DNA of 64,000 bases from an uncultured virus (IMG/VR IMGVR_UViG_3300009104_000003) (Duplodnaviria > Heunggongvirae > Uroviricota > Caudoviricetes), in IMG/VR virus record IMGVR_UViG_3300009104_000003; one strand, given 5' to 3'. Both the position numbers and the translations under genes were made by a program. The notes under the pieces are model-generated. The model was not told the origin of the DNA. It did no database searches and was given only the letters and a program-made list of their open reading frames with translations. Below, piece after piece: positions 1-64,000 of the stretch. The first letter of the stretch is position 1; the number at the start of each line of letters is the position of its first letter.

Positions 1-392
1 TGATCAGTCCACATTGGATATAAAGTATAGTTTCGATAAGGTAAAGATTGTGGTGTGTAGTCTGAACAGACATTACTATTACCACCAGACGAACCGCCTC
101 TAAGGTTTACACAACCATTAGTAGACATTCTAGCATGTCCCCAAGTTTGATCCCACCTATCCCATTCCATGCCAAGATTAACTTCGCTTGACCAACTATC
201 GTCACTTGAATTGAGGTTAGTAGTGCCAGACATATTATAAAGGTCTATAAGATCTTGTCCACCTTCGTAAATGTATACATCACTATTATAGCAACTTTGA
301 CTGTTTGCACAATCTGAATTGACATCTGCACTAACACCCCAGCTAGCACATAACAAAAGACCTGCTATTATGAATTTTCTAATTCTTTCCAT
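1..392 (-). CDS. Secreted protein, nidogen/NIDO-like N-terminal region (partial, runs off the window edge)
   Basis: Hand translation (not in ORF track): MERIRKFIIAGLLLCASWGVSADVNSDC...RMSTNGCVNL...TLYPMWTD. Signal-peptide-like start; overlaps the upstream gene's stop. Confidence 0.6.
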   Translation of the reverse strand, partial: MERIRKFIIAGLLLCASWGVSADVNSDCANSQSCYNSDVYIYEGGQDLIDLYNMSGTTNLNSSDDSWSSEVNLGMEWDRWDQTWGHARMSTNGCVNLRGGSSGGNSNVCSDYTPQSLPYRNYTLYPMWTD

Positions 393-1852
393 TCGCGTCT
401 ACATGTTGAACCGGATTTTTTAACTCCTTCTTTTGCTCTTCCACCCGTTACTGCTGCTGATTCGGCAGTATGTCTAGATCCTATACAAGCTTTGAGAAAT
501 TCTTTTCTAGGTTTTTCTGCTTCAGTCTTTGCTATTTCTGCAGCAATTTCTTTTTCATCCTCAATTCTAGCTTGTCTCTTATTAATCTTTTTCTTATTAT
601 CTTTGTAATCAGGTCTTTCTTCAGAATTAGCTGTCCAAGCTTGAGAAGCTTCATCACCAATTTTACCATAATATGGACAAGGTGTTCCGGCCATTTCCAT
701 AGCTTGGAATACACGTTCGTCTTGACACATTAGAGATACTGCTGCAACTTTCATACCCATATCATATACAGTTTTAGAAAGTTTAATACGTTCACAATTC
801 ATATCTCTTACAGATTTACCACCAGATAATCCAAATACTTGCCCTTGGAATGCTCCACTTACGCCAGTTGTACAAAGGTCTTGTGAGTAAGAACTTCCAA
901 TTGAAGGCGCGATCGCGCTCGCGGGAGGAGCTTTTGTTGTAATCTCTTGCTTGATTGTCTGATCTGTTTTATTAATGTTTTCATTTTTATTAGTATTTTC
1001 GTTCTTATTCGTATTGTTTGTGGTCACATTTGAATCTGAAGTACTTTCGCTTTTATTCACATTAGTATTCGTATTTGTATTATTTGAAGTTGAAGTACTA
1101 GTGTTATTATTATTATTTGTGTTAGTGTTATTCGAAGTACTATTACTATTCACATTTTGATCAACAGTTGAAGTATTAACATTGGTATTAGTATTATTCG
1201 ATGTTGAATTTACTGTAGAATTATTTGTATTCGTGTTATTATTTGTGTTATTCGATGTACTATTATTAGTATTAGTATTATTCGAATTTGAAGTATTAGT
1301 ATTCACATTAACATTCGTATTCGTGTTCGTGTTATTCGAAGTCGAGGTATTCGTGTTATTATTTGTGTTAGTATTACTCCCACTATATGTTGTATTATTC
1401 GTATTCGTGTTCGCATTTGTATTGGTCGCTGTCGAAGTATTAACATTAGTGTTACTATTGGTATTCGTGTTGGCATTCGTGTTCACGTTTGTGTTACTAT
1501 TAGTGTTCACATTTGTGTTGGTATTCACGTTTGTGTTACTATTAGTGTTCGTATTGGTGTTGGTCGACGTGTTAGTGTTCGTGTTCGTGTTAGTCGAGGT
1601 ATTATTATTTGTGTTCGTAGCCGTAGAAGTACTGGTATTAGTATTCGTGTTAGTCGAAGTATTCGTGTTGGTTGAAGTATTAGTATTCGTGTTCGTGTTA
1701 TTGTTGGTGTTGGTCGAAGTCGATGTTGTGGTTTGATTATTATTCTCACAAAATTCCGATCCAGCAGTACAATCTCCCGTCTGATCTGCAAATACAGAAG
1801 GAGAGTGCAAAGCTAATATGGTAGCTCCAACTAAGATTAGTAATTTTTTCAT
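368..1852 (-). CDS. Secreted Asn/Thr low-complexity repeat protein with Cys-containing C-terminal domain
   Basis: Signal peptide MKKLLILVG...VFA; about 250 aa of TNTN repeats; globular C-terminus (DLCTTGVSG...NCERIKLSK...MCQD...GTPCP). Confidence 0.8.
   Translation of the reverse strand: MKKLLILVGATILALHSPSVFADQTGDCTAGSEFCENNNQTTTSTSTNTNNNTNTNTNTSTNTNTSTNTNTNTSTSTATNTNNNTSTNTNTNTNTSTNTNTNTNSNTNVNTNTNVNTNSNTNVNTNANTNTNSNTNVNTSTATNTNANTNTNNTTYSGSNTNTNNNTNTSTSNNTNTNTNVNVNTNTSNSNNTNTNNSTSNNTNNNTNTNNSTVNSTSNNTNTNVNTSTVDQNVNSNSTSNNTNTNNNNNTSTSTSNNTNTNTNVNKSESTSDSNVTTNNTNKNENTNKNENINKTDQTIKQEITTKAPPASAIAPSIGSSYSQDLCTTGVSGAFQGQVFGLSGGKSVRDMNCERIKLSKTVYDMGMKVAAVSLMCQDERVFQAMEMAGTPCPYYGKIGDEASQAWTANSEERPDYKDNKKKINKRQARIEDEKEIAAEIAKTEAEKPRKEFLKACIGSRHTAESAAVTGGRAKEGVKKSGSTCRREWKELENS
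960..1745. repeat. Low-complexity coding repeat (Asn/Thr codons)
   Basis: Degenerate GTATTC/GTGTTC/GTATTA hexamer periodicity. Confidence 0.85.
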
Positions 1853-1930
1853 TGATCCTTTGTCCTAGAAAATTAGTTAAATTTGCATTTCACAGCAATT
1901 GTACAGAACGAAGAATTATTTAGATATAAC

Positions 1931-1938
1931 TATTTATA
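1931..1938 (-). promoter_or_regulatory. T4-type late promoter TATAAATA
   Basis: Exact motif, intergenic, upstream of the Asn/Thr protein; gp55 is present in the window. Confidence 0.7.
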
Positions 1939-1956
1939 AATTTAGGTTAGTTAGAA

Positions 1957-2295
1957 TTAACTATTAGGTTGTATTTCTTCAAAGACTATGGATAAACCAC
2001 ATCCACATGCCATTGCAACATTTGGATTTGCAAATTTAAATTCAGAATGGAGTCCTTCTTCTACAAAATCTAGAGTTGAACCAGTTAGATAAGGGATTGA
2101 AATAGGATCTATAACAACAAGAAACTTACCAAAGTCAAGTACATGATCATCATCATGAACTGAATCTGCATAATCAATTACATATTCATATCCACCACAA
2201 CCACCACCGGTTATTCCAACCCGGATAGAATCGTTTCCGTTTTGTTCAGTTTTTAACAGGAATTGCTGAATAGCATTGTCAGTGAGTTCTAGCAT
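1957..2295 (-). CDS. iscA: Fe-S cluster A-type carrier (IscA/HesB family)
   Basis: GGGCGG and CGCG motifs; adjacent to iscU. Confidence 0.9.
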   Translation of the reverse strand: MLELTDNAIQQFLLKTEQNGNDSIRVGITGGGCGGYEYVIDYADSVHDDDHVLDFGKFLVVIDPISIPYLTGSTLDFVEEGLHSEFKFANPNVAMACGCGLSIVFEEIQPNS

Positions 2296-2689
2296 TTTTC
2301 TTCATATCCCAGGCAGCAATCGCTTTGCGTATTGCTTCCTCTGCTAGGACGGAACAATGAAGTTTTATAGGTGGAAGTTCTAGAACTTCCGCTATCTCCT
2401 TATCTTTTATCTCTTTGGCTTCATCGATTGTTCGCCCTTTGAGCATATCAACGAATAATGAAGATGACGCTATAGCTGATCCACAGCCATACGTTTTGAA
2501 TTTCACATCAATAATTTTATCTTGGTTATTTAATTTTAGATCCAGTTTCATAACATCACCACATGCGGGTGCACCGACCATACCGGTAGCTATATTTGGA
2601 TCATTAGGGTCAAATCGGCCTACTCCGTGTGCCGAAGGATTTTTTAAAGCATTTTCAAAACGCTCGATTACCTTCTGTGAATAGGCCAT
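2279..2689 (-). CDS. iscU: Fe-S cluster scaffold IscU
   Basis: MAYS start; GAPACGDVMKL, FKTYGCGSAIASSS and LPPIKLHCSVLAE motifs. Confidence 0.95.
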   Translation of the reverse strand: MAYSQKVIERFENALKNPSAHGVGRFDPNDPNIATGMVGAPACGDVMKLDLKLNNQDKIIDVKFKTYGCGSAIASSSLFVDMLKGRTIDEAKEIKDKEIAEVLELPPIKLHCSVLAEEAIRKAIAAWDMKKNARTH

Positions 2690-2697
2690 TGGAATTC

Positions 2698-2949
2698 TTA
2701 GTTAGCGAAATTTACATTAACAGCTAAAGATGTTGCTGCGCCAGTTAAAGTGTCGCTAGGTGCTTTTTGAATATAAGCTATTTCACCTGCTGCTAATGTA
2801 ACTGTACCTAGTGTAGTTCCACCTGCATTCTTGTGAGTTATAACTTGAACTGAAGCTTTATTGTTCAATACTCTTACTAACTTAGCAAATCCGACATTAG
2901 ATGCTGAAGCTATTGCTGCTTCTGATCCATTTAGTTTTATTACTGCCAT
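2698..2949 (-). CDS. Hypothetical small beta-rich protein, possibly virion-associated
   Basis: ORF with GGAG RBS, directly downstream of a late promoter. Confidence 0.6.
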   Translation of the reverse strand: MAVIKLNGSEAAIASASNVGFAKLVRVLNNKASVQVITHKNAGGTTLGTVTLAAGEIAYIQKAPSDTLTGAATSLAVNVNFAN

Positions 2950-2968
2950 TTTATTTCTCCGAAATAAT

Positions 2969-2976
2969 TATTTATA
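2969..2976 (-). promoter_or_regulatory. T4-type late promoter TATAAATA
   Basis: Exact motif overlapping the lysozyme stop, about 20 nt before the next ATG. Confidence 0.65.
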
Positions 2977-3412
2977 TGTTTTCTAGTCTAGACATCAATC
3001 TTTCTGCACGATTAGTGACTTGATTATACCATCTAGAATCTCTTCCTTCTATTGCAGCTTTTTTCCAATCTCCTGATTCTGCTGCATCGATCATCTTTTT
3101 AAATTTAGATAATCTTGTTCTTCCCATATTAAACATCATATTTGCAAATATTTGTTTTGCCTCTTCAGGATATCCATCCCAGGTTTTAAAACATATTTTA
3201 CAATCTTTAAGTACTGTTTGTACATCCTTTTCAAAAGCTTCGATCACTCTTTCTTCTGATATAGGATAATCTACTCCCATTCCTTCTTCTGGATCACCTT
3301 CTATAATTAAATGCCCAATTCCAAATGTTGGGTATCCTAAGTGATCCAAATATATTTTATTTACAACGCCCTCATCTATTTCTAGCTGAGCCCTCAATTT
3401 GTCTACATTCAT
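2972..3412 (-). CDS. Phage lysozyme (GH24, T4 e-like)
   Basis: DEG...YLDHLGYPTFGIGHL catalytic E-D-T pattern; NMMFNMG; SRWYNQVTNRAERL. Confidence 0.9.
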   Translation of the reverse strand: MNVDKLRAQLEIDEGVVNKIYLDHLGYPTFGIGHLIIEGDPEEGMGVDYPISEERVIEAFEKDVQTVLKDCKICFKTWDGYPEEAKQIFANMMFNMGRTRLSKFKKMIDAAESGDWKKAAIEGRDSRWYNQVTNRAERLMSRLENI

Positions 3413-3678
3413 TCAATTATTTTCCTAATGTGATCTTCAAAAGCATCAATCTTTTCTGTTCTATTTGGCCAAAGAATATAATCTTTATCAGGATCTTTTT
3501 TTAAATTAGTTAACAAAGGTAATATAGCATTATATAACCTACTGACTTTTTCTTCTAAAGCTTCAACTTCAGCACTAGCTGAAGTAGCTTCGGATTTAAT
3601 TGTTTTAAAAGCTTCAAGTTCACTTTCATCAACTGCGGTAAATCCAAAGTCAAATTTTAATAGATCTGATTCTGTCAT
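3409..3678 (-). CDS. Conserved hypothetical phage protein
   Basis: FDFGFTAVDE...PDKDYILWPNR; overlapping start/stop. Confidence 0.7.
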   Translation of the reverse strand: MTESDLLKFDFGFTAVDESELEAFKTIKSEATSASAEVEALEEKVSRLYNAILPLLTNLKKDPDKDYILWPNRTEKIDAFEDHIRKIIE

Positions 3679-3863
3679 TTATCTTCCTCCATATCTATAT
3701 CTAGTTTCTTATATTTATGTTTTCTAGGGGTTTGTTTTGATTTATCTTTATGAATTCTATGACCATAAGGACTATCTTTATCAAATAGTTGTTTATGAAA
3801 TCGAGTTTTACCTCGATTTTTATTTAGTTTGTGCGGGTTAAATTGTTTTTTCATATCTACCAA
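3675..3863 (-). CDS. Small basic hypothetical protein
   Basis: ORF packed between its neighbours. Confidence 0.6.
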   Translation of the reverse strand: MVDMKKQFNPHKLNKNRGKTRFHKQLFDKDSPYGHRIHKDKSKQTPRKHKYKKLDIDMEEDK

Positions 3864-4489
3864 ACATATCCTATATTAAAAGACAATATATTATCACTTA
3901 CTGGATCTTCTACATAAATGTTTTTAAGTCCTATTTTTACTGTATCTGTTAACAAATAATCGAACGAGGTTTCATTCCTAATATATTCTGGAGTAGTTAC
4001 TTCATAAAGAAATTTATTTGTAAATTTTATTCTAGGTGCAACATCATAAGAGAACCATAAACTATTTCTAAAAATAAGCTCATTGCCATTATCTGTATAT
4101 AATAGTCCTGTTGCAAGCTCATTACTCATTTTAAATTTGTCTGTTTTTAAAATTTTATATCCCCAACCATAGGTATTTTGTATTCTTGAGTTGATTGATC
4201 TGAATTCATTATAATCAAATCTAAGTAAGCTAAAAACATAGTGTCTTGATTGTAATTCATATCTCTGTTTAAATGCAATTAATCCCCTGTTTGTTTTTCT
4301 TATGCTATTTGAATCTTTATATCGATAATCAAATTCAATATCATTTGTAAATCTTTTACCTTCCCAGGAATGATCAACACTTGTTACAATAGATAAATCA
4401 CCATCATCAATCTTACCACCAAAATCAAATTGACCTGAGGCTAGAGCCATTGGTGAAAATAATAATAAGATTATTATTAATTTATTCAT
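3857..4489 (-). CDS. Outer-membrane beta-barrel protein, DUF481/YdiY-like
   Basis: Signal peptide, alternating amphipathic strands, GWGYKIL, C-terminal aromatic BAM-type signal (NIGYVW). Confidence 0.7.
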   Translation of the reverse strand: MNKLIIILLLFSPMALASGQFDFGGKIDDGDLSIVTSVDHSWEGKRFTNDIEFDYRYKDSNSIRKTNRGLIAFKQRYELQSRHYVFSLLRFDYNEFRSINSRIQNTYGWGYKILKTDKFKMSNELATGLLYTDNGNELIFRNSLWFSYDVAPRIKFTNKFLYEVTTPEYIRNETSFDYLLTDTVKIGLKNIYVEDPVSDNILSFNIGYVW

Positions 4490-4687
4490 TTTTTAATTTG
4501 ATTTCCTCATACCATACATTACCAAACTTATCTACATGAACCCATTTTTCTCCGGGTCTAAATAAATATTTGGGGTAAGTATCTTGGGATTTAGAGGATT
4601 TCATTATATAATATCCACACAAGTAATATAATTGTGCCTAGTAAAAAACCAAACACATACTTAATGTGAAATTTGTAATGAATAATT

Positions 4688-4870
4688 TTATGCCATAATT
4701 CTTTCATTATATTCTCCAGCAATTGGCCAAGGGGAATAAACTGGTGGTGTTTGGTATTCATATCCAGGATATTCACGTGGATGTTTAATAGCCAAGTAAA
4801 TCATTCCTCCTATGACAAGTACCATTATTATACCTACAAGAGTTCCTACTATTTTATCTTTTTTATCCAT
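4688..4870 (-). CDS. Small membrane protein
   Basis: One hydrophobic helix. Confidence 0.5.
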   Translation of the reverse strand: MDKKDKIVGTLVGIIMVLVIGGMIYLAIKHPREYPGYEYQTPPVYSPWPIAGEYNERIMA

Positions 4871-5238
4871 TTATTAAAATTAGCCGTAATTCTTGTTTTT
4901 GTCATTCCAAGATTATATTTATTGTACATAAAATCAGTATAGCATTTTTTATGCCATTTCTTATTTGATGAATAAGTAAGTTGAACTGCATATGCTTCAC
5001 ATTCTCTATCAAGTCTATGTTGTTTATCCCAGTTTTGTTTAAATGCTGAGAGTAAACCACTTCTTAGATTTTGTTTTACGTGAGTAAGTTCGTGTTGCAA
5101 CAAACCCTCATTATCTTTCCATTTTGGACGAAGTAAAATAATAATACCTAAACACATTCCACCAAATTTCTTTGGCATAAAGTCAGTTATAATAACAAGT
5201 ATAGGAATTATATCCCATAGAAATCTTATTTTAATCAT
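4849..5238 (-). CDS. Zn-metallopeptidase-like protein
   Basis: HELTH motif followed by ECEAY. Confidence 0.6.
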   Translation of the reverse strand: MIKIRFLWDIIPILVIITDFMPKKFGGMCLGIIILLRPKWKDNEGLLQHELTHVKQNLRSGLLSAFKQNWDKQHRLDRECEAYAVQLTYSSNKKWHKKCYTDFMYNKYNLGMTKTRITANFNKWIKKIK

Positions 5239-5396
5239 CTGCCTTGTCCTCTATATTTTTTATGTGAACGCTTTTTATGCTTATTCATCGTTGAAGTAGA
5301 TATTTTAATTCGTCTACCTCTACCACCTTGTCCCTGTGAAGTACATTTTTTCGAACTTTTCCAAACTCTTTGAGATATACTTCTAAATAAGGCCAT
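5235..5396 (-). CDS. Small basic protein ending KKYRGQGR (53 aa)
   Basis: Hand translation MALFRS...TSQGQGG...MNKHKKRSHKKYRGQGR; ATGA overlap with the next gene. Confidence 0.7.
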   Translation of the reverse strand: MALFRSISQRVWKSSKKCTSQGQGGRGRRIKISTSTMNKHKKRSHKKYRGQGR

Positions 5397-5482
5397 CTAT
5401 ACCTTAGTTGTCCAGGCGTATATAACGCCACAAATAAAAGCTACAAATATTACACCTGCAGCAACCAATAAAACGTATTCAA

Positions 5483-5803
5483 TCATTTCTTCTTGTTCTT
5501 AGAACCCTTAGGTCGTCCACGTTTTTTAGGCTTAGGTTTTCTTCCACCTTTATACGCTTCATTTTTACGTTTTGTAGATTTGTCGTCAGCCTTATATTTA
5601 CCTTTAGGTCCTCTCGCTCTTTTATTCCTATCAGCTGGATTTTTTCCATCTTCATAGGCTTCATTCACGTCAGGGGTAGATTTATCGTCAGCTACGTATC
5701 TTCCTCTACTATCTTTTGCTCTTACACCAGAGCCAGTTGGACCGATAATGTTTTTCATAAACCATTTACTTAGTCCTGTATACCAATAATTTCTTTTAGT
5801 CAT
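5483..5803 (-). CDS. Basic DNA-binding-like protein with two internal repeats and an AT-hook
   Basis: 2x RA(K/R)xxxGxYxADDKSTxxxNEAY; C-terminal KKRGRPKGSKNK. Confidence 0.7.
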   Translation of the reverse strand: MTKRNYWYTGLSKWFMKNIIGPTGSGVRAKDSRGRYVADDKSTPDVNEAYEDGKNPADRNKRARGPKGKYKADDKSTKRKNEAYKGGRKPKPKKRGRPKGSKNKKK

Positions 5804-6036
5804 AATTCCTCCATAATTATAGGTTTTTTAACAATTGTTACTCCTCGTCTAACCAATTCGTTCCTAATTTTTTGTTTTACTTTAGGTTTTGTAAATTCTT
5901 TATTTAATAGTTCAAATAATTCTGTTTGTGAAGTATTCTTAATATAATGATGCTCAACTTCCCAACGATTTGTTGATCTTCCTGTTGTTGGATCTTTTAT
6001 CCACCTTTTTCCACTAGGTTTTAATTTTGTAGGCAT
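5800..6036 (-). CDS. Hypothetical protein
   Basis: Tightly packed ORF. Confidence 0.65.
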   Translation of the reverse strand: MPTKLKPSGKRWIKDPTTGRSTNRWEVEHHYIKNTSQTELFELLNKEFTKPKVKQKIRNELVRRGVTIVKKPIIMEEL

Positions 6037-6644
6037 TATCTTATTGTCTTTACTGAACCATCCTTTTTCACTCTATATGCTTCAAATGTTACGTTTGGAT
6101 AATCATCCCGTAACGATAAAAGAGCATACAAATTTGTAACTGCATCATCAAATAATCTTATTCTTTTATATTCACCACTATCTAAATATTTTTTAAATAC
6201 CGTTTGTTTATCTTTATATGTACTACCTGAACCTAAGTTCCCAGCTCTCTCAATATAAACCTTACTCATATCAATCCCTTGGGCTTTAAAGGTATCGATG
6301 AATAAATCTCTATCATCCATATCACCTCTAGCTGTTACTACAATAACTTTAGATCCAGCTTTTGTAGCATTCTTAATAATTGCTTTTGCTTTAGCAATCA
6401 TCTTCCCTATAGGGGTTGAAGTTTGGTTAAAGAGTTTAGCAGATCTAAATTGACCAAAGTCAAACTCTTCTCCTTTTTTCAGCTTATAAGAATTAAATTG
6501 TACATTATCTAAGTCTTTTATAACCTTACCATCTTTCTTTACTTGTACTCTAGCTTTAGAATGAAATAAAGTTTCATCAACGTCAAATATAGTTAAACCC
6601 TTTCCGGCTGCCTCTAGAATAAGTTTTATTATTTTCTTGTTCAT
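6036..6644 (-). CDS. HAD-superfamily phosphatase-like protein
   Basis: FDVDETL (motif I), VTAR (II), LFDD (IV); start moved to MNKK because a late promoter lies at 6650-6657. Confidence 0.75.
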   Translation of the reverse strand: MNKKIIKLILEAAGKGLTIFDVDETLFHSKARVQVKKDGKVIKDLDNVQFNSYKLKKGEEFDFGQFRSAKLFNQTSTPIGKMIAKAKAIIKNATKAGSKVIVVTARGDMDDRDLFIDTFKAQGIDMSKVYIERAGNLGSGSTYKDKQTVFKKYLDSGEYKRIRLFDDAVTNLYALLSLRDDYPNVTFEAYRVKKDGSVKTIR

Positions 6645-6649
6645 ATTTC

Positions 6650-6657
6650 TATTTATA
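6650..6657 (-). promoter_or_regulatory. T4-type late promoter TATAAATA
   Basis: Exact motif a few nt upstream of an ATG. Confidence 0.6.
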
Positions 6658-6675
6658 TGCACAAGTTATTTAAAA

Positions 6676-6894
6676 TTATATTCTAGGTGTTGTATCACTA
6701 AAATGAGTATCTAGTGCCATTAGCTTATCATCAAATTCTGCAATTTCTCCGACTAATTTGTCGATAGTTTCAATTACATCTGGATGATCGCCAACACCAG
6801 CATGAGCTTCTAAAAATATTTCGATGTTTGCTTTATGTTTCGCAATTTCACCGTGATAATATTTTCTTAAAGCATCTATGATCATTTGTCTCAT
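6676..6894 (-). CDS. Conserved hypothetical T4-like protein
   Basis: KHKANIEIFL...GVGDHPDVIETI pattern recalled from marine myoviruses. Confidence 0.7.
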   Translation of the reverse strand: MRQMIIDALRKYYHGEIAKHKANIEIFLEAHAGVGDHPDVIETIDKLVGEIAEFDDKLMALDTHFSDTTPRI

Positions 6895-6896
6895 AA

Positions 6897-7598
6897 TTAT
6901 CTCCGATTATATTTATCAATTGTTTCAATTAATTCTTTGTCCCAATTATCTCTATGTTCAATAAAGATTTGCGGACCTTGATCCCCAGCTATGCATACAA
7001 CTAGTTGAGTTATAGGCATGCCTGTTAATTCTTCCCACATTATTGCATATCCTGCAGTTTGCATAAAATAGTTTGTTACCCATTCTTTCTTTTTCCATTT
7101 GTTCGATGTTTTCCAATCAATAATACTATTCTTTCCTTTCCAAACCCCTACACAATCTGCTGTTCCAGCTACTTTTAAATATTTAGAATGTAATCTTTGT
7201 TCTGTAGCATATACCTTACTTAGGTTTTGATCTATGATAGGATGAATATTATAAAATAATTCCATTATGTGTGGTAATGGATCAGCTGCACCTCCCGGTC
7301 CTTCAGCCGAAGCATGAATTTTAGTCGCTGGTCTATATGTATTATTAACATACATTTCAAGTAGATCATGTACTTCATTTCCTTTTTGAACTGCTTGGCG
7401 ACTAATCCTATTTGCTTCTTCCGCGCCTACGCGCTCGCGCCATTTCATTATTCCTTCTTTGCTTAGAATAGATAGAACAGAAGTAATAGAAGGATATTCA
7501 TTACCCTCTTCATCCATATAAACTCTACCAGATTTTCTATTAATCTGTTTAAGATTACTTTCCTTTATATCTACTTTCTCGTGTAAAAATGCTGGCAT
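6897..7598 (-). CDS. PD-(D/E)xK exonuclease (RecB/lambda-exo/Cas4-like)
   Basis: YPSITSVL, GNEVH, AGTADC, IIDWKTS, YFMQxxGYA. Confidence 0.85.
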   Translation of the reverse strand: MPAFLHEKVDIKESNLKQINRKSGRVYMDEEGNEYPSITSVLSILSKEGIMKWRERVGAEEANRISRQAVQKGNEVHDLLEMYVNNTYRPATKIHASAEGPGGAADPLPHIMELFYNIHPIIDQNLSKVYATEQRLHSKYLKVAGTADCVGVWKGKNSIIDWKTSNKWKKKEWVTNYFMQTAGYAIMWEELTGMPITQLVVCIAGDQGPQIFIEHRDNWDKELIETIDKYNRR

Positions 7599-7599
7599 A

Positions 7600-7899
7600 T
7601 TATTTAAGTCCGTGTTTCTTAGCTACCTTTTCTGAAGCTACTTCTTTTGCTGTTCTACGAATATTCTTTTTAGCTACTTCACTATCCGGATGTGCTTCGC
7701 CAACTTTTTGTAGGACTTCATTCCATCCAGCGCCAGCTTTCTTCAACACATCACCATCTCTCCTAGTAATCATATTAGGTGGTATTATTATTTGTTGTAG
7801 ATCGGGATTATCTTTTTTAAACTGGTCAAGGTCTCGCCAGCTCATTGAATATTCTTTCACTTCACCTGTCTTCATATTTTTAAAATCATATCTTGGCAT
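7600..7899 (-). CDS. FmdB-like small regulatory protein
   Basis: MPRYDFKNxKTGE start; GWNEVLQKV. Confidence 0.6.
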   Translation of the reverse strand: MPRYDFKNMKTGEVKEYSMSWRDLDQFKKDNPDLQQIIIPPNMITRRDGDVLKKAGAGWNEVLQKVGEAHPDSEVAKKNIRRTAKEVASEKVAKKHGLK

Positions 7900-8029
7900 A
7901 ATAACGTTAAAGGCGGAATTGGCCTACTGCAGATAGACCAATTCCTAAATTTGTTGGTGATGTCCTCCTTTGTTCGATGTTGATGGAAAGTCCTTCATAA
8001 TCTCTTTTTTAGGATCACCTCCTTCGGAT

Positions 8030-8509
8030 TTAGTTAGCTTCTTGTTTCTCCTCCGCTTCACTTGGAGTTGAAACCCCTTCTGAGATAATAGTTGGAAAGG
8101 CTTCTTTTACTAAGGCTTTTGTTATGCCTTTATATTTGCCGCCCAATTTCTTATCTTTCATGTATAAAATTAATTGTGCTTCGTCTGGATGCAATGATTC
8201 CAAACAATCAATAAACATTTTTTCGCGGCGACCAGCTGATATATTATCACCTATTCCGCCCTTATTAAAATATTTAAATCGTCTAGTAATCTTGTGCAAG
8301 TTAGACGGAGACAAACCTTTCGGTGCATCGTCTTTTCTATATGGTGGTTCTCCTTCTGGTAAGTTAAATTGGAGTGTTGGGTCAAAAGCTCCTTTAAGAA
8401 TAGTCCTTAAAGGTCTATTTGAATTTGCCTGAAGATATTCTATCTTCTCTTTCTTTGTTTTTAATCCTGCGGCAAATGATAGGATTTCGGTGATTAATCG
8501 TTCAGCCAT
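8030..8509 (-). CDS. Conserved T4-like hypothetical protein
   Basis: LPEGEPPY and REKMFIDCLESLHPDEA motifs; typically follows RNase H. Confidence 0.7.
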   Translation of the reverse strand: MAERLITEILSFAAGLKTKKEKIEYLQANSNRPLRTILKGAFDPTLQFNLPEGEPPYRKDDAPKGLSPSNLHKITRRFKYFNKGGIGDNISAGRREKMFIDCLESLHPDEAQLILYMKDKKLGGKYKGITKALVKEAFPTIISEGVSTPSEAEEKQEAN

Positions 8510-9380
8510 TGTAAAATTCCTCCACTGATTCAATCAAGTTTCTACATCGTTTTTTAATTAAGTAATTTAAAACCTTCATTCTATGTGCTGGTTTTTGTTC
8601 GATGAATTCTTTTATTATACTATTATATATATGCTTTGGGATCTCATTTAAATCAATAAGAGTTTTATTTCGTTGATAATTTCGAAATACCTCTGTTGGC
8701 ATATTCATTCCTTCCACATCATAATTTTCTAAATAAAATTCTATAACAGTTTGTCTTAACGGGCTTTGTTTAAGTTCCTCATCAACCAAAGTACTATCTT
8801 CAGATAGAATATTTGGTATACCATCTCCCGTATCTCCTCTACATATATGTTCAAATAGGTATGTACGAGGATTAAATCTATTTTCTTGTTTTGCTGGTAA
8901 ATATTTTTTTGTCATTGGACTAAATTGTTTAACATTATTAAATTTTTGTAATTGAATAAAATCTTTATCAGAAGATATAATCATTACTGGTTCATGTTGT
9001 CCAAATTCTTGAGTATTATGTACCAAAGCTCCTATCATATCATCAGCTTCACAATTATCCATATGTAATACTTTATAGGGAAGATTCTCTTTAATCTCAT
9101 CCCGTACCATATTTAATATTCGAAAAATTTCATTCCAATCTAATCCAGAAGTATCTTTTTTATATCGAGCTTTTCGATTAGCTTTATAGTAAGGATAATA
9201 TTCATATCTCCAGGATTTTTGTCCATCAGCACATATTACCATTTGGCCATATTCATCTCTGAATCTTCTATTGTACATACGAATGCTATTAAGAATCATA
9301 TGTCGAATAAGATCCTCATCTTGCATTTTTCCTATAATTATATTAGCTAAAGCTATCTGACTGTAATCAAGCAAAATCAT
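8502..9380 (-). CDS. rnh: RNase H / 5'-3' flap exonuclease
   Basis: YKANR, EADD, SSDKDFIQL, GDTGDGIPN. Confidence 0.92.
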   Translation of the reverse strand: MILLDYSQIALANIIIGKMQDEDLIRHMILNSIRMYNRRFRDEYGQMVICADGQKSWRYEYYPYYKANRKARYKKDTSGLDWNEIFRILNMVRDEIKENLPYKVLHMDNCEADDMIGALVHNTQEFGQHEPVMIISSDKDFIQLQKFNNVKQFSPMTKKYLPAKQENRFNPRTYLFEHICRGDTGDGIPNILSEDSTLVDEELKQSPLRQTVIEFYLENYDVEGMNMPTEVFRNYQRNKTLIDLNEIPKHIYNSIIKEFIEQKPAHRMKVLNYLIKKRCRNLIESVEEFYNG

Positions 9381-9387
9381 AATGTCT

Positions 9388-9417
9388 ATTATACCATAGT
9401 TTACACCAAATGTAAAC
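9388..9417 (-). promoter_or_regulatory. Sigma70-like early/middle promoter
   Basis: GTTTACA-N17-TATAAT with TGG before the -10; one of 13 minus-strand copies. Confidence 0.8.
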
Positions 9418-9419
9418 CC

Positions 9420-9854
9420 CTATTTTAAATTTTTTACTGCGTTTGCTCCTATTCGGCAATTAATAATACCATTGTAGTATTCTTCTGTAAGGAGAACATT
9501 TCTATCAAATTGTTCTTTTGTTTCCATATATGCACATTCCCCTTTAGTTTTACAAAGATGTAATATCTGGCGTCGGAACATATGTTGTCCAAATTCTTCT
9601 ACATCAGCTACTAAATGTTTGTTCGAACCCCAATAGGATTTCCAATCAGATTCAACCTTAAGTCTCTTTCGTCTTTTTCTTTTTTTAGTTATAGGGAGGG
9701 TTTTTTGTTTCCAAAAGAATTTTTTACCAATATATTTTTTACCATCTGGTCTCAAGCTATATATCATATAGACAAATCCATACCAAATCTCTGGTGTAAA
9801 TTCCTCTGGTGGAACAAACACCTCACCATTATATTTCCAGGGGATCATCTCCAT
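9420..9854 (-). CDS. GIY-YIG (Seg-like) endonuclease
   Basis: YGFVY...KKYIGKK; YWGS; YYN. Confidence 0.75.
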   Translation of the reverse strand: MEMIPWKYNGEVFVPPEEFTPEIWYGFVYMIYSLRPDGKKYIGKKFFWKQKTLPITKKRKRRKRLKVESDWKSYWGSNKHLVADVEEFGQHMFRRQILHLCKTKGECAYMETKEQFDRNVLLTEEYYNGIINCRIGANAVKNLK

Positions 9855-10102
9855 AAAAAGTCTGTTACATCCTTCATATCATTATGATGAACACATTGGC
9901 ATTCTAAATCATTCGAATGTAATCCTTCACAATATTCTATCATTCCATAATCAATACATGTTGGTTTTTTAGGGATTGGATTTGATTTTTCAGGACAAAG
10001 ATAAGTTCCTGTCTTATCGGTATAACATAATCCTGGTAATGGTTCATATACTGCACATCCGACTATTATACTAATAATCGTTATCATCATAAAGTTCTTC
10101 AT
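9845..10102 (-). CDS. Cys-rich putative lipoprotein
   Basis: Hydrophobic N-terminus with IVGC lipobox. Confidence 0.55.
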   Translation of the reverse strand: MKNFMMITIISIIVGCAVYEPLPGLCYTDKTGTYLCPEKSNPIPKKPTCIDYGMIEYCEGLHSNDLECQCVHHNDMKDVTDFLWR

Positions 10103-10232
10103 CTATTTCCTCTTCAATTTCTTCTGCATATCCACAATATGGACAGTATCTTGGTTCCTCAAAAACCTCATCATTTGTTGTTTTTATTTCTGATTCAATC
10201 CGACACTCCGGACAATGGAAATAATTAATCAT
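10071..10232 (-). CDS. Small zinc-ribbon protein (53 aa)
   Basis: Hand translation: CPEC...YCPYCG with an acidic tail. Confidence 0.65.
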   Translation of the reverse strand: MINYFHCPECRIESEIKTTNDEVFEEPRYCPYCGYAEEIEEEIDEELYDDNDY

Positions 10233-10473
10233 CTAAATACCCACACACTTTTGCAAATTCTGTATAACTACCAATTTTAATTCCATCAATCGTGATTTGT
10301 GGAAACATTTTAGCATGTGGAAATTTTTCAAGTAATTGTTCTCTAGTAAAATCTTCATCAAGTATATATTTATCATACGTATGTTCTTTATATCTATCAG
10401 TTATTTTTTCTGCTAAATTTAGAGCCTTAGTACAAAACAGGCAGTTTTCCTTACTATATATCTGAATGTGCAC
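10225..10473 (-). CDS. nrdC: Glutaredoxin
   Basis: YSKENCLFC, FPQI; next to nrdB. Confidence 0.85.
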   Translation of the reverse strand: MHIQIYSKENCLFCTKALNLAEKITDRYKEHTYDKYILDEDFTREQLLEKFPHAKMFPQITIDGIKIGSYTEFAKVCGYLDD

Positions 10474-11564
10474 TAGAGGCTTAATTTAGATAATTGTTCT
10501 TGGTCAACATCTTGTTTAATTCCACCAACTACGTAAGAACTTATTTCTGTTTCTTGAGGAGCTGGTTGAACATTTCGGCCAGAAATCCATTTCTCCGTCC
10601 AAGGGAGTGGATTTATTCTTCCTGCAGTATAAGGACATGTTAGTCCTACTGCTCTCATTCTTTTAGCTCCTATCCAATCAACATAATCTGCAAGGAGCTT
10701 TTCATTTAATCCTATCATTGATCCATCTTTAAATAAATATTCTGCCCATTCTTTTTCCTGATCTATCACATTTATATATAATTCTGTACACTCGTCCTCA
10801 GTTTCTTTTGCGATCTTTTTGAAATCTTTATCTTCTTTTATTAAGGTCTTTAGCATATAGCTTGTGGATGCTAAATGAACATTCTCATCTCTGGCAATAA
10901 ACTTAATAATTTTTGCATTACCTTCCATCTTTTTTAGTTCCGCGAACGCCCATGCGCACGCGAAGGATACATAAAATCTAATTCCTTCAAGGGCATTAGC
11001 TGCCATAAGGCACATCCATAATGCTTTTTTATGGTTATATAAATTATTTCGTAAAACAGGATCATTATCCTTATTATTAAAAGCAATTAATTCATCATAA
11101 TATTTTGCTATATCATTACCACATTCTAGTATTTCTTTTATATCAAGTAATCCATCAAATACTATCGAAGGATTAGGATAAACATTTCTAATAAGATGAG
11201 TATAAGACCGTGAATGAATTGTTTCAAAAAATGACCAAGTTTCGATCCACGTTTCAATTTCGGGTAAAGAAGATATAGGTAGGAATGCAATATTAGGTGC
11301 ACGACCTTGAACCGAATCCAACATAATTTGTCGTTTAAGATTTGATGTAAATATGTGTTGTTCATGATCAGTCAAAGAATTAAAATCTTTTTTGTCCCTT
11401 GATACATCTACCTCTTCTGGTCTCCAAAAAAATCCTAATTGTTTTTCTGTTATCTTTTCTATTGCAGGGTATCTAACTTGATCATATCGAGCAATATCAA
11501 CCCCCTCATCAAGAAACATTCCTTTGACAAGGTGTGATTTTTTATTCTTTTTTAGGATACCCAC
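10473..11564 (-). CDS. nrdB: Ribonucleotide reductase class Ia beta subunit
   Basis: FFWRPEE, ETIHSRSY, LEGIRFYVSF, RDENVH, APQETE. Confidence 0.97.
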   Translation of the reverse strand: MGILKKNKKSHLVKGMFLDEGVDIARYDQVRYPAIEKITEKQLGFFWRPEEVDVSRDKKDFNSLTDHEQHIFTSNLKRQIMLDSVQGRAPNIAFLPISSLPEIETWIETWSFFETIHSRSYTHLIRNVYPNPSIVFDGLLDIKEILECGNDIAKYYDELIAFNNKDNDPVLRNNLYNHKKALWMCLMAANALEGIRFYVSFACAWAFAELKKMEGNAKIIKFIARDENVHLASTSYMLKTLIKEDKDFKKIAKETEDECTELYINVIDQEKEWAEYLFKDGSMIGLNEKLLADYVDWIGAKRMRAVGLTCPYTAGRINPLPWTEKWISGRNVQPAPQETEISSYVVGGIKQDVDQEQLSKLSL

Positions 11565-11789
11565 CTATCCCCCTTTTGTTGGGGTAGGGTGAGCATTTTC
11601 AGGTCTTACATAAGTTGAATCTTCTTTTACGATTCTTCTTATTTCTTCTCCTAATGCTGCATCATTTGGGAAATCAAATGCGAGCTGTTTAAGCTCTTTA
11701 ATTCCCAGCGATTGATGTTCTTTATTTCTCACTCTCATTAAATCCTCTCTATTTATTCCATTAAATTGTACAACTGTCACAGTCTTCAT
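11565..11789 (-). CDS. Hypothetical protein between nrdA and nrdB
   Basis: Fills the nrdA-nrdB gap. Confidence 0.5.
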   Translation of the reverse strand: MKTVTVVQFNGINREDLMRVRNKEHQSLGIKELKQLAFDFPNDAALGEEIRRIVKEDSTYVRPENAHPTPTKGG

Positions 11790-14073
11790 CCTCTTCTTTT
11801 TCTATTTCTCTTATCCAATATTCTTCAACATAATCTTCTTCTACTGGTAATTCCCCAGCTCCATCATATGTATTGAAGTAATAAAGTTGTTTCAATCCAT
11901 ACTTATAAGCTGTAACCAAGTCTTGTATCATGACTGACATTGGTACCTTTTGATCCTCATAATTTTCTGGATTATAAGAAGTATTAACACTAATACCTTG
12001 ATCAATATACTTTTGTAATATAGCACATATTTTTAAATATCCTTCTGGGGATTTTTGATCCCAAAGAAGATCATATTTATTCTGAAGATGAAAATGACCA
12101 GGCACTACCTGAGCCATTACTCCATCCTTAGATTGTTTATATGATACTAAAGCCCTTGGAGGTTCAATACCATTAGTGCTATTACTAATTTGTGCAGATG
12201 TTTCTGATGGCATTAATGCCATAAGCGTAGAATTTCTTATACCGTGTTCTTTAAGTTGTTTTCTTAAATCTTTCCAAGGTAATCTAAGCTTCGGTTTTAT
12301 TAATTTATCTACTGCACCCTTATATGTATCAATTGGCACTTCTCCACGGCTATATTTTGTCTCATTAGACTTAGGACAAGCACCTCTTTCTTCTGCTAAG
12401 TCAGCTGAAGCTTTAATTAAGTAATATGACCAAGCTTCTGCATATTTGTTTATAATTCCAAAGGCATTTTGATCATATTTAAGTCCTCTTTTAGCAAGGA
12501 AATAAGCTAGGTTAATAATACCTACACCTAGTGGCCTTCGAGCCTTTGTAGATAGTTCTGCTTCCATTACCGGATATTTTTGATATGATAATAAATTATC
12601 CAGAGCTCTTACTGTCAAAGTACAATACTTTTCAAAATCTTTTGTTTCTTCGATTAATCCCCAATTGATTGCAGAAAGAGTACACAAACTTATTTCTCCT
12701 ACTCCCTTTTCTCCTAAAGGTTTAGTAGGTAGATCTATCTCACAACATAGATTACTCATATGAATAGGTGCTTTTTCTTCTATGAAAGAACCGTGCTTAT
12801 TTGCATGATCAACATTTTGTAGATATATTCTTCCAGTATCTTTTCTTTCATTTAAGAAAGATGAAAATACCTCTATTGCTGGAAGAGATTTCTTTCTAAT
12901 AGAATAAGCTCTTTCATATTTCTCATATAGTTCTTTAAATTTACCTTGATCGATAAAGAAAGATTCATATAGATCTGGTACATCTACTGGATCAAAAAAG
13001 GTTATATTGCCTCCTTCAATCAATCTTTCATACATTAATTTGTTGAATTGAAAGGCATAATCCATATGTCTAACTCTAGTTTCTTCTGTACCTTTATTAT
13101 TCTTTAATACAACTAGATCTTCAAACTCATAATGCCATACAGGTAGATACACGGTCGCTGCGCCCCCGCGCACGCCCCCTTGCGAGCACGACTTAACTGC
13201 TGCTTGAAAGTACTTTAAAAATGGAATTAGACCTGTATGAACAACTGATCCATCGCCTATGCGCGCGCCTAGCGCACGTATGGAGCCCGCACCGATACCT
13301 ATACCGGCCTTTTTACTTATATAATTTACAATAGAAGTAGAGGTAGCGTTAATAGAATCCAGGCTGTCGCCAGATTCAATGAGCACACAGGACGAAAATT
13401 GACGTGTTGGAGTCCGTACACCAGCCATGATAGGTGTAGGCAAACTAATATAAAATTGAGATATTGCATCATAATAAGCTTTTATCCAGGGTAATCTATC
13501 TTCCTTTTCTTTACTAAATAGTGTTAATGCCACCATCATGTAAAGCATTTGTGGGGATTCGTATACTTGTTTTGTCTTCCTATCCTGTACTAGATATTTA
13601 CCTCTAAACTGTTCCATTCCAGCGTAGGTAAATGTATCATCTCTATCATGTTTTATATATGAGTTTAATTGATCTATTTCTTTTTTCGAAAAATTTTTTA
13701 ATACACTAGGATCATACATCCCTTGATCAATATTGGATTTTATTAATTTATAAAGAGACCAAGGTTCATAACGACCATATACTTCTTTACGAATTTTATA
13801 ATTAATTAATCTTGCTGCTACAAATTGGTAATTTGGTGTGTGATCCGAGATAAGTTCGGCTGAACTTTTTATAAGAAGCTCATGAATATCATAAGCTGGG
13901 ATTTTATCATATAGTTGTAGGTTTGCTTTTAGTTCTATTTCTGATTGGGATACACCAGTAATACCTTCGGTTGCCCATTCTAAAACTTTATGAACCTTGT
14001 CTAAATCAAACTGTTGTAAACTGCCATCTCTTTTAGTGACATTTATTTGCATGCTACTTGTTCCGCTAATCAT
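11761..14073 (-). CDS. nrdA: Ribonucleotide reductase class Ia alpha subunit
   Basis: ATP cone VTKRDG, QFSSCVL, SNLCCEI, C-terminal CDSC. Confidence 0.98.
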   Translation of the reverse strand: MISGTSSMQINVTKRDGSLQQFDLDKVHKVLEWATEGITGVSQSEIELKANLQLYDKIPAYDIHELLIKSSAELISDHTPNYQFVAARLINYKIRKEVYGRYEPWSLYKLIKSNIDQGMYDPSVLKNFSKKEIDQLNSYIKHDRDDTFTYAGMEQFRGKYLVQDRKTKQVYESPQMLYMMVALTLFSKEKEDRLPWIKAYYDAISQFYISLPTPIMAGVRTPTRQFSSCVLIESGDSLDSINATSTSIVNYISKKAGIGIGAGSIRALGARIGDGSVVHTGLIPFLKYFQAAVKSCSQGGVRGGAATVYLPVWHYEFEDLVVLKNNKGTEETRVRHMDYAFQFNKLMYERLIEGGNITFFDPVDVPDLYESFFIDQGKFKELYEKYERAYSIRKKSLPAIEVFSSFLNERKDTGRIYLQNVDHANKHGSFIEEKAPIHMSNLCCEIDLPTKPLGEKGVGEISLCTLSAINWGLIEETKDFEKYCTLTVRALDNLLSYQKYPVMEAELSTKARRPLGVGIINLAYFLAKRGLKYDQNAFGIINKYAEAWSYYLIKASADLAEERGACPKSNETKYSRGEVPIDTYKGAVDKLIKPKLRLPWKDLRKQLKEHGIRNSTLMALMPSETSAQISNSTNGIEPPRALVSYKQSKDGVMAQVVPGHFHLQNKYDLLWDQKSPEGYLKICAILQKYIDQGISVNTSYNPENYEDQKVPMSVMIQDLVTAYKYGLKQLYYFNTYDGAGELPVEEDYVEEYWIREIEKEEDEDCDSCTI

Positions 14074-14096
14074 TTCATAACCTTAATACTCTATAT

Positions 14097-14126
14097 ATTA
14101 TACCACATTTCTGCGGTAATGTAAAC
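14097..14126 (-). promoter_or_regulatory. Sigma70-like early/middle promoter
   Basis: GTTTACA-N17-TATAAT. Confidence 0.8.
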
Positions 14127-14143
14127 AACTTTTTTAGCTTTTT

Positions 14144-14368
14144 TTAAAAAGAATCGATATAATTGACTATATCTTTTACAGTAAATATTTCTTCTGTTTC
14201 TTCATCTGTCAGTTGCACATCAAATTCATCTTCCAGGCGCATTACTATTTCAACAGTATCTAGAGAGTCAGCTCCTAGATCATTGATAATGTGAGCTTCT
14301 GGGACAATTTGGGATGATGGTACATTTAAACACTCGGTAAGAATATTAACTATTCTAGTATCTACCAT
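14144..14368 (-). CDS. acpP: Acyl carrier protein
   Basis: DLGADSLDTVE phosphopantetheine attachment site. Confidence 0.93.
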   Translation of the reverse strand: MVDTRIVNILTECLNVPSSQIVPEAHIINDLGADSLDTVEIVMRLEDEFDVQLTDEETEEIFTVKDIVNYIDSF

Positions 14369-14557
14369 TTATTTCTCCAAATAATTATTTAAAAACAACA
14401 CTAATCTCACACTCTTGGCTTTGGCCAGCGCAAAAAGCTCTTATGAAAGTTGCCACCTCAGCTAATTCACTTCGGTCGGCAACTTCTATAACGATCTTAG
14501 AATTTCCTACTCCCTCTGGAGTGCTCTTCAACTTCTTTCCATTATAACGAGAAGAGC

Positions 14558-14830
14558 TTATTCGTTTGGGCTTTCGTCTTGTAATTCGTCGGTTTGTTCG
14601 TCAACTTCATTAGCTACGTCTTCAACTACACCTGCTGTAGTATCTAATACAAAAGCTGTAGTATCTGAAACGTCTTCTGCTACTGCAGAAACAACTTGAG
14701 TTGTTCCTTGAACAACGGCATCAACAGTACCAGTAACGACTGTTTTTCCTGCTTCCCAAACTCCGCTAACACTAGCGCAACCGGTAAGTAGTAAAAACGA
14801 ACCTAGAATGCTTGCAATTAATACTTTCAT
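14558..14830 (-). CDS. Lipoprotein with amphipathic acidic helix (possible frameshift extension to 14385)
   Basis: LLTGC lipobox; GGAG RBS. Confidence 0.8.
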   Translation of the reverse strand: MKVLIASILGSFLLLTGCASVSGVWEAGKTVVTGTVDAVVQGTTQVVSAVAEDVSDTTAFVLDTTAGVVEDVANEVDEQTDELQDESPNE

Positions 14831-14921
14831 TCTCTTTTCTCCATGCTATCAATCATCTATCTGATAGCTGTTTGCTGCAGTACGTCTGCATTCCGTGTAG
14901 ACTCTGGCCTACTCATTATAT

Positions 14922-14929
14922 TATTTATA
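14922..14929 (-). promoter_or_regulatory. T4-type late promoter TATAAATA
   Basis: Exact motif, intergenic. Confidence 0.7.
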
Positions 14930-15089
14930 TGATTTTATTTCTCAATTTCATCATTTTAATGTGGTAAAAACAGTGTTCCTGCTCTATGATGGTATAATAT
15001 ATCATACACTATTTCAAGCGAATGTACTACCAATACTAGTGTTAACAGGAAAGCACATACCTTTAACCATTTTATCATATGCCTCATAA

Positions 15090-15674
15090 TTATTCATCTT
15101 TATTCCTAGGGAATAGCCCTATTGAGGGTCTTTTACTTTCAGGCGCATTTGACGCCCCAACCCCTTGTTGTGTTGATCCATCGGGGTTTTTGATGGTAAC
15201 ATTCCTATAATAAACTACAACTTCTTGTACTTCTCTTATATATCTACGTAACTCCTGCATATTCATTGACATAAGTTCATAATCACTCACGGCCATTGCA
15301 ACAAATACTGCATCTCCGTTATTTTGTTTACGCATTTCATCAAGGAATTTATCTAAGTAAGTATATCCTTCTGGCCATTCTGGATGTTCTCTTCCCAGAG
15401 ATTCATCTCTTTTGCCTTCTTCGTTCTTTTTATAAGGGTTAGCTATAACTGCTTCTGATACAACATACCAATATGGTTCTTTAAGATCAATTGATCTTGG
15501 CATTGATGGTTGTATGATTTCAATCTCTATAGGTTTAGAGATTACTTCTACCTGCTTGGCTCCAAACATGGAGCAACCACTAGTTGTTAGGGTTAATATC
15601 CCCAGTAATATTATCGAGAGAGTCGAGCTCCTTAGAGTCGTTCTCGATGCTGTCGAATACTTCTTTTGTTCCAT
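15090..15674 (-). CDS. Putative o-spanin (Rz1-like lipoprotein)
   Basis: TTSGC lipobox; Pro-rich N-terminus; 5' end overlaps the i-spanin candidate; start uncertain. Confidence 0.65.
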   Translation of the reverse strand: MEQKKYSTASRTTLRSSTLSIILLGILTLTTSGCSMFGAKQVEVISKPIEIEIIQPSMPRSIDLKEPYWYVVSEAVIANPYKKNEEGKRDESLGREHPEWPEGYTYLDKFLDEMRKQNNGDAVFVAMAVSDYELMSMNMQELRRYIREVQEVVVYYRNVTIKNPDGSTQQGVGASNAPESKRPSIGLFPRNKDE

Positions 15675-15975
15675 TGTTTACTCTTTTTTCTATAAGACCT
15701 GGCTTAGCCGCAGCTAATTGGTTTAAATTATGTCTGCGAAATATATCCAGATATCTATTCATTTCACCTTCAATTTCTGCATTTCTAGTTGACAAATTAT
15801 TCAAGGCTTTACCTTGTGTTTCATATGCTTGTTGAACAGCTGCAATTGTTTGCTTTTGTTCTTCTACTGCGAAAGTGAGAGCAGTATTTTCATTCTTGAG
15901 GGTAATGTTTTGATTGTACAAGAACCAGCCACCTAGTCCTAGTGCTACAATCAATCCCATTAATATTTGATTCAT
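15580..15975 (-). CDS. Putative i-spanin (Rz-like)
   Basis: N-terminal TM helix, coiled coil, AAAKPGLIEKRVN. Confidence 0.65.
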   Translation of the reverse strand: MNQILMGLIVALGLGGWFLYNQNITLKNENTALTFAVEEQKQTIAAVQQAYETQGKALNNLSTRNAEIEGEMNRYLDIFRRHNLNQLAAAKPGLIEKRVNNGTKEVFDSIENDSKELDSLDNITGDINPNN

Positions 15976-16202
15976 AATTCTTCTATCCTATAATTTAAAC
16001 CATCTGCTCCTCTAATTTCTATCATTTCCCCTTCATGTGTTTTAAATTTTAAAAACTTTGGTTGTTTTTTATAAAACTTTTTAACAACAAATTCTCTATC
16101 ATCTGCATCTCCCCAAGTTTTATTATAACTAACTATCACTTTATATCGAGGAAAGAAAAATGAAACTATACCTAACCATATTTCTTTTATTCTCTTTTTC
16201 AC
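15972..16202 (-). CDS. Hypothetical protein
   Basis: Overlapping start/stop at both ends. Confidence 0.65.
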   Translation of the reverse strand: MKKRIKEIWLGIVSFFFPRYKVIVSYNKTWGDADDREFVVKKFYKKQPKFLKFKTHEGEMIEIRGADGLNYRIEEL

Positions 16203-16690
16203 TTGATCCCTGTAGCTGTTTTATATTGCTTTTGGACTTTATCCTCTGCATCATTTACTTTTTTAATTTTTTTCCTAATAGCATCCATCATTTTTTTGAC
16301 TCTACCTGGAGGCATATTTTCTCTTTTTTTACGCATAGCTTCTTTTTCTTTACGGATTTTTTCTCTTGCAACTGCTATTCGTTCTAAATTTTTTCTTTTC
16401 TTTTCCATTGCTGCAGCTTTCTTTTCAGCTGCATCTGCACGACCCTGAGCAGAAGCTCTTTGTTTTACTTTTCCTGCACCCTTACCTACAAGTTTTCCTG
16501 CACCTTTAGCACCTTTCCATGCAAGTTTTCCTGCACCTTTAGCAAGTTTACCTATAGCCGAAAATAATCCTTCCTCTAATTCATTTAGTTGTTCTTCAGT
16601 TAAAGACCTAACATAAGTTTCTAATTGAGCATCAGACATTTCGTCAATGGTATCAATATCAATATTTCTATATTCTTTAAACGTTTTCAC
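16199..16690 (-). CDS. Putative internal head protein (CTS-like N-terminus, Lys/Ala-rich)
   Basis: MKTFKEY start; KGAGKL repeats; LEE^G cleavage-like site. Confidence 0.65.
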   Translation of the reverse strand: MKTFKEYRNIDIDTIDEMSDAQLETYVRSLTEEQLNELEEGLFSAIGKLAKGAGKLAWKGAKGAGKLVGKGAGKVKQRASAQGRADAAEKKAAAMEKKRKNLERIAVAREKIRKEKEAMRKKRENMPPGRVKKMMDAIRKKIKKVNDAEDKVQKQYKTATGIK

Positions 16691-16977
16691 TTCTTTCCTT
16701 TAAGCTTCATTCCTAATTCTTTCCATAATTTAGATCTTAGTTGAGCTTGTATCCTTCCTCTTCTTTCCCAGTCTGTTTTACCTTTGCTATGTCCTGGTCC
16801 TGAAAGTCTTGATTCTACTCCCATCTTTTTAAGAACTTCCTTTTCTTTCTTTTTCTTTTTCTTCATGTGTACTCCGGGTTCTCCTTTGTCACCTACCCCG
16901 ATGCCGGCAATACCACCGCCACCAGCTGAATTCGCTGCTGCGTCTTCCCACATTTTAAAAGTTAAAATTTTACTCAT
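16687..16977 (-). CDS. Putative internal head protein
   Basis: LTFKMWEDAAANSAGGGGIAG; poly-Lys. Confidence 0.55.
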   Translation of the reverse strand: MSKILTFKMWEDAAANSAGGGGIAGIGVGDKGEPGVHMKKKKKKEKEVLKKMGVESRLSGPGHSKGKTDWERRGRIQAQLRSKLWKELGMKLKGKK

Positions 16978-16981
16978 ATAA

Positions 16982-18364
16982 TTATCTATACATTTCTCTG
17001 AATGTATCCATCCTTTTGTATTGTTCTCCTAGTGTAAATTTCTTAGCTGAATCTATCACTAGGTTATTATTTATTAGATAATCTTTATCAACCAATACAG
17101 AATATACGTTTTCGGATCTATTATCTAAATTAAACATAGCAGGTTTAGCTTTACTATTACTACCCATTGATATGTTTAATTTAACAAAATATCTTTTTTC
17201 CCAATTATTATCTCCAGAATTAATCATCTTTTGGTCTTCTATTTTCTTAATAAATTTATTACCATTTATTTTAAACGAAACTTTATTTCCTTTTTCTTTA
17301 ACATCAGTTGCATGTATACTTATTCCTCCGGTTGAATTACCAGTATCAAGTTTAGCCTTGAATTTCATTCCTTCTACCTTAACCCATTCTATAACACCAG
17401 CAGAAGTTTTAGGAAATGTCCAATTATCTTTATCCATTATATGATCTATAATATTACCTACAAGTTTCATTCCGTTTACTTTAGATTTTTTATCATTATA
17501 ATAACTACTATACATAATTGCTCCAGTTCCTGGAGATCCATTAGCTTCTAGAATATGTATTTTACCATCAACTACCATATGATCTACACCACACCAATAG
17601 CATCCACTAGCCTCTGCTGCTTTAAGAACTAAGTCTTTTTCTTTATCATTTAATTCATAAACTTCGGTATCATTACCTAAAGAAACGTTAGTTCTAAAAT
17701 CACCACCTTTAGTAGCTATCCTTTTAACCGAGGCAAAGATCTTTCCATTAAGTACGTGTGTGCGTACATCATAATCTACATCTAGAAATTCTTGAAGTAT
17801 AATTTCAGCACCATGTTTCCACAATCCTTGTAGAACTGAACCAAGAGATTCATTTGATTCAAGTTTCATAACTCCAATACCTTCTGCACCAGTTATTGTT
17901 TTTGCTATAACTGGAAATTGACCACCTATTTCTTTCATTGCTACTTCAACAGAAGCTTTATTAGTTACCAGAGCAGTTCTTGGTGTTGATATACCTGCTT
18001 TCTTAAGTGTAATAGCAGTTGTAAATTTATTTGCACATAATTCCATAGGAACATATCTATTGATCATAAACATACCAGCTTCTTCTAATGTTCTGGTTAA
18101 TCCTTTACCAGCTATATCAGTCATTGCTCCACCTCTAACAAAGCAGGCAGTATTTGAAGGTTGAAGATTTATCTTATTATTTTCTCCATCAAAATTATGG
18201 ATAGTGACTTTATCATCAGATATATCTGTATCGATAACAAATGCTTCGCCTAATCGCACACCATAAAAAGGTATTCCTTTCTTTTTGCATTGCTGTTCTA
18301 GCTTAGTGACTGTATCTTTTTGATCTTCACCTTCGCTCTTTGTTAGTGCAATTACTGTTATCAT
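16982..18364 (-). CDS. RimK-family ATP-grasp ligase fused to a retropepsin-like (RimB-type) protease domain
   Basis: NKFTT...TPRT, GAEGIGV, QEFL, DFRTNVSLG, GVD, LEANGSPG; C-terminal KAKLDTG. Confidence 0.85.
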   Translation of the reverse strand: MITVIALTKSEGEDQKDTVTKLEQQCKKKGIPFYGVRLGEAFVIDTDISDDKVTIHNFDGENNKINLQPSNTACFVRGGAMTDIAGKGLTRTLEEAGMFMINRYVPMELCANKFTTAITLKKAGISTPRTALVTNKASVEVAMKEIGGQFPVIAKTITGAEGIGVMKLESNESLGSVLQGLWKHGAEIILQEFLDVDYDVRTHVLNGKIFASVKRIATKGGDFRTNVSLGNDTEVYELNDKEKDLVLKAAEASGCYWCGVDHMVVDGKIHILEANGSPGTGAIMYSSYYNDKKSKVNGMKLVGNIIDHIMDKDNWTFPKTSAGVIEWVKVEGMKFKAKLDTGNSTGGISIHATDVKEKGNKVSFKINGNKFIKKIEDQKMINSGDNNWEKRYFVKLNISMGSNSKAKPAMFNLDNRSENVYSVLVDKDYLINNNLVIDSAKKFTLGEQYKRMDTFREMYR

Positions 18365-19005
18365 CTTGTTATATCTCCAGTTGTAATGAAAATATCTTGG
18401 CCAGTTTTAGAATGATGTACCTTGTATATAGATTCTCCAAGGAAAGTATCATAGGGTTTTTCTGCAGTAGTAATTTTAACTTTAGAATTAGCTTTTGCTA
18501 TCATTTCTCCAGTATCACTAGAAGCTATATCGTTGATTAAAGTATAATGCCCAGGATTTAATTCCCCTAATACATTAGTAAACCATTTAGATTCTTGAAG
18601 AGGTAGATTATCCCAATCTAGATCTAATTCAACTTGATCCATAATTTTTCTGATTTGTTTTTCAGACATGTGAGTATGTTCTTTAATAAGATATAGAGCT
18701 GCAGCATATTTTGCCAGTGTGGTTTGCCCAACACCAGGGATTTTTTGGATTAATCTTTTAACGTTGAATACTAATCTATGAAAGACAGTATAGGCTGATT
18801 TCTCTCCAGGAGTTTCTATCTTCTTATCTTTAAGCCTTTTGCCTTTATTATCAATAAGACCAAGTTTGAAAGCTGGAGTAGTATCCCATTTTTGAGTTAA
18901 AAGTCTAAGGAATCTAAATGCATAGAATAAATCAGCTACGCGGGAGACCGCGCCTTCTTTAAGTTCTGTTACATTCTCTGTTGTATATCTTTGTAATGTT
19001 CTCAT
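18361..19005 (-). CDS. Conserved T4-like putative virion protein
   Basis: AFKLGLID..GKRL and YTVFHRLVFNVKRLI motifs. Confidence 0.7.
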   Translation of the reverse strand: MRTLQRYTTENVTELKEGAVSRVADLFYAFRFLRLLTQKWDTTPAFKLGLIDNKGKRLKDKKIETPGEKSAYTVFHRLVFNVKRLIQKIPGVGQTTLAKYAAALYLIKEHTHMSEKQIRKIMDQVELDLDWDNLPLQESKWFTNVLGELNPGHYTLINDIASSDTGEMIAKANSKVKITTAEKPYDTFLGESIYKVHHSKTGQDIFITTGDITR

Positions 19006-19373
19006 AAATTTCTTAGCCTTTCTACAATAACTTTGTCCATTCCTATTTCAACTTTTTCGTCCTCGGGTAAGTAATGTAAAAATACTAAGAAAGGTTTGAT
19101 GAAATGATAATGCTCATGATTTATTTTAAACCATATCATTCTATTCGCTGCTTCAATACCAAATACATTATATATTATAATTAAATGGTTTAATATTAAT
19201 CTTTCCTGTAAATCATCATCAACTTCGTATCTTCGGAGTAATCTTTTAAGATATTTAAATCTAGAAAGATCCTCTTTAAACTCATCGACGGACATACATT
19301 CCGGATTATCATAATTATGAGCTGCGAACATCTCAAAATTTTTATTAGTCAATTCGTCAAAAACCTTCATCAT
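19002..19373 (-). CDS. Conserved T4-like hypothetical protein
   Basis: YDNPEC...EFKEDLSRFKYLKRL...RLILNHLII.YNVFG. Confidence 0.75.
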   Translation of the reverse strand: MMKVFDELTNKNFEMFAAHNYDNPECMSVDEFKEDLSRFKYLKRLLRRYEVDDDLQERLILNHLIIIYNVFGIEAANRMIWFKINHEHYHFIKPFLVFLHYLPEDEKVEIGMDKVIVERLRNL

Positions 19374-19405
19374 ATAATTATCTATACACCCTTACCAGGG
19401 TAGTA

Positions 19406-20182
19406 TTATTTTAATTCAGGCCATACATCTAGTACGTCAGATTTTGGCCAACCGTATATCTTAGGATCAGTTAAAAGCTTTACTATTGCTTTATTATCAC
19501 CCGTGATATCAGCTGTTCCTTTTCGAGGATTTGCTTTAATTTTGACTTTATATTTTTTAGCAGCCTTATCTGTATCTGATTTACTACCAACCCAGTCAAC
19601 ATCAATTGTTACATTCTTTTCAGCAATGAATTTACCAGGAACGGTAATCGTTACCGATTCCTGTTTAGGCTTTTTTACAGATTCTGCCTCTTCTTCATCC
19701 TCTTCATTATCACCTTCCCAGTTCTTGTCGACATAGTCAAAGAATTCTTTTCTTTTCTCTTTGTCTAACTCAGCTGGAGAATCAACTTTAAATTTCTTTA
19801 AAGCCTTTTGAAAGAAAGCTTGATACTTTTTCTGTTTAGGAGAAAGTTCCTGCTCTTCTTGATCTTCACCTTCATCTTCTTCGTGAGAAGATTCTTTAGT
19901 AACAGTACCATCAGTATTCATACCTGATTTTTTAACTGCGTGTTTAGCCTTGAATTCTTTTTCGCCTTTAGCCTTTGGTTCTTCAACCTCTTTAACAGGT
20001 TTAGTATGAGTATATCCTTTTGCAGAATATGATTCATGCTCTTCCTTGTTATTAGCCGTGACTTCTTTGCCTTCAGGACTATACATTTTGTGAGGGTATT
20101 TTATTTCCTTCACTGTCTTTTTCTCAAGTACATCGCTAACTGACTTAGCAATGGATTGAGTTTCTTTATCTTGCAATTTCAT
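19406..20182 (-). CDS. Multi-module putative internal head protein
   Basis: Charged protein with many [IVL]-x-E sites; YQAFFQKALKKF..DSPAEL module. Confidence 0.65.
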   Translation of the reverse strand: MKLQDKETQSIAKSVSDVLEKKTVKEIKYPHKMYSPEGKEVTANNKEEHESYSAKGYTHTKPVKEVEEPKAKGEKEFKAKHAVKKSGMNTDGTVTKESSHEEDEGEDQEEQELSPKQKKYQAFFQKALKKFKVDSPAELDKEKRKEFFDYVDKNWEGDNEEDEEEAESVKKPKQESVTITVPGKFIAEKNVTIDVDWVGSKSDTDKAAKKYKVKIKANPRKGTADITGDNKAIVKLLTDPKIYGWPKSDVLDVWPELK

Positions 20183-20197
20183 ATTAGTCTCCCGTGT

Positions 20198-20506
20198 TTA
20201 TTGCATTCCCATTGTTAGCATCCCAGTAATAGCGATAGCAGAAGTGCTAACTATAATCCAGAATATTTTATTTATAATACCTACAGTGTTGGCATTGGCA
20301 TGAACCAATTCCTCTACTTTGGTTAACCTCTCACCGAGTCCGTAAATCATTTCTGATTGTTGTTTACTGAAACTCGTTAATGTTTGAATTTTTTCCTCAG
20401 CCCGTGCGAGGGCCACAACTGCTTCCGACAGTTTATCTAATTTCTCTTCGATTCTATTTAATCGATCGCTGGCTTCAGCTCTTTGTTCTGCTACTGATTG
20501 ACTCAT
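20198..20506 (-). CDS. Coiled-coil protein with C-terminal TM helix
   Basis: RLNRIEEKLDKL heptads; hydrophobic C-terminus. Confidence 0.7.
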   Translation of the reverse strand: MSQSVAEQRAEASDRLNRIEEKLDKLSEAVVALARAEEKIQTLTSFSKQQSEMIYGLGERLTKVEELVHANANTVGIINKIFWIIVSTSAIAITGMLTMGMQ

Positions 20507-21183
20507 TACCTTATATTAACTCCTAGATCTCTTAATCTTTTTAACACAATATCGTTTGCTATTTGATCTCCGTTATGTCCTTTAGGTTCTAGATCATCTA
20601 GAATTTCATCATCAAAAACTAGTTTGGATAATTCTTCAGAATATTTTGCAATTGCTTCATTTGGTTCACCATCACTATCTTCTTTATCTCCACCAATTTT
20701 AACTTTTTTATTCTTTCTTAAGAATATAATTAGTTGTCTAGCAGCTTCCATAGCCTTTTCTTTATCCGGATCAAATATCCCTATTCTCATTGTACCATCA
20801 TTAATGATACCATTTTTCCAAGTAATTTTTCCTTCCATCATTTTTTTCGCCTTTGTATATCCTATTTTATCTTTTGTTTTAGCAACTCCAAGACTTCCTG
20901 CGTCTTTAGCTCCTTTTTTAACCCCAGCTGCAAATTTTTTCATATTAATAGCTAATTTTTTAGGTGCTAATGCTATCTTTTTTGCACCTTTTGCTAAAGC
21001 TTTAGCAGCTCTTACTGGAGCTGTGACTGCTTTTCCAATTTTACCAGCTGCTTTAGCAGCCTTTGATTTAGCTACTGCATCTCTAGCTTTTTTAAGTAAA
21101 GCTTTCTTATCCTTAGCTGCTTTAGCTAATTTAGCTCTAAGCTGCTCATTTTTAGGATCATTGAATTCTTTAAATGTTAACAT
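20506..21183 (-). CDS. Putative internal head protein
   Basis: MLTFKEF start; C-terminal domain paralogous to 21587..21925. Confidence 0.65.
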   Translation of the reverse strand: MLTFKEFNDPKNEQLRAKLAKAAKDKKALLKKARDAVAKSKAAKAAGKIGKAVTAPVRAAKALAKGAKKIALAPKKLAINMKKFAAGVKKGAKDAGSLGVAKTKDKIGYTKAKKMMEGKITWKNGIINDGTMRIGIFDPDKEKAMEAARQLIIFLRKNKKVKIGGDKEDSDGEPNEAIAKYSEELSKLVFDDEILDDLEPKGHNGDQIANDIVLKRLRDLGVNIR

Positions 21184-21578
21184 TATTCGGCTACACTTTT
21201 AATCCTAGTTTGTGGATCTTTAGTTTGTTTTATAATTAAATCTACTATTGGTTTAATGTTAATTTTTGATTTTCCTTTAGGATCACCAAATCCTATTTGA
21301 AGTGGATCATCAATAAAATAAGCTTCTTTTTTTGGTAATCCTTTATAAGCTGGTTTCTTTAATTCTTTTTTAACAAGATCAGACATTCGTTTCCATTCTT
21401 TTTCATCACTGAATCTAATTTCAATATCACTAATAGTTTTCATACCTACAATATCTGCTTGAAGAATACTTTTAATTTCAGCTAATATATCATGATCTCT
21501 TACACCTACAATAGTATTATCTCTTCCCATTGTCATAGGAGGCATTCGGAATTCTCTTATTTCTTTAAATGTTTTCAT
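21183..21578 (-). CDS. Putative internal head protein
   Basis: MKTFKEIRE start. Confidence 0.65.
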   Translation of the reverse strand: MKTFKEIREFRMPPMTMGRDNTIVGVRDHDILAEIKSILQADIVGMKTISDIEIRFSDEKEWKRMSDLVKKELKKPAYKGLPKKEAYFIDDPLQIGFGDPKGKSKINIKPIVDLIIKQTKDPQTRIKSVAE

Positions 21579-21586
21579 TTTTCCTC

Positions 21587-21925
21587 CTAAAAAATATTCT
21601 TTCCTAATTGATTTAATCTCTTAATAACTATATCATTAGCTTTTTGACCATAGTTCTTTTTGTTTCTTTTTGGATCAGGTATCAAATCATCTAACATTAT
21701 ATCATCAGAGACATATTTTATTAGCTCTTTTGTATATGCTGCTAAGTCCTTATGATCTTTTTTAGGATTATCTGGATCAAAGAAAACTCTAACATTTTTA
21801 TTTGCTCGTAAAAATTGTACTAATTTTCTAGTAGCATTTTTGGCCTTATTTTTATCATCATCAAATATACCTGAACTCATAGTTCCTTCTGATAATGTTT
21901 CTCTTATTTCCCAAAATGTTTTCAT
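21587..21925 (-). CDS. Putative internal head protein
   Basis: MKTFWEIRETLSE start. Confidence 0.65.
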   Translation of the reverse strand: MKTFWEIRETLSEGTMSSGIFDDDKNKAKNATRKLVQFLRANKNVRVFFDPDNPKKDHKDLAAYTKELIKYVSDDIMLDDLIPDPKRNKKNYGQKANDIVIKRLNQLGKNIF

Positions 21926-22467
21926 TAGATTTTAATCCTCTTTCCTTTTCTTATTTCTTTTTGAGCATCTTTTTTATCCATACCATAATCATTGACTAGC
22001 CAATTTAAAAGATCTTTCTCAGTCCCAGAAATCTCAATTTCCATTTTTCTTTCATCCCAATCATCTAAATATACTCCTTGATCTTGCCAATCAGCTGCAT
22101 ATTCTCCTGGATCGTCCATATCCCAATCAATTGTGATTTCTCTTCCAGCTGCTTCATTAACGGATTCTTTATTTTCCCACATACCTTTGTAATAAAATAA
22201 AACTGCATTCATGAATTGGGTATCATTAACATCTCCACCTTTTCCATCGCCATAATTAGCATTAACATGTTTTAATAGATAAGGTAATTGTTTTTGAGCC
22301 TGTTTTACCGTAACATCTTTATGCCCGGCTCTCATTTTAATATACTTGTCTACTTCTTTCTTAAGCTTTTTATCTTTTTGAATTTGTTTAAATTCAGTTG
22401 GGTCCCAGCCCTTTTTCCAAGGTCTTCGTTCACCTAGCTTTTCTCTTAGTTGTTTAAATGTTTTCAT
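21925..22467 (-). CDS. Putative internal head protein
   Basis: MKTFKQLRE start. Confidence 0.65.
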   Translation of the reverse strand: MKTFKQLREKLGERRPWKKGWDPTEFKQIQKDKKLKKEVDKYIKMRAGHKDVTVKQAQKQLPYLLKHVNANYGDGKGGDVNDTQFMNAVLFYYKGMWENKESVNEAAGREITIDWDMDDPGEYAADWQDQGVYLDDWDERKMEIEISGTEKDLLNWLVNDYGMDKKDAQKEIRKGKRIKI

Positions 22468-22739
22468 TATTGTCTTCCCTTGGCAATTTGGCCTACCAAT
22501 TTATCCATTGCATCATCCATTTCATCTGCATCATCAGTTTTAACCTGATCACTGCCAGCCATATTAGAGGTTAAGTAATCTACCATATCTTGAGCAAATT
22601 GTTGCTCTTTCCCTTTAGGTAGATATGGATCAGGTACCTGACCAGACTTAACAAATTTTCGAGCTAATTTTTGATAATGAGAAACTAAACCTCTAAAGTT
22701 CATAGCTCTTGCTTCTCTTATTTCTGTAAATGTTTTCAT
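22467..22739 (-). CDS. Putative internal head protein
   Basis: MKTFTEIRE start. Confidence 0.65.
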   Translation of the reverse strand: MKTFTEIREARAMNFRGLVSHYQKLARKFVKSGQVPDPYLPKGKEQQFAQDMVDYLTSNMAGSDQVKTDDADEMDDAMDKLVGQIAKGRQ

Positions 22740-24010
22740 TATCCACCCCAGTTTATACTATTTGGATTCCATGCTGAATATTTCAGCTTGGATATTTGTT
22801 GAACTAAATCAGTCATATCAGCCTTTTCTCTAGGATACCATTCCATTATAAAGTTAAGGTCATACTTTTTAAACCTATTACCCTTATGAGTTTTTGGTCC
22901 ATAAAATACGGAATTCTCATCAAATTTAACTCTATTTTTTCTAGCCCAAGCTGCTGCTAATTTCTTAGCTTTTTCAAAGTCTTTAACAATTGGCGGAGCC
23001 ATATGTGCATCATCCAAAGCATCTCTAACTTTAGGATCTTTGAATTTAATTTCAATCCCTTCTATATACCACTCCTTCTTAGGAGGTTTAGGCATTTTAA
23101 AAGATTCATGAACAGAAGCTTTAATTAAATTCCCCTCTTCATCTCTACCAGAGGTTCTTTTCAAATGTTTGGACTGATCAACTGCCCAAGCCATTCTTTC
23201 TAGATCTTTTTCAGAACCTGTTGCTTTCCAGTGATCTTTTGATTTAACGAAAACCAATTTAACACTTGGCCACATTTTACCATTCTTTCCTTTAAGAAGT
23301 GTATCAGGGCTTAGATCACCTTTCTTAGGTTGACCTTCTACTTTAAAAGTAAATCCACCTTTGACATATCTTTTGGCTTCTTCTATTTCAAAATGTTCTT
23401 TGAATCCTCTAAATCCAGCATAGGACTTAGTAGTTTTAGTTGAACCAGCTATTGAACCTGTATACTTACCAACTACCTTTCCGGTTTTAAGATATGAATC
23501 AAGAATAGATCTTTGCTTTTCATTAACTTTGAGGGCTTGCATTAATGCTGTGTTTCTATTTTCGATTGATCCAGTAAATTTCTTTTTACCTGCAAAGATT
23601 CTTTTCTCTTTCTTTGTTCCAGCTACTCTACCAACATACTGATCTCTTATTCTTCCTTTATGGATAAAATCGTCAAGTATCTTTTGTTGAATCTTGTTGA
23701 ATTTAAGTGATTGACATAACAATTCAAAATTCTTAGTATAGTTTTCCGTAACTATTCTCTTATATGTAGTCCTTGCTATATGTACACTTTCGTTAGCATA
23801 TTGAAGTGCTTTTTTAACTTCAGGATGTTTTGATAATCCTTTCTTCATCTTTTCTATGCCATCAATGGCGAAATTCATAGCTCCGCCGTGATCTAAAGCA
23901 AACTCAACAGCCTTTTTGACTGCCTTTGCCTTAGGATTTTTTCTAAAATATGTGCTGATCTCTTGCCCTGTGAGCTTTGATCCTGACATATTACTTTTTT
24001 CGTTTTTCAT
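22739..24010 (-). CDS. Multi-module hypothetical protein with an internal duplication
   Basis: Repeat LKFNKIQQKILDDF...VAG / LKVNEKQRSILDSY...IAG. Confidence 0.7.
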   Translation of the reverse strand: MKNEKSNMSGSKLTGQEISTYFRKNPKAKAVKKAVEFALDHGGAMNFAIDGIEKMKKGLSKHPEVKKALQYANESVHIARTTYKRIVTENYTKNFELLCQSLKFNKIQQKILDDFIHKGRIRDQYVGRVAGTKKEKRIFAGKKKFTGSIENRNTALMQALKVNEKQRSILDSYLKTGKVVGKYTGSIAGSTKTTKSYAGFRGFKEHFEIEEAKRYVKGGFTFKVEGQPKKGDLSPDTLLKGKNGKMWPSVKLVFVKSKDHWKATGSEKDLERMAWAVDQSKHLKRTSGRDEEGNLIKASVHESFKMPKPPKKEWYIEGIEIKFKDPKVRDALDDAHMAPPIVKDFEKAKKLAAAWARKNRVKFDENSVFYGPKTHKGNRFKKYDLNFIMEWYPREKADMTDLVQQISKLKYSAWNPNSINWGG

Positions 24011-24021
24011 TTTTGCCCTCT

Positions 24022-25089
24022 TTATTGTAAATAACCGTGTTTACGTTTAAGTATATTCATAGCTGTAGCTATCTTATGTGATTTAGAACTAAAATCTTCA
24101 TCCTTTAGCTTCATTGCTATCTTTTCCAACTCTATTTTAAGAGCCGGAGTTAATTTAAAATCATCTTTAAGCACAAATTGCCTAAAGTCTAAAATTTCTT
24201 TTTGGCCTGGTGTATCCTTCTGATAGTTTTTAACTAATTCTTCAGTACCCCATTCACCAGCTCCACCTTCTTCTTCCAGTTTCTCTACTGAATCTAGCCA
24301 ACATCTCTTTCTTATGGTTCCAAATTCTACCAATACGTAGTTCGAACCACAAACCTTAATAGTACCAACCTCATCATTTTCCTTTAGTACTACCTCATCA
24401 TCTACTTTGAAAAGATCACCTTTTATATAATTTTCTCTAAGATCAGAAACCTTTTTTAATTGTACATGTGGTCTAGTACCTTCATTAACTTTAAGTCCTA
24501 GGCCTTTACGTACAGCATTAAATAAATCTGCAACCTGGACAAAATTCCCAGGTAAGCCTTTTGCAAATTGATATTGATTATCATCTGCAGCAGCTGCTCT
24601 CATTTTAGATGCACTCATTCCAGTCGCACCTTCAGCATCAGGATCTCTTGCTCCTGCGCTTACAACTTTTACACCATTCTCAAATTGGTAAAATCCATGT
24701 CTACCTTTTACTCCATTATATTTATTCAAAAGTTTATCAAATTCTACTAATCTATCTTCTCCTACAACCATTGATACTTTTGTAAAACCTTGATCATATA
24801 AAGCAACTATAACATCAAATGATGTTCTCATCCCTTTATCAGCCATAATATTTCTGGCATATTTAGGAAACATCTTTCTAAGAAACTTAACCTTTGTTTT
24901 AAAATCTAAAGGATTCTTTTTCTTATCTTGTGTATGAGTGGGATATATCCTATATACACCACCTCTACTAATCTTTTTAACTGCATCAAATAATTTTTCA
25001 TGTCCAATAGTTGGAGGATTAAACCTACCAAATGCAAATGTTATTTCGTTAGTATTCTCTACTATATAATCTTTAAATCCTTTAACCAT
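24022..25089 (-). CDS. HIGH-motif nucleotidyltransferase (cytidylyltransferase/NMNAT-like)
   Basis: FGRFNPPTIGH and MSASKMR motifs. Confidence 0.85.
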   Translation of the reverse strand: MVKGFKDYIVENTNEITFAFGRFNPPTIGHEKLFDAVKKISRGGVYRIYPTHTQDKKKNPLDFKTKVKFLRKMFPKYARNIMADKGMRTSFDVIVALYDQGFTKVSMVVGEDRLVEFDKLLNKYNGVKGRHGFYQFENGVKVVSAGARDPDAEGATGMSASKMRAAAADDNQYQFAKGLPGNFVQVADLFNAVRKGLGLKVNEGTRPHVQLKKVSDLRENYIKGDLFKVDDEVVLKENDEVGTIKVCGSNYVLVEFGTIRKRCWLDSVEKLEEEGGAGEWGTEELVKNYQKDTPGQKEILDFRQFVLKDDFKLTPALKIELEKIAMKLKDEDFSSKSHKIATAMNILKRKHGYLQ

Positions 25090-25093
25090 AATA

Positions 25094-25468
25094 TTATCCT
25101 AATTGTTTCTTTTGTGCCTTAAAAGCTTTCAATCTTTCTCTTTCTTTAACTTTTATTCCTGGTAAAAGCTTTTTCGATATTTTTAAAATCGCTCCTTGCT
25201 TTTTAGAAACCTTTTTTTCTAATTCCTGGCGAGCAGCATAAGACAGATCCGCCTTTTTCTTATCCTTAAGAAGTTTCTTAATAATAACTTCACGGGCTTG
25301 TTTACGGGATCGCTGCTTTAACTTTTCTGGGGAGGCGAGTTTCTTGGCTGCTTTCTTTCGACCTAGTTTTATCTTGGCCTTATTCTTTCTCATAGCAGCT
25401 TTCATTTTCATACGTGTGGCCATTGTAACGGCCTCATCTTGAAAAGAAAACTCTTTAAATGTTTGCAT
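25094..25468 (-). CDS. Highly basic putative internal protein
   Basis: MQTFKEF start; K/R-rich. Confidence 0.65.
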   Translation of the reverse strand: MQTFKEFSFQDEAVTMATRMKMKAAMRKNKAKIKLGRKKAAKKLASPEKLKQRSRKQAREVIIKKLLKDKKKADLSYAARQELEKKVSKKQGAILKISKKLLPGIKVKERERLKAFKAQKKQLG

Positions 25469-25484
25469 TTATCCTTGGTCCCAT

Positions 25485-26723
25485 TTAGCCTGGATTATCC
25501 CAGCCCTTTATTATATCTGTACTGAAATTGTTAGTAGAAAATTCTAATCTATCTACTAGCTTAACAGCTCCACCTTCCATATGATCTATGGCAACAAAAC
25601 CTTCATGATTGGTTACCTTAAACCCGGATTTAGTTTTTACAAAAGTCCCAACATTATTGAGACTGTTTAGTTTATTTATAATAATTAATTTCGCATCGAC
25701 GATATAATTTTGTAAATCGAATACATTTTGCAAGTTTTTTAGATTACTTTTACTAAAAAATGACATTAATGCTGATTTTTTCGCCTCAACACCAGCTTTT
25801 CCTTTATCTGATTTTAATTTATCAGATTGTTTAGCGTATCTTTCTTCTACAAACTTAATTAATCCCAATGCATGAGCTTTCGTATCTGTAATACGTACAC
25901 CTTTTCTAACCATTGTATTGTTGTACACATTAATGACTAGATTTAATTCTTTGTTTGATTCTAATTCTTTTAGTACTCCTGCTCTAATCTTTTGGAACAT
26001 TTTTCCAGCATTAGAGAGTTGTACCGTAACTTCTTTTGTTTCTTCCGCGTCCATGAGTGCGCCCGCGATGCCCGGGAGGATTGCATCTTGCATCCATACA
26101 GTATTAGATTTTTTAAGACCTTTAGTTATTGCTCCACCAAAAGTAGCTTTCATACTCTCAAAACTTGCTCCTTTATAAGAGGTATGCCAAACTATACCTA
26201 TTTTGGCTTTAGCTATTTTCTTGGCTAAAGGTGTTCCAATAGGTATTGCATATGCAATAGTATTAGGATGGAATGTCAGATATTTCTGTCCATCAATCTT
26301 TTCTACCTTAAGATCAGCTTTATCATACATAAAATCCCCTTGGATAACACCTTGTATCCCTAGTTCTTTTAGATTATCATAAGCTAATTTAAGCTTTTTG
26401 GATAAATCCCCAGAGGTATCAGCATCTATATCATCATGTGATTTATATACCTTGGGGTTTTTTGCAAATATACCTTTCTTTGCGACAAAGAATTCTCCAT
26501 CGCTCGGATCGATACCCGCGAATACGGCGGGAGCACCGTCCCATTTAACAGTGACGTCAACTGCAGTGGGTGATTTCCCAGCAAGCATATCCCTTAGTGA
26601 TCGCAGGGCTAAAATTGCTTGTCTGGCTCCCTTTACTCCTCCATCCAGAACTAAATCCTCAATATGAGTCATATGAGTATTTTTAGATTCTGATATGGGT
26701 TTATGTTGTGTAAATGATTTCAT
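25485..26723 (-). CDS. DUF6267-like protein with ligase-type KxDG motif
   Basis: NTHMTHIED, TVKWDGAP, QGDFM, HEGFV, VKLVDR resemble covalent nucleotidyltransferase motifs I/III/IV/V. Confidence 0.7.
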   Translation of the reverse strand: MKSFTQHKPISESKNTHMTHIEDLVLDGGVKGARQAILALRSLRDMLAGKSPTAVDVTVKWDGAPAVFAGIDPSDGEFFVAKKGIFAKNPKVYKSHDDIDADTSGDLSKKLKLAYDNLKELGIQGVIQGDFMYDKADLKVEKIDGQKYLTFHPNTIAYAIPIGTPLAKKIAKAKIGIVWHTSYKGASFESMKATFGGAITKGLKKSNTVWMQDAILPGIAGALMDAEETKEVTVQLSNAGKMFQKIRAGVLKELESNKELNLVINVYNNTMVRKGVRITDTKAHALGLIKFVEERYAKQSDKLKSDKGKAGVEAKKSALMSFFSKSNLKNLQNVFDLQNYIVDAKLIIINKLNSLNNVGTFVKTKSGFKVTNHEGFVAIDHMEGGAVKLVDRLEFSTNNFSTDIIKGWDNPG

Positions 26724-26941
26724 CGAATACCATCTTCTTTTTCATATTTTGTAATAAGGTTACTTAATTGGACCATATTACCAGAATTATGAGCTTTACC
26801 TAATACCTTAACTCTTTCAGAATTAATTCCACCAGATTTAACAATTTTATAAATTCTGAGCATTGTTGGATGATTTTTAGCTACTTTTTTAAATTTAAGC
26901 TTAAGCTTATCCATCAAATATGTTTCTTTAAATGATTTCAT
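26720..26941 (-). CDS. Small putative internal protein
   Basis: MKSFKE start. Confidence 0.6.
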   Translation of the reverse strand: MKSFKETYLMDKLKLKFKKVAKNHPTMLRIYKIVKSGGINSERVKVLGKAHNSGNMVQLSNLITKYEKEDGIR

Positions 26942-27138
26942 TTTTTACCATATTTTTCTTTATCTCCAAGAACTCTAACTTTTAATAGAGGTTTCCCGTT
27001 TATAACAATGTCTCCATTTTCATTTCGAGATATAGTTTTAACTTTAATTGGTTTATTTTTAAATTTACCGCCTAACACAGTATCGCCGATATTAATTTTA
27101 ATTTTAATATCTTCTCTTAACTGTGCAAATGTCTTCAT
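26938..27138 (-). CDS. Small putative internal protein (SH3/KOW-like)
   Basis: MKTFAQLRE; IGDTVLGGKFKNK. Confidence 0.6.
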   Translation of the reverse strand: MKTFAQLREDIKIKINIGDTVLGGKFKNKPIKVKTISRNENGDIVINGKPLLKVRVLGDKEKYGKK

Positions 27139-28532
27139 TTTCCTACCTTAATATATGTAGAACTATCTAATAAGTCTGATCCAGCATAGTTAACAAAATT
27201 GGTTATCATAGCATTAGCTTTAGTTCCGGTATTTTTGTCTATATAATAAGCAGTATATAATGCTGCGAATTTAGCAGAGATCCAAGTCCAGTCCTTTTGA
27301 GTTATTTGCTCATCAAATTCTTTTCTTTTGGCTGAAGGATAAAAGTGATTATATAAATTATAGAATAGATCAACTGCTCTTTTATTTCCTGCTGCAATCT
27401 TTTTAGCTGTAGGTTTAATTCCTTTCGCGTGTACGGGTGGAGCTTTTCCTGCTTCTCTTTTGATAAAATCTATTATAATTCCCCAACTAAGTCCACCACC
27501 TCTGGCTTTCTTACCTTTTATTTCTATTTTATTCGTTGAACCTGGGGAATTATCTTTAAAATTTAAAACACCTTTATCATAAACTATATCCATTCCTTTC
27601 CAGGACCAGAAATCCCCACGATCAGATTCTAATTTTATCTTTTTTAATTTATACATAGGAGATGCTGGTGGATCAGTAAGGTTAAATTCTTTATTATAAG
27701 GAGGATATTTTGGAGCTTCTTTAAGTGATATAGCAACTAATCTTCTATCAAAATAAAGATTCATTATAGAAGTATTTAATGCTTGAACTGAATCAGTAGC
27801 TATTTCTTTTTTAAGGTTTAGACCTTTTTCTATTGCCCATACATCTCCTGGATTCCATTTATCATCTTTTAATGGTTTGAATCCATTATTTCTGTAGGCT
27901 TGATTCTTTAAAGCATATATTAAAGTCATGCCTGGACCTTGCCGATCAAAGGTATGATTTTTATTAATATATCCATTCTCAATTAACCATTTAGATATAT
28001 TATAAGATGAATACCACCATTTTTCTGGGGTTTCTAATATGAGATCTGTATTTGCAGAGATGTTTGATTTACCATTATCTTTATATGCTTGAGCTATAAC
28101 TTTATCATCAAAGTATTCAATATCATGATTAGATCCTGCATGAACCATAGCATACATCATAGAAGCATTGTGGGATTCGTTTCTATCTGTATCTATAGAA
28201 CCAGAACCAGCACCACCAACTCCTCCTCCAAATACTTTGGATTTAGCTAAGTCATTTGATTTGTATTCTGTCCCATCTATAGCTATAAGAGGGAAACCAG
28301 ATTTACCAAAATGGTCGGGGTTCTTTTTGAATAATGAACAATTAACTAAAGCTGATTCAATTTCACCTACAGTTATTGTTCCACCTTTAGCTAATTCTAA
28401 AGGCTCTTTGTTTTGGATTAGTCGAATAAGAATATCGATCCGAGGTTCTTTTGTAGAAGAATTCATCTTCTCCAACTGCGCTGGAGTCAATTTAACAGCT
28501 TCGGTGATATTTTTAAAGTGCTTAAAACGCAT
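27135..28532 (-). CDS. PD-(D/E)xK restriction-endonuclease-like protein
   Basis: DKWNPGDVWA...VAISLK. Confidence 0.6.
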   Translation of the reverse strand: MRFKHFKNITEAVKLTPAQLEKMNSSTKEPRIDILIRLIQNKEPLELAKGGTITVGEIESALVNCSLFKKNPDHFGKSGFPLIAIDGTEYKSNDLAKSKVFGGGVGGAGSGSIDTDRNESHNASMMYAMVHAGSNHDIEYFDDKVIAQAYKDNGKSNISANTDLILETPEKWWYSSYNISKWLIENGYINKNHTFDRQGPGMTLIYALKNQAYRNNGFKPLKDDKWNPGDVWAIEKGLNLKKEIATDSVQALNTSIMNLYFDRRLVAISLKEAPKYPPYNKEFNLTDPPASPMYKLKKIKLESDRGDFWSWKGMDIVYDKGVLNFKDNSPGSTNKIEIKGKKARGGGLSWGIIIDFIKREAGKAPPVHAKGIKPTAKKIAAGNKRAVDLFYNLYNHFYPSAKRKEFDEQITQKDWTWISAKFAALYTAYYIDKNTGTKANAMITNFVNYAGSDLLDSSTYIKVGK

Positions 28533-28569
28533 TAACAGATTCCCATATAAAATAAAGTTTACTCTGTTC

Positions 28570-28577
28570 TATTTATG
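28570..28577 (-). promoter_or_regulatory. Late promoter variant CATAAATA heading the internal-protein array
   Basis: One mismatch to TATAAATA; intergenic position. Confidence 0.45.
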
Positions 28578-28582
28578 CTATT

Positions 28583-28810
28583 TTATTCTTCGTCTTTATC
28601 TTCTTGCCAGAATTGGTTAGGTTTTATTTCACCTTTATTATCATAGCAGATAATTTTTAATGCATGGAGCATTTCTATAGTTTTTTCTGCTCCAGCCTGT
28701 AATCCGGCCTTCCAACAAGAATAGCCTAAACCAATTCCACATATTGCTACTATGATTGCATCAGTTGACAATTGTATACTCCAAAACATAAACAGATTGA
28801 AATTCATCAC
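28583..28810 (-). CDS. Small membrane protein
   Basis: Hydrophobic helix; packed ORF. Confidence 0.55.
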   Translation of the reverse strand: MMNFNLFMFWSIQLSTDAIIVAICGIGLGYSCWKAGLQAGAEKTIEMLHALKIICYDNKGEIKPNQFWQEDKDEE

Positions 28811-28952
28811 CTAATTCTGCATTGGTATTGAATTTAATATTTCTATCTTTTTGTTTTAATTCAGCTATACGATCCCTTCTTTCTTTTTCAGTCTGGAAAG
28901 TTTCATATGCTCGATAAGCTTTAGTCACTTCGTTCTCCTGTACCCCAGTCAA
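28761..28952 (-). CDS. Hypothetical protein
   Basis: Fills the gap after the ligase. Confidence 0.45.
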   Translation of the reverse strand: MTGVQENEVTKAYRAYETFQTEKERRDRIAELKQKDRNIKFNTNAELGDEFQSVYVLEYTIVN

Positions 28953-30021
28953 TTACAACTGGAAATCTTGGTATACCATCTGGCGTTTTTTCAAAATAGC
29001 GAACTGTGACCCACGTGGGTTTTTCTTCTTGTTCTAGAAGTTCTTTTAATACCTCTTGTGTTCCTCGAACTCCACTTTTAAATATTCTTCCATCACCAAG
29101 TTCTAATTCAAAGTGTTTTGCATATCCGGCCCAAGTACCTGCGCCTTCTAATACACTTATCACATCAAATTCCTCGGTAATAAATTCTTTACGTTTAAGT
29201 AGATTTTTACTTCTCTTATTTTCATAAGGAGTATTATTTCTAACCATTTGACCTTCATATCCATCTTCGGTATATTCAGAATAAAGTTTATCTAACTCTT
29301 CTTGTGTTGCACATATTTCAGTTCGAACAATATGAATAGCATCATTAGGTTCTACTGCCAAATTAAATCTTTCTAAGAATAAAGCATCTGGAGCATCCGG
29401 ATCAAATAGATCATATATGTGATATTGAACCAATTCTTTAGACTCTAACATATCTTCTTCTGTAGGTTTTGTTTTACGAACCAAAGAAGTAATCTTATTA
29501 AAGTCAGATTTTAATTCGTGGTTATATAATTCACCATCTAATATAACATTAGGAAAAGCTTTAAAAAAGTTCTCAAGCTCTTCTGCTATATGAGGAACTG
29601 AAATTAATTCTTTTCCTGCTCTACTATATAGTCCATCTTTCCTGGCAATACATCTAATACCATCTAGTTTAGGTTGAGATATACCTTCGCTTTGGTGTCT
29701 TTTTGCATACTCGTGTGCTAACATAGGTTTGAATTTATCATATTTGTCAACATCTTCTTCACGCTCGAAATATTCTTTATCTAAATAAAGTTTCCATTTA
29801 GCTTCAGCTTCTTTTTGAGCTTGTTCAAAAGAGGTAGTAGCATTTGCTCTACCTACATTTTTTGGAAAAGATTCATTCCACGGGGAGGTAACTAATTTAC
29901 CATCTTTGAGGCCTGATATAGTTCTTATACCTGGATTAACCGGTCCAGAATATTCTATAGTCCAGACTCGGATATTTCCACTAGTATCTCTTTTATAAAG
30001 TGTTGGTAAAGGATATATCAT
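28921..30021 (-). CDS. ATP-dependent DNA ligase
   Basis: KPMLA, QPKLDGIR, LDGELY, YEGQMVR, LLKRK, PRFPV. Confidence 0.93.
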   Translation of the reverse strand: MIYPLPTLYKRDTSGNIRVWTIEYSGPVNPGIRTISGLKDGKLVTSPWNESFPKNVGRANATTSFEQAQKEAEAKWKLYLDKEYFEREEDVDKYDKFKPMLAHEYAKRHQSEGISQPKLDGIRCIARKDGLYSRAGKELISVPHIAEELENFFKAFPNVILDGELYNHELKSDFNKITSLVRKTKPTEEDMLESKELVQYHIYDLFDPDAPDALFLERFNLAVEPNDAIHIVRTEICATQEELDKLYSEYTEDGYEGQMVRNNTPYENKRSKNLLKRKEFITEEFDVISVLEGAGTWAGYAKHFELELGDGRIFKSGVRGTQEVLKELLEQEEKPTWVTVRYFEKTPDGIPRFPVVIDWGTGERSD

Positions 30022-30452
30022 TAGAAATCTCCTTCAGCTACTTGAAGAACTTTAAGACCTTGCTCTCTCCACATTTTAACAACGCGATCTCGATCATCAA
30101 GAACAAACTCAACATCATATTGACCTTTGATATGTTTTTCATAAAGGTCTAATTTTGCCTCATTGTCAGGTCTAAAATCTCTATCTTCCCTCATGATTAA
30201 TTTGTCAAAAGTAACATTATATTGCTCAAGCCATGCTGTAGTATCTTCCCGAACTCCTGATCGATCCATTCTTCCAGTAGTTACAAGAATATCATAAGTT
30301 ATTGATAATATTTTTACAAGATTGATAATTGACCATATAGGACGATCATTAATAACTTGCCCATAATCATGATGCTCACGGGTTTGAACCCCATTCTCAT
30401 CATAATGATCAGCGATAGTACCATCTATATCTACTATAATTGCTTTTCTCAT
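30021..30452 (-). CDS. HAD 3'-phosphatase (PseT phosphatase-domain-like)
   Basis: VDIDGTIAD, TTGR, VLDDRDRVVKMWR; start at MRK after GGAG. Confidence 0.85.
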   Translation of the reverse strand: MRKAIIVDIDGTIADHYDENGVQTREHHDYGQVINDRPIWSIINLVKILSITYDILVTTGRMDRSGVREDTTAWLEQYNVTFDKLIMREDRDFRPDNEAKLDLYEKHIKGQYDVEFVLDDRDRVVKMWREQGLKVLQVAEGDF

Positions 30453-30563
30453 TTTTAACTCCATAATATTTTCAACCCTGATGGGGAGCTTTTCATCTCC
30501 CCCTGTATGTTCGGTCATAACCCCCGAGAACTTTAGCACGTCTTCCCGGTGACGTAGGTGTGT

Positions 30564-30749
30564 TTAATAACCTGATGTTGTATGTGCATACGCATCTGGG
30601 CAATCAACTTCGCCACATGGGCATCCTTCACCTTCTGGTTCAGGTGCAAATTCCATTGGATGTTTGACCCCATATTTTTCGAGGTTTTCTACCTCGGTGG
30701 CAGTTAATGCACCGCCGCTAGCTTTTGCTAGTATTTCGTAATGATTCAT
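30564..30749 (-). CDS. Small Cys/His protein
   Basis: CPCGEVDCPDAYAH. Confidence 0.65.
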   Translation of the reverse strand: MNHYEILAKASGGALTATEVENLEKYGVKHPMEFAPEPEGEGCPCGEVDCPDAYAHTTSGY

Positions 30750-31147
30750 AATATACTCCCATCTATTACTCTTGAATTTCCTTTTAAAAGTCCAGTTTTT
30801 CCGGTTGGAGCTCTTTCACCACCTGCGCTATATCCTGCGATATAGTGTGGTCCTGTCCAAGCTACTGAATATTTTCCGAAGATGTTTCCTCTAGCTTTGT
30901 TAAGAGAAGGTGCTCTCCAGTTTTTAGCTTTTAATATATCTCCAACTTCGAAATCAGGATTTCCTTTGTTAACAAATCCCCAAACGGTATTGCCGTTCAT
31001 GATTTTGATATATTTGGACCCTTCTTTGACTTCGATTGAATCTCTAAAATCGTTGATTTTTGAATAATTTGCTTCGAACGCTCTAGAGGCCCACGCTGAA
31101 TAATCGTCACCGATGGCTTCGATTAGGGCTTTTAGTTCTTTTTTCAT
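30746..31147 (-). CDS. Conserved early hypothetical protein
   Basis: KYIKI...WGFV...GDILKAKNWRAP...ARGNI; start reset downstream of the promoter. Confidence 0.75.
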   Translation of the reverse strand: MKKELKALIEAIGDDYSAWASRAFEANYSKINDFRDSIEVKEGSKYIKIMNGNTVWGFVNKGNPDFEVGDILKAKNWRAPSLNKARGNIFGKYSVAWTGPHYIAGYSAGGERAPTGKTGLLKGNSRVIDGSIL

Positions 31148-31181
31148 ATGATTCCTTATCATTTTATTGTTTATGGTACCC

Positions 31182-31211
31182 ATTATACCACATTTCAAGA
31201 GGTTTGTAAAC
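31182..31211 (-). promoter_or_regulatory. Strong early promoter
   Basis: GTTTACA-N17-TATAAT plus AT-rich upstream element. Confidence 0.85.
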
Positions 31212-31257
31212 CCCCTATTTGCATCTTTTTTGAAAATAATTCGTAACAAATCGTAAC

Positions 31258-31283
31258 AAAAAAGGGAGCCGAAGCCCCCTTTT
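31258..31283 (-). terminator. Rho-independent terminator with UUCG loop
   Basis: GGGGGC-TTCG-GCTCCC followed by a T run. Confidence 0.85.
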
Positions 31284-31301
31284 ACAGAATAGATAATCTA
31301 A

Positions 31302-31481
31302 TTACTCTGCTTTAACTAAGGTATAGATACCATAAACTAGTCCGGCCCAAGCGAGCCATTTAGCTAATCCGCCTAAGAGAATTACAGAACCGCAAACCAC
31401 TACAATAGTTGTTCCGTCCCAGGTAGTTCTTTCAGCGACTCGGGCTTTCACCCAATCTACTGCCATATTTAAATAATTCAT
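31302..31481 (-). CDS. Small two-TM membrane protein (holin-like topology), 59 aa
   Basis: Hand translation MNYLNMAVDWVKARVAERTTWDG...LVYGIYTLVKAE; GAGG RBS. Confidence 0.65.
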   Translation of the reverse strand: MNYLNMAVDWVKARVAERTTWDGTTIVVVCGSVILLGGLAKWLAWAGLVYGIYTLVKAE

Positions 31482-31496
31482 ATTATTTCCTCTGGT

Positions 31497-32894
31497 TTAT
31501 ATTTTAAATTCGGAGTAAGGATCTTCCCTTTCGCCGAATTTGTTTATTGCTTTATCATCAGACACAACAGTATCGCTCATGATATCTGTTTGTGCCGATT
31601 CCTCTACATCGTAAAGCTTCATGCGGGAACGATCTATACCAATTACAAAACGCTTATATTTGGTCGGATCGTTATAACGATTTTTCAATTGTTTTACCAG
31701 CAATTGTCCAAGATCATCAAGTTCCTCTGTAGTAATAAGAGCGAACATGAGATCTGCCGTAGCCGGTAGACCAAATGATTCCGAAGTGTCCTCTAATCCT
31801 ACATCAGTATTTGAATAACCAGATCTAGTCGTTTGCGTTGCACTCACGATCGGGACATTAAATTCAACCGCTAAACCCCTTAATTCTTCCGCTATAGATT
31901 TAACGTATGAATAAGTATTTATACTTCCCCCGAGCCCACGCACCCTCGCGGACGCGCATATATTGATATAATCAACATAAATTATATCGGGTATAAAGTC
32001 TTTTTTTAGCTTTAGTTCATTGAGCAAAGCTCTAAAGTGCCCAGTGTGGGCTGCGCCCGTTGGGTACTCTTTAACTATAAGTTTCCCTATAGAGGTCTTT
32101 GCTATCCTTTGGATCTTTTTATCGAATACATTTTTTGGAAGCGTTTCCAATTGCTGTATAGGTAAATCCATAAGGTTAGCATCGATTCTTTCTGCTATTC
32201 TTTCTTCAGCCATTTCCATGGTGATATAAAGAACATTCTTTCCTAATTCAAGATTAGCTGCCGCAGTATGACACATAAAAAGAGATTTACCTACACCTGT
32301 ACCTGCCATTGCAATGTTTAAGGTTTTATTCGGTAAACCACCTTTTGTTATTTTATTAAAGTAATCCAAATCCCACGGGATTCTAGATTCTTTAGAATTA
32401 TAAAATTCAAATCTTTCTTCAGAGTTATCAATATAATCATGTCCAATATTTGGATCAAAATTAACTCCTAAAGCTTTTTGTAATATTCCTGGTATAGATT
32501 CTTCAGTTTGATCGCCTTTGCCATCAATGATTTGTATAGAATCCATTATAGCATTATATACAGCTCTATCCTTACACCATTTTTCTGTTTCAGAAACTAG
32601 ATATTCATGCTCTAGATCACTCTTTGATTTACATTCTCCAATGCATTCTCCTGCATTTATTCTTAAATCATCTGGGAGCTGAACCTTTTTAAGTTCTAAT
32701 TCTAATACCTTACCAGTAGGCATTTTATTATGTTTATTAACAAAATCTACTACAAGGTCAAACACCACACGGTGTGGTTGTTCAAAGTAATCTGGTTTTA
32801 GATAAGGTATTACTCTACGTAAATACTCTTCATCATTAATCAGATGACTTAGTACGTGTGTTTGTATTTGTGTTGTTATGTCCAATTGTGCCAA
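31497..32894 (-). CDS. 41: Replicative DNA helicase gp41
   Basis: AGTGVGKS, EMAEERIAERIDAN, SESFGLPATAD, QLKNRY. Confidence 0.96.
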   Translation of the reverse strand: MAQLDITTQIQTHVLSHLINDEEYLRRVIPYLKPDYFEQPHRVVFDLVVDFVNKHNKMPTGKVLELELKKVQLPDDLRINAGECIGECKSKSDLEHEYLVSETEKWCKDRAVYNAIMDSIQIIDGKGDQTEESIPGILQKALGVNFDPNIGHDYIDNSEERFEFYNSKESRIPWDLDYFNKITKGGLPNKTLNIAMAGTGVGKSLFMCHTAAANLELGKNVLYITMEMAEERIAERIDANLMDLPIQQLETLPKNVFDKKIQRIAKTSIGKLIVKEYPTGAAHTGHFRALLNELKLKKDFIPDIIYVDYINICASARVRGLGGSINTYSYVKSIAEELRGLAVEFNVPIVSATQTTRSGYSNTDVGLEDTSESFGLPATADLMFALITTEELDDLGQLLVKQLKNRYNDPTKYKRFVIGIDRSRMKLYDVEESAQTDIMSDTVVSDDKAINKFGEREDPYSEFKI

Positions 32895-33213
32895 TCACTT
32901 CTCCTTCTTCTAGTGATTCTTCCATTATATTTTGAAGTATTCCACCGATATAGTTTCTAAAATTTATATCGCCGATAAGTTCGTCTTCTTCGAATTGTCC
33001 TGCGTCTTGAATATCATAGGTAAATGCAAGGGTTGCAATATCTAATTCTGGACTCTCTTTTATTGAGACCTTACCATATATGTATACAACATCTTTCCAC
33101 CTACCTGTAAGTAATCTAACCCCATAAAATTCTATGTTATTAGATTCTACTAATTGATAATCATTACTGGTTATGACATTATTGTCGCCATTAGTATCAA
33201 ATTCACTACTCAT
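32836..33213 (-). CDS. gp40-like protein
   Basis: Syntenic between uvsX and 41; size fits. Confidence 0.55.
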   Translation of the reverse strand: MSSEFDTNGDNNVITSNDYQLVESNNIEFYGVRLLTGRWKDVVYIYGKVSIKESPELDIATLAFTYDIQDAGQFEEDELIGDINFRNYIGGILQNIMEESLEEGEVIGTIGHNNTNTNTRTKSSD

Positions 33214-34255
33214 TGTCTATATCCAATTCTACTTCTAGTAGTGGTTTATGACCTATTTGATAGTGACCTTTGACAAAGTCTTTGAAATCCGTTCCATCAA
33301 ATATTGGCGTCCAAAAAGATTCTGAAAGCGTGTCTTTCTCTCTAACTTTTGGATCGACCAGTTCTCCAGTATCTTTATCAACCCTGCAGTACCAACCAAC
33401 AGAAGGCTTAGCAACATAGTTACCAGCAAGAGCAACATCCAGTAAACCACTATAGCGCTCAATGCCACCTTCCCAGCTAACACTGATAGGAACTTTCGAC
33501 TTTTCTCTGACAAATCTTGATTTTTCCACGTTGATAACAAAATTATATCCTCTTATTTCTGTTCCTACTTTCTTTTGTTGTCTTCCTATAATCCATATAT
33601 TATCGGCAGAGTAATAGATACCCGTACCTCCGGAAACAATAGCTTTTGGAAACAGTCCCATCTCTTGATAGGTATGATTAATTGCTAAAAGGGAAATACT
33701 TTTCATAGTTAAATATGGTGTGACCATTCTAAATAATCCTTTTAACGCCTTAGCTCTCGACATATCAGCTACTGATTTTTCATTGAGTGTATCTTCTAGT
33801 TCTTTCTTTGAAGCTAAGTTCCCAATCGAATCAATAATAACTATTACCTTATCTCCTCTCTCCAGACTTTCTAGTTGATTAACTAGATCAAATTTTAATT
33901 GTTCTACATCTGTGATTGGAGTATGTAATACTCTTGATACATCAATATCAAATGATTCAAAGAATTTTTGCGGTGCTCCAAACTCTGAATCATAAAATAA
34001 TAATACTGCATCATCATGCTCTTTTAAATAATCTCTTGCTATAAGAAGAGCAAATGATGTCTTAAAATGTTTACTTGGCCCTGCTAGGACAGTAAGTCCT
34101 GGGGCTAAACCTCCATCTATATCTCCGGATAAAGCTGCGTTTATCATCGGAACTGATGTTGGCATTGTTTTAAAATCTTTAAAGAATATCGAATCAGATA
34201 AAACTGCAGTAGTTTTAATCTTGCTATTCTTTTTTAATTTATCCATTATTCCCAT
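33206..34255 (-). CDS. uvsX: RecA-like recombinase UvsX
   Basis: AGPSKHFKT, DSIGNLASKKE, SGGTGIYYSAD. Confidence 0.96.
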   Translation of the reverse strand: MGIMDKLKKNSKIKTTAVLSDSIFFKDFKTMPTSVPMINAALSGDIDGGLAPGLTVLAGPSKHFKTSFALLIARDYLKEHDDAVLLFYDSEFGAPQKFFESFDIDVSRVLHTPITDVEQLKFDLVNQLESLERGDKVIVIIDSIGNLASKKELEDTLNEKSVADMSRAKALKGLFRMVTPYLTMKSISLLAINHTYQEMGLFPKAIVSGGTGIYYSADNIWIIGRQQKKVGTEIRGYNFVINVEKSRFVREKSKVPISVSWEGGIERYSGLLDVALAGNYVAKPSVGWYCRVDKDTGELVDPKVREKDTLSESFWTPIFDGTDFKDFVKGHYQIGHKPLLEVELDIDNE

Positions 34256-34533
34256 TAGTATAACCTCCTACGATCTAAAGGTCTAAGGGACATTGAATCT
34301 TCTTTCTTTCTCCAACGGGCTGTTCCTTCTGCCTTTTTTCTAATTCTTTTTTGACAAGGCTTTTCGTAATATTCTCTACGCCTAACCTCTTGGATAATTC
34401 CAGCTCTTTCAACCTTCTTTCGAAATTTTCTCATTGCAAGATCAAAGGGCATAGGCTTCGGTGGCCTTTTATTTTTGTGCCTCTTGTTGCGTGGATTACG
34501 CGGAGGCCTAGGTCTTAAATCAACCATTACCAT
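34255..34533 (-). CDS. rpsU: Ribosomal protein bS21 with N-terminal basic extension
   Basis: FDLAMRKFRKKVERAGIIQEVRRREYYEKP. Confidence 0.88.
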   Translation of the reverse strand: MVMVDLRPRPPRNPRNKRHKNKRPPKPMPFDLAMRKFRKKVERAGIIQEVRRREYYEKPCQKRIRKKAEGTARWRKKEDSMSLRPLDRRRLY

Positions 34534-34555
34534 AATTTTTCTCCATAGTGCATCT

Positions 34556-34585
34556 ATTATACCACACTTTTATCTGTTTGTAAAC
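34556..34585 (-). promoter_or_regulatory. Sigma70-like early/middle promoter
   Basis: GTTTACA-N17-TATAAT. Confidence 0.8.
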
Positions 34586-34587
34586 CA

Positions 34588-34893
34588 TTATATCACGAAT
34601 TGCTGAAATAAATTCTTTAATAATAACAATAAGGCAAATGAATTTAATATGATTAAAGATCGATCTTCCCATATTGCTGAAACTATTAACCAACCTATAA
34701 CCCCAATGACTGAAAAGGTTAAATCATAAAATACAAAACCTTCTATTCCTCTCATTGACATTCCAGTAAGAAGGAAAACACTAGCTGTCCATTTAATATA
34801 CCAATCTGGTGTATATTTAGGTGTAGCTGATTTAAACCATCTTTTAGAATTTTTTATTTCTTCTGGACTAGGGTTTTCTCTAGATGAAGTCAT
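34588..34893 (-). CDS. Small multi-TM membrane protein
   Basis: DWYIKW; three hydrophobic segments; WEDRSLIILN. Confidence 0.7.
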   Translation of the reverse strand: MTSSRENPSPEEIKNSKRWFKSATPKYTPDWYIKWTASVFLLTGMSMRGIEGFVFYDLTFSVIGVIGWLIVSAIWEDRSLIILNSFALLLLLKNLFQQFVI

Positions 34894-35323
34894 ATATTAC
34901 TCCTGCTTCGTCAAACATTGAATGAGTTTCTAAGATTGCTACTTTCCATCTATCCGGAATTGAATCAATCCCATTTTTCGGTCCTACTACTCGAGTAATT
35001 CCTACTTGAATTATTCCTTTTGCACACTCATTACATACGGGAAGTCCGTGTACGTACAACGTGCTACCATCGAGCTTAGCTCCATTATATCCTGCATTGT
35101 ATATACAATTCATTTCCGCATGAACAACATATCGATATTTAACTTCTCTATTCTCTAGTCTAGTCTCTGATTCGGTTACACCTCTAGGAAATCCATTATA
35201 TCCTTGCGCGAGTACTTGCCCGCGCTCGCCTATCGCGACCGCGCCTACGCCCGTGCTCGGATCTTTCGACCATCCTGCAAAAAATCTTGCAAGATCTAAA
35301 TATTTTTCATCATGCTTGTGCAT
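34880..35323 (-). CDS. dCMP deaminase
   Basis: SKDPST, GYNG, HAEMN, PVCNEC. Confidence 0.92.
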   Translation of the reverse strand: MHKHDEKYLDLARFFAGWSKDPSTGVGAVAIGERGQVLAQGYNGFPRGVTESETRLENREVKYRYVVHAEMNCIYNAGYNGAKLDGSTLYVHGLPVCNECAKGIIQVGITRVVGPKNGIDSIPDRWKVAILETHSMFDEAGVIYDFI

Positions 35324-36635
35324 CTATATTTCTCCAAATAGATTGATTAACCTGTCTTTGTCTCATAGGATCATTTCTTATTTCGTCTGTTTTTAATGGA
35401 TGTTTATCTCTATCTAATATTGCCTTAGGAACAATATCTTTAAATTCAGATTTTAATCTTTTCTTTTCCCCATTTCTTTCTTCATACGGGGTATTTAGCG
35501 CATGTTTAATAACGCTTGGAGCTAAGAAAGGAGCTCGTAATTCTACTGTAGATCTCATCATTGTTCTATCTAATTTAGGTAAATGATAGAAAGGCAATTC
35601 ACAAAATACATCGCTATATTGAGAATCATATTCTTTAGCCCTAGTATAACCACCAAATAATTCATCTGCTCCATCACCAGTTAGAACATTATAAAATCCT
35701 AATTTCCTAAGTGCTTGAGCCATAGCTATTTGAGGTCTAACTGACCCTAAATCTACTGGGCTCTGGTGTACTTCTACTGCGTAGGTATTAGATACATCTT
35801 CTAAATTAACTTCTGTTAAATTACAATTAAGAAGATCTACATATTCCCTTTCGTGGTTATTAACATGAATAGCCGTTACATCTTCTCCTAACCAATTAGC
35901 TAATTGATATATAATTGTTGAATCTAGTCCGCCACTTAACAATACAGCTACTTCTCTAAATCCACCTAATCTCAATTTGACTGAATTAGAAAGATCATCA
36001 TAGAGATTAGTATATTCAACTCGATCCCAATTCCAATATGGAAATTCTTCTCCTCGATAAACATAATGCCCAGGCTTTACTTGTTTAATTTCATTCCAAG
36101 GTGTTCCACCTGTAGGATCATATCCCCATTTACTTACATTAGAATGGAATAATTGATTTGTTGTGACTGGGCCATATTGTTTTAGAACCTCAGGTTCTGA
36201 AGCTATAGCCGTTACATCTGTTCTATAATATACTGGTTTAATGCTAAGAAAATCTGTATAGACTAATGGTTCATCTCTTAAAAAAGTAATAAAGGACCAA
36301 AATCCATCAAACTGATGAACTACATTTTCAAATTCTCCCCAATAGTTTATATGGTGCATCATATGAGCATCACTTTTAAAATTACCATCAGCATAATCTT
36401 TATAATTAAATACTTCACCAACAAACATTGATGGAGCTTCATCTTTAGATTGAATAGGTTGAATAGCTACTTCTGGATCTGGATCAATCATTGGTAAAGC
36501 AATATGAACTAAGTCATAATTTTTCCATTGCTTATATCCTTTATAAGCTGATAATCCACGATAAGCCATTTGATCTATCGCCAATATATTATTAACTGAA
36601 GTTTCAGTTCGATCAGCTATTAAAAATCCGCACAT
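35310..36635 (-). CDS. Asparagine-synthetase-B-like glutamine amidotransferase
   Basis: N-terminal MCG (Ntn Cys), GEVFNY, LSGGLDS PP-loop, TGDGADELFGGY, ELRAPFL. Confidence 0.88.
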   Translation of the reverse strand: MCGFLIADRTETSVNNILAIDQMAYRGLSAYKGYKQWKNYDLVHIALPMIDPDPEVAIQPIQSKDEAPSMFVGEVFNYKDYADGNFKSDAHMMHHINYWGEFENVVHQFDGFWSFITFLRDEPLVYTDFLSIKPVYYRTDVTAIASEPEVLKQYGPVTTNQLFHSNVSKWGYDPTGGTPWNEIKQVKPGHYVYRGEEFPYWNWDRVEYTNLYDDLSNSVKLRLGGFREVAVLLSGGLDSTIIYQLANWLGEDVTAIHVNNHEREYVDLLNCNLTEVNLEDVSNTYAVEVHQSPVDLGSVRPQIAMAQALRKLGFYNVLTGDGADELFGGYTRAKEYDSQYSDVFCELPFYHLPKLDRTMMRSTVELRAPFLAPSVIKHALNTPYEERNGEKKRLKSEFKDIVPKAILDRDKHPLKTDEIRNDPMRQRQVNQSIWRNIDAQA

Positions 36636-37378
36636 AATTTATCCAAACTATATTTATCTATCATAAAACAATGTAAAGAGGTAGAACTAAAATGTAATGT
36701 TCCTGGTATAGTACCATTAAGTTCCGCTTCTTTTATTAACCATATTGCTAATCGATTAGCAAAATAAAGATCATTATGTAAATGCCTCATAACATCACAT
36801 GATCGCATATGATAAGAACAATGTAATTTTTCTCCTCTTAACATAAAATGCCATCCGAATGTGCATGGTACGCGCTCGCCCATGTATGCGGCCGTAAGAT
36901 CTTCTGGAAACCATATTGGAATATAACACTGCCTAGTAGTAGGTTCTTTCTTAAGAAGTTCTACTGCAGTATTTAGATTAGCTATATTAAATCTTATACC
37001 TTGTTTAACAATTCCTCTTTCAGCTTTATCCCCATTATTTTGCCACATTCTTTCTGGATAAGAATGGGAAAAAGCTTCATCCATTAAATATTTGTCTGTA
37101 TCTTTTAACCAATGTACATGTGAAGGTGGTGGATTATAAGGTATTCCACCTACTCTTTCTTCAAAGTGTTCATCAGCCCACGGTTGAGTAGCATTTAAAA
37201 GATCGGAAGCTAGTTCAGCATTATTCACCATAGGAACAACTAGATCAGCATGAAGTATTTCTAAGAAAGATGGATGATTAGTATCACCTTGCCATCTTTC
37301 TGTTTCTATTTCATATCCTTGTTCTAGTAATCTCTTCCTAAGTAGATATAATCCTTCTCTAAGATCCTTTGCTTTCAT
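36620..37378 (-). CDS. Thymidylate synthase homolog, dCMP-modifying type
   Basis: TTRQ, VPCT catalytic Cys, MRSCD....ND (Asp where dUMP-specific TS has Asn). Confidence 0.8.
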   Translation of the reverse strand: MKAKDLREGLYLLRKRLLEQGYEIETERWQGDTNHPSFLEILHADLVVPMVNNAELASDLLNATQPWADEHFEERVGGIPYNPPPSHVHWLKDTDKYLMDEAFSHSYPERMWQNNGDKAERGIVKQGIRFNIANLNTAVELLKKEPTTRQCYIPIWFPEDLTAAYMGERVPCTFGWHFMLRGEKLHCSYHMRSCDVMRHLHNDLYFANRLAIWLIKEAELNGTIPGTLHFSSTSLHCFMIDKYSLDKLCADF

Positions 37379-37703
37379 TCACTTTCCTATTAAAAATATC
37401 TCTTGTTTCATCTTGACCATCAATATCTCCATCAAGATAAGCACCAAAGAATGAAGCATAATTAATTAAATCTACTGCAGAATCTTCTAGAGATTCAAAG
37501 TTTTCAGAATGATCTTCGTTGTTTTCCATTGCATCTAGGATTGATTGCATTCGCAATACTTTACCAATCATAATATCCAGAATGGTATTTACACCACGTG
37601 GATAGTAATCAGCTTGTCTTACTCTAGACGCTGGATTTTGATAATCATTTCCTTTTTTGGTTTGGAGCTCAGCAGCTCGCTTTAGTATTTGTAAAGGTTT
37701 CAT
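37359..37703 (-). CDS. Nucleotide-modification-associated helical protein (Nmad1/DUF1599-like)
   Basis: KKGNDY, KVLR, ESLEDSAVDLINYASF. Confidence 0.7.
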   Translation of the reverse strand: MKPLQILKRAAELQTKKGNDYQNPASRVRQADYYPRGVNTILDIMIGKVLRMQSILDAMENNEDHSENFESLEDSAVDLINYASFFGAYLDGDIDGQDETRDIFNRKVNESKGS

Positions 37704-37710
37704 AATGTAT

Positions 37711-37740
37711 ATTATACCATAGTTTTGATTAAAAGTAAAC
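37711..37740 (-). promoter_or_regulatory. Sigma70-like early/middle promoter of the modification operon
   Basis: GTTTACT-N17-TATAAT. Confidence 0.75.
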
Positions 37741-37742
37741 CC

Positions 37743-38711
37743 CTAATATTTTTCCAGTACTGTTCCTGTTTGATATAAAGGGATTTTAACATCTGGATAT
37801 CTCTTAGGATATGTATTCATAAACAAAGTAGAAGGTAAATGCTTATGAATAAATGTCCCATAATATTTCACCGGGGCTGATTGCATTACATATTCGGCTA
37901 TCATCTTATGAAGAAGATAAGCTTTTTTATTTTGGGTAGGATCTTTGATAATTGTAACAAATTTTCCTCCTGGTCTAAGTTTCTCTATAGCCTTAGAATA
38001 AATACAACCTATTGTTTTCCAGTATTCTTCTCCTTTAAGAACTCCTACATTTTTATCTTTTTGATATTGAATGGTAGCTCCCCTTCCTGCAGAGGTATAT
38101 CCTCTTTCTGGAGCATCGCTTTGGCCTCCTCCTAAAACTGGATAGGGTGTACCATTAATAACCAAATCAAAAAGTTCATCTCCTAAATGGCCATGATCAT
38201 TTAAAATATAATCAAGTTCTCTCGCATCTCCCTCAATTATATGAGATCTTCCTGTCGCTGTTCCTCTTTGATTTTGAACCTCAACTGTTCTTTTAGTAAT
38301 TTCTGCAAACTCTAATTCTATTCCTACTCCATTTCGATCATTATTAATAGCTTCTACTACAGCTGTTCCTGTTCCAACGGTTGGATCAAATACAGTATCT
38401 CCAGGCTTAGTTAAATTTTGAATAGCCCAACGATAACCTGACCAGTGACCAGGACATATATGTTTATCAAAACCTCCCTCTGGTTTTTTATCTGGGAAGT
38501 AATAATTGTTTCTAGTATATTGGGTATAGTATTGATCTGTTGGGGTATGATATATTTCGCCAAGGAAATTATCTTGACAAAGATCACACGTGCAGTGATA
38601 ATCTTCTGGTATTTCTGCCCTATTATATAACTTATCGTTAGGTTCTAGGGACTTGATCGTATTGGTTTTTGTCATAATTATATTTAAAATAAGAGTCAAA
38701 AGTATAAACAT
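37743..38711 (-). CDS. SAM-dependent amino-methyltransferase-like protein
   Basis: VFDPTVGTGT (motif I), GIEL, GDAR, atypical motif IV NGTPY, LRPGG; true start probably MTKT. Confidence 0.8.
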   Translation of the reverse strand: MFILLTLILNIIMTKTNTIKSLEPNDKLYNRAEIPEDYHCTCDLCQDNFLGEIYHTPTDQYYTQYTRNNYYFPDKKPEGGFDKHICPGHWSGYRWAIQNLTKPGDTVFDPTVGTGTAVVEAINNDRNGVGIELEFAEITKRTVEVQNQRGTATGRSHIIEGDARELDYILNDHGHLGDELFDLVINGTPYPVLGGGQSDAPERGYTSAGRGATIQYQKDKNVGVLKGEEYWKTIGCIYSKAIEKLRPGGKFVTIIKDPTQNKKAYLLHKMIAEYVMQSAPVKYYGTFIHKHLPSTLFMNTYPKRYPDVKIPLYQTGTVLEKY

Positions 38712-39102
38712 CTTCTGTTCTCATAAACATGACAACATGTGGATATTTAGTTTTTCGGGATTCTAGTTTTAAGATGTGTTCAAATTTTGTTTGAGGATAG
38801 TTATATCTAAACGTTTTAATTTCTACTTCTACATCTTGTGGAGATATAATATCATGCCACATTTTAGGATTGTCGCGATAACCGCATTCTTGTATCAAAT
38901 ACTGTTCTGCGACTAAACCGTTTTCACAGTCTCTTTGAATATCCTCAAAAGATCTAGGTCGACCTTGCAAAGAATCTCTAGCTACTCCACCATCTATTAT
39001 ACCTTTGGTAATTCGAATAGCTTCTTCTTTTATTCTTTCTAGGCTTTCTTCTGTTAGATCATTTCTAGAAAATTTAACTTCACTCAATTCATTTATATTC
39101 AT
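38638..39102 (-). CDS. Small PD-(D/E)xK nuclease-like protein
   Basis: GLVAE...HDI...VEIKT. Confidence 0.55.
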   Translation of the reverse strand: MNINELSEVKFSRNDLTEESLERIKEEAIRITKGIIDGGVARDSLQGRPRSFEDIQRDCENGLVAEQYLIQECGYRDNPKMWHDIISPQDVEVEIKTFRYNYPQTKFEHILKLESRKTKYPHVVMFMRTEDVYTFDSYFKYNYDKNQYDQVPRT

Positions 39103-39113
39103 AATGTTGTTAT

Positions 39114-39143
39114 ATTATACCATAATTTATTCGGGTTGTAAAC
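39114..39143 (-). promoter_or_regulatory. Sigma70-like early/middle promoter
   Basis: GTTTACA-N17-TATAAT. Confidence 0.75.
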
Positions 39144-39540
39144 CTCTTTGTGCTAATCTTTGCCTATTAGCCATATGTCCTTCCTGAACTTCAGCTTTAG
39201 ATTGTCCGTGATAGGCAACTGCATGATTTTCTTTAACTAAGAGTTGATTGATATTAGTATCTTTAATAAAAAATTCCCCAAGTATTCTACCATATTTATC
39301 TGGCTTTGATGTACGTAATTTATATTTCTTTCCCTTCTCTAGATGAGATTTAAGAAAAGCACTAGCTAGCTTTCCATAATACTTTTCAGTCAGGTCTCTT
39401 GTTCTTGATTCTGGTGTATCTACACCTAATAGTCTTATTCTTTTTTTATTTGAAGTAAGACCAAATCCTAAATCTATATCAACATCGACTGTATCTCCGT
39501 CTACTACCCTTAGGATTTTTGCCTTATATACTCTTTCCAT
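39127..39540 (-). CDS. Thermonuclease (SNase) family protein
   Basis: VVDGDTVD, RIRLLGVDTPE, DKYGRILG. Confidence 0.92.
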   Translation of the reverse strand: MERVYKAKILRVVDGDTVDVDIDLGFGLTSNKKRIRLLGVDTPESRTRDLTEKYYGKLASAFLKSHLEKGKKYKLRTSKPDKYGRILGEFFIKDTNINQLLVKENHAVAYHGQSKAEVQEGHMANRQRLAQRGLQPE

Positions 39541-39809
39541 TATTTTTCCTCTTTATCTTTTTCCCATATTGTACCCTTTCTCCAATCTTTTTCGGGACCT
39601 TTTAGGACTTTTTCTTTCATAGAACCTTTTTCTATTGGTAAATCCTCAAGGGGAATTCCCTCTAGTCCTATCATAATTTCATCAACAGCTTTTACAGCTG
39701 CAAAAGTTTTAGCTGCTTCTATATCATCTGATTCGTCAAATTCGGTAGGATGGATAGGTTCTAGGTCATCCATTAATTCTTCTGATACTGATTTTTTTTC
39801 TTCTGTCAT
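39540..39809 (-). CDS. Acidic hypothetical protein
   Basis: ORF just downstream of TATAAATA at 39816-39823. Confidence 0.6.
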   Translation of the reverse strand: MTEEKKSVSEELMDDLEPIHPTEFDESDDIEAAKTFAAVKAVDEIMIGLEGIPLEDLPIEKGSMKEKVLKGPEKDWRKGTIWEKDKEEK

Positions 39810-39814
39810 ATTAT

Positions 39815-40333
39815 TTATTTATAAAAGATATGGGTTTCTATTTGAACTAATCTCTTTAAATGCTTTGACCAATAAGGATTACTATAATCTGCATGATAAA
39901 ATAATGCTCCATTAGTTATATCTATTTCACTAGACATAGCTATATTTGCTACTCGAAATGATTCTACAAGCGTTGCAGAATCTTTTGGTTCATCAGGTTT
40001 TCCATCGCAGAACCAAGTGAATTGACATTGACCTCTAACAGGTATTAGTTCGCCAGTTCTCCAGCTCTCCCTATATTTTTTAGTTTGTTTAACAACTTCG
40101 CAAATAGTATTTGGAAATTGTGGGCTTTCTACTCGATTAAGAACTACATTAGCTACTGCTAATTTGCCACTAAAAGGTTGATTACCAGCTTCAAAATAAA
40201 TATTTTGAGCTAAACAATTTATTTGTCTGTCTTCACCAAGACCAAAAGCCTTTGGTGCTAACAATAATAATATAGCTATTACTAATGCTGCTCCTAATAG
40301 CTTATCATATGCATTTAAATTTTTCATGTACAT
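39815..40333 (-). CDS. SleB-like cell wall hydrolase
   Basis: CLAQNIYFEA, VVLNRV, FPNTICEVV, CQFTW, GALFYHA, HIFYK. Confidence 0.92.
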   Translation of the reverse strand: MYMKNLNAYDKLLGAALVIAILLLLAPKAFGLGEDRQINCLAQNIYFEAGNQPFSGKLAVANVVLNRVESPQFPNTICEVVKQTKKYRESWRTGELIPVRGQCQFTWFCDGKPDEPKDSATLVESFRVANIAMSSEIDITNGALFYHADYSNPYWSKHLKRLVQIETHIFYK

Positions 40334-40632
40334 AAGTCCATATTACAAATACAATCACTACATATTTCATCTGGTTTTTCTTTTGGCTCTACAGGAACTT
40401 CTTGAGTTGCAAATCTCTTATTAAAGAAATCACTCTCCCAATCATATTCTTCCCAAGCTGTACAACCAGCTATTAGTAATGCTAAGAAAACTACACCTAT
40501 AAAATACCAAAACATTTTCATTTGTAGTTTGTATTGTTTATCCGTAGGGATTAATCCCATTTTCTTTAGTTGTTTAATTGGTTTCATTTTACCATTTCTC
40601 CAAAGGCCTTTTAGTAGGGTTTTCATAATCAT
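40324..40632 (-). CDS. Membrane protein / lipoprotein
   Basis: TM helix ending IAGC. Confidence 0.55.
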   Translation of the reverse strand: MIMKTLLKGLWRNGKMKPIKQLKKMGLIPTDKQYKLQMKMFWYFIGVVFLALLIAGCTAWEEYDWESDFFNKRFATQEVPVEPKEKPDEICSDCICNMDLCT

Positions 40633-40882
40633 GAGGTAAAGATATATTTAATATTGGAGGCCTTCTATCTTTACCAACCCACACAAAATGATGTGCTACC
40701 ATTATTGGGGTAGGATTAGTATACCAAGCTAGTATTTCTTTCTCTGATCCTAATACCCCATTTTCAGCATAACGCTCTATATCTTCTTCCGAAGGTGCTA
40801 CTAGATATTCAATACTTCCATTAATATCTTTACACGATGCATATACAAACGTATTCATTTCTTTATATACCCATCGTACCAC
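40589..40882 (-). CDS. Hypothetical protein
   Basis: Packed ORF. Confidence 0.55.
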   Translation of the reverse strand: MVRWVYKEMNTFVYASCKDINGSIEYLVAPSEEDIERYAENGVLGSEKEILAWYTNPTPIMVAHHFVWVGKDRRPPILNISLPHDYENPTKRPLEKW

Positions 40883-42063
40883 GATTTAATAGAATTAATT
40901 GGCCATTGACCATAATGTCCTTCAGGTTGTGTTTGTAAGTAGCGAGCATCCATATAGCTAATTGATTTTGCAAGCTCAACAAAGTTTTCAAAATCCTCAT
41001 TCGGTTGTTCAAATATAGTAGTTGTTTCTTCTTGTGCTTTTCTCCAGAATGGCGTATCATATATAGATCCTTCTTTATAGTGCCATAAAATAAATGTGTG
41101 TATCTCATGAATCATTTTATTAATTATAGATGTTAAATCATTTACTGCAGAAACATCCCTTGCTAAATTTGCTTTCTCTGATAAAGATGGATCATAAAAA
41201 GTAGCCCAATTAAAAAGAGTACTAGCTACATCTAGGTATAATTTTACTGCAGTGGATTCCATCGGTTCAAGAAATGCTAATCTATTACCATTTAATATTA
41301 TTTTTCGTCCATTGGAATCTATTCGTATAGGTTCTTTTGCCTTATATGATTCAAATGGTAAATTAATTGTTTCTTCTGAATGTTTAAAATGTCCACTATA
41401 AGATCCTGAAGCTTCAGGGAATGTTTCTCTAAAATTCATTTTAGCAATTTCCAGCGGTGTAATATCTTTATTATACAAATATCCATAAGAAGTAGTTTCT
41501 GTAGTATTTGGAATTATAAATGTCCATCCATCAGGTGTTGCTACGTTTCTAGTCCAAAGTTGAGGATCGGCCGGATTTGGTCCTACTGCTAATAAAACAG
41601 AATTTACTGGACAATATAATGATTCATATTCAATATTATCCTTACCAGTATTACCTCTACAATCAAAAATAACAGGAGCATCTATTGTATTAATATCAAC
41701 ACTTCCTTCTTTGACAGTAAACAATCCAGAATTTAATATGTATTTCTGTAAATATTTTGGATCGCTTTGTATTGCAATTAGATTATAAGGAAAGGGATTG
41801 TAAATCTTCTTCTTATTAAAATTTTCATATAAGAGACCTAATTTTGGTGTAGCTTTTATTTCATTATGATACCAATCAGTACCACACGCATCCCATAATA
41901 ATTGAGTTACGTCTAATGTTGTAGCTTGACCCACTGGAAATGTTTCAATTTCTGGGTCATGTATTAATTCTATTTCAATATTTGGATTGTTTCGAGTATA
42001 ATATCCATATTGTAATGCTGTCCATACACCAGCATTTCCACTACCTAAAATTACAATTTTCAT
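40855..42063 (-). CDS. Flavin-dependent tryptophan-halogenase-like protein
   Basis: MKIVILGSGNAG FAD motif, GWTFIIP, YGYLY, FLEPMEST, YDTPFW; start reset because the longer ORF overlaps tRNA-Asp. Confidence 0.8.
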   Translation of the reverse strand: MKIVILGSGNAGVWTALQYGYYTRNNPNIEIELIHDPEIETFPVGQATTLDVTQLLWDACGTDWYHNEIKATPKLGLLYENFNKKKIYNPFPYNLIAIQSDPKYLQKYILNSGLFTVKEGSVDINTIDAPVIFDCRGNTGKDNIEYESLYCPVNSVLLAVGPNPADPQLWTRNVATPDGWTFIIPNTTETTSYGYLYNKDITPLEIAKMNFRETFPEASGSYSGHFKHSEETINLPFESYKAKEPIRIDSNGRKIILNGNRLAFLEPMESTAVKLYLDVASTLFNWATFYDPSLSEKANLARDVSAVNDLTSIINKMIHEIHTFILWHYKEGSIYDTPFWRKAQEETTTIFEQPNEDFENFVELAKSISYMDARYLQTQPEGHYGQWPINSIKSWYDGYIKK

Positions 42064-42072
42064 TTCATATCC

Positions 42073-42150
42073 TGGCGGAGTGGACGAGATTCGAACTCGC
42101 GACCCCCGGCGTGACAAGCCGATATTCTAACCATGCTGAACTACCACTCC
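42073..42150 (-). tRNA. tRNA-Asp(GTC)
   Basis: GGAGTGG acceptor stem, anticodon loop TTGTCAC, GTTCGAATC T-arm, encoded CCA. Confidence 0.95.
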
Positions 42151-42303
42151 TCATTCCTCTTCTTCTATTGGATTATCATAATAATCATGTGTTCCAGCTC
42201 TATAGCGAGCTTTCTTTTCTGATACCATAACACTACTTTCCCAGGCAAACCAGCCTGCGGCAACCGTTACGAATATGATAAACAGTGTATTAAAAAATTC
42301 CAT
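42151..42303 (-). CDS. Small membrane protein between the two tRNAs
   Basis: AGGAG RBS; MEFFNTLF TM helix. Confidence 0.7.
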   Translation of the reverse strand: MEFFNTLFIIFVTVAAGWFAWESSVMVSEKKARYRAGTHDYYDNPIEEEE

Positions 42304-42317
42304 TATATTTCTCCTTT

Positions 42318-42393
42318 TGGTGGAGCGAGAGGGAATCGAACCCACGACCTTCTGGATGCAAACCAGACGCTCTCCCTACTGAGCTACCGCCCC
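42318..42393 (-). tRNA. tRNA-Ala(TGC)
   Basis: 76 nt cloverleaf, anticodon loop TTTGCAT, G3:U70 identity pair, encoded CCA. Confidence 0.95.
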
Positions 42394-42398
42394 TATAT

Positions 42399-42647
42399 TC
42401 ATTTATATAATCTACTCCATTTCAGTAGCTTATCTCTTTTAACTTTCATTCTATCTTCAATTTGTCTATCAGTGACTAACCCATTTGACTTTAATACTTC
42501 TATAAGTGTAAGTACATCTCCTATCTCGTCTTGTAATTCTCTTACGTATTTTGTATCACCACCGCTTCGTATCATTTTACTACAAGCTTGGATTAATTCA
42601 CCACATTCTTCCATAAGGATTACAAATGTTTCTTCTTGTTTAATCAT
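42399..42647 (-). CDS. MazG-like NTP pyrophosphohydrolase
   Basis: EECGELIQACSK...DEIGDV. Confidence 0.8.
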   Translation of the reverse strand: MIKQEETFVILMEECGELIQACSKMIRSGGDTKYVRELQDEIGDVLTLIEVLKSNGLVTDRQIEDRMKVKRDKLLKWSRLYK

Positions 42648-43567
42648 ATATTTTTTCTAAAAACAAATTCAATTGCTCTTTCTGCTTCTCTATTAATTGG
42701 TCTTTTCTCATACCAATTGCCGGTATCAGCATCGAGATCTCTTATTAAAAATTCTATTTCTTTTGAAGTAATAGGATAACCTTTACTAATTGCATTACCT
42801 GCAATCGATACCATTAATTGATACATTGCATAGTACCATCCTTCAGTCAATCCTTTATATTCTTGTACTCTTTTTTGATTAACAAATGGACAATCTTTAT
42901 ATCCAGTCCAAGCTATATTTGTATTATTTAATTGAGATTTTCTATGATCCATTAATCCCTGTTTGATGGCAGCTGGAAGACGATCGTAAAAGCTCTCAGC
43001 TGGTACTGCGTATTTGTGTCGTACCATGAGGTCATCTGGGTCCATAATCTCTCCATGATGGGAGAAGATGAAGTTAAAACTGTTTCTGTACTCAGATGGT
43101 ACGTAATACATTCTGGATAAGTCTTTTGTTTGGGCATCTGCGATACCTCCTATTTCTTTATTTAAAGCATACCAAAAGTGCTTTATGTTATCTTTTTCTA
43201 CCCATTTGGTTAATGGGAATACTAATCTAAACTTTGGATGTTCTATACTAGAGCTTGCTGTTGAATAACATACATATCGATATTGCATATATTTCTCTTC
43301 GATTTCTTTCATATCTCCAGAGAAGTTATCAACATCAATAATACCAAATCCACCCCAAGCAGTAACATTATCGTTTGCTCGTCTTGAATCTGTATATACT
43401 GCAGGACTAATTAAAGGAGCAGCTGATTTTGTTTGATATTTATTTGAGTTTGCTAATCGATAGAGAACAGATTCGAATTCATCAAATGATTCGTAGTCCA
43501 TTCTTTTTACAGTTGAGCTATCGTAAATATTATCAAATATTGTCAGTGAGATTTCCATGGTTTCCAT
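42644..43567 (-). CDS. Archaeo-eukaryotic primase (AEP/PrimPol)-like protein
   Basis: IIDVD (motif I), YSTASS..HPKFRLVFPL (II), DAQTKDLSRMYYVP (III), helical C-terminus. Confidence 0.65.
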   Translation of the reverse strand: METMEISLTIFDNIYDSSTVKRMDYESFDEFESVLYRLANSNKYQTKSAAPLISPAVYTDSRRANDNVTAWGGFGIIDVDNFSGDMKEIEEKYMQYRYVCYSTASSSIEHPKFRLVFPLTKWVEKDNIKHFWYALNKEIGGIADAQTKDLSRMYYVPSEYRNSFNFIFSHHGEIMDPDDLMVRHKYAVPAESFYDRLPAAIKQGLMDHRKSQLNNTNIAWTGYKDCPFVNQKRVQEYKGLTEGWYYAMYQLMVSIAGNAISKGYPITSKEIEFLIRDLDADTGNWYEKRPINREAERAIEFVFRKNI

Positions 43568-43943
43568 TATGTGAAGGATTTTCCCATCCTTCGGGTTTCA
43601 TTAAGTCTGGTAATCCTAAAGGATTAGGTCTTTCAGGTTTAGTACCAACCTCTTTTGCCATATTAGCTTTATGTACTTCGTTCCAGGCTTTTTCAACATC
43701 TACTCCAAATGCGAGTAATGTTCCTATTGCGATAACACATATATCAATATGACCATCAATTAATTCTTCCGGGTCTGCGCACGCGAACGCGTGATTTGAT
43801 TCTAGCCATTCTTCTTTTAAGAAGTCCATTCTAAATCTTAGGAATTCAAAGAGTTTATCTCTATTAGCAGGATCTTGCATCCAATCTTGAATGCCAAACT
43901 TCTCCTGCATATCAGTTATATCTTGTACCCAATTTGAGCTCAT
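43533..43943 (-). CDS. All-alpha dNTP pyrophosphohydrolase (MazG/PRA-PH-like; possible dCTPase/dUTPase)
   Basis: EEWLE...EELIDGHID, VHKANMAK, KPEGWENP. Confidence 0.8.
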   Translation of the reverse strand: MSSNWVQDITDMQEKFGIQDWMQDPANRDKLFEFLRFRMDFLKEEWLESNHAFACADPEELIDGHIDICVIAIGTLLAFGVDVEKAWNEVHKANMAKEVGTKPERPNPLGLPDLMKPEGWENPSHNGNHGNLTDNI

Positions 43944-44233
43944 GAATGTATTACTCCTTTTGGTGGCATTGTAATACCACTTCTTGCTGATTTAAATTGA
44001 TCTATTAAGCTATCAATTGGATCAACCATAAACATAATATCTTTACTTCTAATAATTAATCCATCCTTTGCTTTAGTATAAGGTATAAATGGCATAAATC
44101 CAATTTTACCTTCTCCTGCAGGTATCATTATAATAGCATCTTTAATTTCGACTTGGTTTCCATCAGAGGTATCAACCTCAGCTATTATTTCTTCTCCTGA
44201 AGTTAATCTTAATAATTTTATATTTTCACTCAT
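43940..44233 (-). CDS. Conserved Sm-like small protein
   Basis: IKLLRLTSGEEIIAEV. Confidence 0.7.
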   Translation of the reverse strand: MSENIKLLRLTSGEEIIAEVDTSDGNQVEIKDAIIMIPAGEGKIGFMPFIPYTKAKDGLIIRSKDIMFMVDPIDSLIDQFKSARSGITMPPKGVIHS

Positions 44234-44255
44234 ATTTTTTCCTCACAGTGGGTAT

Positions 44256-44285
44256 ATTATACCATAGTTTTGTTCATTTGTAAAC
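44256..44285 (-). promoter_or_regulatory. Sigma70-like early/middle promoter
   Basis: GTTTACA-N17-TATAAT. Confidence 0.8.
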
Positions 44286-44290
44286 CTTTT

Positions 44291-46816
44291 TTATCCAAAG
44301 AAATCCTCCAATGTACTTATCTCTATAGAACTCCATCCTATTGCAGTAAGAATTGGATCAACTGCATCAAGGAAAGACTTTTTGAATTGTAGTTCATAAT
44401 CTATGTATCGATGCAATCCAAACTCTTTTGGAAGGTAATCTGGAAATGCTATTACATTTTCTTTTATTGGATTAGGGGTTCGGAGATATAAGAATTTAAC
44501 TTTATCTCCATTTCTGAGATTAGGATATTGAGTTAATCCTAAATCTTTTCTTTTCATATTATAGAGAAGAGAACCACGAACATGTATCGGAGTACCTTTT
44601 CTATATATTGTTTGATTGTCAGAGAATCCAGTTATATTGTTAGCTCCTCTAGGGAAAGCAATCTCATCTGGTCGAAGAGTAAAGAAGTGAGTTTTGAATT
44701 GATCAATCGCTTCTTGTACTTCTTTCTCGCTTTTAGATATAATAACTTTGAATATATTTTTTAAAGCATCTCTGCATGCTTCTGGAGTAGAGCTCTTATT
44801 AGCTTCAACTCCTACTGTTTTGATCTTAGGAGTTTTAAGTCTAACCCCCTCATTGTCTAATACATTTAGAATATATCTCTTTTTGGCCAGATATATTCCT
44901 CTATCAGCAATAACCTCTCGGCTCATATGCATTTTATTTTCTATTCCACCATATCTTTGGAATAAGTTTTCATAGCAATCTACGAATACACTTTCTAATT
45001 CTTTACAAGCTTTATCTAGGAAGTCCACAGGCTTATCCGTATTTACACGTTCAACCAAGGGCCCCAGACCAATATATAAGGAATCTGTATCGATTGCTAA
45101 GACGTAGTCTGAGGAGCTCTGAAGGACCTTGTTTAAGTACCTATTAATAGATTGTTCACCCCATCTAATAACCATTTGTCCTGTTAAGGTGATTGCTTCA
45201 GCGATTCGTTGATCAAAATATCTAAAGTATCTATTACCAAGAGCACCATATAAACTATTAAGTAGGATTTTAAGAGCCATTTGCCTATTCTCTGCAACAG
45301 ATATATCTCTCTCAATCCTATAGATTTCTTGTTTATCTTCTGGATCTACTTTTTGTAAAGCTTGTTGGGCTTTGATTTGTTCTTTTTTAACTCCTACTCT
45401 TTCATTGAATATCTCTTCAACAATCTTAGGAAGTACTCCTTGTTTTTCAGTATGGAAGTATTGTCCATTTGCACATAATCCATATTTATCTTTATATACT
45501 TGTTGCTTACCTTCTAGCATAGAATCTACATTTACATCTACTGTTTCACCATTTGCAATTGTTTCAGGAGACATATTATATTGCATAATCAAAGAAGGAT
45601 ATAGACTACTTAAGTCGAATGATACCACATGATCGTGCATACCTACCTGGGGTTCTTTTACATAACCTCCAGCATAATTTGTTTTAATTGAATCTGTTGG
45701 GAATGGAACTATTATATTATCTTGAATAAGATCTCTATAAATGATTGTATCCCAGATTGCTGTAGTTCCAAACACATCTGGATAGTTAACTCCACCTCGA
45801 TAAGCTATAGTAAGAGCAAGAGTAATCAATCCCATTTTATCTTCAAGACGATCTACTAATTCAACATCTCGAATATTATAATCAATAAACTTTTGGTGAT
45901 CATCTTCATAGAGTTTGTTAAGTGAACCATGTTCTTCATAAGATAATTTCTTCTCACCTAATACTACATAAGCAATATGATTAAGTGCATATGATTCTTG
46001 CTGAGTATATGCATATCCAAACTTCTTAAATATCTCCATATAATCCATATGAGATATACCTTGGAAATCATAAGTTTGATCTCTGTTCATAGACTTATAA
46101 GCTATTCGAACAGTTTTCTCTTCTACTGTACCCCAAGGTGATAATTTTTTAATGTTTTGTTCGCCTAGGTCTGGGCCGAATACTCGAGTAATTCGATTAA
46201 CCAAATAAGGTATATCAAAGAATTTACTATTCCATCCAGTGATAACATCGGGCGTGTGCGAGGGCGTAGCCCAGTGATTAATAAAATCAACTAATAATTC
46301 TTTTTCATCAGCACATTTCTTATAGATTACCCGATTGGTTTTCATAAGAGATTTAGATACATCATAATCTCCTAATCCCCAAACATAGTATGTGTGATCA
46401 ATATTGTTCTTTAAACAAATAGCTGTGACAGGTTTTAGAGCTTCTTTTGGCTCAGGAAATCCCCCGTCAGATTGTACCTCAATATCAATTGTGGTTACAT
46501 TAATTCTAGATCGATCAAATTCTATATGACCAGGAAATAGATCATTAATTAGGCATGCTTGATATCTGGTATTACCAAAGATAAGGCGACCAGCTACTTG
46601 ATTGTTTTGAGTGATCCATTCTTTGGCATCTCTCATAGATTCGAATTTGACTGGCGCAACAGGTGTTCCGTCCAGGGAACGCCATTTGGTTGCTTTGGAT
46701 GTTCCTACAAAAAGTGTAGGTTTGTATTTGATTTTCTTTTGGACTCGTTTACCATTTTCTATACCTCTGTAAAGAAGCATATTTCCATAACGAGCAACAT
46801 TAGTGTAAAAATTCAT
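44291..46816 (-). CDS. 43: Family B DNA polymerase gp43
   Basis: DIE exonuclease motif, SFDLSSLYPS, KILLNSLYGA, IDTDS, KKRY. Confidence 0.98.
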   Translation of the reverse strand: MNFYTNVARYGNMLLYRGIENGKRVQKKIKYKPTLFVGTSKATKWRSLDGTPVAPVKFESMRDAKEWITQNNQVAGRLIFGNTRYQACLINDLFPGHIEFDRSRINVTTIDIEVQSDGGFPEPKEALKPVTAICLKNNIDHTYYVWGLGDYDVSKSLMKTNRVIYKKCADEKELLVDFINHWATPSHTPDVITGWNSKFFDIPYLVNRITRVFGPDLGEQNIKKLSPWGTVEEKTVRIAYKSMNRDQTYDFQGISHMDYMEIFKKFGYAYTQQESYALNHIAYVVLGEKKLSYEEHGSLNKLYEDDHQKFIDYNIRDVELVDRLEDKMGLITLALTIAYRGGVNYPDVFGTTAIWDTIIYRDLIQDNIIVPFPTDSIKTNYAGGYVKEPQVGMHDHVVSFDLSSLYPSLIMQYNMSPETIANGETVDVNVDSMLEGKQQVYKDKYGLCANGQYFHTEKQGVLPKIVEEIFNERVGVKKEQIKAQQALQKVDPEDKQEIYRIERDISVAENRQMALKILLNSLYGALGNRYFRYFDQRIAEAITLTGQMVIRWGEQSINRYLNKVLQSSSDYVLAIDTDSLYIGLGPLVERVNTDKPVDFLDKACKELESVFVDCYENLFQRYGGIENKMHMSREVIADRGIYLAKKRYILNVLDNEGVRLKTPKIKTVGVEANKSSTPEACRDALKNIFKVIISKSEKEVQEAIDQFKTHFFTLRPDEIAFPRGANNITGFSDNQTIYRKGTPIHVRGSLLYNMKRKDLGLTQYPNLRNGDKVKFLYLRTPNPIKENVIAFPDYLPKEFGLHRYIDYELQFKKSFLDAVDPILTAIGWSSIEISTLEDFFG

Positions 46817-46825
46817 ATAGTGTCT

Positions 46826-46855
46826 ATTATACCACAGTTTCAGTCAATTGTAAAC
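46826..46855 (-). promoter_or_regulatory. Sigma70-like early/middle promoter
   Basis: GTTTACA-N17-TATAAT. Confidence 0.8.
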
Positions 46856-46863
46856 CATTATTT

Positions 46864-46893
46864 AAAAGGTAGGGGGAAAATAAATCCCCCTAT
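46864..46893 (-). terminator. Terminator-like hairpin after hsp20
   Basis: TAGGGGG...CCCCCTA stem followed by CCTTTT. Confidence 0.6.
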
Positions 46894-46905
46894 CTTAATT
46901 CAAGA

Positions 46906-47325
46906 TCAGTTTATTTTGATCTTTTGAGGACGCTTCTCTTCTGGAATGTCTACTCGTAGATTAACTACAAGAATACCATTCACTAGATCAGCATCATCTA
47001 CAACAACATACTCAGCGAGCCTAAAGCTCTTTGAGAATTTGCGAGATGATATACCTTTGTGTGCGTATTCGCGTTCATCGTCGGCCTTAGAACCAGAGAC
47101 AGTTAATGTTCCGTCTTTAAGCTCTACCTCAACATCATCTTTACTGAATCCTGCAACAGCCATTTCAATCATGAAATTTTCGTCGTCGATTCGGACAATG
47201 TTATGAGGTGGATAGTTATCCTGACCTGGAGTACCTGAAGTAAGTCTCTCGAGCTCTGAGAACAGAGGTTCGAAACCTACAAATAGTGAACGTGGATACG
47301 TTAAACTAAGATTTCTAGTCATCAT
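46906..47325 (-). CDS. Small heat shock protein (Hsp20/IbpA family)
   Basis: NYPPHNI, IEMAVAGF, HKGISSRKF, IPEEKRP..IKI. Confidence 0.95.
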   Translation of the reverse strand: MMTRNLSLTYPRSLFVGFEPLFSELERLTSGTPGQDNYPPHNIVRIDDENFMIEMAVAGFSKDDVEVELKDGTLTVSGSKADDEREYAHKGISSRKFSKSFRLAEYVVVDDADLVNGILVVNLRVDIPEEKRPQKIKIN

Positions 47326-47330
47326 CTTTT

Positions 47331-47349
47331 CCTCCTATTTTTAGCAAGG
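47331..47349 (-). promoter_or_regulatory. ROSE-like RNA thermometer hairpin
   Basis: CCTTGCT-AAAAAT-AGGAGG: the U(U/C)GCU motif opposite the SD, upstream of an sHSP gene. Confidence 0.6.
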
Positions 47350-47455
47350 TTATTGAGGCCCACACCGTGTGGCACCTCTCGTTTATAGAAGGCATCCTGT
47401 TATGATGCTCGGAAATATTGTGGTAACTTTAGCAATGTCACCCCTTCTATTATAG

Positions 47456-47463
47456 TATTTATA
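47456..47463 (-). promoter_or_regulatory. T4-type late promoter TATAAATA
   Basis: Exact motif at the regA stop, heading the hsp20 leader. Confidence 0.7.
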
Positions 47464-47899
47464 CGGGCTTTGATCCTTCTTTTGAAGGACTATTGCCAAT
47501 ATTATACTTTGGACATAATTCCCACATATGCTTATCTTTAAAAGGTATTACCTTTATTTGCCTTAATGGTGCTATGTCCTTTGCTGCTTCAGGATTAATT
47601 AATGTAACTAATCCCCAGTCAGCCAACAGAGTCGAAATTGTATTACGTCTCTGAAGATCATTCTCTACTAGGTTCGAGGGTTTCCCGTCTAGTAAAAATA
47701 ATTCTTTAAAATGTACGATGAAATATCTTCCTTGTTTATGTAAGATATGACACGATTGAAATAGTTTGTTATCCTTTCTGGATGCTACACCGATACGTGT
47801 TAATGTTTCTCTTACTTTAAGAAAGTCATCTGGTTCACTTAATGTGATCTCTAACATATCATTTGGAGACCAATCATTAATTTGTTTTTGTTCTTCCAC
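47459..47899 (-). CDS. regA: Translational repressor RegA
   Basis: DDFLKVRETLTRIGVAS, QSCHILHKQGRYFIVHFKELF. Confidence 0.96.
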   Translation of the reverse strand: MEEQKQINDWSPNDMLEITLSEPDDFLKVRETLTRIGVASRKDNKLFQSCHILHKQGRYFIVHFKELFLLDGKPSNLVENDLQRRNTISTLLADWGLVTLINPEAAKDIAPLRQIKVIPFKDKHMWELCPKYNIGNSPSKEGSKPV

Positions 47900-48263
47900 C
47901 TTTATAAATCCTTTTTCTCAAATCTTCAATTTGCTTATTATTTAATAATGATAAAACAGATTTAGCTTTTTCATTGCTATATCCATAATATTCCTTAATG
48001 ATACCGATACTTTGTATCTCAGTGGGTTTGAACCATTTAGAGAATCGATTTCGTTTCTTAATTATATTTATAAAAAAATCAAATTGAAGACGCGCTGGTA
48101 GGTGGGAATGTTGATTCATTTCATTAGCATATAATACTGTATCTGGAAAATAAGAAAGAGCTCTATTAACTATAAAGGGTTGATATTCATCTTCAGCTAT
48201 ATCATCTACCATTATATCTTTCTTGGTAGTATTAATTGCCTTTACATAATCAAATGGGTTCAT
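47877..48263 (-). CDS. 62: Clamp loader small subunit gp62
   Basis: PFIVNRALS, ANEMN, YYGYSNEKA. Confidence 0.9.
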   Translation of the reverse strand: MNPFDYVKAINTTKKDIMVDDIAEDEYQPFIVNRALSYFPDTVLYANEMNQHSHLPARLQFDFFINIIKKRNRFSKWFKPTEIQSIGIIKEYYGYSNEKAKSVLSLLNNKQIEDLRKRIYKGGRTKTN

Positions 48264-48499
48264 TAATTTGTTCTCAAATATCCGTATCTAATAAGTTTTT
48301 CTTGTTCTTCTATAGCATCAGTTAAAGAAACAGTCTTTTCCATAGACCAATTTCTTCCAACGGTTTGCCAAGAGTTTCCTAGGAATGATTCTCTTATCTT
48401 TATTTTATTCTCATCATGATCAGAGACCGTAAAGATAACAGCATGACCTTCATTTTCGAAAGATCCTGTTAATGCTATTCCTGTTATTTTTCCTTTCAT
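48263..48499 (-). CDS. Hypothetical protein
   Basis: Packed ORF with RBS. Confidence 0.6.
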   Translation of the reverse strand: MKGKITGIALTGSFENEGHAVIFTVSDHDENKIKIRESFLGNSWQTVGRNWSMEKTVSLTDAIEEQEKLIRYGYLRTN

Positions 48500-48717
48500 A
48501 AATTTATCCTCAATACTCCTGCGCAGCTTACAAAAGATAATATCACACTTAGTATGAATATTATTTTAACTGCTTTATTTGTTGTGTTTTCTGACATATG
48601 CTTTAGCCTCTACTTCTTTATTAAAAATTCTTTCATATACGATTTCACTATCATTCATAGCTACCACTCTATATCTTATATCATTTTCGCGATAATATAC
48701 TGGGTGATATGTATATC

Positions 48718-49659
48718 TCATTTGAATTTCACCTGTGACATTATTTCTGTTAAACAGGCAACCAAATTTAATTCATGATCTGCAACAAATGCATTCTTGT
48801 ATTGATAATCTCCTAGGATTAATACCAATTGTGGGATAGATTGTGATTCAACATAATCTGTCATATTATCATATATTTTTCTAAATAGAGCTGCTGGTTC
48901 TGAATCCATATTATCTGCAACCCATTGTCTCATACTTCTAAAATCTTTTCCTTTTAATAATCTCATTAGATCAGCAATTGCTATCTCGCTTAATTGGACT
49001 AGTATACCACTATCTATCGATCCATTAGTACTATACCTTTGTAATTCATTTAATACTCTACGCCAATCTGGCATATGTTTCATTAGCAATTCAGCTAAGA
49101 CATTCTTTTCGTATTTTATATTTTCCTCTTCTAGAATGAATTCACATCTTTCCATGAATTCAACCAATAGCGGAGGCATATCCTTTTTCGCTATATTAAA
49201 TTCTATAACTGAACACCTAGAATGTAAGGGTTCTATAATTCGGTTTTTGAAATTGCAGGTTAGAATAAACCTACAGTTAGCACTAAACTCTTCTATAAAA
49301 GCTCTTAATGCTGGTTGTGTGGATTGGGGATTTAAGTAATCTGCTTCATCTAGAATAACTACTTTATATCCACCTTGGAGAGAAATAGTACTAGCAAATC
49401 TTTTAATCTTGGTTCGAAGTGTATCGATACCAGATTCTTCTGATCCATTGACTATAAGAAAGTCTAGACCAAGCTCATTGCATAAAGCTTTTGCTACTGT
49501 TGTTTTACCAGTACCGGGTGTCCCGGTGAGAAGCATATTGTGAAGTTCACCTCCGTTAACAATATCTTCAAAAGTTGATTTTAGTTCTGGTGGTAAAATA
49601 CAATCATCAATTCGCGGTGGTCTATACTTTTCAACCCATAAAAATTCATTTTTGTTCAT
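48718..49659 (-). CDS. 44: Clamp loader large subunit gp44
   Basis: LWVEKYRP, GTPGTGKTT, ILDEAD, LHSRC. Confidence 0.96.
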   Translation of the reverse strand: MNKNEFLWVEKYRPPRIDDCILPPELKSTFEDIVNGGELHNMLLTGTPGTGKTTVAKALCNELGLDFLIVNGSEESGIDTLRTKIKRFASTISLQGGYKVVILDEADYLNPQSTQPALRAFIEEFSANCRFILTCNFKNRIIEPLHSRCSVIEFNIAKKDMPPLLVEFMERCEFILEEENIKYEKNVLAELLMKHMPDWRRVLNELQRYSTNGSIDSGILVQLSEIAIADLMRLLKGKDFRSMRQWVADNMDSEPAALFRKIYDNMTDYVESQSIPQLVLILGDYQYKNAFVADHELNLVACLTEIMSQVKFK

Positions 49660-49676
49660 AATATAATCTGTATTAA

Positions 49677-49703
49677 AGTTGGGTGGGGAGCTACCCCACC
49701 TTT
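49677..49703 (-). terminator. Terminator-like hairpin
   Basis: GGTGGGG-TAGCT-CCCCACC. Confidence 0.55.
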
Positions 49704-49708
49704 AAGCT

Positions 49709-49975
49709 TTAGGAATCGTCGGACTCGTCTGAGCCGTTTCCAACAGTTTCTGCTTCTTCATTCACTTCTGGTACTGCGCCTTCTGGTGCAGGTTCATCAG
49801 CAGGTCGGTTAGCATTTATAAATTTAACCAATCTAGTTCTAAGAGCTCCAACTGTTTCCAGTTCTACTCCTTCGAACGCACCACGTCTAGAACAGATGTC
49901 AACCACCTGTACACTAGTTGCGATGTCTTGAAGCGAAAGCTGAGGTGCTTCCTGTGTTTCTACTGCGTCATTCAT
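49709..49975 (-). CDS. Conserved hypothetical protein
   Basis: AGGAGG RBS; LSLQDI...DICSRRGAF. Confidence 0.7.
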   Translation of the reverse strand: MNDAVETQEAPQLSLQDIATSVQVVDICSRRGAFEGVELETVGALRTRLVKFINANRPADEPAPEGAVPEVNEEAETVGNGSDESDDS

Positions 49976-50080
49976 AAGTTCCTCCTATGCATAGTAGACT
50001 ATTATTAATAAGACCCATAATTAGCATCTTATATAATATCCTCATAACCAATCAATGATATATGAGAATCTTTCAACATG

Positions 50081-50088
50081 TATTTATA
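50081..50088 (-). promoter_or_regulatory. T4-type late promoter TATAAATA
   Basis: Exact motif at the gp45 stop. Confidence 0.65.
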
Positions 50089-50758
50089 CATGGAATTCAC
50101 TCCCTTTTTCCAACGCTATAAAATAGTTTATTGGATAAGTAGAAGATGTCCAGTGAGATATAAGTTTAGAACTTATGTTCACATAGTAATCTCCGGGGAG
50201 AAGTTTTAAATTCGGAATATTAAAAATAAATTTGAAATCATTAGTACAAGGATTAGAATTATCTAATACTAAAGAAAAGGCATTTGAAGACATATCATTT
50301 ACATCATAAACCTCTGCTCGTATTTGACCTTTAATCCCACATATAACTAATTCCGAATGTCCTAGGACCTGAGAAGCTTTTCTAATTTGATTAATATGAT
50401 CTTCAGTAATATTAATAGAAAGCTCTGGGTCTGGCATTGTAATCTCTTTAGTTGGAGTTGTAAGTATATCCTTTTCAGAATAATAATAATTCACTCTAGA
50501 AATATCACCATTCTTGAGAACTACTCTATCTCCACCAAAGTCTAGATCGGGGTTTTCGATTAAACCAATTACCTGTAAAAATTCGTTAAGATCATAGATC
50601 CCGAATTCAACTGGAAAGGTTTCTGGAACGTGTGCTTGAGCCATAATATTTTTGGCTTCTGCAATCGTTTTTAAATCTTGTCCTGGATTAATCAAAATAT
50701 TAGGATTAATCGAGGCAAAATTTTGTAACACATCAAGTGTTTCTTTTGAAATATTCAT
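50084..50758 (-). CDS. 45: Sliding clamp gp45
   Basis: LQNFASIN, FGIYDLNEFL, NLKLLPGDY, YFIALE. Confidence 0.93.
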   Translation of the reverse strand: MNISKETLDVLQNFASINPNILINPGQDLKTIAEAKNIMAQAHVPETFPVEFGIYDLNEFLQVIGLIENPDLDFGGDRVVLKNGDISRVNYYYSEKDILTTPTKEITMPDPELSINITEDHINQIRKASQVLGHSELVICGIKGQIRAEVYDVNDMSSNAFSLVLDNSNPCTNDFKFIFNIPNLKLLPGDYYVNISSKLISHWTSSTYPINYFIALEKGSEFHV

Positions 50759-50765
50759 AATGTAT

Positions 50766-50795
50766 ATTATACCATAGTTTTTATCGAAAGTAAAT
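50766..50795 (-). promoter_or_regulatory. Sigma70-like early/middle promoter
   Basis: TTTACT-N17-TATAAT. Confidence 0.7.
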
Positions 50796-50797
50796 CT

Positions 50798-51085
50798 TTA
50801 TTTTTTATGTTCGGTATCATGGACGTGTAATGCCATTATAGCATAGTGCAATACCTTCATCAGATCCTTTCTATTATATCCGTCCTTTTTGCCGTATCGT
50901 TGTGCATACTTGAGTATGTTCCCGATACAAAATCCTTCACCATGACCACCATCCATAATAAATTCAGTTGCCTGAAACTTATCTCTTGCATAATGTTCAT
51001 CGTATGTAGAATCTATATACGCAGCGAGCTCTTTGCAGAGCTCACCTTCGTTAAATTTGTAATCAATATGGGATGTCATCGTCAT
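50798..51085 (-). CDS. DUF3310-like protein
   Basis: HY...GFCIGNILKYAQRYGKK...DLMK. Confidence 0.75.
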   Translation of the reverse strand: MTMTSHIDYKFNEGELCKELAAYIDSTYDEHYARDKFQATEFIMDGGHGEGFCIGNILKYAQRYGKKDGYNRKDLMKVLHYAIMALHVHDTEHKK

Positions 51086-52229
51086 CTATTTCGTTATCTA
51101 TTTCTGGTTCTGTAGAAACCTCATCTAAATGAGCTCCTGAATCGACCTTAGTATAAAGATCTAGGAAAGCCTCTTTTGTATCCTCGTCGAATCTAGCGAT
51201 GCAGAGGTTGATAGCTTTCATCTTGTTATTAAAGATAGTAAAGCTTTGAACGATGTGGCAAAGCCTACGGGTTGAGATAATTTCATCAACTCCATCATCG
51301 TAGAAAGTTTTTCTGATAATATCAGCCCAATCAACTAGCTTATCCATAAATTCGGTATCAATTTCAGTACCAAATTTTTCGAAGTGCTTAGCTAAGATTT
51401 TCTTTTCAGTAGCTGGGCTAGCGAATTTTTGATCTACACTAATAGTAAATCTTTCTAAGAAAGCTTCATCGATTATAGAAGCTGCGGTATATCGTCCATC
51501 TTCTGAACCTTTACCTTTAGTATTAGCAGTAGCTAAAACGTTGAAACCTGGAGCGGGAGATATAACCTCACCAGTCTTTTTGACTAGTACTGGTTTGCCT
51601 TCAAGGATACCTTGTAAGCACATAATCTTATTTGTAGCCCTATCGATCTCATCGAGAAGAAGGATAGCTCCATTTTCCATTGCTTTTAGCACTGGGCCTT
51701 TGGCGAATACTGTTTCGCCGTTAACTAATCTGAATCCTCCAAGAAGATCATCTTCATCGGTTTCAGGGTTAATTTGAACCCTGATGAATTCGCGGTTGAG
51801 CTGCGCGCACGCTTGCTCGACCATAAATGTTTTTCCGTTACCGGACATACCAGCTACGTAAACTGGATAAAACATTTCTGATTTAATAACTTTTTTAATA
51901 TCTGCGTGTGAGCCCCAAGCTACGTAAGTTGGGTCAACTGTTGCAAAAGTTTTTTCCTTATTAACAATTGATTGTGGTGCCATTGCAACCTCAGCGGTCG
52001 GTAGAGGAATTACCTCTGCTTCTCTAATAGGTTTTACTAGGTGAGCTAGATCGTAGTAACCGATCCTGACCCTGTCTTTTGCGTTGCAAAGCCCAATCCA
52101 GTCAGACTTTTTATACCCTAATGAGTCACCAGCGTCTTTGATTGCTGATGTTTTAAACTCGGTCGTATCCGGAAATCTTCGGGAGAGCTCCTCGAGGATT
52201 TTGTGTGTGGATATTTTCACTTTATTCAT
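51063..52229 (-). CDS. CobS/MoxR-like AAA+ ATPase
   Basis: GMSGNGKT, LLLDEID, ATANTKG, AFLERF, ISTRRL. Confidence 0.9.
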   Translation of the reverse strand: MNKVKISTHKILEELSRRFPDTTEFKTSAIKDAGDSLGYKKSDWIGLCNAKDRVRIGYYDLAHLVKPIREAEVIPLPTAEVAMAPQSIVNKEKTFATVDPTYVAWGSHADIKKVIKSEMFYPVYVAGMSGNGKTFMVEQACAQLNREFIRVQINPETDEDDLLGGFRLVNGETVFAKGPVLKAMENGAILLLDEIDRATNKIMCLQGILEGKPVLVKKTGEVISPAPGFNVLATANTKGKGSEDGRYTAASIIDEAFLERFTISVDQKFASPATEKKILAKHFEKFGTEIDTEFMDKLVDWADIIRKTFYDDGVDEIISTRRLCHIVQSFTIFNNKMKAINLCIARFDEDTKEAFLDLYTKVDSGAHLDEVSTEPEIDNEIDDDDIPY

Positions 52230-52267
52230 AATTTTTTCCTTATCAAATTAATTTTGTTTATAGGTCC

Positions 52268-52297
52268 ATTATACCATAGGTAGGTCTAAATGTAAAC
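52268..52297 (-). promoter_or_regulatory. Strong early promoter
   Basis: GTTTACA-N17-TATAAT with upstream A tracts. Confidence 0.85.
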
Positions 52298-52330
52298 CCC
52301 TTTTTTGAACTTTTTTCAATTTATTTTGCA

Positions 52331-54595
52331 TTATGCAACCGCCTTACCAAAGTTCGTGAGTAAGACTTTGTTCTTTTTCTTCGAAGCTGAGAACTTTTTA
52401 AATCCAGCTCGGATTTGAGCAGTTGAAGCATCTTCTTTAACTTCAAATTCATCCTGTGTAGCTTCTAGTTTTATGCCTCCCTTAACAAGATAGAATTCAT
52501 CATATCCTACCACGTTCTTAAGAGAAACACATTTGTTCTTTCTATATTCTTTATTAGGTTCTCTCATATCCCAGATATCAGCTTCGTGGAGTTTGCTTTT
52601 GAAATCCCATGTTCTATCTGATACAAAGAAACCAATTGTTGTGCAAGCATATCTCTTAGAGATATTTTTTAGTAATTCGTGTGTAGATCTACGAGGATCA
52701 CCAGATATTTCTAGAAGTTTTCCTTCGATGTGAATTCTATATTTCCATCTATCAAGTTTTAATCCATCTTTATTATCTTTAAGAAAAGAATGTTTCTTTT
52801 GTTGCTTGTAATCTACAAATTCTCTTAAACCGTTTGAATCCCCATCTGATAAAACAACCAAATTCATTTTATCAACCGCATGCTTCATTTTGAATTTCTT
52901 GACTAATGTATGAGCTATAACTAAAGATTGATTAAGAGGAGTAGATCCCCACTGTTCCATCTTTCCTGTCACTGCATAGTCATCCCAGTAATTATCATCA
53001 TAATAATAATTTCTTCTAGATGCAACTGCTAGTTTTTTCATATAAAGCCCTTCAAGAGCTTGATTGTATTCTCTTTTCTTTAAAGAAGAAGAGATTAATA
53101 AAGGTAAACAAACATTACTTATCTCTAGGTCTCCATCCGTTAATAAAGGTCGACCTCGGCTATTCATAAGCTCACGATTTCCTGTAGTAAAAGCATATAC
53201 GTCAAATGGTATATTAACCATTTTGCAAAATGTAACTAGGTGAAATAATTGATCAATTACTTGAGCTAAAGTACCATTCATAGATCCAGAATAATCAATT
53301 AACATAATCATCCCGTGATTTTTAGCATTAGCTAATTTAGTAACTCGAGCAAAAATGTCTTCATTATATTTGTAAGAATAAACTTTGTTAACGTCAAGTG
53401 TACCTGATTTAGCTGTTTGAGCTCTTTGCCATTGGTATCCTGCTTTTCTCATTTCAAATTCTTTTACTGCAAAGTTCGAGGCTCTTTTAACCTGAGCTAA
53501 ATATTCTCCATATCCTTTCATAATTCCATTTTCAGCAGGATCAAAATCATATCGTTCCATTGCGTCTTGTCTAGATTTATGAACTTCTTTAAAAGGAAAT
53601 AGTACATGATCTATAAGCTTTTTGGAAGGTCCTCTCATATATACGGGTTGTTTTCCGTTTTCATCTTCTTCGAGTAAAGTTCGTTCTGCTTCGCGATGGT
53701 TTTCATCGGTGATAGAAACGTCCTCTTCACCTTCGCCTTTATCTTTAGTTCCATCCTCCTCCGTGGATGGGGTATCTGCTTCGTCGCTCTCTGAGCTAGA
53801 ATTATTGGTCTCTGTGCGATCGTCAGATTTATCCCCATCCTCAGATTCGGATTCAGAAGAATTTGATGCTTCATCTTCTTCGCTTGATTGTTCACCATCG
53901 GTTGAGCTTGAACTTTCATCTTCTTCTAAATAATCATCATGTCCCATTTGGGGACCAGCTTCACCCTCACCGGCAATTTCTTCCATTCCTTCTGGAATTT
54001 CTATATCTCCTTCTGGGGGTTGAGGCTTTTGGATAAGTTCAGGAGTATTTTCCTGAGTATAAGCTAGGATTTCTCTGCAAAGCTCAACCACTTCTTCGAA
54101 GGTTTGAGTTTGATACCTAGCTCTGTTATAAAATTCTTTTTCTTCTTTATTAAAATAAATATGAACCATTTCACCAAGCTTGGCTTTAAGGTTAATTTTG
54201 TCAATAAGTTTAATTTGAGTTTGATCATCAGGATAATCGAAAAGACCTCTGTCTTTAAGACTAAAGTATCCTCTTTTGAAAGGACCAACCAGTCCTGGAT
54301 AATCTCTTTGAATAAATCTCTCTATGCGCGCGTCCTCGATCACATTAATATATGATCTTGGGCACCCTTCAAGTTTTTCTGGGCTATCATGCCATCCCTC
54401 GTACGGGGTATATAAAGCATGCCCAACTTCGTGTCCTACCAAAAGGTCATAAACATCTTTACCCATATCTTTCCAAAGAGGAAGACCGAGCGTACGGTTC
54501 TTAACATCAAACCAGGCGGTCGGATAATTACCGTGTTGTACAGTAACATTCTCTTTTGCGAGTAATCTAGCTATTGTTGGATTATTGTGATTCAT
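52331..54595 (-). CDS. CobT-like metallopeptidase/VWA protein, partner of the AAA+ ATPase
   Basis: HEVGH, NVIEDARIE, acidic linker, DYSGSM MIDAS, STPL, LSDGD. Confidence 0.85.
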   Translation of the reverse strand: MNHNNPTIARLLAKENVTVQHGNYPTAWFDVKNRTLGLPLWKDMGKDVYDLLVGHEVGHALYTPYEGWHDSPEKLEGCPRSYINVIEDARIERFIQRDYPGLVGPFKRGYFSLKDRGLFDYPDDQTQIKLIDKINLKAKLGEMVHIYFNKEEKEFYNRARYQTQTFEEVVELCREILAYTQENTPELIQKPQPPEGDIEIPEGMEEIAGEGEAGPQMGHDDYLEEDESSSSTDGEQSSEEDEASNSSESESEDGDKSDDRTETNNSSSESDEADTPSTEEDGTKDKGEGEEDVSITDENHREAERTLLEEDENGKQPVYMRGPSKKLIDHVLFPFKEVHKSRQDAMERYDFDPAENGIMKGYGEYLAQVKRASNFAVKEFEMRKAGYQWQRAQTAKSGTLDVNKVYSYKYNEDIFARVTKLANAKNHGMIMLIDYSGSMNGTLAQVIDQLFHLVTFCKMVNIPFDVYAFTTGNRELMNSRGRPLLTDGDLEISNVCLPLLISSSLKKREYNQALEGLYMKKLAVASRRNYYYDDNYWDDYAVTGKMEQWGSTPLNQSLVIAHTLVKKFKMKHAVDKMNLVVLSDGDSNGLREFVDYKQQKKHSFLKDNKDGLKLDRWKYRIHIEGKLLEISGDPRRSTHELLKNISKRYACTTIGFFVSDRTWDFKSKLHEADIWDMREPNKEYRKNKCVSLKNVVGYDEFYLVKGGIKLEATQDEFEVKEDASTAQIRAGFKKFSASKKKNKVLLTNFGKAVA

Positions 54596-54780
54596 TATTG
54601 GGGTCCGTCTGGTCCTTCATTAAATCTTTTGCTCGCTACTCTTTCTGCGAGATCATCAAAGCTTAGAAAAGAAGCTTCGTAAATTCCCATTCCTAACTCT
54701 GCGATCAATTCGAGCCTATTTAGCCCAATAGCATCCTCGAAGTGATTCTCGAGAATCGTTTCATTAACTGGATGTGACAT
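54595..54780 (-). CDS. Small early hypothetical protein
   Basis: AAGGAG RBS directly after an early promoter. Confidence 0.7.
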   Translation of the reverse strand: MSHPVNETILENHFEDAIGLNRLELIAELGMGIYEASFLSFDDLAERVASKRFNEGPDGPQ

Positions 54781-54814
54781 ATTAAACTCCTTATTTTTAA
54801 TTTGTTATAGGACC

Positions 54815-54844
54815 ATTATACCACACTTTTGGCCCTTTGTAAAC
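54815..54844 (-). promoter_or_regulatory. Strong early promoter
   Basis: GTTTACA-N17-TATAAT plus an upstream element shared with the 31182 promoter. Confidence 0.85.
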
Positions 54845-54967
54845 CCCCTATTTGAAAATAATTGAAAATAATTTGTAACAAATCGTAACAGGGGGGTGCT
54901 GTAGCGCGCATTCTACAGCGTTTCCAATGGTAACCATAAGACTATGCACGCTGTGGCACACGCTATT

Positions 54968-56683
54968 TTATCGGATTTTAGAGAAGTTTCCATCCTTATA
55001 GAATTCGATCTTAGAACGGATCTTATTCTCTAGGACATCACCTTTATGGGTTATAATGAAAACGTTAGACCCCTCATCTAGGGTACTTAGGATCTTAGTC
55101 AAGCTTTCTACCCCATCTATATCCAGGCTAGAGTCAAATGTCTCATCTAGGACCAATAGATTAGTAGCTGCGCTATTCTTCATCTTAGCTATTTGACGCC
55201 AGGTGAAGAGTAAGGATAAATCTATCCTTTGTTTCTCTCCCTCAGAGAAAGATGCATAGTTAAAACTATCCCTATATCTAGATCTAATCGTTTCATTAAA
55301 GTTTTCATCTAAGTGGAATGCTACAAAGAAGTCTAGGATTTGAAGATATTCATTAATTAACCTATTCATTACAGGAAGATATTGCTTAACTACTTTAGTT
55401 TTTATACCAGTATCTTTAAGCATTTCACCCATTACTTCGTTGTAAGTCCTTTCTTCTGTATACTTTAACTTATCTTCTATATGGTTTTCTTTGTTTTCTC
55501 GCAAGGTTTCTAATTCATTTTGAGCTTGTTTTACATCACCTGTTTGGCCAGAGAGTGAATTAATTTCCTTTTGGATCTTGTCAATCTCTTTCTGGAGAAG
55601 GGATATAGAATCATTATTAGAATTAATTCTATTTTGTTTATCCCTAAGCTTATCTAAACTCTTTGTGATTTGAGAGGTAGTACTAGATAAGACAGATAGT
55701 TTACGTTGAAGATCTTCTTTCTCTTCTTGTACATCTTTTGCAGTTGTTTTAATATAACTAATCTTACTAGTCTTTTTCTCTTCTGTAATATCTTGATCAC
55801 ATGTTGGACAATGATCATTCTCTTCATAAAACCTAGATTCTTTTACAAGATTTTTTATTTGGCTATTCAATTGAAGATTATGAGATTTTATATTTGCTAC
55901 CTGATCAAGTTGTTTAGAGTAAGCATTCTCTTCTGACTTCATAGAAGCAGTAAGATTCTTTCCTAATTTTTTAGATTCGTCAAATAGCTTATTGATCTTA
56001 TCTTTATGAATTTTAATAGAATCCCTTTTCTGAGAAATTTGATCCTTATTAATACCTCTTAGATCTTTTATATATTTTAATTGTCCTTGGGTTTTAGTTT
56101 TAATAAGATCAAGTCTATGGTTTATATCCACCAATTGATCTCTTATATTAGCATTGCGCTCTTTTAAGAGTTGGTTCATCTTAGAAAAGATCTTTATGTC
56201 GAGAAGATCCTCAATAACTCCTCTACGCGACCAAGCAGGAAGCTGCATAAAAGGAATAAAAGAAGAACTTCCAAGGACGACAACCTGGTGAAAGGATTTA
56301 TGATTGAGCTTAAGTATATTCTGCTCCAGAAATTTCTGATAATCTCTTGCATGTGATGATTGATTGATAAGTGTGCCATTTTGATATATCTCAAACTTGA
56401 ATGGCGTAATTCCTCTAAGTACTTTAAAATGTTGACCTCCTACTTCAAATTCTACTTCTACAATACATCTCTTCCTATTAATGGAATTGATTAGTTGGGG
56501 TTTATTAATATCTCTATGGGGTTTTCCAAAGAGTCCAAAAGAAAGAGCATCAAGCAGCGTGGATTTACCAGAACCGTTTGGTCCTCTAATAATTGTTGTG
56601 GGGTTTTTATCTAATTGAATATCAATGAATTCGTTTCCGGTGGAAAGAAAGTTTTTCCACCTACATGATTTAAATTGAATCAT
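54968..56683 (-). CDS. 46: Recombination ATPase gp46 (Rad50/SbcC-like)
   Basis: GPNGSGKST, CPTCDQ hook, FSEGEKQRIDL, LDETFD. Confidence 0.96.
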   Translation of the reverse strand: MIQFKSCRWKNFLSTGNEFIDIQLDKNPTTIIRGPNGSGKSTLLDALSFGLFGKPHRDINKPQLINSINRKRCIVEVEFEVGGQHFKVLRGITPFKFEIYQNGTLINQSSHARDYQKFLEQNILKLNHKSFHQVVVLGSSSFIPFMQLPAWSRRGVIEDLLDIKIFSKMNQLLKERNANIRDQLVDINHRLDLIKTKTQGQLKYIKDLRGINKDQISQKRDSIKIHKDKINKLFDESKKLGKNLTASMKSEENAYSKQLDQVANIKSHNLQLNSQIKNLVKESRFYEENDHCPTCDQDITEEKKTSKISYIKTTAKDVQEEKEDLQRKLSVLSSTTSQITKSLDKLRDKQNRINSNNDSISLLQKEIDKIQKEINSLSGQTGDVKQAQNELETLRENKENHIEDKLKYTEERTYNEVMGEMLKDTGIKTKVVKQYLPVMNRLINEYLQILDFFVAFHLDENFNETIRSRYRDSFNYASFSEGEKQRIDLSLLFTWRQIAKMKNSAATNLLVLDETFDSSLDIDGVESLTKILSTLDEGSNVFIITHKGDVLENKIRSKIEFYKDGNFSKIR

Positions 56684-57741
56684 ACTACCTCGAGATTTTG
56701 AGCTTCAGTATATAGCTCTCTTAATTTCACTTTTATGCGTTTTTTATCTAGATCTGTTTCTACTGCTTCGACATATGAGTCTAAAAGTTCAGTAGTATCC
56801 TCTAGTGACACTTTATCATCCTTTATACTATCACCGATAAACTCTTCAAAGCTTTCGGCTATCTTGAGTTCGTAAGTTTCTACGTTTTGTAATCGATCCA
56901 TCAATCGATCAAACATATAAAGATCGTTTTTGTTTAGTACAATGAGCTTTATAAACTTTCTTTCGAACTCTTTTATATTTATATTGTTGTAATTTTCTTT
57001 TTCATCATCATAAACAAACTTTTTGAATATGGTGATTGGGTTGCGCACGGGCGTGATCTCGCGCGTACGTGTATCTAATATGTGAAAATATTTTGGATCA
57101 TCCACATCAGCCCAGGTAAACTCCATTTGAGCTCCGAGCATATGTACATTTTCTTTACTAGATTTTGTATGGAAATGACCTGAGTAAACTGCTTCAAATC
57201 TTTTGAAGGTATCTGCATTCATTCCATGTGGATTTGATATACCTGGTTGTACATCGAATCCTTTTAATTCTAAGTGTGCGCAGAGAATATCTGCTTTAAC
57301 ATTATTTGTCCAATTAAGATACTCATCATGGTTATTATTATTAATCCAAGGGAGCATTGCTATATTTAATCCATCATACTCCAACACTGTTGGTTTCATT
57401 ATAATATTAACGTTAGAAGTAAAGTATCCTAAGAGTTCTTTAAGAGAACAAAGCTCGTTAGTATTTTTAAAATATACATCGTGGTTGCCAGGTATAATAT
57501 CCATAGTAATACCACGGTCCCGAATGGGCTCAAGAAAGACCTTACGGTTTTGATTAAGCGCTTTAAAATTAACGAACTTCCTATGTTCATAATAATCTCC
57601 TAGATGGAGTATATGTTTAATGTTATGTTCTTCTAGGTAAGGAAAGAATATTTCTTTATAAAATCGTTCTTGATATTTTAAAAATATATCGGATGAATTC
57701 CTAGTACCACAATGGGTATCATTTAATATAGCTATTTTCAT
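56680..57741 (-). CDS. 47: Recombination nuclease gp47 (Mre11/SbcD-like)
   Basis: DTHCG, LGD, GNHD, SGHFH. Confidence 0.95.
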   Translation of the reverse strand: MKIAILNDTHCGTRNSSDIFLKYQERFYKEIFFPYLEEHNIKHILHLGDYYEHRKFVNFKALNQNRKVFLEPIRDRGITMDIIPGNHDVYFKNTNELCSLKELLGYFTSNVNIIMKPTVLEYDGLNIAMLPWINNNNHDEYLNWTNNVKADILCAHLELKGFDVQPGISNPHGMNADTFKRFEAVYSGHFHTKSSKENVHMLGAQMEFTWADVDDPKYFHILDTRTREITPVRNPITIFKKFVYDDEKENYNNINIKEFERKFIKLIVLNKNDLYMFDRLMDRLQNVETYELKIAESFEEFIGDSIKDDKVSLEDTTELLDSYVEAVETDLDKKRIKVKLRELYTEAQNLEVV

Positions 57742-57742
57742 A

Positions 57743-58318
57743 TTATCCCATAAAGAGTTCTAATCTTTCTTTTTCTTTTTTCTTTTCTTGTTGAGCAAAG
57801 GTCTTAATCTTTTTATCAACAGTTCTTACCTTAGATATTCTTTCTCTAAGAGTATCAACATAAGCCATAGTTTCTGCTGCTCCTGACTCATCCATACCCA
57901 TAGCAGTAAAATCCTCGATGCCCATTCTTTCAATGAATCTCATCTTAATATCTTGCTGTTTCTTTTCCTTAGTTATCCTTCTGATAAAGGCAAAGTAAAC
58001 AATTTGAGTAAAGTAAGAGAATGCATTGGGTTTACCTGTACGTGTAGCTGTTTCAATCTTATAATTGTTAATAGCTCGTAAGCAGTTTTCTACTCCATCC
58101 ATCACCATTTCTTCTCTATATGTATATCTTACAAAGTTTGGCCGATGGCTCAATCCTTCTGCGATTTTTATAAAGCATGTGGCAATATAATCTGTTACCT
58201 TAGGAACGGGCTTATTCTTTTCCTTTGCTTCATTAGCTGAGGTGACATAATCAACTACAGCGTGTGAAAATTCTTTATTGTTAATATAATGGGCCTTCTT
58301 CTTCGCATCAGTAGCCAT
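57743..58318 (-). CDS. 55: Late sigma factor gp55
   Basis: HYINNKEF, PNFVRYTYREEM..DG, NAFSYFTQI.YFAFIRRI..EKKQ. Confidence 0.95.
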   Translation of the reverse strand: MATDAKKKAHYINNKEFSHAVVDYVTSANEAKEKNKPVPKVTDYIATCFIKIAEGLSHRPNFVRYTYREEMVMDGVENCLRAINNYKIETATRTGKPNAFSYFTQIVYFAFIRRITKEKKQQDIKMRFIERMGIEDFTAMGMDESGAAETMAYVDTLRERISKVRTVDKKIKTFAQQEKKKEKERLELFMG

Positions 58319-58344
58319 AATTTATCTCCATAATTATATAGTCT

Positions 58345-58374
58345 ATTATACCATAGTTTTTGGTAAAAGTAAAC
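58345..58374 (-). promoter_or_regulatory. Sigma70-like early/middle promoter for 55-47-46
   Basis: GTTTACT-N17-TATAAT. Confidence 0.8.
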
Positions 58375-58404
58375 TAATCTTTTTTTAATAATTTGCAAAA
58401 AAAG

Positions 58405-58434
58405 GTTTACAAATCACGTTTTTTGTGGTATAAT
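58405..58434 (+). promoter_or_regulatory. Divergent plus-strand promoter with no downstream plus-strand gene
   Basis: GTTTACA-N17-TATAAT with TGTGG extension, same consensus as the minus-strand family. Confidence 0.75.
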
Positions 58435-58460
58435 ATTAGAGCACCCCAGGGAAAGAGAGA

Positions 58461-58874
58461 CTAGTGAATAGTATCTTTCGGGTCTGGGAAGGGTATAACA
58501 TTATCCTCATAAGTTCTTTCAGTTTCATCCATCATTTCTTCAATGCTTTCATCTATTTCCTGCATTAAGTCTTCAGGTATTCTATTGTGTGGTACTAGCT
58601 TAGGTTTCATATGATGTGATGCTAGTCTTATATATTCCATCTTAAGTTCTTCGTCAATTTCAACATGATGTAGAATATGATTATTTTCGATCTTAAAAAT
58701 CTTCTGCCCTGAAAAGGGGAACCAAGGAAGGAAAGCAAACCCTCCGATGATATTAGATCTAATTACAAAAGGCCTTTCTACAATATAAGAATCAGGTTCT
58801 TTTTGTGTAACTAACGCAATGATCTCTTCGCCATTCATTAGCTTAAATTGTCGTATATTTATTTTTTCTTCCAT
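58461..58874 (-). CDS. Conserved Sm-like protein
   Basis: QFKLMNGEEIIA; syntenic between uvsW and 55. Confidence 0.7.
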   Translation of the reverse strand: MEEKINIRQFKLMNGEEIIALVTQKEPDSYIVERPFVIRSNIIGGFAFLPWFPFSGQKIFKIENNHILHHVEIDEELKMEYIRLASHHMKPKLVPHNRIPEDLMQEIDESIEEMMDETERTYEDNVIPFPDPKDTIH

Positions 58875-58876
58875 AC

Positions 58877-60364
58877 CTATATATTTATCTCAAAAATCCC
58901 GTATTTAAACTTTTCTTTTGAATATATTTTGATTCTTTCCGCTGCATGATTGAGCGTATAATTCTTCTTAGTCTTCCAATGAAGGTCATCTGCTATATCA
59001 TATACTTTTGTATTTATGCCATCTGGACTCACACGAAGTCCTCTACCAATTGATTGAAGTACTCTTATCTGTGATTTAGAAGGGGAGGCAAAGATAAGAT
59101 TGTTTAGTCTCTTTATATTTATACCAGTTGAGAATGTGCCTAACGAGGCAACAATAATAGCATTATTCTCTTTTTCAGTAATAGATCTTATTTTCTCTCT
59201 AGTATCTACATGGGTTTCGCCTGATACATAAAATAGTTTTCTCTTTTTATCTACTTTAGTTTTTAATAAATCGTGAAGGGGTTTACCATGTTTCTCTACA
59301 TAATTAAATAATATTAATGTATTACCTTTCTGATCAATCGCTAAATTAGCTATAAAATTATTGCGGGGCGCGTAGCCAACTATAAAATCTAATTCATCTT
59401 GATATTTAAGCTTTGATATAACTTTACAATACTCATCTTTATATTTAAGAAGTATAACATCTATATCCATCTGAGCTAGATCACCGGAATCCATAAGCTC
59501 TTTCGAAGTAGTTACTTTATATACTGGACCAAATAATCCTTCTAGAACTAATTGGTGGGTTTGTGTTCCATCTAATGTACCGGTAGTACCTATTCTATAT
59601 TTTGCATTGACACATTTTTCCATTATAGTAGTAAGTGATTTAGCCTTAAAGTTATGTGCTTCATCTCCTATGATCATACCATATCCATCGAACCATCCTT
59701 TTGGTAATTTATGAACAGATTGCCAAGTACTTATTATCACTCTAGGTTCTACATTAAATTTTTCTTTACCTGCATAAACCCTATGGCAATCAAAACGAGG
59801 TTCAAAGTTAGTATCCTTCGAAGAATAATCTTCAAAATCATAGTACATTTGTTCAACTAATGATGTAGTAGGTACAATAATTAGTACCTTTTCTTTGTTA
59901 TATTTTAGGAAGTGTCTTATAGCTAAATAGATGATTAAACTCTTGCCGGACGCAGTAGGTGATAAAAGTAACGATTTTGAGCTCCGTAGCGCGTGCCTAA
60001 GCGCTTCTAATTGGTAGGCCCTTGGTGTTATCATCCCCTTATTCACCGTTAAAATGCATTCTTTTAGTGTTTCTTCTAATAGTTTTTCATTATATTCTTG
60101 GATAATTGGGCCATCATTTACAATAGAATACTCTCTTTCTTCAGCAAATTCTTCAAGATAATTATATAATCCACAGTATAAAGTCTTATTTCTATGATTG
60201 AATAACCTTATTTTTCCATCCCACATTCTATTTCTATATGCAGGCATAAACTTATATCCTGGTACATAGAAACAAAAATGTTCTGCGAGCTCTCTTTCTG
60301 TTGAGGGTTCGCATTCTATTTCTAGGAAAGTTTCGTTAATTTTTTTAACTATTAAAGATTCCAT
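58877..60364 (-). CDS. uvsW: SF2 helicase UvsW
   Basis: WDGKIRLF, SPTASGKS, DEAH, LQSIGRGLR. Confidence 0.96.
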   Translation of the reverse strand: MESLIVKKINETFLEIECEPSTERELAEHFCFYVPGYKFMPAYRNRMWDGKIRLFNHRNKTLYCGLYNYLEEFAEEREYSIVNDGPIIQEYNEKLLEETLKECILTVNKGMITPRAYQLEALRHALRSSKSLLLSPTASGKSLIIYLAIRHFLKYNKEKVLIIVPTTSLVEQMYYDFEDYSSKDTNFEPRFDCHRVYAGKEKFNVEPRVIISTWQSVHKLPKGWFDGYGMIIGDEAHNFKAKSLTTIMEKCVNAKYRIGTTGTLDGTQTHQLVLEGLFGPVYKVTTSKELMDSGDLAQMDIDVILLKYKDEYCKVISKLKYQDELDFIVGYAPRNNFIANLAIDQKGNTLILFNYVEKHGKPLHDLLKTKVDKKRKLFYVSGETHVDTREKIRSITEKENNAIIVASLGTFSTGINIKRLNNLIFASPSKSQIRVLQSIGRGLRVSPDGINTKVYDIADDLHWKTKKNYTLNHAAERIKIYSKEKFKYGIFEINI

Positions 60365-61265
60365 TCAATCTATTCACTGTGCTTTTAACATCATAGCATA
60401 GATAATCATTTATATACCAATATATAAATTGATTAGCTTTATCTTTATTATGCCAACTTATATCTTTACATAATCCAGGCAACTGAGTTAATGTTTGTAG
60501 TTTTTTAGTTACCCAATGATATTCTGGCCAACCATATGATATAATAGGTACTTGGTGCATTAAGCATTCTATTCCTGCAGTACTATTATCTATTATAGCA
60601 ACGCGCGTACGCGGGAGAAAATCATGTATTGATTCAAATCCTTCTCTTACATCTACACCACGGGATTCCCATACACTCTTTAAATTTTTATTAAGGTCAA
60701 ATTTAGGATGAACTTTTACCACTATCTTATATTCTATTACTTGTTTAGATAATCTTTCTACTATCAATTTAAGTTTTTCTAAATGTCCACCTAGGCCAAA
60801 TCCTTTTACTGTTTCATCATCTGGCATTTGACCAATAACTAATATATGATCTTTTGGTACAGACTTGGCTTTTCTCCATTTTAATATAATAGAATCATCC
60901 CATTTATTTGACCTATTATTAATAAGTTCTTCTATTTTATTCCAGTCCATATTAAAATAAGGATTTAAATGACTATATAATATATCAGGTTCATATGGTT
61001 CTTCAAATGCCAATAAAGAACTATTAGCATATCCAATAGTATCAATTGCAAAATGTTTTGAGGTAGGAGCTGTAGGTTTAACAAATAATGCATTAGAATA
61101 ATCCATCTGAGTTAAATCCGTATGGTTAAATATATTGAGATCATCTGGATAATCGATTTGCTCTAATGCTTCTTCTATGCACGCGCGAGCGTAACCAAAA
61201 TTACCTCTCCATTCAAATTTATGTTCATATATTCTATATGCCACTAGTAAATTTTCTCCATTCAA
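60345..61265 (-). CDS. Capsule-polysaccharide-biosynthesis (KpsS/KpsC-like) glycosyltransferase-fold protein
   Basis: GQMPDD, VKVHP, SIHDFL, NSTAGIECL...PIISYG. Confidence 0.65.
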   Translation of the reverse strand: MNGENLLVAYRIYEHKFEWRGNFGYARACIEEALEQIDYPDDLNIFNHTDLTQMDYSNALFVKPTAPTSKHFAIDTIGYANSSLLAFEEPYEPDILYSHLNPYFNMDWNKIEELINNRSNKWDDSIILKWRKAKSVPKDHILVIGQMPDDETVKGFGLGGHLEKLKLIVERLSKQVIEYKIVVKVHPKFDLNKNLKSVWESRGVDVREGFESIHDFLPRTRVAIIDNSTAGIECLMHQVPIISYGWPEYHWVTKKLQTLTQLPGLCKDISWHNKDKANQFIYWYINDYLCYDVKSTVNRLNGIFNS

Positions 61266-61677
61266 TCATATTTTTGATATTCTGATGTCGCCATTTAATA
61301 TTGTCTAATATCTCTTTTAGGACATCAACTAATTCTTGTTGGTGAGCTATCTTAGCTTGTTGTTCTTGAATAAGAGGATCAGCATCATACCATTTATCTA
61401 GATCTCCCTTTAATACTGTTAATCCATTTAATGGATCATATTCCCATCCTTTTTGATCTAATTCTACTTGAGATAATTTACCACCATAGTGTAAAAACTT
61501 ATCTCTAAGCAGGGGTTTAAACTCTAGTTCTAGCTTCTTCAGCTTTAGTCTAGATATGCTGTGTAATTCTAGGTATTTGGAATGGAGTTTTGCGGAATCT
61601 CTGGATGCTTCATCAAGTTGCATCTCATCAATAACAGAGTCTTTTTTCCACATCTCTAAGATAGATTCGATATTCAT
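61234..61677 (-). CDS. uvsY: Recombination mediator UvsY
   Basis: WKKDSVID, LHSKYL, IKNMIEWRKF. Confidence 0.9.
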   Translation of the reverse strand: MNIESILEMWKKDSVIDEMQLDEASRDSAKLHSKYLELHSISRLKLKKLELEFKPLLRDKFLHYGGKLSQVELDQKGWEYDPLNGLTVLKGDLDKWYDADPLIQEQQAKIAHQQELVDVLKEILDNIKWRHQNIKNMIEWRKFTSGI

Positions 61678-61684
61678 AATGTAT

Positions 61685-61714
61685 ATTATACCACACTTTT
61701 AGCTAAAAGTAAAC
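61685..61714 (-). promoter_or_regulatory. Sigma70-like early/middle promoter for uvsY
   Basis: GTTTACT-N17-TATAAT. Confidence 0.8.
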
Positions 61715-61720
61715 CGTTTT

Positions 61721-62185
61721 TTAACTAAATTCGAATAAGGTATATTTAAATGTTACTGTTGCTTGTACGTATTCTAGGGATCCAGATTGAGCATTAAATT
61801 CTATAGAGGATAATGAAGTAGGGAATATTTCTTGAAATGATATTTCTTTTGCCACATTATTATGAGATGTTAAGATCAATAATCTTGCATCATATTTGTA
61901 TCCTTCAGCATCTTTAGCCTGTATTACATTTACCATCCAATTGTAAATCTCAATATAATTTTCTAGGTTTTCTGTAATATTAAAAGTTACACTTAAGTCC
62001 TCAAAGGTTAATCTATCCCCTGTCATACCAAGGTTAACTCCTTTATAAGGAGTATCTATAGAAGATAAACTAATTCCAGGAAGGTTAGCTGCAGTACAAA
62101 AGTACTCAGTATTAGCCATATTGGAATCAATCTTGAGTGTAAACCCTATAGGGCTTAAGAAATTTTTATTCGTCGTTAGGGCCAT
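61721..62185 (-). CDS. Tail completion/tube terminator gp3-like
   Basis: NFLSPIGF, ANLPGISL, ENLENYIEIYNW, FPTSLS; synteny 23-3-uvsY. Confidence 0.8.
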   Translation of the reverse strand: MALTTNKNFLSPIGFTLKIDSNMANTEYFCTAANLPGISLSSIDTPYKGVNLGMTGDRLTFEDLSVTFNITENLENYIEIYNWMVNVIQAKDAEGYKYDARLLILTSHNNVAKEISFQEIFPTSLSSIEFNAQSGSLEYVQATVTFKYTLFEFS

Positions 62186-62366
62186 AAGTTCTATTTTGCC
62201 ATTTTTCTAATAACCAATCATGCCATCTATCTACATATTCATCTCTAGTTAGTCTATTTCCTGCTGCAGGTAAACTAAGATTTTCATCTTCGTTGTCTAA
62301 CCACATTCTAGTACAGAAAGAATCAAAGTCATTTTGTAAATGCATCTGATTTGTTAATTTGGTCAT
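62166..62366 (-). CDS. Hypothetical protein
   Basis: FCTRMWLD; directly after a late promoter. Confidence 0.6.
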   Translation of the reverse strand: MTKLTNQMHLQNDFDSFCTRMWLDNEDENLSLPAAGNRLTRDEYVDRWHDWLLEKWQNRTYGPNDE

Positions 62367-62371
62367 AATAC

Positions 62372-62412
62372 TATTTATACGCCAAAAAAAAGAGGATCCG
62401 AAGATCCTCTTT
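62372..62412 (-). terminator. UUCG terminator plus late promoter cassette, copy 1
   Basis: GAGGATC-TTCG-GATCCTC-T8-GGCG-TATAAATA. Confidence 0.9.
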
Positions 62413-62419
62413 CCTTTAC

Positions 62420-62635
62420 TTATTTTTCGTTTACGAATTCATTCAGTTGTCTAGCAACTTGAATAATATCTTCGCCAACAATCTCTCTTAACGGTAAAGT
62501 TTTTTTATCGTTAGGAAAGTTATCGTTGTGCATATAAATCGCGTCACATTCTCTTTGCAAGTTTCCTTCCAAAAGACCTTGTGCTTGATTTAGTAAATCG
62601 GCTCTGATTTCGAACCCAGATTTGTTATCTGCCAT
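62420..62635 (-). CDS. Conserved small hypothetical protein
   Basis: SGFEIRADLL...ARQLNEFV; AGGAG RBS. Confidence 0.75.
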   Translation of the reverse strand: MADNKSGFEIRADLLNQAQGLLEGNLQRECDAIYMHNDNFPNDKKTLPLREIVGEDIIQVARQLNEFVNEK

Positions 62636-62680
62636 GATATTCTCCTGTGTGTATGTGTGTTAAGTCAAAATTGACATTTA

Positions 62681-62721
62681 TATTTATACGCCAAAAAAAA
62701 GAGGATCCGAAGATCCTCTTT
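62681..62721 (-). terminator. UUCG terminator plus late promoter cassette, copy 2 (gp23 terminator)
   Basis: Identical to 62372-62412 over 41 nt. Confidence 0.9.
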
Positions 62722-62745
62722 TAGTTTGAATCGAATAGATTACGG

Positions 62746-63999
62746 TTAGACCATAATGTCGTCAACTCTGAAAATACGGAAATAAGGGTTAGCCCTATCA
62801 GTACCAGTTCCGTCAACAGCGACGAAAGGATTGGTAACCATACCATATCTTGTTTTGAACCCAATACGAGGTTGGAAGTCACTCTCGCCGATCGCTTTGA
62901 CCATAGTCAAAGGAACGTACGGGCAGTAGAACATACCAGCGTCATAAGGATTAGATCCGCGATACCCAACACATGCGAAATCGCCAGTTGAATAAGGATC
63001 TATGTAGACTTTTAAGCGTCCGTTAAGAACTCCAGCAAAAGTATTGCCAGTGTCATCAACAGATAGTCCAGTTGAAAGTGCAGGAGAGTAATCCATTACA
63101 CCTGAAGCTGCTAAAGCTGAAGCTACGTCAGAAGAACAAAGTACAAAGTTACCTTTTCCTCTACGAGTTTCTTTAGCAATTACGTTAGCTTCTCTTTCGA
63201 GTTGCATAACTAGGCCTTTGAATTTCTCTGCCATCCATCTACCATCAGAGTCAGTTCCGACATCAAAGATACCAGAAACTGCTGTGCTAGATTGAAGCGC
63301 ACCAATTTTTGCCTTCGTTAGAATTGTTCTAACAACTTCTCTATTGATTTCCGCAAGGATTTCAGCAGATAGAATATTAGCCAATTCACCTTCAGCGTCG
63401 AGGCCATGGATAGCTTTCAGATCTTGTGCTAATTCCATAGTATACTCAGCTTTCAGCGCTCTTGATTTAGCTGTAACGGTTGATTTCTCGATTGAGAAAG
63501 CCATTTCAGCGAATGCAGCACCAACTCCACCTGAAGTACCACGGGCTTCCGCAGTAGCTGTTGGTAAACCAGTACCAAATGTGCTAACAGTATCAGCAGT
63601 ATCGGCAATGGAACCATCGGTGTCGGCATCAGTAACACCTACTAATCCAGTTGGATCAGCTTGGTGAGTACCAGTACCTGAAAAGTCAGTATCAGCTTCA
63701 TCAAATAACGCTTCAGTTCCGCCTTGGGTTGTGTAACGAGATTTCATTGCGAAGATAAGGCCAGTTGGTCCAGACATTGGTTGGACTCCAGCTATATCAT
63801 ATGCAATCAAATTAGGCATTGCACGCCTAACTAAAGAAATTAAGACTGGATCGAAATTGTCGACACCAGAACCAGTGACGTTAGCCGCTGCCTCAGATAT
63901 ATCTCCAAAAGATCTTTGTTGTCTTTCTTCCCTTAGGGCTACTTCTTGGTTTTCAAGAAGACGTGCAGTAACCGCTTTTCGATATTTGTCATCGATCGC
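62746..63999 (-). CDS. 23: Major capsid protein gp23 (5' end outside the window)
   Basis: LLENQE, DPVLISLVRRAMPNL, GVQPMSGPTGLIFAM, SRALKAEY, FQPRIGFKTRYG; frame stays open to the window edge. Confidence 0.98.
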   Translation of the reverse strand, partial: AIDDKYRKAVTARLLENQEVALREERQQRSFGDISEAAANVTGSGVDNFDPVLISLVRRAMPNLIAYDIAGVQPMSGPTGLIFAMKSRYTTQGGTEALFDEADTDFSGTGTHQADPTGLVGVTDADTDGSIADTADTVSTFGTGLPTATAEARGTSGGVGAAFAEMAFSIEKSTVTAKSRALKAEYTMELAQDLKAIHGLDAEGELANILSAEILAEINREVVRTILTKAKIGALQSSTAVSGIFDVGTDSDGRWMAEKFKGLVMQLEREANVIAKETRRGKGNFVLCSSDVASALAASGVMDYSPALSTGLSVDDTGNTFAGVLNGRLKVYIDPYSTGDFACVGYRGSNPYDAGMFYCPYVPLTMVKAIGESDFQPRIGFKTRYGMVTNPFVAVDGTGTDRANPYFRIFRVDDIMV

Positions 64000-64000
64000 T

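Follow-up and report, generated by a model that had tools for sequence, protein, structure and literature searches.

Phase-regular CG-rich islands written in synonymous codons of a marine T4-like phage as candidate Z-DNA-forming tracts

The window analysed here, a stretch of 64,000 nucleotides from an uncultured virus of the Caudoviricetes, belongs to an AT-rich marine T4-like phage, with all of its long open reading frames on the minus strand. Its ordinary genes contain CG-rich islands that are confirmed to be real and to be spelled through synonymous codons. All 20 of the patches listed in a preliminary description were found at their positions, and the tracts are given below without strand, with their Z scores in brackets.

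902..925, in-phase CG tract in the Asn/Thr-repeat gene 368-1852 (9.6)
7422..7441, in-phase CG tract in the Cas4-like exonuclease gene, WRERVGA (12.7)
10941..10962, in-phase CG tract in nrdB, FACAWAFA (16.0); G005, G016 and further relatives also carry an island here
13159..13190, in-phase tract in nrdA, SCSQGGVRGGA (18.4), a single phase over 32 bp; full form in 10 of 56 distinct spellings from relatives
13254..13282, second nrdA tract in two blocks (10.9 and 7.3), including a Lys-to-Arg change relative to most relatives
18933..18954, weak tract in gene 18361-19005 (7.0)
26046..26067, in-phase tract in the DUF6267 gene (13.8); 0 of 14 homologues score at least 9 at this site
26501..26538, weak tract in the DUF6267 gene, KWDGAPAVFAG (7.5); GC-rich also in G002, G003 and G005
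31927..31962, in-phase tract in the gp41 helicase gene (16.8)
35205..35259, the longest of the islands, within the dCMP deaminase gene and made of two blocks of opposite phase (12.5, 14.4)
36867..36896, in-phase tract in the thymidylate-synthase-family gene, in codons adjoining the catalytic Cys (14.3)
43770..43793, in-phase tract in the PRA-PH/MazG-like pyrophosphatase gene (15.3)
46249..46268, in-phase tract in gp43 DNA polymerase (11.5)
51791..51829, in-phase tract in the CobS-like ATPase gene (9.9-11.5)
54323..54338, short tract in a peptidase gene (8.7)
57042..57073, in-phase tract in gp47 (17.4), an island in G016 as well
59362..60003, two weak tracts in uvsW: 59365-59378 (5.3) and 59990-60003 (7.6)
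60602..61193, two short tracts in gene 60345-61265: 60602-60615 (10.9) and 61176-61193 (11.0)

Clustering of CG was compared with 300 synonymous-codon shuffles, performed globally or per gene, a cluster being at least 5 CG in 24 nt; tRNA-Asp (42073-42150), which also scores as a cluster, was excluded. Coding sequence held 15 clusters, far above the 0.5 (global) and 1.2 (per gene) of the shuffled controls, whose maxima were 4 and 6, while the CG total (1082) lies under the shuffled mean of 1154-1165, so that the signal is one of clustering and not of CG excess. The motif CGCGCWCGC was confirmed on the plus strand at 914, 7430, 13167, 35221, 36871 and 51804 and is absent from the other strand; these 6 copies on the coding strand compare with 0.0 and 0.05 in global and per-gene shuffles. 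CGCGCCTACGC was likewise present at 7422 and 35240, and TGCGCACGCG at 43776, its other copy starting at 10953 and not at 10954 as first reported. The suspicion of an assembly artefact can be dismissed, since the same islands recur in independent IMG/VR contigs and a contig of another study, which spans 31777-32213 and so includes the 31929 island, shows 2 differences over 437 letters. The contig matches to the window revealed no molecule ends, and the 40 differences listed, out of 1628, carry no information about polymorphism of the islands. A 5' bias within genes, to which the islands of the window seemed to point, was rejected, since the mean position of 42 non-redundant sites was 0.45 of the length of the gene.

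A two-base phase was observed within the islands. Among CG pairs 3-7 nt apart, 158 of 212 (0.75) lie at an even distance versus 0.57±0.03 in recodings by synonymous codons with matched CG number and G+C, and among pairs 8-13 nt apart 164 of 232 (0.71) versus 0.60; the excess is gone from 14 nt on, giving a phase coherence of about 13 bp. This fits the anti/syn dinucleotide phase of Z-DNA, which the controls lack, chance CG clusters of control phages showing 68/184 even distances versus 0.38 expected. The excess extends to all even distances between 4 and 14; periods of 4 bp or 10.5 bp are absent, and CGCG-CGCG has no preferred spacing. CGCG pairs at distance 6 numbered 8 versus 7.7 expected, and a CGCG-N2-CGCG dyad or other fixed motif was rejected. 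When the phase was set by flanking CGs only, in-phase CG scored +1.9 and out-of-phase CG -0.3 in the near clade (2dLL 39), the 2dLL of the in-phase preference being 12 in the window alone, 16-31 in the distant complete genome G017 and about 1 in controls, and these effects persist when islands are chosen by G+C alone. Uninterrupted CGCGCG is less frequent than matched recodings would give (11 runs vs 17.8).

The preferences are also strand-symmetric, as befits a property of the duplex: a strand-specific model with 16 parameters did not improve on the fit of a symmetric model with 10 (LRT 3.1, 6 df, p=0.80), which contradicts the strand polarity suggested earlier. The proposed core CGCGCWCGC fared no better, being scarce in island-bearing relatives: it occurs on the coding strands of 2 of 17 other sequences examined, with one copy in L004 and two in reverse sense in G010, and G016 holds 2 copies and G017 1. 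In the window its 6 copies exceed the 2.7 expected from CG/GC-matched recodings (p about 0.01), which is a small residual, and no fixed consensus was found among 85 island sequences. DNA or RNA hairpins were rejected, as folding energies were not below those of matched recodings (median quantile 0.52 for DNA, 0.42 for RNA).

The step preferences were compared with the reference B-to-Z step free energies of unmodified DNA tabulated in PMC3024258. Non-CG filler steps track this table (2dLL 25 in the near clade, 16 in the window and 11-16 in G017, versus 0-1 in controls), and the order of the pooled fit, CG>CC>GC, CA>CT>TC>AC and TA>AA>AT, is that of the table inside each G+C class. Spearman coefficients between preference and energy were 0.63-0.98 depending on set and offset, compared with -0.05 to 0.63 in controls, and the fit demands a large additional G+C term; once background codon usage serves as the offset, CC/GG ranks over CA/TG. 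The advantage of T(anti):A(syn) over A(anti):T(syn) is slight (-2.8 vs -3.6), where the unmodified-DNA table expects a wide gap. The additional G+C preference and the small CA/TG advantage do not fit unmodified Z-DNA, and a plain rule of resemblance to (CG)n fits equally well. Z-segments scoring at least 11 numbered 14 versus 0.6 expected in the window, 18 versus 0.4 in G016 and 25 versus 4.7 in G017, and 0 versus 0.5 in G007 (120 kb, no cassette, see below). A two-state flipping model, run with background values for some of its constants, predicts that 16 window sites flip at |sigma|<=0.05, versus 0.2 after shuffling, that the best 18 flip at |sigma| 0.045-0.050, within physiological supercoiling, and that the first 12 to flip are all islands of the original 20-patch list. 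No Z-alpha domain was found in the 5 records searched.

The islands accompany a cassette encoding a thymidylate-synthase-family enzyme (TS) and an amidotransferase, with the following genes in the window.

36620..37378, minus strand, thymidylate-synthase-family enzyme of dCMP type, with Asp at E. coli N177, Arg at L143 and Asp169 retained
35310..36635, minus strand, asparagine-synthase-like glutamine amidotransferase, always adjoining this TS in T4-like contigs
34880..35323, minus strand, dCMP deaminase, cassette-associated
37359-37703, minus strand, small hydrolase-like gene, cassette-associated
37743-38711, minus strand, SAM-methyltransferase-like gene, absent from several island-bearing relatives

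Clear islands were found in 8 of 15 long contigs with the cassette and in 0 of 6 spanning the locus without it, from only about three independent lineages (L288, L302, L346 and L349 were scored over their 17-21 kb loci). Carriers without clear island excess are G011, G014, G019, G020 and G021, with G006 and G018 marginal; thus the cassette alone does not suffice. The TS family as sole cause was rejected, as Serbin, MW202455 and 10.7 kb of Muddy, which are other phage types, show no island excess. In the first 50 kb of C48C1, the closest isolate by gp43 (48%), 9 segments scored at least 11 versus 8.4 expected, which is not a clear excess, though 43 scored at least 9 versus 28-29. The Asp at N177 is that of dCMP-modifying enzymes according to the residue rules of PMC13326640; position 143 is Leu in the methyl class and Asp or Glu in the hydroxymethyl/hydroxy class in the accessible parts of PMC13326640, PMC8670742 and bioRxiv 2024.12.05.627091, in which Arg143 with Asp169 matches no described product class (5mC, 5hmC, 5hoC). 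The enzyme resembles phage dCMP methylases and hydroxymethylases (T4 gp42, Xp12, RB69 gp48) in its Asp at N177 and in the dCMP deaminase and PRA-PH pyrophosphatase nearby, and differs from them in its Arg at L143 and its pairing with the amidotransferase. Its nearest cultured homologues are Muddy-type enzymes at about 40% identity, none of 8 amidotransferase matches was a cultured T4-like phage with the cassette, and a literature search returned no description of the TS and amidotransferase pair. The link to the phage's own cytosine modification raised in the preliminary description finds partial support in the co-occurrence of cassette and islands.

Among relatives, island density is kept while positions turn over between lineages, and the phase rule repeats in G017 at different sites. 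The nrdA peptide is written in ordinary codons in 43 of 56 spellings, and the choice of Gly GGG versus GGC tracks phase at each nrdA site. At fourfold G/C island sites in 15 close loci, which are not independent, 53 changes were counted versus about 93 expected from other G/C sites there. The 28 sites of G017 are evenly spaced, about 5.6 kb apart with CV 0.42 (P<=0.038 in 36/36 settings), and six other contigs combined gave P 0.004-0.027; the window taken by itself gave no significant regularity (CV 0.58-0.71 with P 0.07-0.24; CV 0.90 with P 0.41 for the list before merging), and the islands of G002 are clumped.

The best reading of these sequences is that the islands are imperfect, putatively Z-DNA-forming tracts of 12-60 bp, selected where the peptide allows, about one per 4-7 kb. 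The shuffles and the phase rule support the original notion of a dispersed DNA-level signal carried by synonymous codons, and of the four candidates then proposed a Z-DNA-prone element fits best. The mechanism that we propose, with a probability of roughly 0.55, joins cytosine-modified DNA to supercoil competition and spacing. Cytosine would be replaced by a C5-modified base, the product of the TS cassette, which would lower the cost of flipping, so that short imperfect tracts could adopt the left-handed form when transcription and replication supercoil the DNA negatively. The setting would be a one-strand genome without a phage type II topoisomerase; PF00521 was found in 0 of 5 long records, and island-free relatives also lack it. 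Tracts within one topological domain would compete for supercoiling energy, and since only one tract per domain would pay, tracts would become spaced out. The flipped tract or its B-Z junctions may then serve as a non-polar landmark. That the landmark is an entry point for recombination-dependent replication (UvsX, gp46/47), where every chromosome end would meet a tract within a few kb, is a doubtful assignment, with packaging or condensation and torsion relief standing as equal alternatives.

An unlikely rival is that the islands are B-form sites of a phage condensing, loading or anchoring protein that binds (modified) CG repeats cooperatively, tolerates mismatches and organises the chromosome. 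The strong G+C term, the Hamming-like penalty relative to (CG)n, the coherence of one footprint, the even spacing and the avoidance of pure CGCGCG runs would suit such a protein; however, B-DNA has no two-base repeat, yet all even distances from 4 to 14 are raised with no helical or dyad peak, TA outranks both AA and AT when A+T is equal, which is what Z-DNA would give, and in a set of mostly partial contigs the only genes common to the island-bearing ones and absent from the others are the cassette and a UDG-like gene. That gene, found in G003, G004, G006, G010, G016 and G017 and the clearest absence in the island-poor sister G018, invites a functionless drive of biased repair or gene conversion, in which a minimal UDG-family glycosylase would turn T:G or modified-U:G into C:G at recombination hot spots. 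The G+C term and amino-acid changes in the same direction agree with this; but a phase-blind drive expects out-of-phase CG and GC steps equally, and neither is favoured, the nrdA glycines obey phase site by site, drive alone does not produce even spacing and CG is depleted genome-wide. We regard it as improbable. As a single cause the UDG-like gene was rejected, as it was not found in the window or in G002 and is present at many island-free loci. If drive acted on flipped DNA alone, this rival and the Z-DNA explanation would become one.

The remaining rivals appear very improbable. A polar Chi/KOPS-type motif that loads or stops a translocase, also among the original candidates, accords with the 6:0 strand split of CGCGCWCGC in the window and with a density similar to that of Chi sites, and is rejected by the failure of the strand-specific model, by the near absence of the motif from island-bearing relatives and by the lack of a consensus. 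Priming sites, as single-strand hairpins for the AEP-like primase (42644-43567) that replaces the gp61 DnaG type, are no more credible: inverted repeats are visible by eye in several islands, but primases 73-78% identical occur in island-free relatives (L009-L013, G012), which interleave with island-bearing ones on a quick primase tree; neither the co-occurrence nor the hairpin folding of a primase-recognition or ssi element was found, nor any polarity; no solved-structure match was found for the primase or the UDG-like alignment. Messenger RNA structure or rare-codon pausing would explain coding islands that use rare codons, frequently at conserved protein motifs, yet is hard to credit when phase is independent of reading frame and symmetric between strands, RNA-folding excess is absent, and the same nrdA peptide is mostly spelled ordinarily while positions turn over.

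Among known systems, the islands resemble Z-DNA-forming sequences (flipons; PMC3024258) in dinucleotide phase, strand symmetry, step-energy order within G+C classes, blocks of 12-30 bp, predicted flipping at physiological supercoiling and proposed competition between sites. Unlike flipons, they are set by codon and amino-acid choice inside phage genes, genome-wide and not near promoters; they are imperfect, show an additional preference for G+C and probably contain modified cytosine. Chi and KOPS/AIMS are dispersed, intragenic and about one per 5 kb, with density kept while positions turn over; the islands share these traits but span 12-60 bp, are more even than random and have neither polarity nor a fixed shared word of 5-8 nt. 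HIP1 (GCGATCGC, cyanobacteria) and DNA uptake sequences are G+C-rich, non-polar or both-strand signals that bend codon and amino-acid choice and that drive may maintain; the islands are alike in this, but follow a phase rule and not a word or fixed palindrome, GCGATCGC occurring in 1 of 20 listed islands with its 4-7-mers outside the top enriched words. GC-biased gene conversion and very-short-patch repair cluster AT-to-GC changes locally, amino-acid changes included, as is seen here, whereas the islands show a general G+C term but no gain of out-of-phase CG or GC (out-of-phase CG about 0 in the near clade), and spacing in G017 is more even than random. No description of such islands was found in the accessible portions of the literature searched.

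On the reading of the islands as Z-DNA-forming tracts, it may tentatively be suggested that a group of marine T4-like phages couples a novel modification of cytosine to a regular lattice of Z-DNA switches, placed at even intervals over the whole genome in synonymous codons, whose torsional flipping marks entry points for replication, recombination or packaging. If true, a chromosome-organising signal would be written as an alternative helix and not as a word. The question whether left-handed DNA has any role in prokaryotes or the viruses that infect them has been short of natural examples in which selection can be seen; here selection is legible base by base at silent sites, and close relatives' normal spelling of the same peptides and the island-poor sister genome provide natural negative controls, so that the question becomes testable with short natural duplexes. 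The islands also point to a probable uncharacterised cytosine modification pathway, and base modification may reshape genome sequence for structural reasons, beyond restriction escape.

All of the recurrent CG-rich patches listed in the preliminary description were found in the window, within coding sequence whose third-position G+C is 22% overall and where GCG, CGC, GGG and GGC each account for less than 10% of their own codon family. There were 15 coding-sequence clusters (at least 5 CG in 24 nt) against 0.5–1.2 in 300 codon shuffles, and total CG in the window lay below the shuffled level, indicating that CG is gathered into islands rather than enriched. The worry that the islands are assembly artefacts was not borne out, as the same islands occur in independent contigs. 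Other Z-prone sequence was also observed: an Asn-Thr repeat in gene 368-1852 (window 1304-1589) has long in-phase CG/TG/TT runs with a Z-propensity score of 19.6 and an appearance unlike the islands, and six further segments scoring 9–12.5 (2560-2575, 17753-17768, 27426-27439, 30579-30602, 45626-45651 and 47058-47077), absent from the original list, are more CA/TG-rich than CG-rich; some of them may be chance.

The window, 64 kb of a T4-like phage, has a G+C content of 34%, carries every long gene on the minus strand and spans gp23, the replication genes and nrdAB; sequencing runs containing its sequence are of marine origin, and the nearest cultured phage by gp43 is C48C1 (48% identity). An AEP-like primase, not of the gp61 DnaG type, is encoded at 42644-43567 (minus strand), with a weak BT4734-like_N match (PHROG 9765) and relatives in 52 viral loci, C48C1 and Vibrio phage henriette-type phages. 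A G+C-rich intergenic stretch with short alternating runs (54889-54962), upstream of a peptidase gene, is a possible promoter or origin element. Further features are:

34255-34533, minus strand, ribosomal protein S21 gene
42073-42150, minus strand, tRNA-Asp gene
42318-42393, minus strand, tRNA-Ala gene

The islands follow a two-base phase. Taken two bases at a time, the nrdA island runs CG, TG, CT, CG, CA, AG, GG, GG, CG, TG, CG, CG, GG, GG, CG, and the G or C ending of every Gly codon is set by phase. Among 41 non-redundant sites (one per homologous position, tRNA overlap excluded), 158 of 212 CG pairs 3–7 nt apart and 164 of 232 pairs 8–13 nt apart were evenly distanced (an even number of nucleotides), against 0.57 ± 0.03 and 0.60 in synonymous recodings matched for CG number and G+C; the excess was gone from 14 nt on, with a deficit at 20–40 nt, where blocks switch phase, and 55 chance clusters from seven control sequences had no parity bias. 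A conditional-logit model, with phase read solely from CGs flanking the codon under test, gave +1.9 for in-phase and -0.3 for out-of-phase CG in the near clade (the closer island-bearing relatives, including the window). For this contrast the window gave a 2dLL of 12, the near clade 39 and the distant lineage G017 16 (31 with islands chosen by G+C only), against about 1 in eleven control sequences. Scoring the non-CG fillers by B-to-Z energies, taken from Table 1 of PMC3024258, which also gives the dinucleotide repeat as the defining geometry of Z-DNA, added 2dLL of 16 (window), 25 (near clade), 11–16 (G017) and 0–1 (controls), and the near-clade fit without a codon-use offset matched the energy table with a Spearman coefficient of 0.98.

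Some features depart from unmodified Z-DNA. Beyond the Z energies, the fit still needs a G+C term of about 2 log units per base, pure (CG)3 runs are under-used and, once background codon use is entered as an offset, CC/GG ranks over CA/TG and syn-position A is hardly better than T. Much of this misfit would disappear if cytosine carried a bonus in the anti position. Z-DNA is favoured by C5-methylation.

Differential retention was observed among relatives. All of them share the nrdA peptide SCSQGGVRGGA unchanged, and its 56 distinct spellings comprise 10 with the full island, 3 with half and 43 with ordinary codons, the carriers including genes with protein identity as low as 77–79%. At fourfold G/C sites within islands, 53 of 264 differed across 15 close loci, which share ancestry; the rates of these loci at sites outside islands would give about 93. 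Island sites turn over between lineages: among alignable window islands scoring at least 11, G016 has islands at 6 of 12 sites, G017 at 0 of 6 and G007 at 0 of 10. For the G017 island sites, the window has an island at 0 of 5 positions and the sister genome of G017, G018 (L386-L393), at 2 of 19. G018, a complete genome with the same cassette (a thymidylate-synthase (TS) homologue plus an asparagine-synthase-like amidotransferase) and without the UDG-like gene, keeps only remnants at these sites and is a natural loss-of-islands control. Amino-acid changes also accommodate islands.

A two-state model took its junction energy (5 kcal each) and the value of -12 bp per turn from PMC3024258; the twist constant, the 10.4 bp per turn, the twist at junctions and the domain size of 6 kb were assumed or general background values. 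It predicted that 16 window sites flip at |sigma| no higher than 0.05, the corresponding figures being 0.2 for shuffles and 0 for G007 (120 kb), and the first 12 predicted flippers in the window are islands of the preliminary description. The complete 157-kb genome of G017 (gp43 48%) contains 25 segments scoring at least 11 against 3–5 expected, one of them 62 bp in phase. Its 28 merged sites, which include one tRNA-like match and a few chance matches, have a mean spacing of 5.6 kb (CV 0.42, longest gap 10.9 kb, P<0.001), with P<=0.038 in all 36 of 36 threshold settings. Six other contigs, which share sites among themselves, gave combined P values of 0.004–0.027; the window alone gave a CV of 0.58–0.71 (P 0.07–0.24), G002 islands were clumped, and control sequences gave P 0.13–0.94. 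Even spacing may arise because Z sites compete for supercoiling, as described in PMC3024258.

In the window TS homologue, the N177 and L143 positions are occupied by Asp and Arg, and Asp169 is retained; the window also encodes the amidotransferase, dCMP deaminase and pyrophosphatases. By the rules in PMC13326640, PMC8670742 and bioRxiv 2024.12.05.627091, the substrate is predicted to be dCMP, and the product is not predictable from them. In relatives, other whole DNA-modification cassettes take its place at this gp43-uvsX locus (L010 12868-20821, L016 6336-13200, L044 7623-12969, L033 7495-13016): some have a dCMP hydroxymethylase resembling T4 gp42 together with several genes for sugar handling, others have glycosyltransferase-like genes and no TS, and cassette type is tracked by the gp43 tree. 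Among 15 cassette-bearing long contigs, eight have a clear island excess (the window, G002-G005, G010, G016, G017), two are marginal (G006, G018) and five have none (G011, G014, G019-G021). No excess was found in any of six locus-spanning sequences without the cassette (G007, G008, G012, G013, G015 and the first 50 kb of C48C1), nor in G009, which does not span the locus. From these tallies the cassette looks necessary, not sufficient, for islands, in about three independent lineages. Six island carriers have a minimal UDG-family gene, which is missing from G018 and the window and common among island-free phages. In many T4-like phages (388 viral stretches) this gene, whose product is about 115 aa long with the motif HPSxLNR (L023 8968-9306, L078 5335-5691, L381 6645-6998), neighbours those for dCMP deaminase and pyrophosphatase, and the G017 copy itself contains one of the strongest islands. 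Neither a Z-alpha domain nor a type II topoisomerase was found, with five records searched for each.

We favour, at a probability of roughly 0.55, the reading that the islands are selected Z-DNA-prone tracts in cytosine-modified DNA. The main competitor, considerably less probable, is a protein reading CG repeats in B-form, which would yield a similar penalty pattern; B-DNA geometry has no dinucleotide repeat, which argues against it. Biased repair is improbable, and an RNA-level effect is very improbable. The proposed strand polarity and shared core did not hold up, leaving a polar motif with hardly any weight: dinucleotide preferences are equal on both strands (LRT p=0.80, 492 codon choices; CA -3.6/TG -3.4, AG -3.7/CT -4.0, GA -4.3/TC -4.5, AA -6.8/TT -6.5), and the 9-mer CGCGCWCGC is nearly restricted to the window and scarce in island-bearing relatives. 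The 85 island sequences have in common CG, CGCG and CG-NN-CG, with no consensus. Priming sites are equally implausible, as near-clade carriers, which gp43 groups together (100/100), are not grouped by primase in a quick tree, and hairpin stability is not raised at islands.

The islands behave like a dispersed chromosome signal but do not share the features of Chi, KOPS, HIP1, conversion tracts or priming sites, and no description of such islands in phages was found in titles and abstract openings of an open-access library. Islands also lie within terminase-like genes, small and large, assigned by position and sequence (L179 13034-13653 in G002, L368 13821-13860 in G016); T4 gene 16 contains a packaging-initiation site. 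Island sites occur in early and late genes alike and mid-gene on average, and with their non-polar character and kilobase spacing this fits chromosome-level use better than gene regulation. Left-handed DNA is bound by RecA-family proteins. As a tentative first guess, the islands might serve as entry points for recombination-dependent replication, with packaging or torsion relief as alternative uses.
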